Shown: positions 1 through 64,000 of the stretch, in pieces
Position numbering within the stretch: position 1 is the stretch's first letter
How the letters are laid out: each line of letters begins with the position of its first letter
NCBI GenBank assembly: GCA_964247055.1
Contig: OZ176051.1
Coordinates: forward strand, 13,020,001 to 13,084,000
Source of the DNA: Paragordius varius
Taxonomy: Eukaryota > Animalia > Nematomorpha
Length of the DNA: 64,000 bases
Direction of reading: 5' to 3'
Position numbers and translations under genes: made by a program
Notes under the pieces: generated by a model
What the model was told of the DNA's origin: nothing
What the model saw: only the letters and a program-made list of their open reading frames with translations
Database searches by the model: none

Positions 1-479
1 AGGATCGTCATATATCAATGGAAGTAATTGGCGTTGTAATCCATACGCTAATATGTAATAAGTATATTGAAGCATATCAACAAATCGAAGGCGAGTTAAC
101 CATTCATTACTAGCATTCGTTTTATGATATAAAGCATCGGTGGTAAATGTATCGGTTAAATTATGGAGGTGATCGAAGTTATTTGATGTGTTGGCCACAA
201 GCAAATTATCAGGTATATTTGTTAAACATTGTTTATACCTTTCTGTATAATCATTTTTATCGGGGTGCAACACATTGTGTATTATGGCCGGTTTTAACTT
301 ATCCCATAACCGATGTTTATACGATTGGGTCAAATCTGTCAAGTTTAATAAGGTCGTAAAAGTTGTGGACTGTCGCGTTATGTTTTGGATGGACTGGGAT
401 AGAATTGAATCATATAAATGATTTTCTGCATCATTTACCATAGACTTTGCCAGGTAAAAAATGTTGATTTGATATACTT
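1..479 (-). CDS. Exon 3 (runs off window) of glypican-like secreted protein
   Basis: Acceptor tttag| at 481-480, then 2 nt + 159 open codons: (E)VYQINIFYLAKSMVNDAENHLYDSIL...HNVLHPDKNDYTERYKQCLTNIPDNLL...LLPLIYDDP. Phase 1 matches the end of exon 2. It has no stop in the window, so it is absent from the ORF track. Confidence 0.7.
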
Positions 480-1677
480 CTAAATATATATGATAAAATT
501 AGCAAAATCTGTCAAATCTTTTTTTGTGAAAAATTATAATATAAATTCCCTCCAAAAAACTTATTAACGATTTTACGATCAAAAAAAATTTTGTCCAGTC
601 ATATTTATAACTAATTATCGTTATAATCAAGTAATATAATAGTTTAAAATATGTCTTTTCGCATAAATTGAAAATGTTTGTCAAAAAATAATAGATTAAT
701 CTATGAATGATTATAAACGGTAATATATGTATTAATTACAAATTTTTGTGAAATATATTTAAAACTTATATCCAAAAAAATGATAATGGTAATAGCAAAT
801 AAAGGGATGCCCGAATCCATTGTTTGGCAGTCCGTCTTTGTCATATATATAGGCACTTATAAATATTTTTTACAAACATAATATAAATACTATTTTATTC
901 ACCAATTTTTTCTAGTTCGTTGCCAATTGTAAAAACTTATTAGGAAAATTAATCAATATTTTTTAAGATTTTATAATATCTGCAGAATTTTTTATTTTTT
1001 GACAATCAAAATATTCGCAAGCTGAATGTTGAACGCTCCTGATTAATAGATTATTAATTTATTAAAAAAGATATTACCATAAATACCAACTTTAAGAAAT
1101 ATTTTTTTCACCAATAAAATATGCGATAAAAATTATCATTACAAATATATTTAATCAGGTTTGAGATAATATAATCAGATAATGTATGTTCTTTACATAG
1201 ACCAATTTACAGTATGCATTTTAATGTCTGTTAAGTAATTTTATTGCCTGCCAAATAACATAAATGGTTTATCAAAAGCGTAAAATACTGACCCACGAAA
1301 TTATTTCGTAGTACACATATGAAAGAAGATGGACGTGAGAATTAACATAGGCTTTAATTTGATGGATATTTTGTAATGTTAAATTTTGGGAATATTATAG
1401 CAATTTATGTTAACATTTGTAATATTGTTGTTACGTATTTAGATGCGAAATTTTGTGGGTTTTTATCTTTGATAAATTAATAAATAGTAAAATACGTATT
1501 TTAAGATATTTATTCCTAGATTTAATAATAAATATTTTTCAACATGCTAAATACCTGTATTAATTAATCTTGGTATTATAATTTTATGTTGTTATTACTA
1601 ATTAAAAAACACAGGTAAATATATATTTGTGAAAATTTAAGTAGATTTTTGTCTTTTATGTTTTGCATTATTTTTAT

Positions 1678-2790
1678 CAGGTAAAAATTGCGGTTTTTAA
1701 TAAATTTCCTAAAAATTTAGTTTTTTTTGTTTTTTAGGTTTTGCATTGTTAGTTGTAATTAATTACTACATATTTTGGACATTATAATAAATAGAGGTAA
1801 AAATTGCGGTTTTTAATAAATTTACTAAAAATTTAGTTTTTTAGGTTTTGCATTGTTAATTGTAATTAACTACTACATATTTTGGACATTTTAATAATTA
1901 CAGGTAAAAATTGCGGTTTTTAACAATTTAGTAAAAATTTTGTTTTTTTTGTTTTTTTAGGTTTTGCATTGTTAATTGTAATTAATTACTACATATTTTG
2001 GACATTTTAATAATTACAGGTAAAAATTGCGGTTTTTAACAAATTCAGTAAAAATTTAGTTTTTTTTTGTTTTTTTAGGCTTTGCATTGTTAATTGTAAC
2101 TAACTACTGCATATTTTAAACATTATAATAATTACAGGTAAAAATTGCGGTTTTTAACAAATTCAGTAAAAATTTTGTTTTTTTTTGTTTTTTTTAGGTT
2201 TTGCATTGTTAATTGTAATTAATTACTACATATTTTGGACATTTTAATAATTACAGGCAAAAATGGGGTTTTTAGCAAATTCAGTAAAAATTTAGTTTTT
2301 TTTTGTTTTTTTAGGTTTTGCATTGTTAATTGTAACTAACTACTGCTTGGACATTATTATAATTACAAAATTTAGTAAAAAGTTAATTTTTTTGTTTTAG
2401 AGGATTTTCATTGTTAATTGTAATTAATTAATTTTGGACATTTCAATTAATAAAGGTAAAAAATGAGGCTGTTTTTATATTTAATAAAATTTAATATTTT
2501 CTTGTTTTTTTATTTAATATTGTTAATTGTAATTAATTACTACACATTTGGAAATTTTAATAAATACAGGTGAAAATGGCGGTTTTTAACAAATTTCAAA
2601 TGTAACATTTTTTGTATCTTGTATCATTGTTAATTAATTAATTACTAAATATTTTGGACATTTAAAAAACTTGTGTAAATTGCGGTTTTTATTAAATCAG
2701 TAAATTTTATTTTTTGTTCAACCTTGCTAATTTATTTATCACTATATATTTGTGATACATTGATATATACAGGTAAAAATTACTATGACT
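1678..2790 (+). repeat. ~117-120-bp tandem subrepeats in left foldback arm
   Basis: Motif caggtaaaaattgcggtttttaa recurs at ~1678, 1795, 1900, 2017, 2133, 2253, with degenerate copies to ~2770. Confidence 0.85.
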
Positions 2791-4214
2791 GCGGTTTTTT
2801 GAATTTTTTAAAATATTTTTTTACATTGATAACTTATATAATAAATATAGTTAACATATCTGAGTAGGTAAAAATGCATGTTACGGTTTTATGTTTGACA
2901 TTATATTTTCCATCAACTATTTATATTTTAACAAACAACTTATGTCACCAAAGATTGAAAATAAGATCAAGATATATAAAACATCCTCGACAAATATAAA
3001 TAAATTTATTTAAATTATAAATGTATAATTATACAAAATATTCATATTATGGAAATTAACATTCTTCTTATTGATATTAATACAGGTAATTTTATATAAA
3101 TGATGTACGATGCGGTGTGCGTTCATGATGATCATATGGATTGAAGAATAGTATAAGATGTAGATAATCCTGAAATTAACCATCATTTTTTAGGTAGATT
3201 CTATCACCTAAAATATAAGATAATTGATATATTGAAAATTGATACCTGGATTAAATATTAGGGGAAACATTCATAGTTTGAAAGGGAACTCAAAAGGTTG
3301 ACTTGGCTTTTTAACAACTAAATTTGCAAAAAAATATTTTCTTCATGATAAAAAATTCAAAAATGATACCTTATTTTACATTTCGTTTTACCATCCTAAA
3401 CTATAAATATAAAAAATTATTCTTCACCAAAGCAAACAATGTTAGTGTTGCCTGCTTTTGGAGTGCTGTTGCATTCCAAGCTTTTGAAAAAAATTATTTG
3501 TTTCTATTTTCTATTTGACGTCATTGGTATGGTGAAATCATATAAGCCTTTTTATATTTATAGTTTAGGATGGTAGAACGAAAAAAAACATAAAGTATCA
3601 TTTTTGAATTTTTTATCATGAAGAAAATATTTTTTTGCAAATTTAATTGTTAAAAAGCCAAGTCAACCTTTTAAGTTCCCTTTCAAACTATGAATGTTTC
3701 CCCCAATATTAATCCAGGTATCAATTTTCTAATATATCAATTATCTTATATTTTAGGTGATAGAATCTACCTAAAAAATGATGGTGATTAAAATTTTCAG
3801 GATTATCTGCATCTTATACTATTCTTCAATCCATATGATCATCATGAACGCACACCGCATCGTACATCATCTATATAAACAAATTACCTGTATTAATATC
3901 AATAAGAAGAATGTTAATTTCAAACATAATATGAATATTTGTATAACTATACATTTATAATTTAAATAAATTTATTTATATTTGGCGATATTCAGATACT
4001 TTAAAAGATGTTTTATATATCTTGATCTTATTTTCAATCTTTGGTGACATAAGGTGTTTGTTAAAATATAAATAGTTGATTTGGAAAATAAAATGTCAAA
4101 CATAAAACCGTAACATGCATTTTTACCTACTCAGATATGTTAACTATATTTATTATATAAGTTATCAATGTAAAAAAAAATATTTTAAAAAATTCAAAAA
4201 ACTGCAAGTCATAG

Positions 4215-5000
4215 TAATTTTTACCTGTATATATCAATGTAACACAAATATATAGTGATAAATAAATTAGCAAGGTTGAACAAAAATAAAATTTACTAAT
4301 TTAATAAAAACCGCAATTTACACAAGTTTTTAAATGTCCAAAATATTTAGTAATTAATTAAAAAACAATGATACAAGATACAAAAAATGTTACATTTGAA
4401 ATTTGTTAAAAACCGCCATTTTCACCTGTATATTAAAATTTCCAAATAAATATGTAGTAATTAATTACAATTAACAATATTAAATAAAAAAACAAGAAAA
4501 TATTAAATTTTTACTAAATATAAAAACAACCTCATTTTTTACCTTTATTAATTAAAATGTCGAAAATTAATTAATTACAATTAACAATGAAAATCCTCTA
4601 AAACAAAAAAATTAAATTTTTACTAAATTTGTTAAAAACCGCAATTTTTACCTGTAATTATTATAATGTCCAAAATATGCAGTAGTTAACAATTAACAAT
4701 GCAAAACCTAAAAAAACAAAAAAACTAAATTTTTACTAAATTTGTTAAAAACCGCAATTTTTACCTGTAATTATTAAAATGTCCAAAATATGTAGTAGTT
4801 AATTACAATTAACAATGCAAAACCTAAAAAAACAAAAAAAACTAATTTTTACTAAATTTGTTAAAAACCGCAATTTTCACCTGTATTAATTATAATGTCC
4901 GAAATATGTAGTAGTTAATTACAATTAACAATGTTAAGTAAAAAAAATAAAAAAAATTAAATTTGACTTAATTTAAAAAGCGCAATTTTTACCTGATTAA
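4215..5000 (-). repeat. Reverse-complement copies of the ~117-bp subrepeat in right foldback arm
   Basis: ttaaaaaccgcaatttttacctg recurs at ~4635, 4745, 4860, 4975, with degenerate copies further left. There are fewer copies than in the left arm. Confidence 0.85.
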
Positions 5001-6268
5001 AATGTCTGAAATACTTAAAAATTATTAATAATTAACAATGCAAAACATAAAACACAAAAATCTAAAATCTACTTAAATTTTTATAAATATATATTTACCT
5101 GTTTTTTTTATTAGTAATAACAACTAAATAAAATTATAATACCAATATTATTTAATACAGGTATTTAGCATGTTGAAAAATATATATTATTAAATTTAGG
5201 AAGCATAAAAAATCTTAAAATACGTATTTTACTATTTATTAATTTATCAAAGATAAAAACCTATAAAATTCCGCATCTAAATACGTAACAATATTACAAA
5301 TGTTAACATAAATTGCTATAATATTCTCAAAATTTAACATTACAAAATATCCATCAAATTAAAGCCTATCTTAATTCCCACGTCAATCCTCTTTCATATG
5401 TGTACTACGAAATAATTTCGTGGGTCAGTATTTTACGCATTTGATAAACCATTTATGTTATTTGGCAGGCAATAAAATTACTTAACATACATTAAAATGC
5501 ATACTGTAATTGAAAAAATGGTATATAACGACAGCTACTTACACTTAACTTTTTCTTTTGGCATCTATATAAACATCAAAAGATAAAACATAAAGATACT
5601 AATGAAAAACCCCATTATTATTAATTAATAATTAACATTAGTATAAAAGGGATAAAAATTATTAACACACAATTATTTAATTAATATCTCATCACCAAGA
5701 AAAAAGTTAATCTGACCACATCAAAGAGAAAGTAAAAAAGTTACATATTAATATTTCACATTAAGGAAAATGTTTATTTCTCAAGTGGTTTATTATTATT
5801 TAATGTTATACCCTATATGTAAAACACTTTTTTATAACATTACATTAACAGGTACGACGATACAATACAATAATAAACAAATGGTTAAAATATAAAAACT
5901 GTAAAATTTATCAAATAAATTTTTACAATTATTCTCATGAGTACACCAAAAATATTTTTCAATTATTATTGATCCTAAATTTTAAACTAAATGTCATTTA
6001 TAATTCAAGGAGTCACAGATAAAAATATTTCAATTTTTTGAATATCTTGATAAAGCTTTAGGGTATATACAAAAATGCCATTAGTAAAGTCAAAATAATG
6101 ATAATAAGGAACAAATGTCTTTTTTAGGTACTACTTGTTATATACGACCAACAAGCAACATTGTATGTATGTAATCCATTATCTAATTAATTTTTTTTAA
6201 GACTAAAAATGTATGTAAAAAAAATATAAATAAATCAAAGAATTTCAAGCAAATAAAATAATTCTAAC

Positions 6269-6442
6269 CGGAAATATTTTGAAGGATAAGCAAATACGGT
6301 TTGAGTAGGGTATTGCTAAATGTTGTGGCTAGAAGCGTATTAAAACGATGAATAGCGGCAACGCGAAAAATTTGTTCCGTCTGTTCGGAGCAACAGGTGG
6401 AATTGGGCGTTGAAAAAGTCGAACATATTTTTAGGTTATTCG
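6269..6442 (-). CDS. Exon 2 of glypican-like protein
   Basis: Acceptor ttttttacatag|, donor G|gttag. 174 nt, phase 1-1: NNLKICSTFSTPNSTCCSEQTEQIFRVAAIHRFNTLL...LQNIS. The L-K-I-C...T-C-C motif resembles the glypican N-terminal motif. Confidence 0.7.
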
Positions 6443-6532
6443 CTATGTAAAAAAAATACATTTTTTATCCCGAAATAGTAGTGCATGATTTAAGAAAATT
6501 TATAATATATATATATATATATATATAATAAC

Positions 6533-6761
6533 TTGATGTTAATTTTGTGATGGTTAGTGTATTGTATGAATAATTTCCATTCCTTGTTGTCCTTGATAAT
6601 GAGGATAATACTGAATTTAGGGCTGGACATAGTGATTGTGATATATTTTGAGTATTAGAAAATTGGTTATTAATAATATATGAATCATAAGGGATAAACA
6701 AATAAATTATTAGAATAATGCTATATAAAAAATATTTTTTAGGCAATAAAAAAGTTCGCAT
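6533..6761 (-). CDS. Exon 1 (signal peptide) of glypican-like protein
   Basis: ATG at 6761: MRTFLLPKKYFLYSIILIIYLFIPYDS...SLCPALN...KLTS. Phase-1 donor A|gttatt is a weak consensus. The 90-nt intron contains (AT)n. Confidence 0.6.
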
Positions 6762-8000
6762 TTATTTTTAATCCGTAAAAATTTTCATTGAAATATTGTT
6801 ACTTTTTAAACTGTCCTGCTAACATGCAAAACAGATAGTTTAATGAAGATATGGAAATCGTATGATGCAGTAAAACATGCAAAATAATTTCTAATTAAAA
6901 AATGCAAAGTTAATGCTTTTTTGCATGATTTTGAAAAAAGTAAATTATGTTAGTAAATTTTTTAAATTTTTATGCAATCATTTTTTTATAAAATTTGTGT
7001 TGGAACTTTTTGATTAATTTATTGTTATCATTTAAGTTTAACTGTAGCAACAAAAATATTTTTAAAGAATAATTCCAGTTTTTAAAATATATTAATTTTA
7101 TTAAATAATTACTTATCACGTGTCAATTTGAAACCTGTAAAAATCGCAACAACAAAAACGATTCTGAAATCTTATATATAGCTACTGAACAATATGCGGA
7201 AATAAATTTTGATATCAAGTAGATATCACAATCTAGGGATCTTGGTTTTGACGCCGAACATCTTTGATATGTTAATAACCATAATTTACTATTATTTGAT
7301 AATTAAATGATTTTTTAATTTTATATTACACTGGTTTTTAAAGATTTTGAAATTTGATAAGGTTTTCAAAAGCAAATTATCAAGATTTGTCCCCAATAAA
7401 AAAATCAGTTACAAAATTCTTATTGGTTATAACTTTTATAATATTATAATAATTTTTGCATTATCTTATTTTTTAAGTGAGGGGGTACGGATTTATTTTG
7501 ATTGGGTGGGGCGTTAAAATGAGGTTGCGACCGCCGAAATTTTTAGTTTTAATAAACATACTTAACTTTTAATATTAATAAAAACACATGGAATCGACCT
7601 AAGTTTTAAAATAATATTTTATGAATTAATTATCATTCTCTAATTAACTTTTTATAGCATATATATGTTTTAGTATTGAACTAATCACATTTTTCTATCC
7701 ATCTTTGTGAGGTAGGTACACATGTTGTTTTTACAAAAAGCCTGGGGCTAAGAGTTTTTTAGACAAAACTGATACTTAACTAAAATTAATTATTCCCAAA
7801 ATTTTTACGCTGGAGCTTTTATACAGATATATAAATTAAAACAAATAGATCCTGAACGCTTTTTTGACTGATTATTTTATTTTTAATATTGACACCCCCG
7901 GTTAATTTTTGGATTTGGTCCTCTAATATAGAATAATAAATTAGAAAATTATATAGCAAAATTGAGAGAATTACGCATTATATACTATGAACTAAAGAAT

Positions 8001-9945
8001 AGCTAAAATGCGTTTATTATAAAAATATAAATTTAATTTTCGACTTTTATTGTAAAGTACTTATCAAAAAAATTATAGAGTAATAAGATGCCTTATAAAA
8101 TGTGATAGAGATAATTGATGGAAAAAAACCAGTAACATCAAAAATGTTGTATATTGGAAAAAATCAATTACCTTTACAACATTATAAAGGACATAAATTA
8201 TGATAAGTGTAATGGATTGTGTGATAATTATAATGGATTGATATAAGTTTATATTGTTATTGTATTAGTACATGATTCCGAATAGTGGACAATACTAGAC
8301 AATCGTCCCTGTTAAGTGATACATTGTGTTTCTTAATTTCTATTGATTCGCGTATGAGACGCTTGTTATGGTTTTCTATATTTGTAATAACCTTGGTGTC
8401 AGTAATGAAGTGTCCTTCGTTGCAAAGGTGTTCAGAGAAACCCGAAGTGGGTTTATTAAGTCGGATGTATTGAGAGTGTTCACGTAAATGAACGTCTAGA
8501 CTTCTACCACTTTCATCTATATAGGCGCTTTCACATGAACATGTGGCTTTGTGGTACCAGGTAGCTTGTTTTTTGATATAGGATTTTTGCATTTGACAAG
8601 ATTGAAAAGTTTTGTCATCGATTTATACACTGTACGGATATTAAATTTATTGAGAATTTTACCGATTTTGGTGGTAACATTATTAATGAAATGTAAGAGC
8701 TGTACAAAATTATTATCTTTTTTGTGTGAGCTTTTGTGAAGAACTTTATCAAAAAGTTTTAGGGGTAGCCATTTATTTCAAACGTATGTTTGAGATTTGA
8801 TAATTCTGTTGGAGATGCTGAGTCACATAAGTCTTAGGCCCTTATGGATGACTGTTTTAATAAATGAGTAATTTGAGCTGGGTGGTGGTGCGAGTGAGCG
8901 TTTAGGTAGAGGTTGGTGTGCAATGGCTTACGATAGACCGTGTGATTGAGATGGCCATCGGTTGTTTTGGTAATGTATGTATCTTAATAGCTTACAGAGG
9001 TATTATTGTATTCCATGGTGAAATTAATATTTTTATTTAGTTTGTTTATACGATCAAAAAAATTACGTAACCTGTCTTCTCCGTGGGGCCTGACATAACA
9101 TAGCCACATGGTAGGAAGAAATTCGGAAGTGTTGAATGTCTGTTTTTCCAGGTTTTCCATGTAGATATCTGCTATCGGTGATATGCTTAGTCCCATTGGT
9201 ATACCATTGTTTTGGAGGTAAAACTCACTATTGAAAACAAAAAAATGTGTTATATAGACAAATCCGGATCAATTTGGGCATATCTGGATTAAGCCTGTTT
9301 CTGTGAAACTGTTTATAATATCCATAATTTCTGGTTTAGGTATTTTGTAAAGAGTGATTCTACATCTAGTCTTACTAAGAGGTGGGCGTCTTGAATTTGT
9401 AAATTTTTAATTTTGGAAATAAAATCAGAACTGTTTTTTACGTATGAGTTTGTTTTGTGCGCAAATGGTTTTAGGTGTTTATTTAAGAAGTTGTTTTAAG
9501 AGTGTCGGATGGAGAGTTAATGTTGCTTACCATGCGACGTAATGGCGTTCCTTGTTTGTGGATTTTGGTTAGGCCATATATCCTGGGCGGGATTGTAAAT
9601 TATGGTGTGACGGCTGTTTTTTCTTTAGGCGTTAATTGACGGCTTTTTAGTTAGTTATTATTGTTGTGGAATGTTTTTTATTGATAGTATAATCGCCAGT
9701 TTTTAAATAGTCTATTTTGTTTACATACTGAGATTTTGACATAATCAGAGTGGAACCTTTGTCACCGGGTAACATTCTTATGTCGAGGTTGTTGATAGCA
9801 TCCTTGAATGCTTTGTATTCATTTCGTGTGTAATTTGGTGGTGGTAATTTAGCTTTTTTAATAATCTGACTGGTTTCACTTCTAATTATATCTGCTTGAG
9901 ATTGGGTTAGATTGCGAATACTGCTTTCTATTTCTGTGATAATAC
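8001..9945 (-). mobile_element. Decayed Penelope-like retroelement, inverted copy
   Basis: Reverse complement of ~10155-12114. GIY-YIG-like CSCESAYIDESGRSLDVHLREH (ORF 8257-8592) and RT fragment (ORF 8984-9196). An 18-nt deletion removes the DD of YVDD. Confidence 0.85.
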
Positions 9946-9959
9946 TTTAAACATTTATA

Positions 9960-12114
9960 ACAAAGTAACAATTAATAAGGATAGAAAAGAAAAGTTCTCA
10001 AACGACAACACACTAACAAACCAAACAACAGTTCCAGTCCGATTGAATTTAATCATACAGTTGTTAACCTTTCCGGTATTCCATATAATCTTATATCTAT
10101 ATTAGTACGTGGTCTTAATTTTGCTATAACATCCTCTTACATACCAAAAGAAACTATTATCACAATTGAAAGCATTATTCGTAATCTAACCCAATCTCAA
10201 GCAGACATAATAGAAGTGAAACCAGTCAGATTATTAAAAAAGCTAAATTACCACCACCAAATTACACATGAAATGAATACAAAGCATTCAAGGACGCTAT
10301 CAACAACCCCGACATAATAATGTTACCCGCTGACGGTTCCACTCTGATTATGTCAAAATCCCAGTATGTAAACAAAATAGACGATATATTAAAAACTGAC
10401 GATTAAACTATCACTAAAAAAGATTCCACAACAAGAATAACTAACTTAATTAAAAGCCGTCAATTTAACGCCTAAAAAAACAGCCGCCACACCATAATTT
10501 ACAATCCCGCCCAGGATATATGGTTTATAAAATCCACAAACAAGGAACGCCATTACGTTCCATTGAGCAACATTAACTCCTCATCCGACAAACTCTCAAA
10601 ACAACTTATTAAATAAACGCCTAAAACCATTTGCTCACAAAACAAACTCATACGTTAAAAACAGTTCTGATTTTATTTCCAATTAAAAATTTACAAATTC
10701 AAGACACCCACCTCTTAGTAACACTAGATGTAGAATCACTCTTTACAAGATACCTAAATCAGAAATTATGGATATAATAAACAGTTCACAAACAGTAGGC
10801 CTTAATCCAGATATACTTCAATTGATCCGGATTTGTCTATCTAACACATTTTTTTGTTTTCAATAGTGAGTTTTACCTCCAAAACAATGGTACACTAATG
10901 GGACTAAGCATATTACCGATAGCAGATATCTATATGGAAAACCGGGAAAAACAGATATTCAACATTTCCGAATTTTTTCCTACCATGTGGCTACGTTATG
11001 TCGATGACATATTTGTTATCTGGCCCCACGGAGAAGGCAGGTTACGTAATTTTTCGATCATATATAAAAACTAAATAAAAATATTCTTTTTACCATGGAA
11101 TACAATAATACCTCTGTAAGCTTTTTAGATACATACATTACCAAAACAACGGATGGCCATCTCAATCACACGGTCTATCGGAAGCCAAACTCACACCAAC
11201 CTCTACCTAAACGCTCACTCGCACCATCACCCAGCTCAAAAACACTCAGTTATTAAAACACTCATCCATAGGGCCTATGACCTATGGGGCTCAGCCTCTC
11301 TAACAACAGAATTATCGAATCTCAACCCTACGTTTGAACGAAATGCTACCCCAAAAAACTTTTTGATAAAATTCTTCACAAAACCTCACACAAAAAGATA
11401 ATACATTTATACCCACAGCTACCTTACCTTACATTAATAAAGTTACCACCAAAATCGGTAATATTCTCAATAAATTTAATATCCGTACAGTGTATAAATC
11501 GATGACAAAACTTTTCAATCTTGTCAAATGCAAAAATCCTATATCAAAAAACAAGCTACCTGGTACCACAAAGCCACATGTTCATGTGAAAGCGTCTATA
11601 TAGGTGAAAGTGGTAGAAGTATAGACGTTTGTTTACGTGAGCACTCTCAATACATCCGACTTAATAAACCCACTTGAGTTTATCTGAACACGTTTGCAAC
11701 GAAGGACATATTATTACTGACACCAAGGTTATTACAAATATATAAAACCATAACAAGCGTCTCATACGCGAATCAATAGAAATTAAGAAACACAATGCAT
11801 CACTTAACAGGGACGATGGCCTAGTACTGTCCCCTATTTGGAATACAATAACATAACTTTATATCCATCCATTATAATTGTCACACAATCCATCACATTT
11901 ATCATAATTTATGTCGTTTATAATGTTGTAAAGTTAATTGATTTTTTTTAGTAAACAACAATTTTGATGTTACTGGTTTTTTTCATTAATTACCTCTATC
12001 ACACTATATAAGGCATCTTAATAGGTTATAACTCATTTCAATCTTTTTCGATAAAGACTTTACAATAAAAGTCGAAAATTAAAATTTATATTTTTTAATA
12101 TACGCATTTCAGCT
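9960..12114 (+). mobile_element. Decayed Penelope-like retroelement (RT + GIY-YIG endonuclease)
   Basis: Frameshifted RT motifs: LVTLDVESL, WLRYVDDIFVIW (YVDD at 10997-11008), TNLYLNAHSHHHPAQKHSVIKTLIHRA, followed by SCESVYIGESGRS (YIG at 11597-11605). Multiple stops and frameshifts. Confidence 0.9.
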
Positions 12115-14618
12115 TAATTTTTAATTAAAAAATTATATGTTAAACCATTTGGTACAATAAATATTAAAAATAGCTTACTGTTAAAGTTAAATATAAAGTT
12201 TCATATTCATATCCATATAAAAAGAGGCTACTTCCGTTTAAATAACAAAAAAGGTTGAGATAATTTATATTATTTTGATTAACATTTAGATTCTAGTTAG
12301 GGCATCTAGTGGCCCCATACTATATTTAAAATGATTTTATTTAAAATTTACTGAAAGAGACAGTTTAATTTAAATAATAAATTCCACCCTATAAAAATTA
12401 TATCAAGAGGCTAAACCTAAATAAAATGTTTTTAAAAAACATTTTCATCAAACTACTTCGACGCAATTTTTATTTTACATTATTTTGTAATACATAGTAT
12501 ATATTTGATTTTAACGCTAGAATTAAACCTAATTTTTTTGAATCACATACTTTTATAAAACAGAAGTGGTTTATTTTGTATATTTTTTTTAATTACCAAA
12601 TGCACATGACATATTGATTAAATTTTTCCTTGAGGTATGTTTATAAAATAAATGTATCAGGTTTTTTTAGATAAATCTCTTATTATATTTCGGTGCCTCA
12701 ATGTTATACGAGTGAAAACTTATTCATTGTTTTCAGTTCCATATTTTTAAACGTTTGGGGCCCCAAAGACTCTACGGGAGGACAATGAATGTATTGATGA
12801 CAACCATATATCTTAGGGTTCATTTCTACCTTTTATTGAAACATGGACTTTTAGAAATTCCAAAATTAGTGTGTAAACGGAATTTATTACACCAAACAGC
12901 TAATTATGATTTTTTCTAGTTATAAAAAAATGTGGAAAATGCATAAATCATAAAATGTTTAATAAATTAATCATTCAAAAATTATAATCTTTGTTTCGCT
13001 TTTTAAAATTAAGAAAATTGAATACATTTATACATTTGAACTATTGAATGCCTAGTGTAGCTTTTAAAATAAAAACTAAAATTCGGACAAACCGTAAAAA
13101 TATAAAGACAAATATTATTTTTCTAGAAGACAACCATACTTTTTAAACCTTAATTTTTGCTGTTATAAATTATTTAATTACAATTGTAAAATATATAATT
13201 AATTATGTTACATACATATATATATATATATATATGTATGTAACATACTTTGCAATTTTTAACAATGGGTTGTTTATATATAAAAATAATTAAAAAGTAT
13301 AAAATTGGTCCTTAAACACCTTAAGCTGAGTTTAAAAATAAGTATTTTGCAATGACCATATATTCTTCCCATTTAAAATAAATTATATACGTTTTTAAAA
13401 TGTTAATATTGAGGTTATTTATAATTTTGTCAGATATGTTACATAGAAATAAAAATATGATAAATCCACAGGTGTTTTAGGCTCAAGTTATAAATAGTTG
13501 ATGACATTATTGAATTAATTTAAATTTTAGCCAATTATTTTTGCATTTTCAATAATTTATATGGCGTTTGACCATTAACATTTTTGGGATTTTTCTAACG
13601 ATTTGCGATCCATATAATTTATTCCTATAAAAATTAAAGACATGACCTTAACCCTTTGATATGTTTTTGATACTAATTTATCATATATTTCATCCATTGA
13701 AATTATAAAAATATAAATTTTACGAAAAATAAATTTATTATACCATGATTTATGAATTAATAAAAAAATTTTTTTGATCATTTTTATATATATATATATA
13801 TATATATAGTATATTGCCCAATATATCATAACAATAGTTTTCAAAAAATTTTTTTTGTCATATAATAATTTATTTTAATCCATATTTAAATTGATTTAAA
13901 ATTCTCATATTTTCATATTAATAATAATCAGTATAAATCGTAAAATTTTAAAACAGGGCAGGGCAGATATCACAAATGACATTTGTAAATATTAACATAA
14001 CCTTCCTTTCTTTTATCACTCTGTGATAAACGAAAGGTCCTTTAGTTATATACCATAGTTGTAACGAGGTTATATCCTATTTTTGACTGGATTTTTCCAT
14101 CTTGTTAGATAGATAGCTAGTTATATATATAAATATATATATTAACAATTCATCTGAAATAGCAAATATTGAAAAATTGGTGTATTTCATATATTATTTC
14201 TAATATAGGGGGGCCAAATTAACCTTGCGAGCTTAAACATTAAAAACAAAAATGGCTCATATAAGATACATACTATGATAGAAGGGGTAATAAAATAAAA
14301 TACGATAATTGACACAAATAATTGTTGATTGGTGTAAAGCGCTCACCTTCCCAACACTGAAGGACACTTAGGACTATATAAACCAAATTTTAGCCTCCTA
14401 AAATCACTTATTTATTTTTTTTTCTTTTTCTTTTATTTAACCCATTCGCACCCACCCCATTCCTTATTTAAAATCAAAACTCAAAAAACACCAAAAGTTC
14501 TAAATTCAAAAAACAAATCTAACTGCAGTCCTACATTCCAATCAAACAAATATCAATCCACATAACTAAAAGAGTCAACTGAGCAAGGCTTAAGACATCA
14601 GCTAAAAATTTAATAAAG

Positions 14619-14691
14619 ATGTGGATGTGTGGAAAGCAGTTAAACACTTTTGTGTTTAGCATGCTAATGTTATTGTCTTTCCAGGCTTTAA
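14619..14691 (+). CDS. First coding exon, signal peptide
   Basis: MWMCGKQLNTFVFSMLMLLSFQAL then A|gtaagt (consensus donor). Phase 1 joins exon 14819. Confidence 0.75.
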
Positions 14692-17600
14692 GTAAGTTGC
14701 TCCTTATAAAATTACCAACCATATATTTTTGAAACCAAATAATTTAAATTTAATATTTGTAAAAATCTTAAACATTGTTGATGGCCCAATTTTTATAATT
14801 TTATTTACCACCTTTTAGACATTAGCAGTGTTAATCATAAAATTTGCGATGTCGTAACCAAAGACGGTGATTACGATCTTAACGATATCGTGGATTCCTA
14901 TTCACCCCATTGCCAGTAATTTTTAATAATATTATTAATAAAAAAATTTTAAATAGAATTTGGGTATTTTTTGAATGTTTTTGTTAAAAAATAATTTTAA
15001 CTCATTTTTTGAAAAATTTAAGTGGTTGATAACCATCTGCAATAGAAGTTTCAATTATTTTATTTGTTGTTGTATAAATATTGTAGCCGTCGGCCTCTTT
15101 CTAAGAAATTAATTAAAATGAATTAATACTAAATTCTTATTAAGTTTTCTAAACCTCTAGTTAACATAATTAGATTTTTTATATTATTAATTCAAATGTA
15201 TATTTAGATTTTGTGTAAGTGAAAAGCAAATCTTTCTTTTCTCTTTTATCCATAAAATTTAGATAATATATTGGGATATGATAATCAAGAATGAATAATA
15301 TATAAATATATTGTTTGTATAATTAGGGGTAAATTACCATTGGAGAGACGAAATAGCACAATCATATGGCGCATTCCAAGGGAGGACATCTTTGATCAGA
15401 AGTTCGCCTACAGCGTCATGACGACAATCTATTTCCTTCGGACCGAATTTAACATCAGTGTTTATGCTGATGCTAACGTAATTTATACATATCTAACTAA
15501 CTAATTACCTAAGTTTTTTTAATTTTAAAAATACTACCTCTAAAAAATATATCATTTTTCCACAATTTTAAATTGTAAGGGGCCTGAGAATAATTAGTAT
15601 ATATAGACATTGGAAATTTTCAACATTTCATCGCTTTACTGCTTCGCGGAAACTTCCGATTTACCAATTATAAAATTATTATGGGTTTTTTTACAAATGA
15701 ATAAAAAATCTATATAGAATTAAAATTAAAATAATGCAATTTGTTACATAACGCTTAAACAAAAGGTGTGATGTTTTATGAACATAATCTTTAAAAAACA
15801 TTATAGAACGCAGCCATATTAAAATTATGGGAACTAACCTTAAACTTAATATTATCTGTATTTTCATAAAACAGTAAAGAATATATTATAAATTGGTAAA
15901 TCGAAAAAAATAACTGTTTAAATCAGATTTTTCTCCCTTTCTTTATACGCTAAAAATTTCCTGTACGACTACTTTCTTATATTCTTTTACACATTTTACT
16001 TTATTTGCCAATTCAAGCACAATTAGACATTAGAAGTTATTCATTAATTTTTGCCAGATAGATTATATAACAAAGAACAAAAATAAGAAGTTTTTTCACT
16101 TTACAATTATTAGCCAATAATAATAATTTCTTAGTAGAATATGCGATCCGGCAATAATTAATAAAGAAATTAGCCATTTATTCTTACACGTAGTATACAT
16201 CATAAAAAATATGTATTATAATTTTGTTTGAAAAATTGGATTAAACAGCTCACAATGAACCTTGACCTGTTTTGTGTATTAACGAAAATCGTAGGGTAAT
16301 TGCCCAAAATAAAAATTGGATAAAATTACTAGGTTTATTTGTATATCTATTTCTGACCTTGATCTCTTTTATTTGCAATACCCCTCCCCCCCCTTTCTAT
16401 AAACTATGAATTGACTAAAGGGTAATTTAAATTGTAAGGTCGCGTTTGCTTGGTACCCTCTTTATAATATTGTTTATTTAATAGTTCAATGGTATGTACC
16501 TGCAAAGAAAGAGGGCTATAATAGAATCAAATATAATTATATAAGTTATTTGATTAATATATATATAAATAGATTTTTCGCAGAGAATGGTTCACTAAAA
16601 ATTATATTTAAGGCAAATATTGATTATTATTCAAACCATTGTCCATTTGATAGTGAAATCATTAATAATTAAATGCAAAATTAATTTTAAAAAGTATAAA
16701 AGTTATATAATCAAAGAATATACTTACACAGGATCTATTTATTTTAGGATGATAAAATGGCTTTTAATATTAATAAAACGCATAGTATCATAAGGAAAGT
16801 ATTTACAAATTCTCATAAATGTTAGCAGTTTTTTAATCGCATATAAAAGTTTCATTTTCAAAACTTAACTTCAAATTATTACTCTATTATATTTCAATTT
16901 CTGTGTATGAAGTGGCAAATCCAATAATATGCAAAACGGTTTTAAAAATAAATAGGAAATCTGATTGAGTAACTAACATAATAGATATATCAATAAAAAT
17001 TTTATCAGTTATATATGGATATGATCTACACAGTATTAATGTAATTAGGATTAATTCTATACATACCATGAATTAAAAATTAACCTTAATTTTTTAAAAG
17101 TTGATATTTAATTTGGTTTAAAAGCAAAGGTGAAATTTTTTTGGAAATATGTTTCAATAAAAAATATATAAAAAATAGGTTGGTGGGTATCTTGCATAGT
17201 CTTAAAATATATCATGAAATTTGTCATATGATCTAAAAAAATTTTACCAGTTTAATTAGATAATTCAAAAACAATTAATGATGCTAATAATTTAAACTAA
17301 AAACTTGCTATAATTTAATTTAGACTAAATTAATTAAATGTAATTAACTATCTATTCTAGCATATAATAAATTTTTAATAATTATTTGGCTAAATATTTT
17401 TTTAAACATTTTTGAAGTTTATAGTCTGCATAAATAAATTTTCGAAATTTAAATGTTAACATTATTTAGCACACTCGGATAAATTTTTATAAAGCCCTAA
17501 GCCATTTTCAATTATTTGAAATTATCAATCATTAAAAATAAATACCGTTTGAATTGCGAAAAAACGCCTTACACTTACCCTAAAATTATCTTTAATATTG

Positions 17601-20600
17601 AAATTAAATTCATAATCACTTGTAATTGGTATCATTAATGTTATAGTTTAAATTTAAAGTAAATCTCCAATTGACTGAATATTAAACCAAAAATAAATGC
17701 CAAAATGATCTTAAATTCATATTATATAATATTTTTGTACTATGAAAAACATGTTGTTGAGTAAATGTGCATGGCTAGTTTTTTAATAAATTTAGCCAGA
17801 TAGCATACGCAGCAGAGAGCATTTTAATTAGCTAATGCCCACTAAAAAGCGAAAAAATAACTATAGCCCAATTATATTGGTGTTTCCTTTCGTACGTTAT
17901 CCTAAACAACTAGCACTGTATATTTACTACTGTATTTTAAACGATTATTTTACTTTTTGTTCTTTTGGTCCCAATTCATAGCAACCGTTTACCACTTGTA
18001 TGTAGCTTTAAATTATAAATAGTTGTAAAACCATGTATAAATTTAAGATTTAAAAAGTAATTATAATTTATAATGTGCTTGCATTCATAGTATTTAGCTG
18101 TTTATATTTAAAAATAATATAAATGAGTTCAGGGGCGCCTAACAAAACCTTTATTTATTATAACATAAATACACTTTATATTATTTTATATTTATATAGT
18201 TCGCTCTTGAGGCCTTGCCTAACCCTCCGCAAATCAGGAAGGTGGCATTTTGTCGTCTCGTTGTGGACGATGATGTGTTCCAAGATTGTTTCTACCCTAG
18301 CCAAGTTCGAGATATCGTAAGCCAATTTTTTGATATATCTCTTAACAATTTCTAAAAATTAAATATAGATGCTTAATTCCTGACAAACCCCTTTTTTGTG
18401 ATGAACTTTAAACTCTAAATTACTCTTGATAACTGTCTTTCAATAGGTTTGAAAATCATTTGCAAGGGGTAATATAAATAAAATTCGCTGGAACCGACTA
18501 ATATACCTAAAAAATGTACGCTATATATATATGCATGCAATATATGACACTCTAAAATGAAATAAAATTCATTAGAAAACGCTCCGTCAATTGAATACCT
18601 CGATCGAAGCCACGCCCGCTGATGCTATATCAACTCCCCTGGACAACAGCTATATAATTCGTGCAAACAAAGAAGTGTATAACTTGATTGGTGGTCAATA
18701 TCAAATCAATGTTATAATTGCCGAATGTGATGGTAAAATTTATATATTGATTGCTTTTTCCTGTTAGAAACTGTATTAATAGTACCATCTAAATTAATTT
18801 TATATTATTTTATATGTCTAGCTGCACCAACAATCGGTAGTATTTTAATTAAAAATGACAAATATTGAATTGGTCAACTTTTGTCCAAATCTTAAGACGA
18901 AAAAATTCAATTATTTTATTGAAACAAATTATGTTAATATTTGTTATGTTATCAAATTGCATCACTAAAAAACAATACCCATATTAAAATATTTTTCAAC
19001 GAGAATGGTATAAATAGAAAATAATTGGCTAGTAAATATGGACAAAATATTTTAGATTAAACATTTAATATGGAAATAAATAAATATAAATTTTTTTAGA
19101 AACAACAACAGAACCAACACCAACCCCCATTATTACCACTGAAAGACCAATAGGTAATTGATAATAAAATTTTTTGAAATAATTTGATGCCAAAATGTGA
19201 TTTTTTTCTAATATACCCATTTAACTGATTTTCATATTTTACTGTACCGAGCATATCGAGCATTATAATAGGCCACATCTCTATATTAAATCCCTAAGGG
19301 TATTTACATGTCAGCCGCAGTATATGAGATTTTTGTTTTAATTAATTACTTATAAATTAAACACTATTTTTTCTCCTGAACACAATAAGTAACTCCTAAA
19401 AATGAAAAATCTCATATATGGCTACTGAAATTAGTTAGCTTTTTAACCATTTAAAAGACAAAAATAGCCTTTTTACTGCAATCAAATATAGGCTAATATG
19501 TAGTTAAATATGAAAATTGTTTTTACATCAAGATGATAAGTTTAATCTAAAATCAAAGATAAAAATATCTCAATTTAATATTTTAGAAACAACAACAGAA
19601 CCAACACCAACCCCCATTATTACCACTGAAAGACCAATAGGTATTTGATAATAAAAATTTTTGAAATAATTTGATGCCAAAATGCGATTTTTATAATATA
19701 ACCATTACTAGTGTAACTGATTGTTTTATATTTTACAGTAACGAGCACTATTATAGGCAACATCTCTATATTAAATGGAGGGCATTTAAAGTGGCCATAT
19801 ATAACTTCTGTTTTTATTTGTAACTTTTATATTATTCACTGTATTTTTTCTCCTCAATCACAATAAGCTACTAAAAATCTCATACATGGCTACTGAAATT
19901 AATTACCATTTTAGCCATTTAAAATACAAACATAGCCTTTAATTTACTAAAAATATAGGCTATTATGTAGTTAAATATAAAAATTGTTTTTACAGATGAT
20001 AAGTTTAATCTAAAATAATCAAATATAACAATATTTTAACTTGATATTTTAGAAACAACAACAGAACCTACTCCAACCCCCATTATTACTACCGAAAGAC
20101 CAATAGGTATTTGATAATAAAAAATTTTAAAATGATGCCAAAATGCAATTTTTTCTAATATAACCATTAATTTAACAGTCTAACTGATTTTTTATTTTTG
20201 GTTATAAGAAAAATATTATATAAGGATTCTAATGATGCGTTTTTTGGGGCCGACAGTTTATCAAAGTTAAATCCACTTGTGTATTTGTCAACCAAATAGA
20301 ATGATTTAAAGCATTTTGAAAATTAGATGCCGAGATTGTGGAAACTTTACACATGCTATTTTATTAAATATTTGTATTAAACAAATAATTTTTGATTTCA
20401 TTAAATTTACGGGTACTTTCCTACCCAATAATATATTTTAATATAAACTACAAATACCGATACGATTGGATTAAATTGAAACACATGCATTGATGTTGAT
20501 AAAATAATTTATCGATGAAATAATATTTTAAAAATGTAAAATTACTAATTAACTGACAAATTTAAATAAATTAATTGTAAAAAAAATTATTATCAGTTTA

Positions 20601-23600
20601 TTATTCAGTTTAATAGCACAGGGCAATTAAAAAAATCGCTTTTATATAGTACTTATGATATTGGATCTTTATGGTTAAAAAATAAAATTAAAAAAATCTT
20701 GATCTCAATGAGTCGTTTTTTAATATTTTTAACCAACTTAAGAACTGAGCAAAGAAAAATATATTATGGTAAAAATAAAATTTAATTCATCTGTCAAGTG
20801 CTGTAAATTTCTTTAGAATTTAACTGTTTTTCTAAAATATAATTATAATTTCTATAATAATGAGGTTGTGAGATATAATTTATCATGTTTACATAAAATC
20901 TTTAAAGGTAATTGTTACCGAGGACTTCTTTAATTTCCACTTTAAAACCCAACTGTCTCCCTAACATGAGACAAATTAAATATCTTAAACATAATTTTTT
21001 TCAAAAGTCAGTTAGATAGATGGTTCAGACTTCGCTTGCTGAAAAATAGTGGCTTACGGGCTAACTTTTAATCGTGATTATGCATTATATAGATAATTAT
21101 ATCTTAGATATTATATAAAAATAGCATCATTAGTACCCTGACTTTTATATCATATGATGAGATAATATAAAAACGAACTTGATTAACTCAGCCTTACGAC
21201 AGAATAATGTAAAGATCGTAAGTTATGACGGGAATTAATTCATGGTTATAAAACTCCGAATCTGGAGTCCTGACATTTTCCATCCATTTACTTTCTAAAG
21301 ATATTTAATAATTTCTAATTTTAATAATTTTTATAATTCATAGAAACAACAACAGAACCAACGCCAACACCCATAATTACTACTGAACGACCAATCGGTA
21401 TATTTAATTCTTAATATATTTATAACATATATAATTAAGAATCAATTTTAAAATAATTATTTGGTTATATAAATTTTACACATAGAAACAACAACAGAAC
21501 CAACACCCACACCTGTACTTACCACAGAATGGACCCTAGGTTATAAATTTAAAGCATTATTTAAAACAATGATTTAATAAAATTAACACTTGTGGGATAT
21601 AAAATATATTCTAGTGTAATGAATAAAAATATTTTAAAAGTACAAATGATATCATCACATAACTTGAATGTAAATCATAGCGACACACAATTCTCTAAAA
21701 TTTAAATTATATATGGGCATGTGCTCGATTTTTGATAGATTGATAATAAAATTTTGTTATTTTAAAATTGATATTATTAATTCATATTTCTGAAGTGATA
21801 TAATCATGAGAAAATTTTTTATAAAGATGGTTTCCAGGATGCTCCAAAAATACAATAAAATACGTTTTAATCTAAAATTTAAAAGTATATTATGCATCTT
21901 TTGATAATGTTTTTATTGATATATTAATATGCATATGGCTCTCGCACTTTGATATATCGTTTATTCTGAAAATTTTCTATATCCATTTCGGCGCCTAATG
22001 TATAATTGAAAAATTTAATACATTATCAGGACTGATGTATTTTAAAAATAAATATATATCTAAATTTTGTGGACATTGTGTAACATACATTTTTGTTTGT
22101 TCCTCATTATATGAAAACTTTTTTTTCAATAAAATATTAAATTTTCCCTACTAACTAAAACTATTTGAACTTTAAATAGCTAAGAAAAACATAAAAATGT
22201 ATTATAATATAATGAATTATAGTTTAATTATTTATGTTGATTTATGATAAAATCCAATATAAGTTAGCCTTTGTTTTTAAATACTGTCAAGATAGAACTT
22301 TGTAAAATTAAAAAAATATTATAAATATATAATATCAATTGTAATATTTTAGATAATTCCTTATTAAATTTTTGCGTTACCCCAAATTAAATTTAATTTA
22401 CCTATATTATTTATTTACATTTTATATAATTTGTATAAATGTATAGAATCACCATCTGGAAATGAAACTACTCCATGTAAGGACTTTTAAATTTAAATAT
22501 TTATTTAAAATATTTATGATATGAATTATATTTTTTTAAATTTTTTTATTTAAGTACCCTCTACAACATGGCCAAGTAATTTATCCAAAACTTAAATATA
22601 TTAATATTTTTATATGTTAATAATTAATATATATTTTAACTTTTATCTTATAGCATTACCTACGCTGCCAACAGGTTTGAATGCATTATAGTTTTTTATT
22701 AAATTAACACTTGAATACAACACATTCATTTCAATCCTTCGATTTAATTTGGGGTCGTTGGATACCCCAAGCTTGTTTATTATTAATATACCATTTACAG
22801 TTCAAGTTCACCCTTAAACAATTCAAATTCACCCTTGAACAATTCAAAATCACCCTCGAACAATTCAAATTCACCTTCAAATAAATAACATATTTTTTAA
22901 GCTTAAAAATTACCTATATTTTAATATATTTTTAAAAAATAAATTTTGTTTTAAATTAAAATAATACTGAAAATAATAATTAATTATACCATAAAGATAT
23001 ATTTTATATTAATAATGAGTTATATTAGTTCGAAAACACATAATTTATTTTTAGGGTGAATTTGAATTGTTCGAGGGTGAATTTGAACTGTAAATGGTAT
23101 ATTTTAAAAAATAAGTATGTTTTTTAATGATTTGCATATATGACATTAAAGTAGGATTCACAAAAGTGTATGGAAAAAAGAAAGGAAAAAATTGCTTATT
23201 CAACACATTGTTGTTTTTTCCATACACTATTGTGTTGCCAATTTCCCAACTCTAGTGTGAAATAAGCAATAGAATGCATATTGTATTGTTATATGTAATT
23301 TTAATAAAAAACTAAACTTAATTTTAGCCTTAAAATTAAACAAAGATATATAGCAAAAATATAATGAAGCCTCGAAGTAATTTGATACGGAACTTTTTCA
23401 AAATTTAATTTTATTAATTTTTTTACATTGTTTTTATTTGGATAGTAGCAAAAATTTAAATTATACCGTTTCTTTCAATAATTTTAAATATCAACTTAAA
23501 TATTGCCTGGGGTATTTAACCCCAATTTGGATGGAAGTGTTAATATTTCAAATATAAACATTAACTTTTTTGTTAAAATTTTAGGCAATACAGATCAAAC

Positions 23601-25920
23601 AACAAGTCCTGGACGTAATAATTATTATTTTATTGGCATTTCTCTTTATTTTTTAGATTATATTCAATGCATATTTTAACTTATTCTCATATTTAGCTGG
23701 TGTGTGTGATTTAGTTACAAAAAATGGAATATACAATCTTAAGGACTTGGTTAGTTCGCCTTCATTGAACAGCAAGTAATAACCTTATATTTTTCAAATA
23801 TATATTCAATAAATAATTTTTGTTTTCTTGAATAATTTACGGTAAACTCATTTTATTCCATATATATATATATATATTGCCCACGCATAATATTAGTATT
23901 GAAGTCAGCGTAGAACGAAACAATATGCAGCAGTTAATTGCTGTCCTACCCAACAATGATGTCTTTAACATTTATGATGGCAATAATGACACCGATTCTG
24001 AAACTCATCTCCGGGCTTACAATTTCCTGACCACGATCCTTTTTATGCGCTCCAAATTTTACGTTGAACTTATGGCCGACAGTGATGTAAAACATTTTTA
24101 TAATAAACTAAAGAAAATTAGTATTTGCTATAGGGTTTGTTGGCAGCTAGTATTGCATACTATTAATATTTTAAGTTAATAATAATACTATGTACAGTAA
24201 ATTAATTTAGTTGAAAGCGTCTCGATATACTTCCCAAACTTCTAGGATTTTAAGTTAAGATTAAACTACAGGTCTTCAAAATCTGAATTATGATGAGAAA
24301 TTGTAAATCTTTTAAAAGATTTGGTTGGTGATAAGGTACATCATATTTACATCTTCAGAGTAAAGCTAATAAATATTAAGCTAACACAACCCCCTAAAAT
24401 AACTGTCTCAGAAAAAAGAGAGTAGAGATAATAACGAAAATCCTAGAAGGTTGGGAAGTATATCTACTTGAGACACTTTCAACCCTTTTCAAGGATAGTA
24501 ATTCACAATTCAAATTCACCCTTAAACAATTCAAACCACCCTTGAACGATTCAAACTCTCCCATAAACAATTCAAATTCACCCTAAAACAAAACATTTGT
24601 TTTTTTAAGATTAAAAATTATCTATATTTTTTACAATTTAATTTTTAGAAAGTTTGTTTAAAAATTAAAATTATCCTAAAAAATTAAAAAAACCAAGCTT
24701 ATATCATTTAATAATGAGTTGTATTAGCCCGAAAGTTAATTTTTTTAGGGTGATTTTTCAGATATACTTATTATATTATACTGTTTTATCTGCTTTTAAA
24801 ATTTTATGCGTATTTTTTGCATTCTCTAGTTGGAATTAATTAGAAAGGAAACGAGCGATCAAACTTCAATAGCTTTATGCTGGATTGTGTACGATTCTAA
24901 CCCTACCCTCAGATCTGAATGCCTATATCCACAAGAATTATATCAAATTGTAATTATTATTAAGACTTTTAAAATTTTATTTATTTTTGTTTTTATTGCC
25001 CGAATGTTAAATGTAAATAATAACATTTATAATAAGCGGATAAACACGTTTTCATTCTTTTCTTCATGATCGTGTTTTTTTGTTTTATATTTGAATTCTC
25101 GCATTTGAGTGCTAACAAGCATTAAAATAATCTCTGAAAAAAAAAAGATTATTTTAATTTATTTTTGCATTACAAAATTAATATAATAATGTAATACGGA
25201 ATTTTCAATTATATCTGACAATTTACATAATTTTTTGCCTTTTGATTGTAGATAAGTGTAAAACAATACCCCACCCATGTTGAAATAAAGAAACAAAAAA
25301 CGAATGGTATCGTTACTGAACGCGTTGAAAACGTTTTCATTATGAGAGTTAACATGAAATTTTTCAATGTTAAAGGCCATTCACATGAGCTAAGATTGAA
25401 GTTTATTGATTGTTCCGGTAAGTTTTTGGAATGTAATTAAAATCATTTTTTTTAAGGATAATATTTTAGTATGGGACAATTTTTTTTGATTATTATAAAA
25501 TCTAAACTCCTAATTTATGTATATATATATTAGTTTTCACAACAACGACCCAGGAAATCGGTACATATTTCGTATAGTTTATTTTTTATAAACATATTCA
25601 ATCACATTAATATTTTAATTTTTATATATTATCTGTGTCAAATAATATGTTATAGTTTACACTTCAACTTTGGAATCAACTGTTTCAGATGTAACAATAA
25701 CAGTACCAAGCGGTATAATTTTATTTTTATAAATATATACTATGTAATAATTTTGTAAAAATTTGATATAGTTTAGTATATTTAGCCACTATAATTTCTT
25801 TTTTAAAAAATAAATTCGTTTTTTCTTGAAATTTTATTTTGAATCTCCTATAATTGATTGATTGAGAGAAATGATTTTCTACATTTTGCGGGTGAAAAAT
25901 AGAAGTTTTGGCAAAGTTTT

Positions 25921-25975
<55 letters not shown>

Positions 25976-28900
25976 ATTTATATATAGAAGGGACAACAAC
26001 AGTACCTATCCCAAGTAATGTCCATTTACTATTTTTAATATAATCTTTTTTTGTGCAAAATATTACCTACCCTTTTAAATCACTACTAATTTTACATGTT
26101 ATAACTCATGTTTGCATGCTTTGAAGGCGGTGATATCTGTGATTGGATGACACAAAATGGAAACTATTCCATTCAAACCATTGTTCAATCAAACTCTGCT
26201 ACTTGCAAGTAAATACTGACGTTATTTTTTACTTGATTTTAAGGAGAATTTGTGCGAATACGTAAAAATATGAAAAATTAAAATATAAATGATATTTATC
26301 TGCAACTTAAAATATAATCTTGTTTTATGTCAGGTATACGGCTTGACCGGGTACATTATTACAGTCATGTATCCTTAATTTGATCAAAAATTTATTTTTC
26401 TGTTAAATGGGAAGTATTTGGTAAGGAATGGAAAAAACAAAAGCTCTATGATATTAACAATATCATATTTATCGAAAAGTATAAGAATTACCATAGAGCT
26501 CTTGTTTTTTCCATTCCTTACCAAATACCCATTTAACGTAAAAAAAATAAATTTTTAATAAAATAAAGGATACATGACTCTATATAAATAAACCAAAAAA
26601 TAATTTGCTCCCTATAATAATTTATCTACTGTTTTATATGTTAAAGGGGTACATTATATTTGGAACGCGTTGACCAAAAAATAACATGGATAATTGATAA
26701 CCCAGACATTTTTCAAATGTTTACACCGCTTACGAATGAGAGTTACTCCAATGCCTATGATATTTTAACAACAATCTTTTTCCTGAAAACCAAATACGAT
26801 ATTTCCTTCAAAGCAACTAGCAATGTATATCTTTATTCAACACTATATAATTAAGAATCAAATCTAATTAGAAAATGTTTTATAAATAATATATAACATA
26901 TAAATGTGCTTTGACCGATTCGAGTTTAATATTTTTATTCAGTAACGGTTTAATCTTTTTGCATTTTTTACATTTTCGGTGGGATCGAATATTGAAAAGA
27001 AAACAAAAATTTCCGAAATAGCGTAAAATATTACATTGTCGTAATAAATAAACATTTTCCCCTTACACCCGAACATTAATTTTTTTAAATTTATTGCAAA
27101 CAGAGTTATACACCCCCATGCCACTATTATTGATAATATATATTAAATATAATTTTTGTCATATTAGCTTGTGTTAAAACCCCGCGCAGGCGCAAGCAAC
27201 GATGACATTGCCATGTGCAAAATTGTTATGGAATCGGAATTATATACAGAATGCTTGTACCCGGAAGATTTGGCTAACATTGTATGTTATATGAGCATAT
27301 ATTTGTATTGTTGTTGATTACTTTTAGCAATTTGTGTGAGGGGGCATGCATACCAAATATATGATATTTGACAAGCTTATAAATCTATTTTAATTAAGTC
27401 TAAGGTCTGATTATCATGCCATTTCCTATAACATATAGGTAATTAGTATCTTTTGAATTAAGACCATTAAAGTATATAAAATACATAACATGTAATTATA
27501 AATCACCATTATGAAAGACATATAATGCAACGGTATATTGTATTTTGCGATTATAATTTTATAAATTTACAGGAGAGTATTAGACAATTGGAAGATGGAA
27601 TCGAATATGTCGTGAAAGAGAACGGAAAATCGGTTGTAAAGAAATGGGAAAATAGTTTCATAACCAAATTGAACAAAGAAGCCTTCCAAATTGAAGGCTC
27701 CGTTCATAAATTTGATATTATCCTTAAGGATTGTGGTAAAATACTTTGTTTAATGTAAAGGCAAATCAATATCAACCCAACAAAAATTGTTTTGTTTAAA
27801 TTCACCTTTAAATAGTTATGATGTTTAATTCAAAAATAAATATTTTAATCTATATATTAAATGGTTATACCTTTTTTTTTTATAAAAAACACGATGATGC
27901 ACTTCAAATTGTTAATTATTTATTAGATAATTTGATTGTAAAATTTGATAATAATTTTAGATGAAAGCCGAACCACAACAGTAAGTACCACAACATCGAT
28001 CATGGAAACTACAACTTGTGATCCAAGTATATAAGTTTTTTCATTCACTTTGAAATACATAAAACGCTGCATTCCAAAACTGTGTGTACTCATAGCTTAA
28101 TTTTTTAGGGGGAAAATAATCTTAAACTGTTTATTTGTTATAATTAGGAGATAAATAATCTTTCCTGGTAATTAAATATCTAATTTGTCAGTAGGATCAA
28201 TAAAATGTTGTTTTAATGGATATTTTGAAAGTAATTCTTTAGACCAGGGGTGTCAAACAGATGGTTCTTGAAAATTTTGAATGGCTCTTAAAAAAATTAA
28301 AAATTTTTTTTTTGCAAAATGGTTAATTTTTAAGTGGCGATGTTAAATTTAAATTTTGTAAAAAATAAAAATTCTAAATTGTTTTACATAAAATTTTTTA
28401 TAATTTTTTTTATAATTTTTATCACATTTATTTAATTATCATTTCCTTTGAAATTCGAATATCTAAAATACTTGCTTATGGCTAACTTTTTTTGGTAATT
28501 ATTTAGTGAAAGGCCATATTTCTGAAAAAGACAGTCCCATTATTAATATAATCTATATTATTGGAGTTTAAATTACTTATTCGATTGATAATTGTTAAAC
28601 TTGATATTATTAAAACATCTATATGATTTATATTAATCCAAATGTGGCTCTTTGGATTTTTGGGGTCGAAATAACTCTTAAGCCATTTTTGTTGGGTTAC
28701 CCTGCTTTAGACAAAATATTTTTTAACATTCCACAAAAGGAAACAAACTTTAAATACTTCTATTTAGTCAGTAGTTTTTTGAATTGGGAATTGTAAATCA
28801 TAGATTTTAAAATTTAAACATTAAAAAATGATAAAAGTCTAGCATTGAAGCAAATCATATCATATAACATTTTTTAATTCGCTATGGCCATTATATGTGG

Positions 28901-31783
28901 AAATTAGTTTTATTTTGTGAAAAATAATATGAGTTATTTGGGTTGAAATGTAATAAAAATATTTACATATTAACGTATATTTCATATAACTAAATTCAAA
29001 AAGTTATAGCATATATTATATATATTATATATATATATAATATATATAGATACTGATCCATGTGAGATTGTGAAATCAAATGGAAATTATAATTTAAAGA
29101 AACTTGTTGGTTGCAAATCCCCATCATGCGAGTATGTATACTAGTTTACTTAAAAATTAAACGACAATAAGCAATATTTCTTGTGTCTGTGAAATATTTT
29201 TCCAATATATTTATCATCTCTGTAAACCTTTTACGTTTTAAAGTAACAAAAATGTTTTTTTTGTTCAAAAAGGCTTATTTTAACATCCACTCTGTTTGCA
29301 ACTTTTTTAGTTATATTTTACTCCATCTCTAATAGCATAAATATTAAGATTTTAGCGTGTTTGATTAAACCTTTTTGGACAAAATCCTCATTATGAACTT
29401 TTTAAGTACTCTTTTGATTTTATGAAATATATAATTGCATGTTTTGCATGAACACAAATTTATAACGAATTAAAAAAACAGCTGGCTCTTATTTAGTTTT
29501 TTTGAGTCTCCCTATATGAAATCTTACTCTCATTTTTTGAAGGTGGTGTTATTCATAAATGCGAAAATTATAAAAAAATTGACACTAGTTTGTGTAACTG
29601 ATTAATACAATAAGCTTCTTAAAAAATTTATGCCTTATATATTAAAAAGTAATTGCATAATAGCGGAAGTAACTTATTTTTACTTTTTAAACTCCATATA
29701 ATATAAATATTTTAATTAAAAAACGAAATAAAAACATTTATCCTGAGTTTTTATAATTAAATTTTTTATGTTGACAATTTATCATTTAATTTTTTGATGC
29801 CATTTAAGATATAATGACAACTTTCGATTCACCCAAAATAATATAGAAATAGATTATCTACATCAATTTGTATAAAAAATAGTATTAATATATCAATGGT
29901 TGTGTAAAAATAATCCCTATTTTCGTTTTGCTAGCAAACACTTTTTCATATATAAAACACCCAACTATCGTGATTTTTTGGGGAATTATTGCGGTTTATC
30001 AAAATTATGCAAAAAATATAAAAATTATGCATTTTTCAAAAATATTTTTTCTGTTGTCAAAATAGAGCATATTTTAATATTATCGCAAATCTCGTGGCGT
30101 TTGTTTTGAGAAATTAATTTCGGAGGAGGTGAGTTGACTTCTAAAAAATCAAATTTAATTATAACATTACTTTGTTGCTTTTAAATAATAGCTTATAATG
30201 TATTTGTTTTTTCCATACACTGTGTTGCAAATTGCCCAACTATAGTGTGTAATAAGCACCCATTAAAATGCATAGTAATTTTAAATGAACCATTAGTTAT
30301 TACCTAAAATATTTTATTTAGTATGACGTGCAATTTTGAATTTTTGATATAAAAAATCACAAAAGTTGTATTCTTAAATTATTCCCAAGGTTCAAAAATT
30401 ATGAGATTGATGCACTCTATCAGAATATATACATATATTTTGTATCAATAAAATATTTTTACACCCGATTTGTCAACTGTATTATGCTATTTTTTAAATA
30501 AAAGCTTAAGGCTTCCTTTTAAAAAATATCATTAAAATATAAAATAAATATAATTAAAAAGACCAAAATTTTCATGTTAACCATTTGCGCTTCGAGATTG
30601 TCCTTTCTATGGCCCTTGAACATAACAAGTATCCTTTAACACTTCAAGTTCTTCAACCTAATAAGTTTAGCGTTAACTATTGTTGAATGACTAACTTGAA
30701 TTAGGAATAACTTGATGTTGACCATGAAATGTTCAAGGACCGAAGCGTTCAAGAACACTCTTGAGGTTTAAATGGTATAATTTGTAAAAAAAGTGTATTT
30801 TTAAAGCAAATATATTGCAAAAACTTTTCTTTTGATCGCAATATCGGTTGAGTTTTCTAAAGAAAACTAGCTCATTTGAGGGCCCATATTTTAATTTCGG
30901 AGGTCTTGATCTAAACACCTAAAGTAAATAGTTGCTTTTTATTTGATATATCAAGAATTTTAAAATAATTAACTTCCACCAAAACGGATAATGTGCCAAA
31001 ATTTTGGAAATAACTTTCTAATCACCCTAAAGTCCCAAGACCATAGCCATCAAGATAATGCCGATGTTCTCACTATAGATCATCTGTATATTATTTTTGA
31101 CTGAATATAATATAAACATCTGAGAGTATACCTCAGAATTAGTTTTTTTAATTCAAATTCTCCTCCAAACTTATATTTGAATGTGATTGCAAAAATATTA
31201 ATAGTTATATGCCTTTTAGAAATATATAAAATCCCTATACATACTTTGTTAATAATTTATATTATTCTTTATCAGACATGAGCTATATTTAGAAAGAGAA
31301 AATGGAAAGGTGGTATGGCCAATCGGAAATTCAAGCGATTTTTTTAAGATTTTGGGGGATGGAAATATCGAAAATCAGGAATTATACGGAACCTTAACAA
31401 TACTTTTCTATATTAGATCAAAATATTATTTGACATTTCAAACAGATAGCAACGTATTACTTACAAATAATATTAGGTTGTATTGACCCCTAGAATTAAA
31501 AGCAACAATGACGAAAAAATCATGTGTCTTTTATTCATTGAAAAACATATATTTACGGATTGTTATGAAGCAAGAGAATTAAAAAAAATAGTATATTATA
31601 TAAATAATATTAGAACAAAATATATCAAGATAAAATGGATGTTACAATGGAAACAGATGGGACAATAAGGCGGATAAAAAATGCCTATATAGTATATTTG
31701 AAAAGAGATGAATTCGATATAACAGGAACAATGCACAAATTGGATATAATAATAAAAGAATGTGATGTAACGACAACTGGTAA

Positions 31784-31814
<31 letters not shown>

Positions 31815-34800
31815 CGTCTTTTATGAATTGGCTAGCCATTGAATCCGTATAGACCCGGATTCTAACACAAATGGTTTAATAATTTCGGCAGGTTGCATAT
31901 GCAATATAGATGGGCTTCATAATAAATCATTAAATTTTAAACATAAACTGCAAAATGAAAATGAATGCAACAATTTTTTCTCATTTTTGCTATATGGATG
32001 GACTCATTTAAAAAAATGCCTAATATTAATTTACTAAGATTTGAGCCTATTTTTGCAAATTATGGTTTCCAAAATTTCGCGGGCCGCACACAAAGTCTCG
32101 AAGGGCCATGTGTTGGCCACCCCTGGCTATAGACTATAGAAATTGTCTGTAATATTAACGATCCTACCAGGTGTTAGCTTCAATTTAGCAACTCTTTTAT
32201 TTTTTTCTCGGCTAAAACTTTCTACCTCTACGATTGTTTCCATCAGGGTATAGGGATAAAATTATTTTTTCATTGATATGAAGCACGCTTGATGTGTCCA
32301 AAATACCCCACTCTATTTCTTATGAATATTATATTTAAAAATTTAAATTGGTAGAGTTGGTGCTAGTTTGAATCCGAATTATTGGAGTCAAATAATTATA
32401 ACATTCACTTTTCCATCATGTTTTCTCGATTGAATCTGTCATTGATAATACGATTTTATTGATTTATGGGAAACCTGCTTTGTAGACCAGGCCTTTGTTT
32501 TTGCATATATATGTTTATTTTTGTAAATTGAGTTTATGGTATTTTACTCAAGCCTGTTGGGATAGTGATTTGTCTGTTTCACCTAAGCAAATATGACATT
32601 TCCCAAATTAAAATTGTTAACCACCTAAGGTAATTTAGGGAAGTGGGTGAGGCATTAGTTTTTTTGCATGATTTGGATAAAAATTTATCATTAATGATTA
32701 ATCTTTCTTATAAGCAAGCACTTTTTGTATACCCATTTATTGCAAGGTGTGCATAGTATTAAGTTAATTGTTTATATTTACATATTCCACCTAGAAACAT
32801 AGCTGTTTTACCCTTTATTAGCACCTTTGTTTTGCTTATTTTTATCATCATTGTACCCATAGGGTCATATTAATGCGTTTTTTAATTTAATTCCTTCATT
32901 TATGTTGCGAATGAGAACGATCACAGATAAGTTCCGATGATGGGCCTTATTTTATATCTTTTGTAATTAATCCATTATTAATATGATAATATAGATTTTT
33001 AATGAAGCCCTGACGCGTTGACAAAAGCTGTGCCTAGTGTTTATATGACGCAGTTTGTTGTTTTATAGCATATCATTTCTATTGATTTAAACTAATCATC
33101 TACGTTGTTGTATCCCAGTGTGGATGGTATTAACTTCCTGAGGATATTACAGCAGAGTGTAGGTCTATAAAATGTGATATTTTTATATTTTGGATAAATC
33201 TTAAAATATTTTAATGAAAAAACATATCGTGATACTGTTAGGTATGCATATTGAGATTTATGTATGCTAGATTGATCTCAGGATTCGATAATAGATCCGA
33301 ATCTCTTGTTTTTACAAATGGGTATAATAGTATTTTTTCAATCTTTAGGACAATTTGCCGACAGGATTTAGTAACATATAAATCCGTCAAGGTCTTCAAT
33401 ATTAAAGGTAGCCGAGGATGTAGGATTAGATTTTGGATTTCCAAGAGGTTTAACAAGTCGCATCTTTTAGTTTTATGTCTAGGAAGGTTTGATCATTCAT
33501 TGTGAAACAGGTTTTAGTGAAATGTCCTGGTCTCGATCTTGTAGAAAGATTGCAGTATAAGCGATTATCAGATGGTCTGGTAAATGTTCCGTGCCAGTTT
33601 TACCGGCTCTGATGTGGTATTCGAAATCAGGGATATAAAGATTTATGGGTTAAATTTATTTTGAAAGCTGTAAAGTTACTATTAAAGGTAGACGCTTAGT
33701 TTTTTTGATATCGATGCAAAATTGTGATGTTTAATTTTTTCACTGGTCATTCAGCGCCATAAGTTAGGGCAGGTCGTATGATTCTAGTAAATATTTTCCC
33801 TTTACTTTCAAATATATTTATCATTTAAAATCTGTTTCAATAAATAATATTTCCCCAAGCTTCTTCTATGTTTAGGCTCTATTGATTAGATGTAGACATT
33901 GTGGTATAGCTTTTTGTTGTCGGAGTTGAGTTCATATGGACCTGCTGCTTTATCATTTTCTCTTGATTCATCTCTTACAGTGTTTGTTAGGTATTGGATT
34001 GTTGGTGGTTGGTTTATTGGATTAAAATTTGTGTTTCCATGAATTATTTTCGGTAATATGTGATCCGGACATTGTTATGTCTCTCTAATCAATTGATATA
34101 TTTTTATTAATCTTAATATAGACAACCTGTTTAATGTCCTTTTCAATATTGTTAATACATTTACTGTTCTAACAATCTTAAGATTTTTGTCTAGTTTTAG
34201 TTTTTAGGTAAATCTCAAGGTTTTTTGTTGACTGAAATATTAAATTGCTCTAAATTTTTATTTTATCTGATATATGGTTTTAAGTCCCTTTTTCTTTTCT
34301 TTTGTATTATTGATATTTATTAGAGGTTTTAGATTCTGACAACCACCAATTATGTTGTTATTTCCGGGATGTTTTCTTTATGCCACAAAACAGTATATTG
34401 GGAAGATGTTGTTTTTAAGATTATTCCAATTTTGAGATGTTTGTTGGATAAGGCTAAGCGTTGCATTAACATTTTGTGAGAGTTTAACTTTTACATCTGA
34501 AAGGTGTTTTCTAACTTTATTTTTATTTTTTAGTTGTGACGCCAACGACGACAGGATCACCTTTCAATACAACAACAACGGCTTCAACACCTATAACCAC
34601 ACCATCGGGACAAACAACTCCCTCTGGTCAAACAACTCCATCTGGTGTAACTACACCATCTGGTGTTACAACGCCTTCAGGGGAAACCACGCCCTCTGGA
34701 GCAACAACCCCATCTGGTCAAACAACTCCTTCCGGCTTAACGACACCTTCTGGTGCAACGACTCCATCTGGTGTTACAACGCCTTCAGGAGCTACCACGC

Positions 34801-37800
34801 CATCTGGACAAACAACTCCATCAGGACAAACTACACCATCAGGAGCTACAACGCCATCAGGTGAAACTACACCTTCTGGACAAACAACTCCTTCCGGTCA
34901 AACCACTCCATCAGGTGCTACAACGCCTTCAGGAGAAACAACGCCATCCGGGCAAACAACTCCATCTGGTCAAACAACTCCTTCAGGTCAAACTACACCA
35001 TCAGGAGTGACCACACCATCGGGTGAAACTACACCCTCTGGTCAAACAACGCCGTCTGGTGAAACGACTCCTTCAGGTGCAACTACACCTTCCGGTCAAA
35101 CAACGCCATCCGGTCAAACCACTCCTTCAGGTCAAACTACACCATCTGGTCAAACCACTCCATCAGGTGCTACTACGCCCTCTGGTCAAACAACTCCATC
35201 AGGTGCTACTACACCTTCCGGTCAAACAACTCCATCCGGTCAAACAACTCCTTCAGGTCAAACTTCACCATCTGGTCAAACCACTCCATCAGGTGCTACA
35301 ACGCCTTCAGGAGAAACAACGCCATCCGGTCAAACAACTCCATCTGTTCAAACAACTCCTTCAGGTCAAACTACACCATCAGGAGTGACCACACCATCGG
35401 GTGAAACTACACCCTCTGGTCAAACAACGCCGTCTGTTGAAACGACTCCTTCAGGTGCAACTACACCTTCCGGTCAAACAACGCCATCCGGTCAAACCAC
35501 TCCTTCAGGTCAAACTACACCATCTGGTCAAACCACTCCATCAGGTGCTACTACGCCCTCTGGTCAAACAACTCCATCAGGTGCTACTACACCTTCCGGT
35601 CAAACAACTCCATCCGGTCAAACAACTCCTTCAGGTCAAACTACACCATCTGGTCAAACCACTCCATCAGGTGCTACAACGCCTTCAGGAGAAACAACGC
35701 CATCCGGTCAAACAACTCCATCTGGTCAAACAACTCCTTCAGGTCAAACTACACCATCAGGAGTGACCACGCCATCGGGTGAAACCACTCCATCAGGTGC
35801 TACTACGCCTTCTGGTCAAACAACTCCATCAGGTGCTACTACGCCTTCAGGTCAAACAACACCATCTGGTCAAACCACTCCATCAGGTGCTACTACGCCT
35901 TCTGGGGAAACAACGCCATCCGGTCAAACAACTCCATCTGGTCAAACAACTCCCTCAGGTCAAACTACACCATCTGGTGTAACCACTCCATCAGGTGCAA
36001 CTACACCTTCCGGTCAAACAACTCCATCTGGTCAAACAACTCCCTCAGGGCAAACTACACCATCTAGTGTAACCACTCCATCAGGTGCAACTACACCTTC
36101 CGGTCAAACAACTCCATCTGGTGAAACAACTCCTTCAGGACAAACTACACCATCCGGAGCTACCACGCCATCGGGTGCAACTACACCTTCCGGTCAAACA
36201 ACACCATCTGGTCAAACGACTCCTTCAGGTCAAACCACACCATCTGGCCAAACTACACCTTCTGGTGTAGCCACTCCATCTGGTCAAACAACGCCCTCCG
36301 GTCAAACGACTCCATCAGGTGAAACTACTCCATCTGGTGTAACTACACCATCTGGTCAAACAACTCCTTCAGGACAAACCACTCCATCTGGTGTTACAAC
36401 GCCTTCCGGAGCTACCACGCCATCCGGTGAAACTACGCCTTCTGGACAAACCACTCCATCAGGTGCTACTACACCTTCCGGTCAAACTACCCCATCTGGT
36501 GCAACAACACCATCTGGTGAAACAACGCCCTCCGGTCAAACCACTCCATCAGGTGTAACGACGCCATCCGGACAAACAACTACTTGTCCGCCAAGTATTA
36601 AAAATATTTTTATAAAATTTTAGCCATTGATATATGTGAATTGGTGACGGAAAACGGTAATTACAGTTTGAGTGACTTAGTTGGGTGCACGTCTCCCTCT
36701 TGCAAGTATATTTACCTTTCTAAAAATTTATTAGGGATGATATTTATTTGGAACGCGATGGCGACAAAATTATATGGCCAATTGACAATCAAGACATCTT
36801 TGGTGTATTTAATCCATCTGACGAAGACCAAGAAGAATTATATCAAACTCTCACCATTCTTTTCTACCTTAAAACAAAATTCAATCTTACATTTATTGCG
36901 GATAGCAATGTAAGTCATATTACACAAACATTTATAAATATGAAATGTAAAACGTCCAATATATATGACATAATTTTTTTGAATATTTAGCTTGTATTGG
37001 TAACAAAACCAAACATCACGGATTACAATGAAATAGCAATTTGCAGTCTTTTCATTGAAAAGGATATCTATTCTGATTGCCTGTACCCACAAGATATTGA
37101 AGATAAGGAAATAGTATATAATATATGTTAACATTGTATAGAAACAAATCGAACAATTACAAAATGGAATCAAAATTACGACTAATAACGGCAATGAAAA
37201 AATTATCGAAAATGCTTTTGTCATTCGCGCTAACAAAGATGTTTTCGAAGTTTCTGGGGACAAACACAAGCTCAATATTGTCTTGATTGACTGCGCAAGT
37301 AAGATTCATAATGAAATATCGAAAAATATTGTTATCAGTAAATAGTTGTTTCATGCATTTATATTTGTTTTTCATATTAATACAGATGTAACGACAACAG
37401 GTATTTCTTGATTTTATTAATTTTTTAGTTGTGACGCCAACGACGACAGGATCACCTTTCAATACAACAACAACGGCTTCAACACCTATAACCACACCAT
37501 CGGGACAAACAACTCCCTCTGGTCAAACGACTCCATCAGGTGAAACAACTCCATCTGGTGTAACTACACCATCTGGTGTTACAACGCCTTCAGGGGAAAC
37601 CACGCCCTCTGGAGCAACAACCCCATCTGGTCAAACAACTCCTTCCGGCTTAACGACACCTTCTGGTGCAACGACTCCATCTGGTGTTACAACGCCTTCA
37701 GGAGCTACCACGCCATCTGGACAAACAACTCCATCAGGACAAACTACACCATCAGGAGCTACAACGCCATCAGGTGAAACTACACCTTCTGGACAAACAA

Positions 37801-40800
37801 CTCCTTCCGGTCAAACCACTCCATCAGGTGCTACAACGCCTTCAGGAGAAACAACGCCATCCGGGCAAACAACTCCATCTGGTCAAACAACTCCTTCAGG
37901 TCAAACTACACCATCAGGAGTGACCACACCATCGGGTGAAACTACACCCTCTGGTCAAACAACGCCGTCTGGTGAAACGACTCCATCAGGTGTAACTACA
38001 CCTTCCGGTCAAACAACGCCATCAGGTCAAACCACTCCTTCAGGTCAAACTACACCATCTGGTCAAACCACTCCATCAGGTGCTACTACGCCCTCTGGTC
38101 AAACAACTCCATCAGGTGCTACTACACCTTCCGGTCAAACAACGCCATCCGGTCAAACAACTCCATCCGGTCAAACCACTCCTTCAGGTCAAACCACTCC
38201 TTCAGGTCAAACCACTCCATCAGGTGCCACAACGCCTTCAGGAGAAACAACGCCATCCGGTCAAACAACTCCATCTGGTCAAACAACTCCTTCAGGTCAA
38301 ACTACACCATCAGGAGTGACCACACCATCGGGTGAAACTACACCCTCTGGTCAAACAACGCCGTCTGGTGAAACGACTCCTTCAGGTGCAACTACACCTT
38401 CCGGTCAAACAACGCCATCAGGTCAAACCACTCCTTCAGGTCAAACTACACCATCTGGTCAAACCACTCCATCAGGTGCTACTACGCCCTCTGGTCAAAC
38501 AACTCCATCAGGTGCTACTACACCTTCCGGTCAAACAACTCCATCCGGTCAAACAACTCCTTCAGGTCAAACTACACCATCTGGTCAAACCACTCCATCA
38601 GGTGCTACAACGCCTTCAGGAGAAACAACGCCATCCGGTCAAACAACTCCATCTGGTCAAACAACTCCTTCAGGTCAAACTACACCATCAGGAGTGACCA
38701 CACCATCGGGTGAAACTACACCCTCTGGTCAAACAACGCCGTCTGGTGAAACGACTCCTTCAGGTGCAACTACACCTTCCGGTCAAACAACGCCATCCGG
38801 TCAAACCACTCCTTCAGGTCAAACTACACCATCTGGTCAAACCACTCCATCAGGTGCTACTACGCCCTCTGGTCAAACAACTCCATCAGCTGCTACTACA
38901 CCTTCCGGTCAAACAACTCCATCCGGTCAAACAACTCCTTCAGGTCAAACTACACCATCTGGTCAAACCACTCCATCAGGTGCTACAACGCCTTCAGGAG
39001 AAACAACGCCATCCGGTCAAACAACTCCATCTGGTCAAACAACTCCTTCAGGTCAAACTACACCATCAGGAGTGACCACGCCATCGGGTGAAACCACTCC
39101 ATCAGGTGCTACTACGCCTTCTGGTCAAACAACTCCATCAGGTGCTACTACGCCTTCAGGTCAAACAACACCATCTGGTCAAACCACTCCATCAGGTGCT
39201 ACTACGCCTTCTGGGGAAACAACGCCATCCGGTCAAACAACTCCATCTGGTCAAACAACTCCCTCAGGTCAAACTACACCATCTGGTGTAACCACTCCAT
39301 CAGGTGCAACTACACCTTCCGGTCAAACAACTCCATCTGGTCAAACAACTCCCTCAGGTCAAACTACACCATCTGGTGTAACCACTCCATCAGGTGCAAC
39401 TACACCTTCCGGTCAAACAACTCCATCTGGTGAAACAACTCCTTCAGGACAAACCACTCCATCTGGCCAAACTACACCTTCTGGTGAAACCACTCCATCT
39501 GGTCAAACAACGCCCTCTGGTCAAACGACTCCATCAGGTGAAACTACTCCATCTGGTGTGACTACACCATCTGGTCAAACAACTCCTTCAGGACAAACCA
39601 CTCCATCTGGTGTTACAACGCCATCCGGTCAAACAACTCCATCTGGTCAAACAACTCCCTCATTGCAAACTACACCATCTGGTGTAACCACTCCATCAGG
39701 TGCAACTACACCTTCCGGTCAAACAACTCCATCTGGTGAAACAACTCCTTCAGGACAAACTACACCATCCGGAGCTACCACGCCATCGGGTGCAACTACA
39801 CCTTCCGGTCAAACAACACCATCTGGTCAAACGACTCCTTCAGGTCAAACCACACCATCTGGCCAAACTACACCTTCTGGTGTAACCACTCCATCTGGTC
39901 AAACAACGCCCTCCGGTCAAACGACTCCATCAGGTGAAACTACTCCATCTGGTGTAACTACACCATCTGGTCAAACAACTCCTTCAGGACAAACCACTCC
40001 ATCTGGTGTTACAACGCCTTCCGGAGCTACCACGCCATCCGGTGAAACTACGCCTTCTGGACAAACCACTCCATCAGGTGCTACTACACCTTCCGGTCAA
40101 ACTACCCCATCTGGTGCAACAACACCATCTGGTGAAACAACGCCCTCCGGTCAAACCACTCCATCAGGTGTAACGACGCCATCCGGACAAACAACTACTT
40201 GTCCGCCAAGTATTAAAAATATTTTTATAAAATTTTAGCCATTGATATATGTGAATTGGTGACGGAAAACGGTAATTACAGTTTGAGTGACTTAGTTGGG
40301 TGCACGTCTCCCTCTTGCAAGTATATTTACCTTTCTAAAAATTTATTAGGGATGATATTTATTTGGAACGCGATGGCGACAAAATTATATGGCCAATTGA
40401 CAATCAAGACATCTTTGGTGTATTTAATCCATCTGACGAAGAGCAAGAAGAATTATATCAAACTCTCACCATTCTTTTCTACCTTAAAACAAAATTCAAT
40501 CTTACATTTATTGCGGATAGCAATGTAAGTCATATTACACAAACATTTATAAATATGACATGTAAAACGTCCAATATATATGACATAATTTTTTTGAATA
40601 TTAAGCTTGAATTGGTAACAAAACCAAACATCACGGATTACAATGAAATAGCAATTTGCAGTCTTTTCATTGAAAAGGATATCTATTCTGATTGCCTGTA
40701 CCCACAAGATATTGAAGATAAGGAAATAGTATATAATATATGTTAACATTGTATAGAAACAAATCGAACAATTACAAAATGGAATCAAAATTACGACTAA

Positions 40801-43800
40801 TGACGGCAATGAAAAAATTATCGAAAATGCTTTTGTCATTCGCGCTAACAAAGATGTTTTCGAAGTTTCTGGGGACAAACACAAGCTCAATATTGTCTTG
40901 ATTGACTGTGCAAGTAAGATTCATAATGAAATATCGAAAAATATTGTTATCAGTAAATAGTTGTTTCATGCATTTATATTTGTTTTTCATATTAATACAG
41001 ATGTAACGACAACAGGTATTTCTTGATTTTATTAATTTTTTAGTTGTGACGCCAACGACGACAGGATCACCTTTCAATACAACAACAACGGCTTCAACAC
41101 CTATAACCACACCATCGGGACAAACAACTCCCTCTGGTCAAACGACTCCATCAGGTGAAACAACTCCATCTGGTGTAACTACACCATCTGGTGTTACAAC
41201 GCCTTCAGGGGAAACCACGCCCTCTGGAGCAACAACCCCATCTGGTCAAACAACTCCTTCCGGCTTAACGACACCTTCTGGTGCAACGACTCCATCTGGT
41301 GTTACAACGCCTTCAGGAGCTACCACGCCATCTGGACAAACAACTCCATCAGGACAAACTACACCATCAGGAGCTACAACGCCATCAGGTGAAACTACAC
41401 CTTCTGGACAAACAACTCCTTCCGGTCAAACCACTCCATCAGGTGCTACAACGCCTTCAGGAGAAACAACGCCATCCGGGCAAACAACTCCATCTGGTCA
41501 AACAACTCCTTCAGGTCAAACTACACCATCAGGAGTGACCACACCATCGGGTGAAACTACACCCTCTGGTCAAACAACGCCGTCTGGTGAAACGACTCCA
41601 TCAGGTGTAACTACACCTTCCGGTCAAACAACGCCATCAGGTCAAACCACTCCTTCAGGTCAAACTACACCATCTGGTCAAACCACTCCATCAGGTGCTA
41701 CTACGCCCTCTGGTCAAACAACTCCATCAGGTGCTACTACACCTTCCGGTCAAACAACGCCATCCGGTCAAACAACTCCATCCGGTCAAACCACTCCTTC
41801 AGGTCAAACCACTCCTTCAGGTCAAACCACTCCATCAGGTGCCACAACGCCTTCAGGAGAAACAACGCCATCCGGTCAAACAACTCCATCTGGTCAAACA
41901 ACTCCTTCAGGTCAAACTACACCATCAGGAGTGACCACACCATCGGGTGAAACTACACCCTCTGGTCAAACAACGCCGTCTGGTGAAACGACTCCTTCAG
42001 GTGCAACTACACCTTCCGGTCAAACAACGCCATCAGGTCAAACCACTCCTTCAGGTCAAACTACACCATCTGGTCAAACCACTCCATCAGGTGCTACTAC
42101 GCCCTCTGGTCAAACAACTCCATCAGGTGCTACTACACCTTCCGGTCAAACAACTCCATCCGGTCAAACAACTCCTTCAGGTCAAACTACACCATCTGGT
42201 CAAACCACTCCATCAGGTGCTACAACGCCTTCAGGAGAAACAACGCCATCCGGTCAAACAACTCCATCTGGTCAAACAACTCCTTCAGGTCAAACTACAC
42301 CATCAGGAGTGACCACACCATCGGGTGAAACTACACCCTCTGGTCAAACAACGCCGTCTGGTGAAACGACTCCTTCAGGTGCAACTACACCCTCCGGTCA
42401 AACAACGCCATCCGGTCAAACCACTCCTTCAGGTCAAACTACACCATCTGGTCAAACCACTCCATCAGGTGCTACTACGCCCTCTGGTCAAACAACTCCA
42501 TCAGCTGCTACTACACCTTCCGGTCAAACAACTCCATCCGGTCAAACAACTCCATCCGGTCAAACAACTCCATCCGGTCAAACAACTCCTTCAGGTCAAA
42601 CTACACCATCTGGTCAAACCACTCCATCAGGTGCTACAACGCCTTCAGGAGAAACAACGCCATCCGGTCAAACAACTCCATCTGGTCAAACAACTCCTTC
42701 AGGTCAAACTACACCATCAGGAGTGACCACGCCATCGGGTGAAACCACTCCATCAGGTGCTACTACGCCTTCTGGTCAAACAACTCCATCAGGTGCTACT
42801 ACGCCTTCAGGTCAAACAACACCATCTGGTCAAACCACTCCATCAGGTGCTACTACGCCTTCTGGGGAAACAACGCCATCCGGTCAAACAACTCCATCTG
42901 GTCAAACAACTCCCTCAGGTCAAACTACACCATCTGGTGTAACCACTCCATCAGGTGCAACTACACCTTCCGGTCAAACAACTCCATCTGGTCAAACAAC
43001 TCCCTCAGGTCAAACTACACCATCTGGTGTAACCACTCCATCAGGTGCAACTACACCTTCCGGTCAAACAACTCCATCTGGTGAAACAACTCCTTCAGGA
43101 CAAACCACTCCATCTGGCCAAACTACACCTTCTGGTGAAACCACTCCATCTGGTCAAACAACGCCCTCTGGTCAAACGACTCCATCAGGTGAAACTACTC
43201 CATCTGGTGTGACTACACCATCTGGTCAAACAACTCCTTCAGGACAAACCACTCCATCTGGTGTTACAACGCCATCCGGTCAAACAACTCCATCTGGTCA
43301 AACAACTCCCTCAGGGCAAACTACACCATCTGGTGTAACCACTCCATCAGGTGCAACTACACCTTCCGGTCAAACAACTCCATCTGGTGAAACAACTCCT
43401 TCAGGACAAACTACACCATCCGGAGCTACCACGCCATCGGGTGCAACTACACCTTCCGGTCAAACAACACCATCTGGTCAAACGACTCCTTCAGGTCAAA
43501 CCACACCATCTGGCCAAACTACACCTTCTGGTGTAACCACTCCATCTGGTCAAACAACGCCCTCCGGTCAAACGACTCCATCAGGTGAAACTACTCCATC
43601 TGGTGTAACTACACCATCTGGTCAAACAACTCCTTCAGGACAAACCACTCCATCTGGTGTTACAACGCCTTCCGGAGCTACCACGCCATCCGGTGAAACT
43701 ACGCCTTCTGGACAAACCACTCCATCAGGTGCTACTACACCTTCCGGTCAAACTACCCCATCTGGTGCAACAACACCATCTGGTGAAACAACGCCCTCCG

Positions 43801-46800
43801 GTCAAACCACTCCATCAGGTGTAACGACGCCATCCGGACAAACAACTACTTGTCCGCCAAGTATTAAAAATATTTTTATAAAATTTTAGCCATTGATATA
43901 TGTGAATTGGTGACGGAAAACGGTAATTACAGTTTGAGTGACTTAGTTGGGTGCACGTCTCCCTCTTGCAAGTATATTTACCTTTCTAAAAATTTATTAG
44001 GGATGATATTTATTTGGAACGCGATGGCGACAAAATTATATGGCCAATTGACAATCAAGACATCTTTGGTGTATTTAATCCATCTGACGAAGAGCAAGAA
44101 GAATTATATCAAACTCTCACCATTCTTTTCTACCTTAAAACAAAATTCAATCTTACATTTATTGCGGATAGCAATGTAAGTCATATTACACAAACATTTA
44201 TAAATATGACATGTAAAACGTCCAATATATATGACATAATTTTTTTGAATATTAAGCTTGAATTGGTAACAAAACCAAACATCACGGATTACAATGAAAT
44301 AGCAATTTGCAGTCTTTTCATTGAAAAGGATATCTATTCTGATTGCCTGTACCCACAAGATATTGAAGATAAGGAAATAGTATATAATATATGTTAACAT
44401 TGTATAGAAACAAATCGAACAATTACAAAATGGAATCAAAATTACGACTAATGACGGCAATGAAAAAATTATCGAAAATGCTTTTGTCATTCGCGCTAAC
44501 AAAGATGTTTTCGAAGTTTCTGGGGACAAACACAAGCTCAATATTGTCTTGATTGACTGTGCAAGTAAGATTCATAATGAAATATCGAAAAATATTGTTA
44601 TCAGTAAATAGTTGTTTCATGCATTTATATTTGTTTTTCATATTAATACAGATGTAACGACAACAGGTATTTCTTGATTTTATTAATTTTTTAGTTGTGA
44701 CGCCAACGACGACAGGATCACCTTTCAATACAACAACAACGGCTTCAACACCTATAACCACACCATCGGGACAAACAACTCCCTCTGGTCAAACGACTCC
44801 ATCAGGTGAAACAACTCCATCTGGTGTAACTACACCATCTGGTGTTACAACGCCTTCAGGGGAAACCACGCCCTCTGGAGCAACAACCCCATCTGGTCAA
44901 ACAACTCCTTCCGGCTTAACGACACCTTCTGGTGCAACGACTCCATCTGGTGTTACAACGCCTTCAGGAGCTACCACGCCATCTGGACAAACAACTCCAT
45001 CAGGACAAACTACACCATCAGGAGCTACAACGCCATCAGGTGAAACTACACCTTCTGGACAAACAACTCCTTCCGGTCAAACCACTCCATCAGGTGCTAC
45101 AACGCCTTCAGGAGAAACAACGCCATCCGGGCAAACAACTCCATCTGGTCAAACAACTCCTTCAGGTCAAACTACACCATCAGGAGTGACCACACCATCG
45201 GGTGAAACTACACCCTCTGGTCAAACAACGCCGTCTGGTGAAACGACTCCATCAGGTGTAACTACACCTTCCGGTCAAACAACGCCATCAGGTCAAACCA
45301 CTCCTTCAGGTCAAACTACACCATCTGGTCAAACCACTCCATCAGGTGCTACTACGCCCTCTGGTCAAACAACTCCATCAGGTGCTACTACACCTTCCGG
45401 TCAAACAACGCCATCCGGTCAAACAACTCCATCCGGTCAAACCACTCCTTCAGGTCAAACCACTCCTTCAGGTCAAACCACTCCATCAGGTGCCACAACG
45501 CCTTCAGGAGAAACAACGCCATCCGGTCAAACAACTCCATCTGGTCAAACAACTCCTTCAGGTCAAACTACACCATCAGGAGTGACCACACCATCGGGTG
45601 AAACTACACCCTCTGGTCAAACAACGCCGTCTGGTGAAACGACTCCTTCAGGTGCAACTACACCTTCCGGTCAAACAACGCCATCAGGTCAAACCACTCC
45701 TTCAGGTCAAACTACACCATCTGGTCAAACCACTCCATCAGGTGCTACTACGCCCTCTGGTCAAACAACTCCATCAGGTGCTACTACACCTTCCGGTCAA
45801 ACAACTCCATCCGGTCAAACAACTCCTTCAGGTCAAACTACACCATCTGGTCAAACCACTCCATCAGGTGCTACAACGCCTTCAGGAGAAACAACGCCAT
45901 CCGGTCAAACAACTCCATCTGGTCAAACAACTCCTTCAGGTCAAACTACACCATCAGGAGTGACCACACCATCGGGTGAAACTACACCCTCTGGTCAAAC
46001 AACGCCGTCTGGTGAAACGACTCCTTCAGGTGCAACTACACCCTCCGGTCAAACAACGCCATCCGGTCAAACCACTCCTTCAGGTCAAACTACACCATCT
46101 GGTCAAACCACTCCATCAGGTGCTACTACGCCCTCTGGTCAAACAACTCCATCAGCTGCTACTACACCTTCCGGTCAAACAACTCCATCCGGTCAAACAA
46201 CTCCATCCGGTCAAACAACTCCATCCGGTCAAACAACTCCTTCAGGTCAAACTACACCATCTGGTCAAACCACTCCATCAGGTGCTACAACGCCTTCAGG
46301 AGAAACAACGCCATCCGGTCAAACAACTCCATCTGGTCAAACAACTCCTTCAGGTCAAACTACACCATCAGGAGTGACCACGCCATCGGGTGAAACCACT
46401 CCATCAGGTGCTACTACGCCTTCTGGTCAAACAACTCCATCAGGTGCTACTACGCCTTCAGGTCAAACAACACCATCTGGTCAAACCACTCCATCAGGTG
46501 CTACTACGCCTTCTGGGGAAACAACGCCATCCGGTCAAACAACTCCATCTGGTCAAACAACTCCCTCAGGTCAAACTACACCATCTGGTGTAACCACTCC
46601 ATCAGGTGCAACTACACCTTCCGGTCAAACAACTCCATCTGGTCAAACAACTCCCTCAGGTCAAACTACACCATCTGGTGTAACCACTCCATCAGGTGCA
46701 ACTACACCTTCCGGTCAAACAACTCCATCTGGTGAAACAACTCCTTCAGGACAAACCACTCCATCTGGCCAAACTACACCTTCTGGTGAAACCACTCCAT

Positions 46801-49800
46801 CTGGTCAAACAACGCCCTCTGGTCAAACGACTCCATCAGGTGAAACTACTCCATCTGGTGTGACTACACCATCTGGTCAAACAACTCCTTCAGGACAAAC
46901 CACTCCATCTGGTGTTACAACGCCATCCGGTCAAACAACTCCATCTGGTCAAACAACTCCCTCAGGGCAAACTACACCATCTGGTGTAACCACTCCATCA
47001 GGTGCAACTACACCTTCCGGTCAAACAACTCCATCTGGTGAAACAACTCCTTCAGGACAAACTACACCATCCGGAGCTACCACGCCATCGGGTGCAACTA
47101 CACCTTCCGGTCAAACAACACCATCTGGTCAAACGACTCCTTCAGGTCAAACCACACCATCTGGCCAAACTACACCTTCTGGTGTAACCACTCCATCTGG
47201 TCAAACAACGCCCTCCGGTCAAACGACTCCATCAGGTGAAACTACTCCATCTGGTGTAACTACACCATCTGGTCAAACAACTCCTTCAGGACAAACCACT
47301 CCATCTGGTGTTACAACGCCTTCCGGAGCTACCACGCCATCCGGTGAAACTACGCCTTCTGGACAAACCACTCCATCAGGTGCTACTACACCTTCCGGTC
47401 AAACTACCCCATCTGGTGCAACAACACCATCTGGTGAAACAACGCCCTCCGGTCAAACCACTCCATCAGGTGTAACGACGCCATCCGGACAAACAACTAC
47501 TTGTCCGCCAAGTATTAAAAATATTTTTATAAAATTTTAGCCATTGATATATGTGAATTGGTGACGGAAAACGGTAATTACAGTTTGAGTGACTTAGTTG
47601 GGTGCACGTCTCCCTCTTGCAAGTATATTTACCTTTCTAAAAATTTATTAGGGATGATATTTATTTGGAACGCGATGGCGACAAAATTATATGGCCAATT
47701 GACAATCAAGACATCTTTGGTGTATTTAATCCATCTGACGAAGAGCAAGAAGAATTATATCAAACTCTCACCATTCTTTTCTACCTTAAAACAAAATTCA
47801 ATCTTACATTTATTGCGGATAGCAATGTAAGTCATATTACACAAACATTTATAAATATGACATGTAAAACGTCCAATATATATGACATAATTTTTTTGAA
47901 TATTAAGCTTGAATTGGTAACAAAACCAAACATCACGGATTACAATGAAATAGCAATTTGCAGTCTTTTCATTGAAAAGGATATCTATTCTGATTGCCTG
48001 TACCCACAAGATATTGAAGATAAGGAAATAGTATATAATATATGTTAACATTGTATAGAAACAAATCGAACAATTACAAAATGGAATCAAAATTACGACT
48101 AATGACGGCAATGAAAAAATTATCGAAAATGCTTTTGTCATTCGCGCTAACAAAGATGTTTTCGAAGTTTCTGGGGACAAACACAAGCTCAATATTGTCT
48201 TGATTGACTGTGCAAGTAAGATTCATAATGAAATATCGAAAAATATTGTTATCAGTAAATAGTTGTTTCATGCATTTATATTTGTTTTTCATATTAATAC
48301 AGATGTAACGACAACAGGTATTTCTTGATTTTATTAATTTTTTAGTTGTGACGCCAACGACGACAGGATCACCTTTCAATACAACAACAACGGCTTCAAC
48401 ACCTATAACCACACCATCGGGACAAACAACTCCCTCTGGTCAAACGACTCCATCAGGTGAAACAACTCCATCTGGTGTAACTACACCATCTGGTGTTACA
48501 ACGCCTTCAGGGGAAACCACGCCCTCTGGAGCAACAACCCCATCTGGTCAAACAACTCCTTCCGGCTTAACGACACCTTCTGGTGCAACGACTCCATCTG
48601 GTGTTACAACGCCTTCAGGAGCTACCACGCCATCTGGACAAACAACTCCATCAGGACAAACTACACCATCAGGAGCTACAACGCCATCAGGTGAAACTAC
48701 ACCTTCTGGACAAACAACTCCTTCCGGTCAAACCACTCCATCAGGTGCTACAACGCCTTCAGGAGAAACAACGCCATCCGGGCAAACAACTCCATCTGGT
48801 CAAACAACTCCTTCAGGTCAAACTACACCATCAGGAGTGACCACACCATCGGGTGAAACTACACCCTCTGGTCAAACAACGCCGTCTGGTGAAACGACTC
48901 CATCAGGTGTAACTACACCTTCCGGTCAAACAACGCCATCAGGTCAAACCACTCCTTCAGGTCAAACTACACCATCTGGTCAAACCACTCCATCAGGTGC
49001 TACTACGCCCTCTGGTCAAACAACTCCATCAGGTGCTACTACACCTTCCGGTCAAACAACGCCATCCGGTCAAACAACTCCATCCGGTCAAACCACTCCT
49101 TCAGGTCAAACCACTCCTTCAGGTCAAACCACTCCATCAGGTGCCACAACGCCTTCAGGAGAAACAACGCCATCCGGTCAAACAACTCCATCTGGTCAAA
49201 CAACTCCTTCAGGTCAAACTACACCATCAGGAGTGACCACACCATCGGGTGAAACTACACCCTCTGGTCAAACAACGCCGTCTGGTGAAACGACTCCTTC
49301 AGGTGCAACTACACCTTCCGGTCAAACAACGCCATCAGGTCAAACCACTCCTTCAGGTCAAACTACACCATCTGGTCAAACCACTCCATCAGGTGCTACT
49401 ACGCCCTCTGGTCAAACAACTCCATCAGGTGCTACTACACCTTCCGGTCAAACAACTCCATCCGGTCAAACAACTCCTTCAGGTCAAACTACACCATCTG
49501 GTCAAACCACTCCATCAGGTGCTACAACGCCTTCAGGAGAAACAACGCCATCCGGTCAAACAACTCCATCTGGTCAAACAACTCCTTCAGGTCAAACTAC
49601 ACCATCAGGAGTGACCACACCATCGGGTGAAACTACACCCTCTGGTCAAACAACGCCGTCTGGTGAAACGACTCCTTCAGGTGCAACTACACCCTCCGGT
49701 CAAACAACGCCATCCGGTCAAACCACTCCTTCAGGTCAAACTACACCATCTGGTCAAACCACTCCATCAGGTGCTACTACGCCCTCTGGTCAAACAACTC

Positions 49801-52800
49801 CATCAGCTGCTACTACACCTTCCGGTCAAACAACTCCATCCGGTCAAACAACTCCATCCGGTCAAACAACTCCTTCAGGTCAAACTACACCATCTGGTCA
49901 AACCACTCCATCAGGTGCTACAACGCCTTCAGGAGAAACAACGCCATCCGGTCAAACAACTCCATCTGGTCAAACAACTCCTTCAGGTCAAACTACACCA
50001 TCAGGAGTGACCACGCCATCGGGTGAAACCACTCCATCAGGTGCTACTACGCCTTCTGGTCAAACAACTCCATCAGGTGCTACTACGCCTTCAGGTCAAA
50101 CAACACCATCTGGTCAAACCACTCCATCAGGTGCTACTACGCCTTCTGGGGAAACAACGCCATCCGGTCAAACAACTCCATCTGGTCAAACAACTCCCTC
50201 AGGTCAAACTACACCATCTGGTGTAACCACTCCATCAGGTGCAACTACACCTTCCGGTCAAACAACTCCATCTGGTCAAACAACTCCCTCAGGTCAAACT
50301 ACACCATCTGGTGTAACCACTCCATCAGGTGCAACTACACCTTCCGGTCAAACAACTCCATCTGGTGAAACAACTCCTTCAGGACAAACCACTCCATCTG
50401 GCCAAACTACACCTTCTGGTGAAACCACTCCATCTGGTCAAACAACGCCCTCTGGTCAAACGACTCCATCAGGTGAAACTACTCCATCTGGTGTGACTAC
50501 ACCATCTGGTCAAACAACTCCTTCAGGACAAACCACTCCATCTGGTGTTACAACGCCATCCGGTCAAACAACTCCATCTGGTCAAACAACTCCCTCAGGG
50601 CAAACTACACCATCTGGTGTAACCACTCCATCAGGTGCAACTACACCTTCCGGTCAAACAACTCCATCTGGTGAAACAACTCCTTCAGGACAAACTACAC
50701 CATCCGGAGCTACCACGCCATCGGGTGCAACTACACCTTCCGGTCAAACAACACCATCTGGTCAAACGACTCCTTCAGGTCAAACCACACCATCTGGCCA
50801 AACTACACCTTCTGGTGTAACCACTCCATCTGGTCAAACAACGCCCTCCGGTCAAACGACTCCATCAGGTGAAACTACTCCATCTGGTGTAACTACACCA
50901 TCTGGTCAAACAACTCCTTCAGGACAAACCACTCCATCTGGTGTTACAACGCCTTCCGGAGCTACCACGCCATCCGGTGAAACTACGCCTTCTGGACAAA
51001 CCACTCCATCAGGTGCTACTACACCTTCCGGTCAAACTACCCCATCTGGTGCAACAACACCATCTGGTGAAACAACGCCCTCCAGTCAAACCACTCCATC
51101 AGGTGTAACGACGCCATCCGGACAAACAACTACTTGTCCGCCAAGTATTAAAAATATTTTTATAAAATTTTAGCCATTGATATATGTGAATTGGTGACGG
51201 AAAACGGTAATTACAGTTTGAGTGACTTAGTTGGGTGCACGTCTCCCTCTTGCAAGTATATTTACCTTTCTAAAAATTTATTAGGGATGATATTTATTTG
51301 GAACGCGATGGCGACAAAATTATATGGCCAATTGACAATCAAGACATCTTTGGTGTATTTAATCCATCTGACGAAGACCAAGAAGAATTATATCAAACTC
51401 TCACCATTCTTTTCTACCTTAAAACAAAATTCAATCTAACATTTATTGCGGATAGCAATGTAAGTCATATTACACAAACATTTATAAATATGAAATGTAA
51501 AACGTCCAATATATATGACATAATTTTTTTGAATATTTAGCTTGTATTGGTAACAAAACCTAACATCACGGATTACAATGAAATAGCAATTTGCAGTCTT
51601 TTCATTGAAAAGGATATCTATTCTGATTGCCTGTACCCACAAGATATTGAAGATAAGGAAATAGTATATAATATATGTTAACATTGTATAGAAACAAATC
51701 GAACAATTACAAAATGGAATCAAAATTACGACTAATGACGGCAATGAAAAAATTATCGAAAATGCTTTTGTCATTCGCGCTAACAAAGATGTTTTCGAAG
51801 TTTCTGGGGACAAACACAAGCTCAATATTGTCTTGATTGACTGTGCAAGTAAGATTCATAATGAAATATCGAAAAATATTGTTATCAGTAAATAGTTGTT
51901 TCATGCATTTATATTTGTTTTTCATATTAATACAGATGTAACGACAACAGGTATTTCTTGATTTTATTAATTTTTTAGTTGTGACGCCAACGACGACAGG
52001 ATCACCTTTCAATACAACAACAACGGCTTCAACACCTATAACCACACCATCGGGACAAACAACTCCCTCTGGTCAAACGACTCCATCAGGTGAAACAACT
52101 CCATCTGGTGTAACTACACCATCTGGTGTTACAACGCCTTCAGGGGAAACCACGCCCTCTGGAGCAACAACCCCATCTGGTCAAACAACTCCTTCCGGCT
52201 TAACGACACCTTCTGGTGCAACGACTCCATCTGGTGTTACAACGCCTTCAGGAGCTACCACGCCATCTGGACAAACAACTCCATCAGGACAAACTACACC
52301 ATCAGGAGCTACAACGCCATCAGGTGAAACTACACCTTCTGGACAAACAACTCCTTCCGGTCAAACCACTCCATCAGGTGCTACAACGCCTTCAGGAGAA
52401 ACAACGCCATCCGGGCAAACAACTCCATCTGGTCAAACAACTCCTTCAGGTCAAACTACACCATCAGGAGTGACCACACCATCGGGTGAAACTACACCCT
52501 CTGGTCAAACAACGCCGTCTGGTGAAACGACTCCATCAGGTGTAACTACACCTTCCGGTCAAACAACGCCATCAGGTCAAACCACTCCTTCAGGTCAAAC
52601 TACACCATCTGGTCAAACCACTCCATCAGGTGCTACTACGCCCTCTGGTCAAACAACTCCATCAGGTGCTACTACACCTTCCGGTCAAACAACGCCATCC
52701 GGTCAAACAACTCCATCCGGTCAAACCACTCCTTCAGGTCAAACCACTCCTTCAGGTCAAACCACTCCATCAGGTGCCACAACGCCTTCAGGAGAAACAA

Positions 52801-55800
52801 CGCCATCCGGTCAAACAACTCCATCTGGTCAAACAACTCCTTCAGGTCAAACTACACCATCAGGAGTGACCACACCATCGGGTGAAACTACACCCTCTGG
52901 TCAAACAACGCCGTCTGGTGAAACGACTCCTTCAGGTGCAACTACACCTTCCGGTCAAACAACGCCATCAGGTCAAACCACTCCTTCAGGTCAAACTACA
53001 CCATCTGGTCAAACCACTCCATCAGGTGCTACTACGCCCTCTGGTCAAACAACTCCATCAGGTGCTACTACACCTTCCGGTCAAACAACTCCATCCGGTC
53101 AAACAACTCCTTCAGGTCAAACTACACCATCTGGTCAAACCACTCCATCAGGTGCTACAACGCCTTCAGGAGAAACAACGCCATCCGGTCAAACAACTCC
53201 ATCTGGTCAAACAACTCCTTCAGGTCAAACTACACCATCAGGAGTGACCACACCATCGGGTGAAACTACACCCTCTGGTCAAACAACGCCGTCTGGTGAA
53301 ACGACTCCTTCAGGTGCAACTACACCTTCCGGTCAAACAACGCCATCCGGTCAAACCACTCCTTCAGGTCAAACTACACCATCTGGTCAAACCACTCCAT
53401 CAGGTGCTACTACGCCCTCTGGTCAAACAACTCCATCAGCTGCTACTACACCTTCCGGTCAAACAACTCCATCCGGTCAAACAACTCCTTCAGGTCAAAC
53501 TACACCATCTGGTCAAACCACTCCATCAGGTGCTACAACGCCTTCAGGAGAAACAACGCCATCCGGTCAAACAACTCCATCTGGTCAAACAACTCCTTCA
53601 GGTCAAACTACACCATCAGGAGTGACCACGCCATCGGGTGAAACCACTCCATCAGGTGCTACTACGCCTTCTGGTCAAACAACTCCATCAGGTGCTACTA
53701 CGCCTTCAGGTCAAACAACACCATCTGGTCAAACCACTCCATCAGGTGCTACTACGCCTTCTGGGGAAACAACGCCATCCGGTCAAACAACTCCATCTGG
53801 TCAAACAACTCCCTCAGGTCAAACTACACCATCTGGTGTAACCACTCCATCAGGTGCAACTACACCTTCCGGTCAAACAACTCCATCTGGTCAAACAACT
53901 CCCTCAGGTCAAACTACACCATCTGGTGTAACCACTCCATCAGGTGCAACTACACCTTCCGGTCAAACAACTCCATCTGGTGAAACAACTCCTTCAGGAC
54001 AAACCACTCCATCTGGCCAAACTACACCTTCTGGTGAAACCACTCCATCTGGTCAAACAACGCCCTCTGGTCAAACGACTCCATCAGGTGAAACTACTCC
54101 ATCTGGTGTGACTACACCATCTGGTCAAACAACTCCTTCAGGACAAACCACTCCATCTGGTGTTACAACGCCATCCGGTCAAACAACTCCATCTGGTCAA
54201 ACAACTCCCTCAGGGCAAACTACACCATCTGGTGTAACCACTCCATCAGGTGCAACTACACCTTCCGGTCAAACAACTCCATCTGGTGAAACAACTCCTT
54301 CAGGACAAACTACACCATCCGGAGCTACCACGCCATCGGGTGCAACTACACCTTCCGGTCAAACAACACCATCTGGTCAAACGACTCCTTCAGGTCAAAC
54401 CACACCATCTGGCCAAACTACACCTTCTGGTGTAACCACTCCATCTGGTCAAACAACGCCCTCCGGTCAAACGACTCCATCAGGTGAAACTACTCCATCT
54501 GGTGTAACTACACCATCTGGTCAAACAACTCCTTCAGGACAAACCACTCCATCTGGTGTTACAACGCCTTCCGGAGCTACCACGCCATCCGGTGAAACTA
54601 CGCCTTCTGGACAAACCACTCCATCAGGTGCTACTACACCTTCCGGTCAAACTACCCCATCTGGTGCAACAACACCATCTGGTGAAACAACGCCCTCCGG
54701 TCAAACCACTCCATCAGGTGTAACGACGCCATCCGGACAAACAACTACTTGTCCGCCAAGTATTAAAAATATTTTTATAAAATTTTAGCCATTGATATAT
54801 GTGAATTGGTGACGGAAAACGGTAATTACAGTTTGAGTGACTTAGTTGGGTGCACGTCTCCCTCTTGCAAGTATATTTACCTTTCTAAAAATTTATTAGG
54901 GATGATATTTATTTGGAACGCGATGGCGACAAAATTATATGGCCAATTGACAATCAAGACATCTTTGGTGTATTTAATCCATCTGACGAAGACCAAGAAG
55001 AATTATATCAAACTCTCACCATTCTTTTCTACCTTAAAACAAAATTCAATCTAACATTTATTGCGGATAGCAATGTAAGTCATATTACACAAACATTTAT
55101 AAATATGAAATGTAAAACGTCCAATATATATGACATAATTTTTTTGAATATTTAGCTTGTATTGGTAACAAAACCTAACATCACGGATTACAATGAAATA
55201 GCAATTTGCAGTCTTTTCATTGAAAAGGATATCTATTCTGATTGCCTGTACCCACAAGATATTGAAGATAAGGAAATAGTATATAATATATGTTAACATT
55301 GTATAGAAACAAATCGAACAATTACAAAATGGAATCAAAATTACGACTAATGACGGCAATGAAAAAATTATCGAAAATGCTTTTGTCATTCGCGCTAACA
55401 AAGATGTTTTCGAAGTTTCTGGGGACAAACACAAGCTCAATATTGTCTTGATTGACTGTGCAAGTAAGATTCATAATGAAATATCGAAAAATATTGTTAT
55501 CAGTAAATAGTTGTTTCATGCATTTATATTTGTTTTTCATATTAATACAGATGTAACGACAACAGGTATTTCTTGATTTTATTAATTTTTTAGTTGTGAC
55601 GCCAACGACGACAGGATCACCTTTCAATACAACAACAACGGCTTCAACACCTATAACCACACCATCGGGACAAACAACTCCCTCTGGTCAAACGACTCCA
55701 TCAGGTGAAACAACTCCATCTGGTGTAACTACACCATCTGGTGTTACAACGCCTTCAGGGGAAACCACGCCCTCTGGAGCAACAACCCCATCTGGTCAAA

Positions 55801-58800
55801 CAACTCCTTCCGGCTTAACGACACCTTCTGGTGCAACGACTCCATCTGGTGTTACAACGCCTTCAGGAGCTACCACGCCATCTGGACAAACAACTCCATC
55901 AGGACAAACTACACCATCAGGAGCTACAACGCCATCAGGTGAAACTACACCTTCTGGACAAACAACTCCTTCCGGTCAAACCACTCCATCAGGTGCTACA
56001 ACGCCTTCAGGAGAAACAACGCCATCCGGGCAAACAACTCCATCTGGTCAAACAACTCCTTCAGGTCAAACTACACCATCAGGAGTGACCACACCATCGG
56101 GTGAAACTACACCCTCTGGTCAAACAACGCCGTCTGGTGAAACGACTCCATCAGGTGTAACTACACCTTCCGGTCAAACAACGCCATCAGGTCAAACCAC
56201 TCCTTCAGGTCAAACTACACCATCTGGTCAAACCACTCCATCAGGTGCTACTACGCCCTCTGGTCAAACAACTCCATCAGGTGCTACTACACCTTCCGGT
56301 CAAACAACGCCATCCGGTCAAACAACTCCATCCGGTCAAACCACTCCTTCAGGTCAAACCACTCCTTCAGGTCAAACCACTCCATCAGGTGCCACAACGC
56401 CTTCAGGAGAAACAACGCCATCCGGTCAAACAACTCCATCTGGTCAAACAACTCCTTCAGGTCAAACTACACCATCAGGAGTGACCACACCATCGGGTGA
56501 AACTACACCCTCTGGTCAAACAACGCCGTCTGGTGAAACGACTCCTTCAGGTGCAACTACACCTTCCGGTCAAACAACGCCATCAGGTCAAACCACTCCT
56601 TCAGGTCAAACTACACCATCTGGTCAAACCACTCCATCAGGTGCTACTACGCCCTCTGGTCAAACAACTCCATCAGGTGCTACTACACCTTCCGGTCAAA
56701 CAACTCCATCCGGTCAAACAACTCCTTCAGGTCAAACTACACCATCTGGTCAAACCACTCCATCAGGTGCTACAACGCCTTCAGGAGAAACAACGCCATC
56801 CGGTCAAACAACTCCATCTGGTCAAACAACTCCTTCAGGTCAAACTACACCATCAGGAGTGACCACACCAACGGGTGAAACTACACCCTCTGGTCAAACA
56901 ACGCCGTCTGGTGAAACGACTCCTTCAGGTGCAACTACACCTTCCGGTCAAACAACGCCATCCGGTCAAACCACTCCTTCAGGTCAAACTACACCATCTG
57001 GTCAAACCACTCCATCAGGTGCTACTACGCCCTCTGGTCAAACAACTCCATCAGCTGCTACTACACCTTCCGGTCAAACAACTCCATCCGGTCAAACAAC
57101 TCCTTCAGGTCAAACTACACCATCTGGTCAAACCACTCCATCAGGTGCTACAACGCCTTCAGGAGAAACAACGCCATCCGGTCAAACAACTCCATCTGGT
57201 CAAACAACTCCTTCAGGTCAAACTACACCATCAGGAGTGACCACGCCATCGGGTGAAACCACTCCATCAGGTGCTACTACGCCTTCTGGTCAAACAACTC
57301 CATCAGGTGCTACTACGCCTTCAGGTCAAACAACACCATCTGGTCAAACCACTCCATCAGGTGCTACTACGCCTTCTGGGGAAACAACGCCATCCGGTCA
57401 AACAACTCCATCTGGTCAAACAACTCCCTCAGGTCAAACTACACCATCTGGTGTAACCACTCCATCAGGTGCAACTACACCTTCCGGTCAAACAACTCCA
57501 TCTGGTCAAACAACTCCCTCAGGTCAAACTACACCATCTGGTGTAACCACTCCATCAGGTGCAACTACACCTTCCGGTCAAACAACTCCATCTGGTGAAA
57601 CAACTCCTTCAGGACAAACCACTCCATCTGGCCAAACTACACCTTCTGGTGAAACCACTCCATCTGGTCAAACAACGCCCTCTGGTCAAACGACTCCATC
57701 AGGTGAAACTACTCCATCTGGTGTGACTACACCATCTGGTCAAACAACTCCTTCAGGACAAACCACTCCATCTGGTGTTACAACGCCATCCGGTCAAACA
57801 ACTCCATCTGGTCAAACAACTCCCTCAGGGCAAACTACACCATCTGGTGTAACCACTCCATCAGGTGCAACTACACCTTCCGGTCAAACAACTCCATCTG
57901 GTGAAACAACTCCTTCAGGACAAACTACACCATCCGGAGCTACCACGCCATCGGGTGCAACTACACCTTCCGGTCAAACAACACCATCTGGTCAAACGAC
58001 TCCTTCAGGTCAAACCACACCATCTGGCCAAACTACACCTTCTGGTGTAACCACTCCATCTGGTCAAACAACGCCCTCCGGTCAAACGACTCCATCAGGT
58101 GAAACTACTCCATCTGGTGTAACTACACCATCTGGTCAAACAACTCCTTCAGGACAAACCACTCCATCTGGTGTTACAACGCCTTCCGGAGCTACCACGC
58201 CATCCGGTGAAACTACGCCTTCTGGACAAACCACTCCATCAGGTGCTACTACACCTTCCGGTCAAACTACCCCATCTGGTGCAACAACACCATCTGGTGA
58301 AACAACGCCCTCCGGTCAAACCACTCCCTCAGGTGTAACGACGCCATCCGGACAAACAACTACTTGTCCGCCAAGTATTAAAAATATTTTTATAAAATTT
58401 TAGCCATTGATATATGTGAATTGGTGACGGAAAACGGTAATTACAGTTTGAGTGACTTAGTTGGGTGCACGTCTCCCTCTTGCAAGTATATTTACCTTTC
58501 TAAAAATTTATTAGGGATGATATTTATTTGGAACGCGATGGCGACAAAATTATATGGCCAATTGACAATCAAGACATCTTTGGTGTATTTAATCCATCTG
58601 ACGAAGACCAAGAAGAATTATATCAAACTCTCACCATTCTTTTCTACCTTAAAACAAAATTCAATCTTACATTTATTGCGGATAGCAATGTAAGTCATAT
58701 TACACAAACATTTATAAATATGAAATGTAAAACGTCCAATATATATGACATAATTTTTTTGAATATTTAGCTTGTATTGGTAACAAAACCAAACATCACG

Positions 58801-61800
58801 GATTACAATGAAATAGCAATTTGCAGTCTTTTCATTGAAAAGGATATCTATTCTGATTGCCTGTACCCACAAGATATTGAAGATAAGGAAATAGTATATA
58901 ATATATGTTAACATTGTATAGAAACAAATCGAACAATTACAAAATGGAATCAAAATTACGACTAATGACGGCAATGAAAAAATTATCGAAAATGCTTTTG
59001 TCATTCGCGCTAACAAAGATGTTTTCGAAGTTTCTGGGGACAAACACAAGCTCAATATTGTGTTGATTGACTGTGCAAGTAAGATTCATAATGAAATATC
59101 GAAAAATATTGTTATCAGTAAATAGTTGTTTCATGCATTTATATTTGTTTTTCATATTAATACAGATGTAACGACAACAGGTATTTCTTGATTTTATTAA
59201 TTTTTTAGTTGTGACGCCAACGACGACAGGATCACCTTTCAATACAACAACAACGGCTTCAACACCTATAACCACACCATCGGGACAAACAACTCCCTCT
59301 GGTCAAACGACTCCATCAGGTGAAACAACTCCATCTGATGTAACTACACCATCTGGTGTTACAACGCCTTCAGGGGAAACCACGCCCTCTGGAGCAACAA
59401 CCCCATCTGGTCAAACAACTCCTTCCGGCTTAACGACACCTTCTGGTGCAACGACTCCATCTGGTGTTACAACGCCTTCAGGAGCTACCACGCCATCTGG
59501 ACAAACAACTCCATCAGGACAAACAACACCATCAGGAGCTACAACGCCATCAGGTGAAACTACACCTTCTGGACAAACAACTCCTTCCGGTCAAACCACT
59601 CCATCAGGTGCTACAACGCCTTCAGGAGAAACAACGCCATCCGGGCAAACAACTCCATCTGGTCAAACAACTCCTTCAGGTCAAACTACACCATCAGGAG
59701 TGACCACACCATCGGGTGAAACTACACCCTCTGGTCAAACAACGCCGTCTGGTGAAACGACTCCTTCAGGTGCAACTACACCTTCCGGTCAAACAACGCC
59801 ATCCGGTCAAACCACTCCTTCAGGTCAAACTACACCATCTGGTCAAACCACTCCATCAGGTGCTACTACGCCATCTGGTCAAACAACTCCATCAGGTGCT
59901 ACTACACCTTCCGGTCAAACAACTCCATCCGGTCAAACAACTCCTTCAGGTCAAACTACACCATCTGGTCAAACCACTCCATCAGGTGCTACAACGCCTT
60001 CAGGAGAAACAACGCCATCCGGTCAAACAACTCCATCTGGTCAAACAACTCCTTCAGGTCAAACTACACCATCAGGAGTGACCACACCATCGGGTGAAAC
60101 TACACCGTCTGGTCAAACAACGCCGTCTGGTGAAACGACTCCTTCAGGTGCAACTACACCTTCCGGTCAAACAACGCCATCCGGTCAAACCACTCCTTCA
60201 GGTCAAACTACACCATCTGCTCAAACCACTCCATCAGGTGCTACTACGCCCTCTGGTCAAACAACTCCATCAGGTGCTACTACACCTTCCGGTCAAACAA
60301 CTCCATCCGGTCAAACAACTCCTTCAGGTCAAACTACACCATCTGGTCAAACCACTCCATCAGGTGCTACAACGCCTTCAGGAGAAACAACGCCATCCGG
60401 TCAAACAACTCCATCTGGTCAAACAACTCCTTCAGGTCAAACTACACCATCAGGAGTGACCACGCCATCGGGTGAAACCACTCCATCAGGTGCTACTACG
60501 CCTTCTGGTCAAACAACTCCATCAGGTGCTACTACACCTTCCGGTCAAACAACTCCATCTGGTCAAACAACTCCCTCAGGTCAAACTACACCATCTGGTG
60601 TAACCACTCCATCAGGTGCAACTACACCTTCCGGTCAAACAACTCCATCTGGTCAAACAACTCCCTCAGGTCAAACTACACCATCTGGTGTAACCACTCC
60701 ATCAGGTGCAACTACACCTTCCGGTCAAACAACTCCATCTGGTGAAACAACTCCTTCAGGACAAACCACTCCATCTGGCCAAACTACACCTTCTGGTGAA
60801 ACCACTCCATCTGGTCAAACAACGCCCTCTGGTCAAACGACTCCATCAGGTGAAACTACTCCATCTGGTGTGACTACACCATCTGGTCAAACAACTCCTT
60901 CAGGACAAACCACTCCATCTGGTGTTACAACGCCATCCAGTCAAACAACTCCCTCAGGGCAAACTACACCATCTGGTGTAACCACTCCATCAGGTGCAAC
61001 TACACCTTCCGGTCAAACAACTCCATCTGGTGAAACAACTCCTTCAGGACAAACTACACCATCCGGAGCTACCACGCCATCGGGTGCAACTACACCTTCC
61101 GGTCAAACAACACCATCTGGTCAAACGACTCCTTCAGGTCAAACCACACCATCTGGCCAAACTACACCTTCTGGTGTAACCACTCCATCTGGTCAAACAA
61201 CGCCCTCCGGTCAAACGACTCCATCAGGTGAAACTACTTCATCTGGTGTAACTACACCATCTGGTCAAACAACTCCTTCAGGACAAACCACTCCATCTGG
61301 TGTTACAACGCCTTCCGGAGCTACCACGCCATCCGGTGAAACTACGCCTTCTGGACAAACCACTCCATCAGGTGCTACTACACCTTCCGGTCAAACTACC
61401 CCATCTGGTGCAACAACACCATCTGGTGAAACAACGCCCTCCGGTCAAACCACTCCATCAGGTGTAACGACGCCATCCGGACAAACAACTACTTGTCCGC
61501 CAAGTATTAAAAATTTTTTTATAAAATTTTAGCCATTGATATATGTGAATTGGTGACGGAAAACGGTAATTACAGTTTGAGTGACTTAGTTGGGTGCACG
61601 TCTCCCTCTTGCAAGTATATTTACCTTTCTAAAAATTTATTAGGGATGATATTTATTTGGAACGCGATGGCGACAAAATTATATGGCCAATTGACAATCA
61701 AGACATCTTTGGTGTATTTAATCCATCTGACGAAGACCAAGAAGAATTATATCAAACTCTCACCATTCTTTTCTACCTTAAAACAAAATTCAATCTAACA

Positions 61801-64000
61801 TTTATTGCGGATAGCAATGTAAGTCATATTACACAAACATTTATAAATATGAAATGTAAAACGTCCAATATATATGACATAATTTTTTTGAATATTTAGC
61901 TTGTATTGGTAACAAAACCAAACATCACGGATTACAATGAAATAGCAATTTGCAGTCTTTTCATTGAAAAGGATATCTATTCTGATTGCCTGTACCCACA
62001 AGATATTGAAGATAAGGAAATAGTATATAATATATGTTAACATTGTATAGAAACAAATCGAACAATTACAAAATGGAATCAAAATTACGACTAATGACGG
62101 CAATGAAAAAATTATCGAAAATGCTTTTGTCATTCGCGCTAACAAAGATGTTTTCGAAGTTTCTGGGGACAAACACAAGCTCAATATTGTCTTGATTGAC
62201 TGTGCAAGTAAGATTCATAATGAAATATCGAAAAATATTGTTATCAGTAAATAGTTGTTTCATGCATTTATATTTGTTTTTCATATTAATACAGATGTAA
62301 CGACAACAGGTATTTCTTGATTTTATTAATTTTTTAGTTGTGACGCCAACGACGACAGGATCACCTTTCAATACAACAACGGCTTCAACACCTATAACCA
62401 CACCATCGGGACAAACAACTCCCTCTGGTCAAACGACTCCATCAGGTGAAACAACTCCATCTGGTGTAACTACACCATCTGGTGTTACAACGCCTTCAGG
62501 GGAAACCACGCCCTCTGGAGCAACAACCCCATCTGGTCAAACAACTCCTTCCGGCTTAACGACACCTTCTGGTGCAACGACTCCATCTGGTGTTACAACG
62601 CCTTCAGGAGCTACCACGCCATCTGGACAAACAACTCCATCAGGACAAACTACACCATCAGGAGCTACAACGCCATCAGGTGAAACTACACCTTCTGGAC
62701 AAACAACTCCTTCCGGTCAAACCACTCCATCAGGTGCTACAACGCCTTCAGGAGAAACAACGCCATCCGGGCAAACAACTCCATCTGGTCAAACAACTCC
62801 TTCAGGTCAAACTACACCATCAGGAGTGACCACACCATCGGGTGAAACTACACCCTCTGGTCAAACAACGCCGTCTGGTGAAACGACTCCATCAGGTGTA
62901 ACTACACCTTCCGGTCAAACAACGCCATCAGGTCAAACCACTCCTTCAGGTCAAACTACACCATCTGGTCAAACCACTCCATCAGGTGCTACTACGCCCT
63001 CTGGTCAAACAACTCCATCAGGTGCTACTACACCTTCCGGTCAAACAACGCCATCCGGTCAAACAACTCCATCCGGTCAAACCACTCCTTCAGGTCAAAC
63101 CACTCCTTCAGGTCAAACCACTCCATCAGGTGCCACAACGCCTTCAGGAGAAACAACGCCATCCGGTCAAACAACTCCATCTGGTCAAACAACTCCTTCA
63201 GGTCAAACTACACCATCAGGAGTGACCACACCATCGGGTGAAACTACACCCTCTGGTCAAACAACGCCGTCTGGTGAAACGACTCCTTCAGGTGCAACTA
63301 CACCTTCCGGTCAAACAACGCCATCCGGTCAAACCACTCCTTCAGGTCAAACTACACCATCTGGTCAAACCACTCCATCAGGTGCTACTACGCCCTCTGG
63401 TCAAACAACTCCATCAGGTGCTACTACACCTTCCGGTCAAACAACTCCATCCGGTCAAACAACTCCTTCAGGTCAAACTACACCATCTGGTCAAACCACT
63501 CCATCAGGTGCTACAACGCCTTCAGGAGAAACAACGCCATCCGGTCAAACAACTACTTCAGGTCAAACTACACCATCAAGAGTGACCACACCATCGGGTG
63601 AAACTACACCCTCTGGTCAAACAACGCCGTCTGGTGAAACGACTCCTTCAGGTGCAACTACACCTTCCGGTCAAACAACGCCATCCGGTCAAACCACTCC
63701 TTCAGGTCAAACTACACCATCTGGTCAAACCACTCCATCAGGTGCTACTACGCCCTCTGGTCAAACAACTCCATCAGGTGCTACTACACCTTCCAGTCAA
63801 ACAACTCCATCCGGTCAAACAACTCCTTCAGGTCAAACTACACCATCTGGTCAAACCACTCCATCAGGTGCTACAACGCCTTCAGGAGAAACAACGCCAT
63901 CCGGTCAAACAACTCCATCTGGTCAAACAACTCCTTCAGGTCAAACTACACCATCAGGAGTGACCACGCCATCGGGTGAAACCACTCCATCAGGTGCTAC
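14619..64000 (+). CDS. Giant secreted mucin/proteoglycan-like gene (multi-exon, 3' end beyond window)
   Basis: All exons listed below splice in one frame with GT-AG boundaries. Summed exon length is about 29,970 nt (~9,990 aa) with no stop codon. Confidence 0.85.
14819..18732 (+). CDS. Cys-bracketed domain copy 1 (4 exons)
   Basis: join 14819-14915 (ICDVVTKDGDYDLNDIVDSYSPHC), 15327-15477 (LERRNSTIIWRIP...TTIYFLRTEFNISVYADAN), 18200-18316 (VAFCRLVVDDDVFQDCFYP), 18576-18732 (YIIRANKEVY...IIAECD). Phases 1-2-0-0-1. Confidence 0.85.
15655..15905. repeat. Small inverted-repeat (MITE-like) element in intron
   Basis: cgatttaccaatt at ~15657 is the reverse complement of aattggtaaatcg at ~15891. No TSD identified. 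Confidence 0.35.
18822..23614 (+). CDS. Thr/Pro linker 1: ten phase-1 micro-exons
   Basis: 18822-18836 (AAPTI); 54-nt exons 19100-19153, 19587-19640, 20053-20106, 21344-21397 (ETTTEPTPTPIITTERPI) and 21486-21539 (ETTTEPTPTPVLTTEWTL); 22447-22476; 22555-22575; 22654-22674; 23585-23614. All are flanked by AG/GT. Confidence 0.75.
19030..20160 (+). repeat. Tandem duplication (period 487/466 bp) of 54-nt exon plus intron
   Basis: Intron sequence flanking the first three ETTTEPTP exons is also repeated, including a short inverted repeat (tatatgagattttt...aaaaatctcatata, ~19320-19420). Confidence 0.85.
22708..23539. mobile_element. Possible TTAA-flanked non-autonomous element (piggyBac-like)
   Basis: TTAA|CACTT...AAGTG|TTAA, with sub-terminal ttggggt..ataccccaag mirrored at both ends. 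The terminal match is short. Confidence 0.35.
22787..23101. mobile_element. MITE with 21-bp subrepeats in its TIRs
   Basis: TIRs aatataccatttacagttcaa / ttgaactgtaaatggtatatt; repeats of ttcacccttaaacaattcaaa. A related copy lies at ~24505-24760. Confidence 0.65.
23697..25417 (+). CDS. Cys-bracketed domain copy 2 (4 exons)
   Basis: join 23697-23775 (VCDLVTKNGIYNLKDLV), 23897-24086 (AYNFLTTILFMRSKFYVELMADSD), 24830-24949 (IALCWIV...ECLYPQEL), 25252-25417 (ENVFIMRVN...FIDCS). Same phases as copy 1. Confidence 0.85.
24505..24760. mobile_element. Second, degenerate copy of the 22787-23101 MITE
   Basis: Same caattcaaattcaccct subrepeats and shared internal sequence; ends at ttttttagggtga. Confidence 0.55.
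25534..26014 (+). CDS. Thr-rich linker 2: three phase-1 micro-exons
   Basis: 25534-25560 (VFTTTTQEI), 25689-25712 (DVTITVPS), 25988-26014 (EGTTTVPIP). Confidence 0.7.
25924..25970. repeat. (TA)n microsatellite
   Basis: Longest pure AT run in the window. Shorter runs at 6505-6526, 13216-13235, 13785-13808 and 31787-31814. Confidence 0.95.
26127..27735 (+). CDS. Cys-bracketed domain copy 3 (4 exons)
   Basis: join 26127-26208 (ICDWMTQNGNYSI...ATC), 26647-26824 (LYLERVDQKITWII...KATSN), 27168-27281 (IAMCKIV...ECLYPEDL), 27573-27735 (ENSFITKLNKEAF...LKDC). Confidence 0.85.
26362..26580. mobile_element. 219-bp palindromic MITE, Tc1/mariner-type
   Basis: TA|CAGTCATGTATCC...GGATACATGACTC|TA. Arms of ~90 bp are complementary around a ~35-nt loop. 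Confidence 0.7.
27961..28026 (+). CDS. Linker 3 exon
   Basis: DESRTTTVSTTTSIMETTTCDP, phase 1-1. Its end parallels the TTTCPP end of the giant exons. Confidence 0.75.
28245..28704. mobile_element. hAT-superfamily MITE
   Basis: Starts CAGGGGTGTCAAAC and ends GGGTTACCCTG. Flanked by a perfect 8-bp direct repeat CTTTAGAC (28237-28244 and 28705-28712). Confidence 0.85.
29050..31779 (+). CDS. Cys-bracketed domain copy 4 (4 exons, two 23-nt introns)
   Basis: join 29050-29131 (PCEIVKSNGNYNLKKLVGCKSPSC), 31276-31453 (LYLERENGKVVWPI...FQTDSN), 31477-31590 (IMCLLFIEKHIFTDCYE), 31614-31779 (KNAYIVYLKRDEF...KECDVTTT). Confidence 0.8.
31853..32125. mobile_element. Degenerate hAT MITE
   Basis: Right end TTGGCCACCCCTG with sub-terminal cgcgggccgca, followed by gctataga. 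The left end is decayed (cgtataga precedes 31853). Confidence 0.4.
32140..34480 (-). mobile_element. Highly decayed non-LTR retrotransposon (LINE, RTE-like) remnant
   Basis: Minus-strand motifs in RT order: YRPTLCCNILRKLI (33169-33128), YFGHIKR (32305-32285), PDGNNRRGR (~32247-32221). Many stops; boundaries are approximate. Confidence 0.5.
34534..36594 (+). CDS. Giant repeat exon 1 (110 TTPSGx hexapeptides)
   Basis: tttag|TT GTG ACG...TGT CCG CCA A|gtatta; phase 1-1; ORF 34536-36623. Confidence 0.9.
36624..37400 (+). CDS. Cys-bracketed domain copy 5 plus NVTTT micro-exon
   Basis: join 36624-36705, 36735-36909, 36991-37113, 37142-37298, 37386-37400 (184 aa). Introns in the block are 29, 29, 81, 28, 87 and 28 nt. 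Confidence 0.85.
37429..40209 (+). CDS. Giant repeat exon 2 (150 hexapeptides)
   Basis: ORF 37431-40238 minus the terminal 29-nt intron. Confidence 0.9.
40239..41015 (+). CDS. Domain copy 6
   Basis: join 40239-40320, 40350-40524, 40606-40728, 40757-40913, 41001-41015. Confidence 0.85.
41044..43860 (+). CDS. Giant repeat exon 3 (152 hexapeptides)
   Basis: ORF 41046-43889 minus the terminal intron. Confidence 0.9.
43890..44666 (+). CDS. Domain copy 7
   Basis: join 43890-43971, 44001-44175, 44257-44379, 44408-44564, 44652-44666. Confidence 0.85.
44695..47511 (+). CDS. Giant repeat exon 4 (152 hexapeptides)
   Basis: ORF 44697-47540 minus the terminal intron. Confidence 0.9.
47541..48317 (+). 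CDS. Domain copy 8
   Basis: join 47541-47622, 47652-47826, 47908-48030, 48059-48215, 48303-48317. Confidence 0.85.
48346..51144 (+). CDS. Giant repeat exon 5 (151 hexapeptides)
   Basis: ORF 48348-51173 minus the terminal intron. Confidence 0.9.
51174..51950 (+). CDS. Domain copy 9
   Basis: join 51174-51255, 51285-51459, 51541-51663, 51692-51848, 51936-51950. Confidence 0.85.
51979..54759 (+). CDS. Giant repeat exon 6 (150 hexapeptides)
   Basis: ORF 51981-54788 minus the terminal intron. Confidence 0.9.
54789..55565 (+). CDS. Domain copy 10
   Basis: join 54789-54870, 54900-55074, 55156-55278, 55307-55463, 55551-55565. Confidence 0.85.
55594..58374 (+). CDS. Giant repeat exon 7 (150 hexapeptides)
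   Basis: ORF 55596-58403 minus the terminal intron. Confidence 0.9.
58404..59180 (+). CDS. Domain copy 11
   Basis: join 58404-58485, 58515-58689, 58771-58893, 58922-59078, 59166-59180. Confidence 0.85.
59209..61503 (+). CDS. Giant repeat exon 8 (123 hexapeptides)
   Basis: ORF 59211-61532 minus the terminal intron. Confidence 0.9.
61533..62309 (+). CDS. Domain copy 12
   Basis: join 61533-61614, 61644-61818, 61900-62022, 62051-62207, 62295-62309. Confidence 0.85.
62338..64000 (+). CDS. Giant repeat exon 9 (truncated by window edge)
   Basis: tttag|TT GTG ACG CCA. Open to 64000; lacks one ACA codon in the leader relative to the other units. Confidence 0.9.

Follow-up and report, generated by a model that had tools for sequence, protein, structure and literature searches.

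A single horsehair worm (Nematomorpha) gene, running from position 14619 to the last position, 64000, of the AT-rich stretch of 64,000 nucleotides analysed here (the window), is predicted to encode a secreted mucin with 10,000 or more amino acids in which globular domains, or beads, would act as cross-link nodes, a reading to which we assign a probability of roughly 0.6. The underlying reading frame is real, with splicing predicted from the DNA: a model rebuilt independently from the DNA alone comprises 80 exons (Table 1), has GT-AG borders at 79/79 introns, and joins 30,002 coding nucleotides into 10,000 codons with no stop. No stop has closed the frame by the window edge, so that the product has at least 10,000 residues and a predicted chain mass of about 0.98 MDa without sugars. 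In the 5' part of the gene the GC content is 37.4% in exons versus 22.6% in introns. By hydropathy, a signal-peptide-like stretch spans residues 8–29, and no 19-mer of the model is more hydrophobic than residues 11–29 (Kyte-Doolittle 1.68); the same scan gave no second transmembrane-like segment anywhere in the 10,000 residues. A search of the long introns for missed micro-exons gave no convincing candidate, and Rfam over window positions 1–37500 returned nothing.

An initial annotation had described one stop-free frame over about 30 kb of exon, 12 copies of a globular domain and more than 1,200 TTPSGx hexapeptides. All three descriptions are confirmed by the rebuilt model, in which exon-class HMMs recover each of four domain exons exactly 12 times, with none beyond, and in which 1,206 exact TTPSGx units can be counted (x = Q 668, A 219, E 177, V 133, L 9). 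Its regular spacing of the domains by rods holds for the eight near-identical domains D5–D12, where the module-to-module spacing is 949–1,123 aa, but not for D1–D4, which have diverged (27–44% identity to one another and to D5) and are joined by micro-exon linkers.

Table 1. Features of the predicted gene (window positions)
Feature	Position	Strand	Description
Exon 1	14619–14691	+	ATG start and ~24-aa signal-peptide-like segment (hydropathy)
Domain D1	14819–18732	+	4 exons: 14819–14915, 15327–15477, 18200–18316, 18576–18732; 5 Cys
Linker 1	18822–23614	+	ten symmetric phase-1 micro-exons, 15–54 nt each
Linker 1 repeat exons	19100, 19587, 20053, 21344, 21486	+	five 54-nt Thr/Pro-rich exons
Domain D2	23697–25417	+	4 exons; 4 Cys, sole even-numbered module
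Linker 2	25534–26014	+	three phase-1 micro-exons, 27 + 57 + 27 nt
Domain D3	26127–27735	+	4 exons; 5 Cys
Linker 3	27961–28026	+	Thr-rich 66-nt exon, terminal Cys directly before D4
Domain D4	29050–31779	+	4 exons; 7 Cys including linker Cys
D4 short introns	31454–31476, 31591–31613	+	two 23-nt introns
Rod exon 1	34534–36594	+	686 aa, 105 exact hexapeptides
Domain D5	36624–37400	+	exons 36624–36705, 36735–36909, 36991–37113, 37142–37298, plus 15-nt exon
D5 introns			around and inside: 29, 29, 81, 28, 87, 28 nt
Seven further units	37429–62337	+	tandem rod+domain units, >99% identical
Rod exon starts	37429, 41044, 44695, 48346, 51979, 55594, 59209	+
Domain starts D6–D12	40239, 43890, 47541, 51174, 54789, 58404, 61533	+
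Rod exon 9	62338–64000	+	cut by window edge, 553 aa so far

In its pattern of variation the sequence behaves as coding DNA, the rods having codon positions 1 and 2 fixed, position 3 variable and indels only in multiples of 18 nt. The T-T-P-S codons of one rod examined at the codon level have zero entropy at their first two positions and 1.4–1.8 bits at the third, 90 distinct 18-mers occur among 1,227 units, and every gap between the 3.1–3.65-kb units is a multiple of 18 nt; a reading as non-coding satellite was rejected, as this codon signature contradicts it. Nucleotide differences between the diverged domains are likewise most frequent at codon position 3, then 1, then 2 (0.56–0.73, 0.38–0.59 and 0.28–0.40). 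All five diverged domains share intron positions and phases (1-2-0-0-1), with lengths ranging from 23 to 2,722 nt. Since the introns of 23–29 nt occupy the same positions and phases as kilobase introns in sister domains, the paralogous domains provide internal evidence for spliceosomal introns of this size.

Units 3 and 4 of the array are identical over 3,651 bp, while the remaining unit pairs differ by 2–18 substitutions, most with indels of 18n nt, and the variant patterns among blocks are mosaic, as fits recombination. Unequal crossing-over or gene conversion probably enlarged the array by copying a rod-plus-domain cassette of about 3.6 kb, which has phase 1 at either end and is thus frame-neutral. 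The identity of units 3 and 4 would also fit a real gene whose product is much shorter, with fewer units, owing to a transcript stop or skipping within the array or to a copy number inflated by the assembler; each unit could be skipped because it is frame-neutral, and retention of the 29-nt intron after a rod, which holds ATTAAA, would lead to an immediate stop. We nevertheless consider a shorter product quite unlikely: the other unit pairs differ in mosaic patterns, which disfavours inflation by simple assembly duplication, AATAAA occurs nowhere in 34000–64000, and the units, just 28 nt apart, have no ATG, signal or stop of their own, for which reason a separate gene per unit was rejected as well.

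Complete rod exons encode 686–938 aa, and one rod of 926 aa contains 464 Ser and Thr, 154 Pro and not a single Lys or Arg. Windows rich in Pro, Thr and Ser (PTS; S+T above 40% and P above 5%, thresholds we take to be those of PTSpred) cover 8,110 of the 10,000 residues (81%), so the model contains the long PTS domain of tandem repeats that characterises mucins in the broad sense; a literature search for the hexapeptide returned nothing. The interpretation first offered for this gene stands in part: a giant mucin-like protein specific to the lineage, with globular domains at regular intervals and with secretion and glycosylation predicted from sequence, is favoured by the PTS coverage and by homologues found only among hairworm proteins, while the alternative of a proteoglycan and the description as an undescribed system are both weakened. 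A proteoglycan core with glycosaminoglycan chains at some 1,200 Ser-Gly sites could draw on the 1,220 SG dipeptides of the model, SG being the minimal site of xylosylation, but Asp and Glu make up just 2.4% of the rods, none of the 148 SG sites of rod 2 (0/148) has three or more acidic residues within eight positions, and the Thr-Thr-Pro context of the rods is typical of mucin-type glycosylation; because the rod Ser-Gly sites lack acidic neighbours, we regard this alternative as highly improbable. As to an undescribed system, the alternation of globular and PTS domains is a known mucin layout (PMC4948705), and a RefSeq relative already bears the name 'mucin-22-like'.

The bead is a domain of about 175 aa that, in sequence searches and on the fold model described below, has no counterpart among Pfam families, solved structures or folds. 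Neither Pfam nor NCBIfam, searched exon by exon, nor PDB sequence searches gave a match; the reported absence of VWD/C8/TIL, CysD and CBM14 domains was borne out, with no Pfam match to any of them exon by exon and no WxxW motif anywhere in the predicted protein. As queries for homologues, the contiguous stretch 40351–40728 and a domain alignment (its profile collapsed to 84 positions) gave nothing of use, and comparisons with metagenome contigs and plasmids and exact look-ups of the window ORFs were blank too. An internal two-fold repeat suggested by mis-alignments was rejected (hhalign probabilities 1.2% and 0.6%), Atlas feature matches of a half-domain to endonuclease clusters were dismissed as noise, and folding the half-domain from its single sequence gave a model too poor to use (pLDDT 41).

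The only relatives found are two RefSeq proteins of Gordionus sp. m RMFG-2023, XP_065322587.1 ('mucin-22-like', E 2e-8) and XP_065322575.1 (uncharacterized LOC135929787); a match to a Palaemon shuttle craft-like protein was spurious, with an acidic repeat as its cause. Domain exons a, b and d are collinear on the Gordionus domain, most strongly for D5, and the exon-d profile aligns to it with an hhalign probability of 88% (E 2.8e-6); exon c gave no significant match to it. In both worms a homologous Cys-bounded domain, of about 185 aa in Gordionus, is repeated between Thr/Ser-rich linkers, but the Gordionus models, at 1,090 and 692 aa, are predicted and apparently fragmentary, have no hexapeptide rods, share identity in short stretches only and place the inner Cys pair elsewhere. 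The comparison defines an unnamed nematomorph domain family, with a unit of about 180 aa suited to expression and structure solution.

It is unlikely, though compatible with a mucin identity, that the bead is instead a highly diverged member of a known fold, either the fibrinogen-C/COLFI clan or a galectin/ConA-type beta-sandwich, which would make the protein a multivalent string for binding glycans or matrix. The fold comparisons used a weak model, one of five, of the Gordionus homologue (pLDDT 57.8). Fibrinogen-like chains give the longest alignments of the weak VIA rows, covering model residues 2–182 (Z 3.3–3.6 over 106–122 residues on this pLDDT-58 model; 1n86_C at Z 3.6, 122 aligned, rmsd 4.2, with H-ficolin, Angptl3 and FGL1 likewise); galectin-like rows cover residues ~60–172, Atlas features lean weakly toward Methyltransf_FA/glucanase-like clusters (0.87), and a fibrinogen/COLFI pattern may be reflected in the C...GxYxL at the N-terminus, the helix followed by a strand in mid-domain and the G...C at the end. 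Against such a fold, all Z values stay below 5, every Foldseek E exceeds 0.001, the Atlas TM by query does not rise above 0.36, the collagen C-propeptide is missing among the listed rows, and these families gave no Pfam, NCBIfam or PDB sequence match even at E 10.

In the secreted mucin that we favour, the uncharged Thr/Ser/Pro rods would be densely GalNAc O-glycosylated and stiffened into spacers, roughly 200–250 nm long if about 0.25 nm per residue is assumed, as is a common rule of thumb. The beads would be beta-rich, acidic and N-glycosylated, each held by two conserved disulfides, one from first to last Cys and one from a short inner pair; this pairing is a guess. Cysteines number 5, 4, 5 and 7 in D1–D4 and 7 in each of the other eight modules. 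The count is odd in 11 of the 12 modules, a hint that disulfides between chains may do the cross-linking here instead of VWD domains. The spare cysteine of each bead could join beads of adjacent chains, so that beads would form evenly spaced cross-link nodes in a hydrated coat or gel, as CysD and VWD domains do in vertebrate mucins; polymerisation through such nodes at fixed spacing is an alternative to the VWD-based kind that can be put to the test. In Gordionus the cysteines of the domain are even in number (6 in one copy), and the spare cysteine is therefore not a family-wide feature. If expressed as modelled, this very large protein would be a candidate component of body-surface mucus, the egg-string matrix or the larval cyst wall; a mucus-like coat has been reported on some adult hairworms (PMC7311483), and our literature search found no paper connecting hairworm transcriptomes with mucins. 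A bolder and doubtful extension is that hairworms independently evolved a gel-forming mucin from a phylum-specific domain of new fold, with one free cysteine as its covalent node and a chain of 10,000–15,000 aa, spliced via dozens of 23–29-nt introns and without VWD or cystine-knot machinery.

The model ends at the window edge, and its C-terminus, past 64000, could carry a membrane anchor. The protein might then be a giant apical matrix tether fixed to membrane or cuticle, like Dumpy or a transmembrane mucin, and its TM, GPI or ZP end would lie past position 64000; its array is homogenised as in Dumpy. We think this rather unlikely, given that EGF, DPY, SEA and ZP matches are absent from the 10,000 aa, as are furin-type RxK/RR, GSVV and GDPH sites. 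In Drosophila Dumpy, whose C-terminus is a ZP/TM end, about 40 nearly identical repeats evolve in concert (PMC2930355); the two genes share a giant, multi-exon, extracellular ecdysozoan product and a tandem array homogenised by unequal crossing-over (PMC2930355), but the hairworm model shows no EGF, DPY or ZP modules and its repeat unit is a multi-exon cassette of 1,100 aa, introns included.

Compared with known mucins, the bead is new and the layout is of a known kind, that of CysD/PTS and SEA/PTS mucins. Like the gel-forming MUC2, MUC5AC and MUC5B, whose PTS tracts are interspersed with CysD domains, the hairworm protein is giant and, by prediction, secreted, with long single-exon PTS tracts and small Cys domains between them (PMC4948705, PMC1552070); unlike them, it lacks N-terminal VWD-C8-TIL units and the WxxW motif of CysD and shows no cystine-knot end within the window, and its bead, with only 4–7 Cys per module, is unrelated by sequence. 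SEA/PTS mucins show the same alternation of bead and rod without VWD (PMC4948705), but the hairworm bead, at ~175 aa and mostly beta, has neither a Pfam SEA match nor a GSVV motif. It also differs from peritrophins and insect intestinal mucin in having no CBM14 Pfam match and in spreading its cysteines across ~175 aa. Chicken Muc13, in which each exon encodes one PTS repeat (PMC1552070), recalls the five 54-nt exons of linker 1, but Muc13 is a small SEA/TM mucin, whereas the hairworm gene combines micro-exon and giant-exon PTS.

The gene model, whose exons were placed by hand and then verified with a script, runs through 80 exons to the window edge, with GT-AG introns throughout and 30,002 nt of coding sequence that translate into 10,000 amino acids with 0 stops. 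The initial annotation had described a secreted beads-on-a-string glycoprotein of about this length, and its counts are right, since the rebuilt frame is stop-free, HMMs of the four exon classes of the globular domain (a, b, c and d) find exactly 12 copies per class, and the translation holds 1,206 exact TTPSGx units. The model begins with a 24-residue hydrophobic leader and has no other hydrophobic segment. Next come four diverged domains of ~175 aa (D1-D4), which are 27–44% identical among themselves and to the fifth (D5) and whose Thr/Pro-rich linkers are built from symmetric phase-1 micro-exons of 15–66 nt. A 2,754-nt intron separates this part from an array of eight tandem cassettes of 2.9–3.65 kb, each consisting of one giant rod exon of TTPSGx hexapeptides (686–938 aa), a four-exon domain (D5-D12) and a 15-nt exon. 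Intron lengths in the cassettes are 28, 29, 81 and 87 nt, and a ninth rod is truncated by the window edge. The non-rod blocks (849 bp) differ from the first block at just 3–6 sites. The DNA is animal-type and very AT-rich (GC 19–34%) up to ~34.5 kb, after which the periodic C-skewed array begins.

We regard the gene model as solid. In one rod, positions 1 and 2 of the T, T, P and S codons are invariant while third positions carry 1.4–1.8 bits, and every insertion or deletion that separates two units has a length divisible by 18 nt. Between the diverged domains most differences fall at codon position 3, and where two domains share a residue the codons differ in about half of the cases. D1-D5 all share one set of domain intron positions and phases (1-2-0-0-1), and the second internal intron measures 2,722, 743, 343, 23 and 81 nt in these five domains respectively; because the tiny introns inside the domain share position and phase with long introns in sister domains, there is good internal evidence from the sequence that they are real. 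Introns of 28–29 nt, 32 in all, occur in every array unit, alongside multi-kb introns elsewhere. In three units the 81-nt intron ends in an AAG acceptor and is free of in-frame stops, so that its retention would lengthen the domain by 27 aa, including one more cysteine, and leave the frame unbroken. A real product shorter than modelled is a rival reading here; none of the array units, which lie 28 nt apart, has its own start, signal or stop, and AATAAA is absent from 34000–64000. Units 3 and 4 are identical to each other, which leaves room for error in the exact copy number, and the remaining units show mosaic differences consistent with recombination. The sixth residue of the hexapeptide defines higher-order repeats of 21–22 units (378/396 nt) common to all rods, which implies that nested duplication lengthened the rods before the cassette itself was copied.

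Coordinates of features in and around the gene model
Position	Feature	Remark
1–498 (-)	166-codon open frame	runs off window start
~1200–5510	~4.3-kb near-perfect palindrome	arms 81–98% complementary, centre near 3480; 116–118-bp tandem repeat in each arm
8121–11984	two degraded retroelement copies	inverted orientation, arms 89–96% complementary
14375–14382	TATA-like octamer	~240 nt 5' of start codon; little weight in DNA so AT-rich
14619–64000 (+)	gene model	open at window edge
22797–23100; 24505–24760	small element, two copies	introns 14 and 17; 21-bp tandem repeat, inverted ends
31454–31476; 31591–31613	23-nt introns	
~33000–34500	T-skewed stretch of higher GC	intron 31; short minus-strand frames
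37429–40209	higher-order rod repeats	example
40351–40728	exon b, in-frame 81-nt intron, exon c	contiguous genomic query
40525–40605; 44176–44256; 47827–47907	81-nt intron, AAG acceptor	three units

Homology and fold searches of the model were made exon by exon, apart from one contiguous genomic query, and the spliced domain was joined for checks of frame, composition and cysteines only. The window's own ORFs are absent from the protein collection searched. Against 1.84 billion proteins the exon-b profile gave two matches, one of them a shrimp protein that we rejected as its alignment runs through an acidic repeat, and the other XP_065322587.1 ('mucin-22-like', E 2e-8) from the hairworm Gordionus sp. 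m RMFG-2023, whose domain as query retrieved only one further protein, XP_065322575.1 of the same species. Exons a, b and d are collinear on the Gordionus domains (exon d with probability 88%, E 2.8e-6), and exon c has no significant match there. The DNA thus most probably comes from a nematomorph. An H-x8-C spacing lies at the end of D5, in exon d.

The protein folded was the Gordionus homologue, with the window's exon pieces among the alignment rows, and its model (pLDDT 57.8, pTM 0.47) is dominated by beta structure, with one helix at the N-terminus and one in the centre. No significant match to it was found in the structure libraries (Foldseek E >0.001, best VIA Z 4.5, atlas TM <=0.36 by query). 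The bead might be a diverged fibrinogen- or lectin-type domain, and this weak model does give weak rows to galectin/ConA-type sandwiches over part of its length and, at pLDDT 57.8, to fibrinogen-like domains over the whole (Z 3.3–3.6); because the model is so weak, neither a new nor a known bead fold is shown.

PTS windows (rich in Pro, Thr and Ser) make up 81% of the model, and rod 2 contains 464 Ser/Thr, 154 Pro, 22 acidic and 0 basic residues; in composition the rods are a textbook case of mucin PTS sequence. The alternative that the protein is a proteoglycan meets a difficulty in the Ser-Gly sites of the rods, which lack the acidic neighbours that glycosaminoglycan attachment sites usually have, and for this reason GalNAc-type glycosylation is the better inference from the sequence. 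Four cysteines are kept in all 12 domains. Every domain except D2 has a fifth, at the end of exon a, and two others that occur together are confined to D4-D12, giving 5, 4, 5 and 7 per module and then seven in each of the last eight. The count is thus odd in 11 of 12 modules predicted to be secreted, which implies a spare thiol per bead, a trait that is gene-specific, as the Gordionus paralogue has six cysteines per domain. Through this thiol the beads would link neighbouring chains, and a gel or coat built in this way would owe its mesh size to the ~1,100-aa period.

The protein would work like CysD/PTS and SEA/PTS mucins (PMC4948705; PMC1552070). By the membership tests of gel-forming mucins, SEA mucins and peritrophins the part of the protein within the window falls outside all three. 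The repeat array evolves like that of Dumpy (PMC2930355), and an anchored Dumpy-like tether is a rival to the cross-linked mucin, the chain end lying beyond the window. The layout is known, and what is new is the unnamed, hairworm-restricted bead, a directly testable domain, and the extreme size, with spare-cysteine cross-linking as a possible further novelty. The protein could belong to any of three hairworm products, the mucus-like body coat, the egg strings or the clear cyst walls (PMC7311483).

Against Pfam the paired retroelement copies gave only RVT_1 (E 0.15); these fragments look Penelope-like by their RT and GIY-YIG-like motifs. The Gordionus montsenyensis paper reports Penelope elements to be lacking, which hints that the window comes from a different species. 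The stretch in intron 31, blank in Pfam, is perhaps a decayed mobile element, and the large palindrome is foldback-transposon-like. The open frame at the window start, which matches only DUF6483, and weakly (E 0.044), may be an exon of an adjacent gene.

Follow-up and report, generated by a model that had tools for sequence, protein, structure and literature searches.

The window, a stretch of 64,000 nucleotides from the hairworm Paragordius varius, contains the 5'-proximal two thirds of a single giant gene, and the predicted product of this gene is a secreted 'beads-on-a-string' mucin. The gene extends past the window end and has 19 copies of one module over about 74 kb, 12 of them inside the window on the + strand. 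Four old, diverged modules with short Thr/Pro linkers come first, followed by 11 near-identical units and then by four diverged modules. Each near-identical unit, of which eight are in the window, is 3.6 kb long and consists of a module, a mini-exon of 5 residues and a (TTPSGx)~150 exon. The features are listed in Table 1.

Table 1. Features of the predicted mucin gene in the window (s, first base of exon 1 of the respective module)
Feature	Position in the window	Strand	Details
Signal-peptide-like exon 1 with start codon, MWMCGKQLNTFVFSMLMLLSFQAL	14619..14691	+	read directly; phase-1 GTAAGT donor
Module 1, five Cys	14819..18732	+	exons 14819-14915, 15327-15477, 18200-18316, 18576-18732
Five short linker exons, each ~ETTTEPTPTPIITTERPIG	19090..21574	+	approximate splice limits
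Module 2, four Cys	23697..25417	+	exons 23697-23775, 23897-24089, 24830-24946, 25252-25417
Module 3, five Cys	26127..27735	+	exons 26127-26208, 26647-26827, 27168-27281, 27573-27735
Open frame with short Thr-rich linker exon, end ...ETTTCDPS	27942..28031	+	approximate splice limits
Module 4	29050..31779	+	exons 29050-29131, 31276-31459, 31483-31590, 31614-31779
First long PTS exon, about 690 aa, 108 TTPS units, end ...QTTTCPP	34534..36594	+	
Module 5	36624..37400	+	exons 36624-36705, 36735-36909, 36991-37113, 37142-37298
Mini-exon after module 5, 15 nt, NVTTT	37386-37400	+	
Seven further module-5-type units alternating with PTS exons of 790-960 aa	37429..64000	+	
Exon-1 starts (s) of modules 6-12	40239, 43890, 47541, 51174, 54789, 58404, 61533	+	
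Exons in the units of modules 6-12	s..s+81, s+111..s+285, s+367..s+489, s+518..s+674	+	
Rest of the units of modules 6-12	s+762..s+776; s+805 to next s-30	+	mini-exon; PTS exon

The exon at 14619-14691 encodes a basic n-region and a hydrophobic core of 12 residues, which points to a putative signal peptide, and it joins module 1 in phase at 14819. Together with the Thr/Pro/Ser-rich surroundings of the modules, this supports the view, put forward in an earlier note on this DNA, that the module is extracellular. The modules are placed between Thr/Pro/Ser-rich linkers and repeats of the hexapeptide TTPSGx; there are nine long PTS exons in the window with 1,222 TTPS units, and the final one is interrupted by the window end at 64000. 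The TTPSGx stretches would be densely O-glycosylated, stiff, hydrated rods. The gene tail contains another two diverged modules, and its open frame terminates in ...KPIKDC; no other domain was seen there, and neither a transmembrane nor a VWD or cystine-knot part. The genome of this animal is very AT-rich, and for Gordionus montsenyensis a GC content of 26.9% has been reported (bioRxiv 10.1101/2023.06.26.546503). A literature search found no paper on hairworm mucins.

All 12 copies, of four exons each, were found by tblastn and by profiles at the positions given in the earlier note; of its two limits, 14819 is exactly where exon 1 of copy 1 begins and 37298 is the final base of exon 4 in copy 5. 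When the exon peptides of copy 5 were compared with the window by tblastn, every exon of copies 1-4 was recovered, mostly at E values of 1e-4 to 1e-10, and in the whole-genome search with the exon-2 and exon-4 profiles all copies scored at E values of 1e-16 to 1e-30. The module is 172-181 aa long. When the splice sites of copies 1-5 were read, all were GT-AG and the intron phases were identical as had been described, namely 1 into exon 1, then 2, 0 and 0, and 1 out of exon 4; the splicing is predicted from conservation and from the GT-AG sites. The introns within the modules range from 23 nt to 2.7 kb among the old copies. Module 4 has two introns of 23 nt and its exon 4 is fused to an NVTTT-type tail, and the introns of module 5 are 29, 29, 81 and 28 nt long. 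The 23-29-nt introns and the 3.6-kb near-identical units are likely to mislead gene predictors at this locus. Copies 1-5 are divergent, as the earlier note had stated, with copies 1-4 and the copy-5 type sharing 33-48% identity. Copies 6-12 are ungapped relative to copy 5, so that one set of exon offsets is valid for all seven, and they differ from copy 5 by only 3-6 mismatches in 675 nt, introns included, which indicates that copies 5-12 probably arose by recent amplification or gene conversion. In those pairs of modules in which dS is not saturated, dN/dS is 0.23-0.27; in the remaining pairs synonymous sites are saturated, yet 33-48% of the residues are kept. Judged from these comparisons of sequence, selection has kept the module as a genuine protein domain, about 175 residues long and spread over four exons.

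The signature of the module consists of four blocks: C-x2-[VIM]-x3-G-x-Y; [LIF]-E/x-R...I-x-W...D-I-F...S-[ND]-V; C-x10-13-C-x-x-P; and Q...N-[SA]-F...G-x2-H-x8-C. Four Cys are indeed invariant: exon 1 has one of them, exon 3 has two, and the fourth is that of the terminal D/E-C of exon 4. Exon 1 is also the site of 0-2 extra Cys per module. It is plausible that a disulfide closes the module end to end. Each long PTS exon has one more Cys at its end, immediately before the module (TTTCPP), and the linker Cys preceding module 4 is in the Thr-rich open frame. The linker Cys (TTTCPP) and exon-1 Cys22 always co-occur, which rests on about four independent lineages per side. In 16 of the 19 modules exon-1 Cys27 is present with no evident partner, and it may therefore be unpaired. 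The N-glycosylation sequons NYS, NLT and NIT that had been pointed out in copies 5-12 are present, and the NVT sequon is made by splicing at the exon-4/mini-exon junction (37298 to 37386).

Paralogues of the module, with the same four-exon order in separate frames, occur at no fewer than three other loci, that is, at least at C2:10.63-10.66 Mb, C2:6.388 Mb and C5:6.27 Mb. When 1.84 billion proteins were searched with the exon-2 profile (59 positions), the sole match was the Gordionus 'mucin-22-like' protein XP_065322587.1, and as this search was made with exon 2 only, distant relatives in other phyla could be missed. Word searches with two Gordionus modules returned only the two Gordionus proteins, and one with the exon-2 alignment returned nothing within the permitted length range. 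Exon HMMs from this genome match XP_065322587.1 and the uncharacterized LOC135929787 of Gordionus sp. m RMFG-2023 collinearly, in four motif blocks in the same order; the scores per module are about 18-23, 16-22, 11 and 25-39 bits for the respective exons. The four collinear blocks and the four invariant Cys were confirmed in alignments of 13-15 modules per exon and in the Gordionus proteins. These two proteins are true homologues with the same core Cys and with alternating Ser/Thr-rich linkers, but their modules are only about 25-35% identical to those in the window and are closer to the paralogues at C2:10.6 Mb and C5, their linkers are SGESTVS-like and not TTPSGx, and the exon-2 loop of some of their modules contains an additional pair of Cys. 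One Gordionus homologue searched against this genome gave zero matches. The Gordionus gene models look incomplete, and the module is neither annotated nor named in them. The paralogues and the Gordionus modules have even numbers of Cys, and therefore an unpaired Cys is not a family trait.

As far as tested, the searches of Pfam, of PDB sequences and of the large protein library support the claim that the module is new or very remote; it is absent from Pfam and appears so far to be known only from horsehair worms. Pfam searches with the single exons and with both full-length Gordionus homologues gave nothing above threshold, and a SEA, VWD, fibrinogen C (FReD), CUB, C-type lectin or other lectin family, any of which the earlier note had taken to speak against a new module, was absent from them even at E <= 10. 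SEA (PF01390) was accordingly not listed and its GSVVV-type cleavage motif was absent when the alignments were read; CysD (Mucin2_WxxW, PF13330) had no Pfam match, the module having four invariant Cys and about 175 aa. The sub-threshold Pfam matches, MC2, DUF4607, FkbH_N, S_locus_glycop, Cu2_monooxygen and DUF6081, were taken as chance. PDB sequences gave no meaningful match with one Gordionus homologue or with the exon-2 and exon-4 profiles. No family or fold was assigned by two structure predictions. The ESM atlas model of one Gordionus homologue had a pLDDT of 0.34, and AlphaFold2 with the two Gordionus homologues as input gave a pLDDT of 30, which is unusable. In a partial AlphaFold2 model of exon 2 and exon 3 the pLDDT was 70-82 in the exon parts, and a beta-hairpin, a 21-residue helix and a second hairpin carrying both exon-3 Cys were predicted.

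Several known mucins have folded domains between PTS stretches. In MUC16 (CA125) a SEA domain and PTS sequence form many tandem, multi-exon, near-identical units, and the hairworm gene is like it in that a predicted folded module alternates with putatively O-glycosylated stretches in such units. It is unlike MUC16 in that the module is about 175 aa, compared to about 120 for SEA, has four invariant Cys and neither a SEA match nor GSVVV, and in that no transmembrane anchor is seen at the gene's end. Invertebrate peritrophin-type mucins have CBM14 chitin-binding domains, of about 65 aa with 6 Cys, between PTS stretches; they resemble the predicted hairworm protein as secreted ecdysozoan beads-on-a-string mucins but differ in that the module has no CBM14 match. 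In the gel-forming mucins MUC2, MUC5AC, MUC5B and MUC19 the CysD domain, which has about 100-110 aa, 10 Cys and a WxxW motif, interrupts the PTS sequence and is thought to cross-link the gel. Cys-containing globular domains between PTS regions are what the hairworm gene shares with them, and this is the functional analogy that we favour, although the hairworm gene is without VWD or CTCK polymerisation domains and without a PF13330 match.

Our preferred explanation, to which we give a probability of roughly 0.55, is that the module is a disulfide-stapled knot, restricted to one lineage, by which mucin chains are held together. The modules would be compact, N-glycosylated alpha+beta knots with two internal disulfides, and because they seem to be the only folded parts they would be the contact points between chains and would tie them into a gel or an adhesive coat, as CysD domains do in vertebrate gel mucins. 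Cys27, where it is unpaired, may form inter-chain disulfides. The tissue can be guessed at as egg-string jelly, larval cyst wall or body-surface coat.

It is possible, and in our judgement somewhat doubtful, that the module instead belongs, in very diverged form, to a known extracellular fold and shares its mode of action, the candidates being a SEA-like alpha/beta sandwich (mechanical breakpoint or protective), a cystatin- or NTF2-like helix-on-sheet cup, or a galactose-binding-like beta-sandwich. The parallel to MUC16, of a folded module alternating with PTS in near-identical multi-exon units agrees with this, and the predicted hairpin, long helix and several strands may fit several helix-on-sheet folds. 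Methyltransf_FA (PF12248), a beta-sandwich, was also the top cluster in the ESM atlas for one Gordionus module. The score of that cluster, however, was 0.87, under the lead threshold of 0.9, and the lead was not reproduced, as a second Gordionus module had no usable atlas match. Pfam gave no match to this family. Moreover, none of these families was seen in Pfam at E <= 10 with the exons or the full Gordionus proteins, the PDB sequence searches were empty and the alignments have no G-S-V-V-V-type SEA cleavage motif.

The cross-linking explanation has a stronger form, which we consider unlikely, in which the module has a new fold that exists in Nematomorpha alone and a covalent network is made without VWD or cystine-knot domains through unpaired Cys27, up to 16 per chain. 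If this were true, disulfide-linked mucin gels would have been invented here independently, perhaps for egg-string jelly, a cyst wall or an immune-masking coat.

Still less probable is that the module is not a cross-linker but a binding domain, a lectin or host-ligand binder, that recognises own-mucin glycans, chitin, egg surfaces or host haemolymph and immune factors and so makes a multivalent adhesive or immune-masking coat. The haemocoel of insects is where hairworms develop, which suits such a role, as does a nineteen-fold multivalency on a flexible scaffold, and certain polar residues are kept across paralogues and species, namely the R of L-E-R, the S-[ND] at the end of exon 2, the Q/N of exon 4 and H-x8-C. 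However, no conserved polar residue is strictly invariant, since in module 1 the Ser is replaced by A and the His by Y, and in module 17 the His is replaced by Q; there are zero matches to lectin families in Pfam, and what the diverged copies share is chiefly Cys and core-type hydrophobic positions. On account of the same substitutions we also dismissed the idea that the D-S-N and H motifs are a catalytic Ser/His/Asp set. That the array is non-functional, a satellite or transposon-derived repeat with fortuitous open frames, is scarcely credible, for although copies 5-12 are a 3.6-kb tandem array of more than 99% identity, introns too, and foldback and MITE-like repeats are abundant in the surrounding DNA, the old copies at 33-48% identity retain open exons, GT-AG sites and the same phases despite introns of 23 nt to 2.7 kb, dN/dS is about 0.25, and there are unlinked paralogues and an annotated RefSeq homologue in another species.

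Few animal phyla have been studied as little as the hairworms, and this gene together with at least three paralogous loci suggests that they build very large secreted glycoproteins around an uncatalogued domain. Should the module turn out to belong, remotely, to a known fold, this would be a useful annotation for the Gordionus 'mucin-22-like' and similar models. Should it be a new fold or a new mode of cross-linking, it would be an addition to the few domains that organise mucins (VWD/CTCK, CysD, SEA and CBM14) and would open a molecular route to the study of egg strings, cysts or surface coats in hairworms.

When the splice junctions were read base by base on the genomic DNA, the 12 copies, the four-exon layout and the phases 1-2-0-0-1 described in the earlier note were confirmed in every particular, and all the pieces it described were recovered by motif scans and by tblastn, for which the best-defined copy supplied the exon peptides. 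Each of the 12 modules has a predicted structure of four GT-AG exons (phases 1 / 2 / 0 / 0 / 1), and an ATG exon splices in frame to the first base of module 1 exon 1. The early modules are joined by short Thr/Pro exons, and downstream of each of modules 5-12 there is a 15-nt mini-exon and then a Thr/Pro/Ser-rich (PTS) exon of 790-960 residues with the C-terminal end ...QTTTCPP. The sequon NVT, said to be made by splicing, is indeed created at the mini-exon/exon 4 junction. Outside one exon class the G+C content is 20-27% across the window. Downstream of about 34.5 kb the predominant feature is a coding repeat of 18 bp (periods 18, 90, 126, 378...), translated on the + strand as TTPSG[QEAV]. 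Introns are 23 nt in module 4, 28-29 nt in modules 5-12 and at most 2.7 kb in modules 1 and 4; GT-AG introns of 23-29 nt coexist with introns of 2-3 kb in one gene. In copy 6, and at the same site in modules 7 and 8, no stop codon interrupts the 81-nt phase-0 intron that separates exons 2 and 3, so its retention would keep the frame; a single base change gives a stop in copies 5 and 9-12.

Exons, related modules and repeats (C2, the contig that holds the window; C5, another contig of the same assembly; positions without a contig are those of the window)
Feature	Coordinates	Strand	Detail
ATG exon	14619-14691	+	encodes MWMCGKQLNTFVFSMLMLLSFQAL; phase-1 GTAAGT donor at end
Module 1 exons	14819-14915, 15327-15477, 18200-18316, 18576-18732	+	junction reading
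Module 2 exons	23697-23775, 23897-24089, 24830-24946, 25252-25417	+	junction reading
Module 3 exons	26127-26208, 26647-26827, 27168-27281, 27573-27735	+	junction reading
Module 4 exons	29050-29131, 31276-31459, 31483-31590, 31614-31779	+	junction reading
Module 5 exons	36624-36705, 36735-36909, 36991-37113, 37142-37298	+	junction reading
Modules 6-12, starts	40239, 43890, 47541, 51174, 54789, 58404, 61533	+	offsets as in module 5
23-nt GT-AG introns	31460-31482, 31591-31613		module 4
28-29-nt GT-AG introns	36706-36734		equivalents in modules 6-12
81-nt intron, copy 6	40525-40605		stop-free
Diverged tail modules	C2:13106880-13107903, C2:13108102-13109034
Paralogues, several modules	C2:10628755-10664061	-	same four blocks in separate exons
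Paralogue	C2:6388183-6388808	-	same four blocks in separate exons
Paralogue	C5:6270092-6270253	-	same four blocks in separate exons
Foldback-like nested inverted repeat	1678-4980		~3.3 kb; arms 85-98% complementary; partly 116-118-bp tandem units
Head-to-head palindrome	8520-11600		~3.1 kb; centre near 10050; arms 92-98% complementary
21-bp tandem arrays (ACAATTCAAATTCACCCTTGA)	22797-22875, 24505-24591		~4 copies each, same orientation; in introns flanking module 2 exons 1-2
MITE-like insert	26360-26582		~220 nt; module 3 exon 1-exon 2 intron; nested inverted repeats, 40-nt arms, 90-95% complementary
Intron before first long PTS exon	32000-34500		2.7 kb; G+C ~32%, above surroundings

The palindrome holds retroelement-like ORF fragments on both strands, none with a Pfam match, and a GIY-YIG-like motif in it (YIDESGRSLDVHLREH), read by eye, would suggest a Penelope-type element. 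Several ORFs of 40-80 aa in the intron before the first long PTS exon likewise had no Pfam match. Beyond the window, exon profiles found five further modules and a reading of the gene tail two additional diverged ones, after which the frame terminates (...KPIKDC) and an unrelated Ig-like gene starts. The total is 19 modules in about 74 kb, and over this span, read to the tail, no transmembrane segment, VWD or cystine knot was visible.

All copies scored E 1e-16 to 1e-30 with exon-2 and exon-4 profiles against the whole 110-Mb genome. Among modules 1-4 and the module-5 type the identity is 33-48%, synonymous sites are at or close to saturation and dN/dS, wherever measurable, is 0.23-0.27; this indicates that these are old duplicates retained as protein. 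Modules 5-12 have only 3-6 base differences per 675, introns counted, which suggests that a 3.6-kb unit was recently amplified or gene-converted. At least three other loci of the genome carry the four blocks too, likewise ordered and likewise encoded by separate exons. The signatures of the blocks are C-x2-[VIM]-x3-G-x-Y, [LIF]-x-R-x3-4-[LIV]-x-W...[DE]-I-[FY]...S-[ND]-V, C-x10-13-C-x-x-P and Q...N-[SA]-[FY]...G-x2-H-x8-C.

A profile of eight exon-2 sequences, covering exon 2 only, had a single match among 1.84 billion representative proteins, the 'mucin-22-like' XP_065322587.1 of Gordionus sp. m RMFG-2023; a second protein of that species, LOC135929787, came from a word search and has two complete modules. 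Homology with both proteins is judged secure from sequence because exon HMMs built from this genome alone match their successive blocks in the expected order, at about 90 bits per module summed; LOC135929787 as query had no match in this genome. The modules at C2:10.6 Mb and on C5 are nearer to the 'mucin-22-like' modules than those of the window are. The Gordionus genome is AT-rich too, with 26.9% G+C (bioRxiv 10.1101/2023.06.26.546503).

Pfam had no match above threshold for any exon, for the stop-free stretch spanning exon 2, the intron and exon 3, or for either of the complete Gordionus proteins. Matches to SEA, VWD, FReD, CUB or lectin families, which the earlier note had named as counting against a new module, were absent even at E <= 10, as were those to CysD/WxxW, and PDB sequence searches were empty. 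These searches support the description 'new or very remote': the module is an undescribed domain, apparently lineage-restricted, in a gene whose architecture is of a known kind, and a literature search found no paper on nematomorph mucins. Two less probable readings are that the module is a lectin or that it has a known fold. For a known fold the protein-language atlas gave one weak lead, the beta-sandwich Methyltransf_FA, whose score of 0.87 is under the tool's own threshold and which a second module failed to reproduce. AlphaFold2 on the full Gordionus module, without a usable alignment, reached pLDDT 30. Copy 6 exon 2, the in-frame intron and exon 3, the sole stop-free multi-exon stretch and an artificial, partial construct that contains intron translation, gave a predicted fold whose exon-encoded parts have pLDDT 70-82. 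In this model the L-E-R...I-x-W block is a beta-hairpin, a 21-residue amphipathic helix (E-L-Y-Q-T-L-T-I-L-F-Y-L-K) is present, and a second hairpin holds both exon-3 cysteines; a structural-neighbour search with it gave none. Because of the two hairpins and the helix, the module is most likely alpha+beta, with the helix on an antiparallel sheet. A catalytic role for the conserved S-[ND] and His was rejected because each is substituted in some modules.

Four core Cys are universal in the modules. Modules 4-17 have both the linker Cys (TTTCP) and exon-1 Cys22 and modules 1-3 have neither, which suggests that these two Cys pair with each other. Exon-1 Cys27, in modules 1 and 3-17, has no visible partner and this gives 5 or 7 Cys per unit. 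One unpaired Cys per module may enable inter-chain disulfides, a possibility drawn from few independent lineages; since Cys numbers are even in the paralogues and the Gordionus modules, it would be a trait of the window's gene only. The architecture is of a secreted type, PTS stretches of about 150 hexapeptides each being split by modules that are predicted to be compact and Cys-stapled and that bear N-glycosylation sequons, and no other domain was visible in it. In vertebrate gel mucins CysD domains play a gel-organising role. By analogy, and from sequence alone for the hairworm, the PTS stretches would be rigid rods between modules, and the modules may be the points of contact through which the mucin is organised as a gel or coat.
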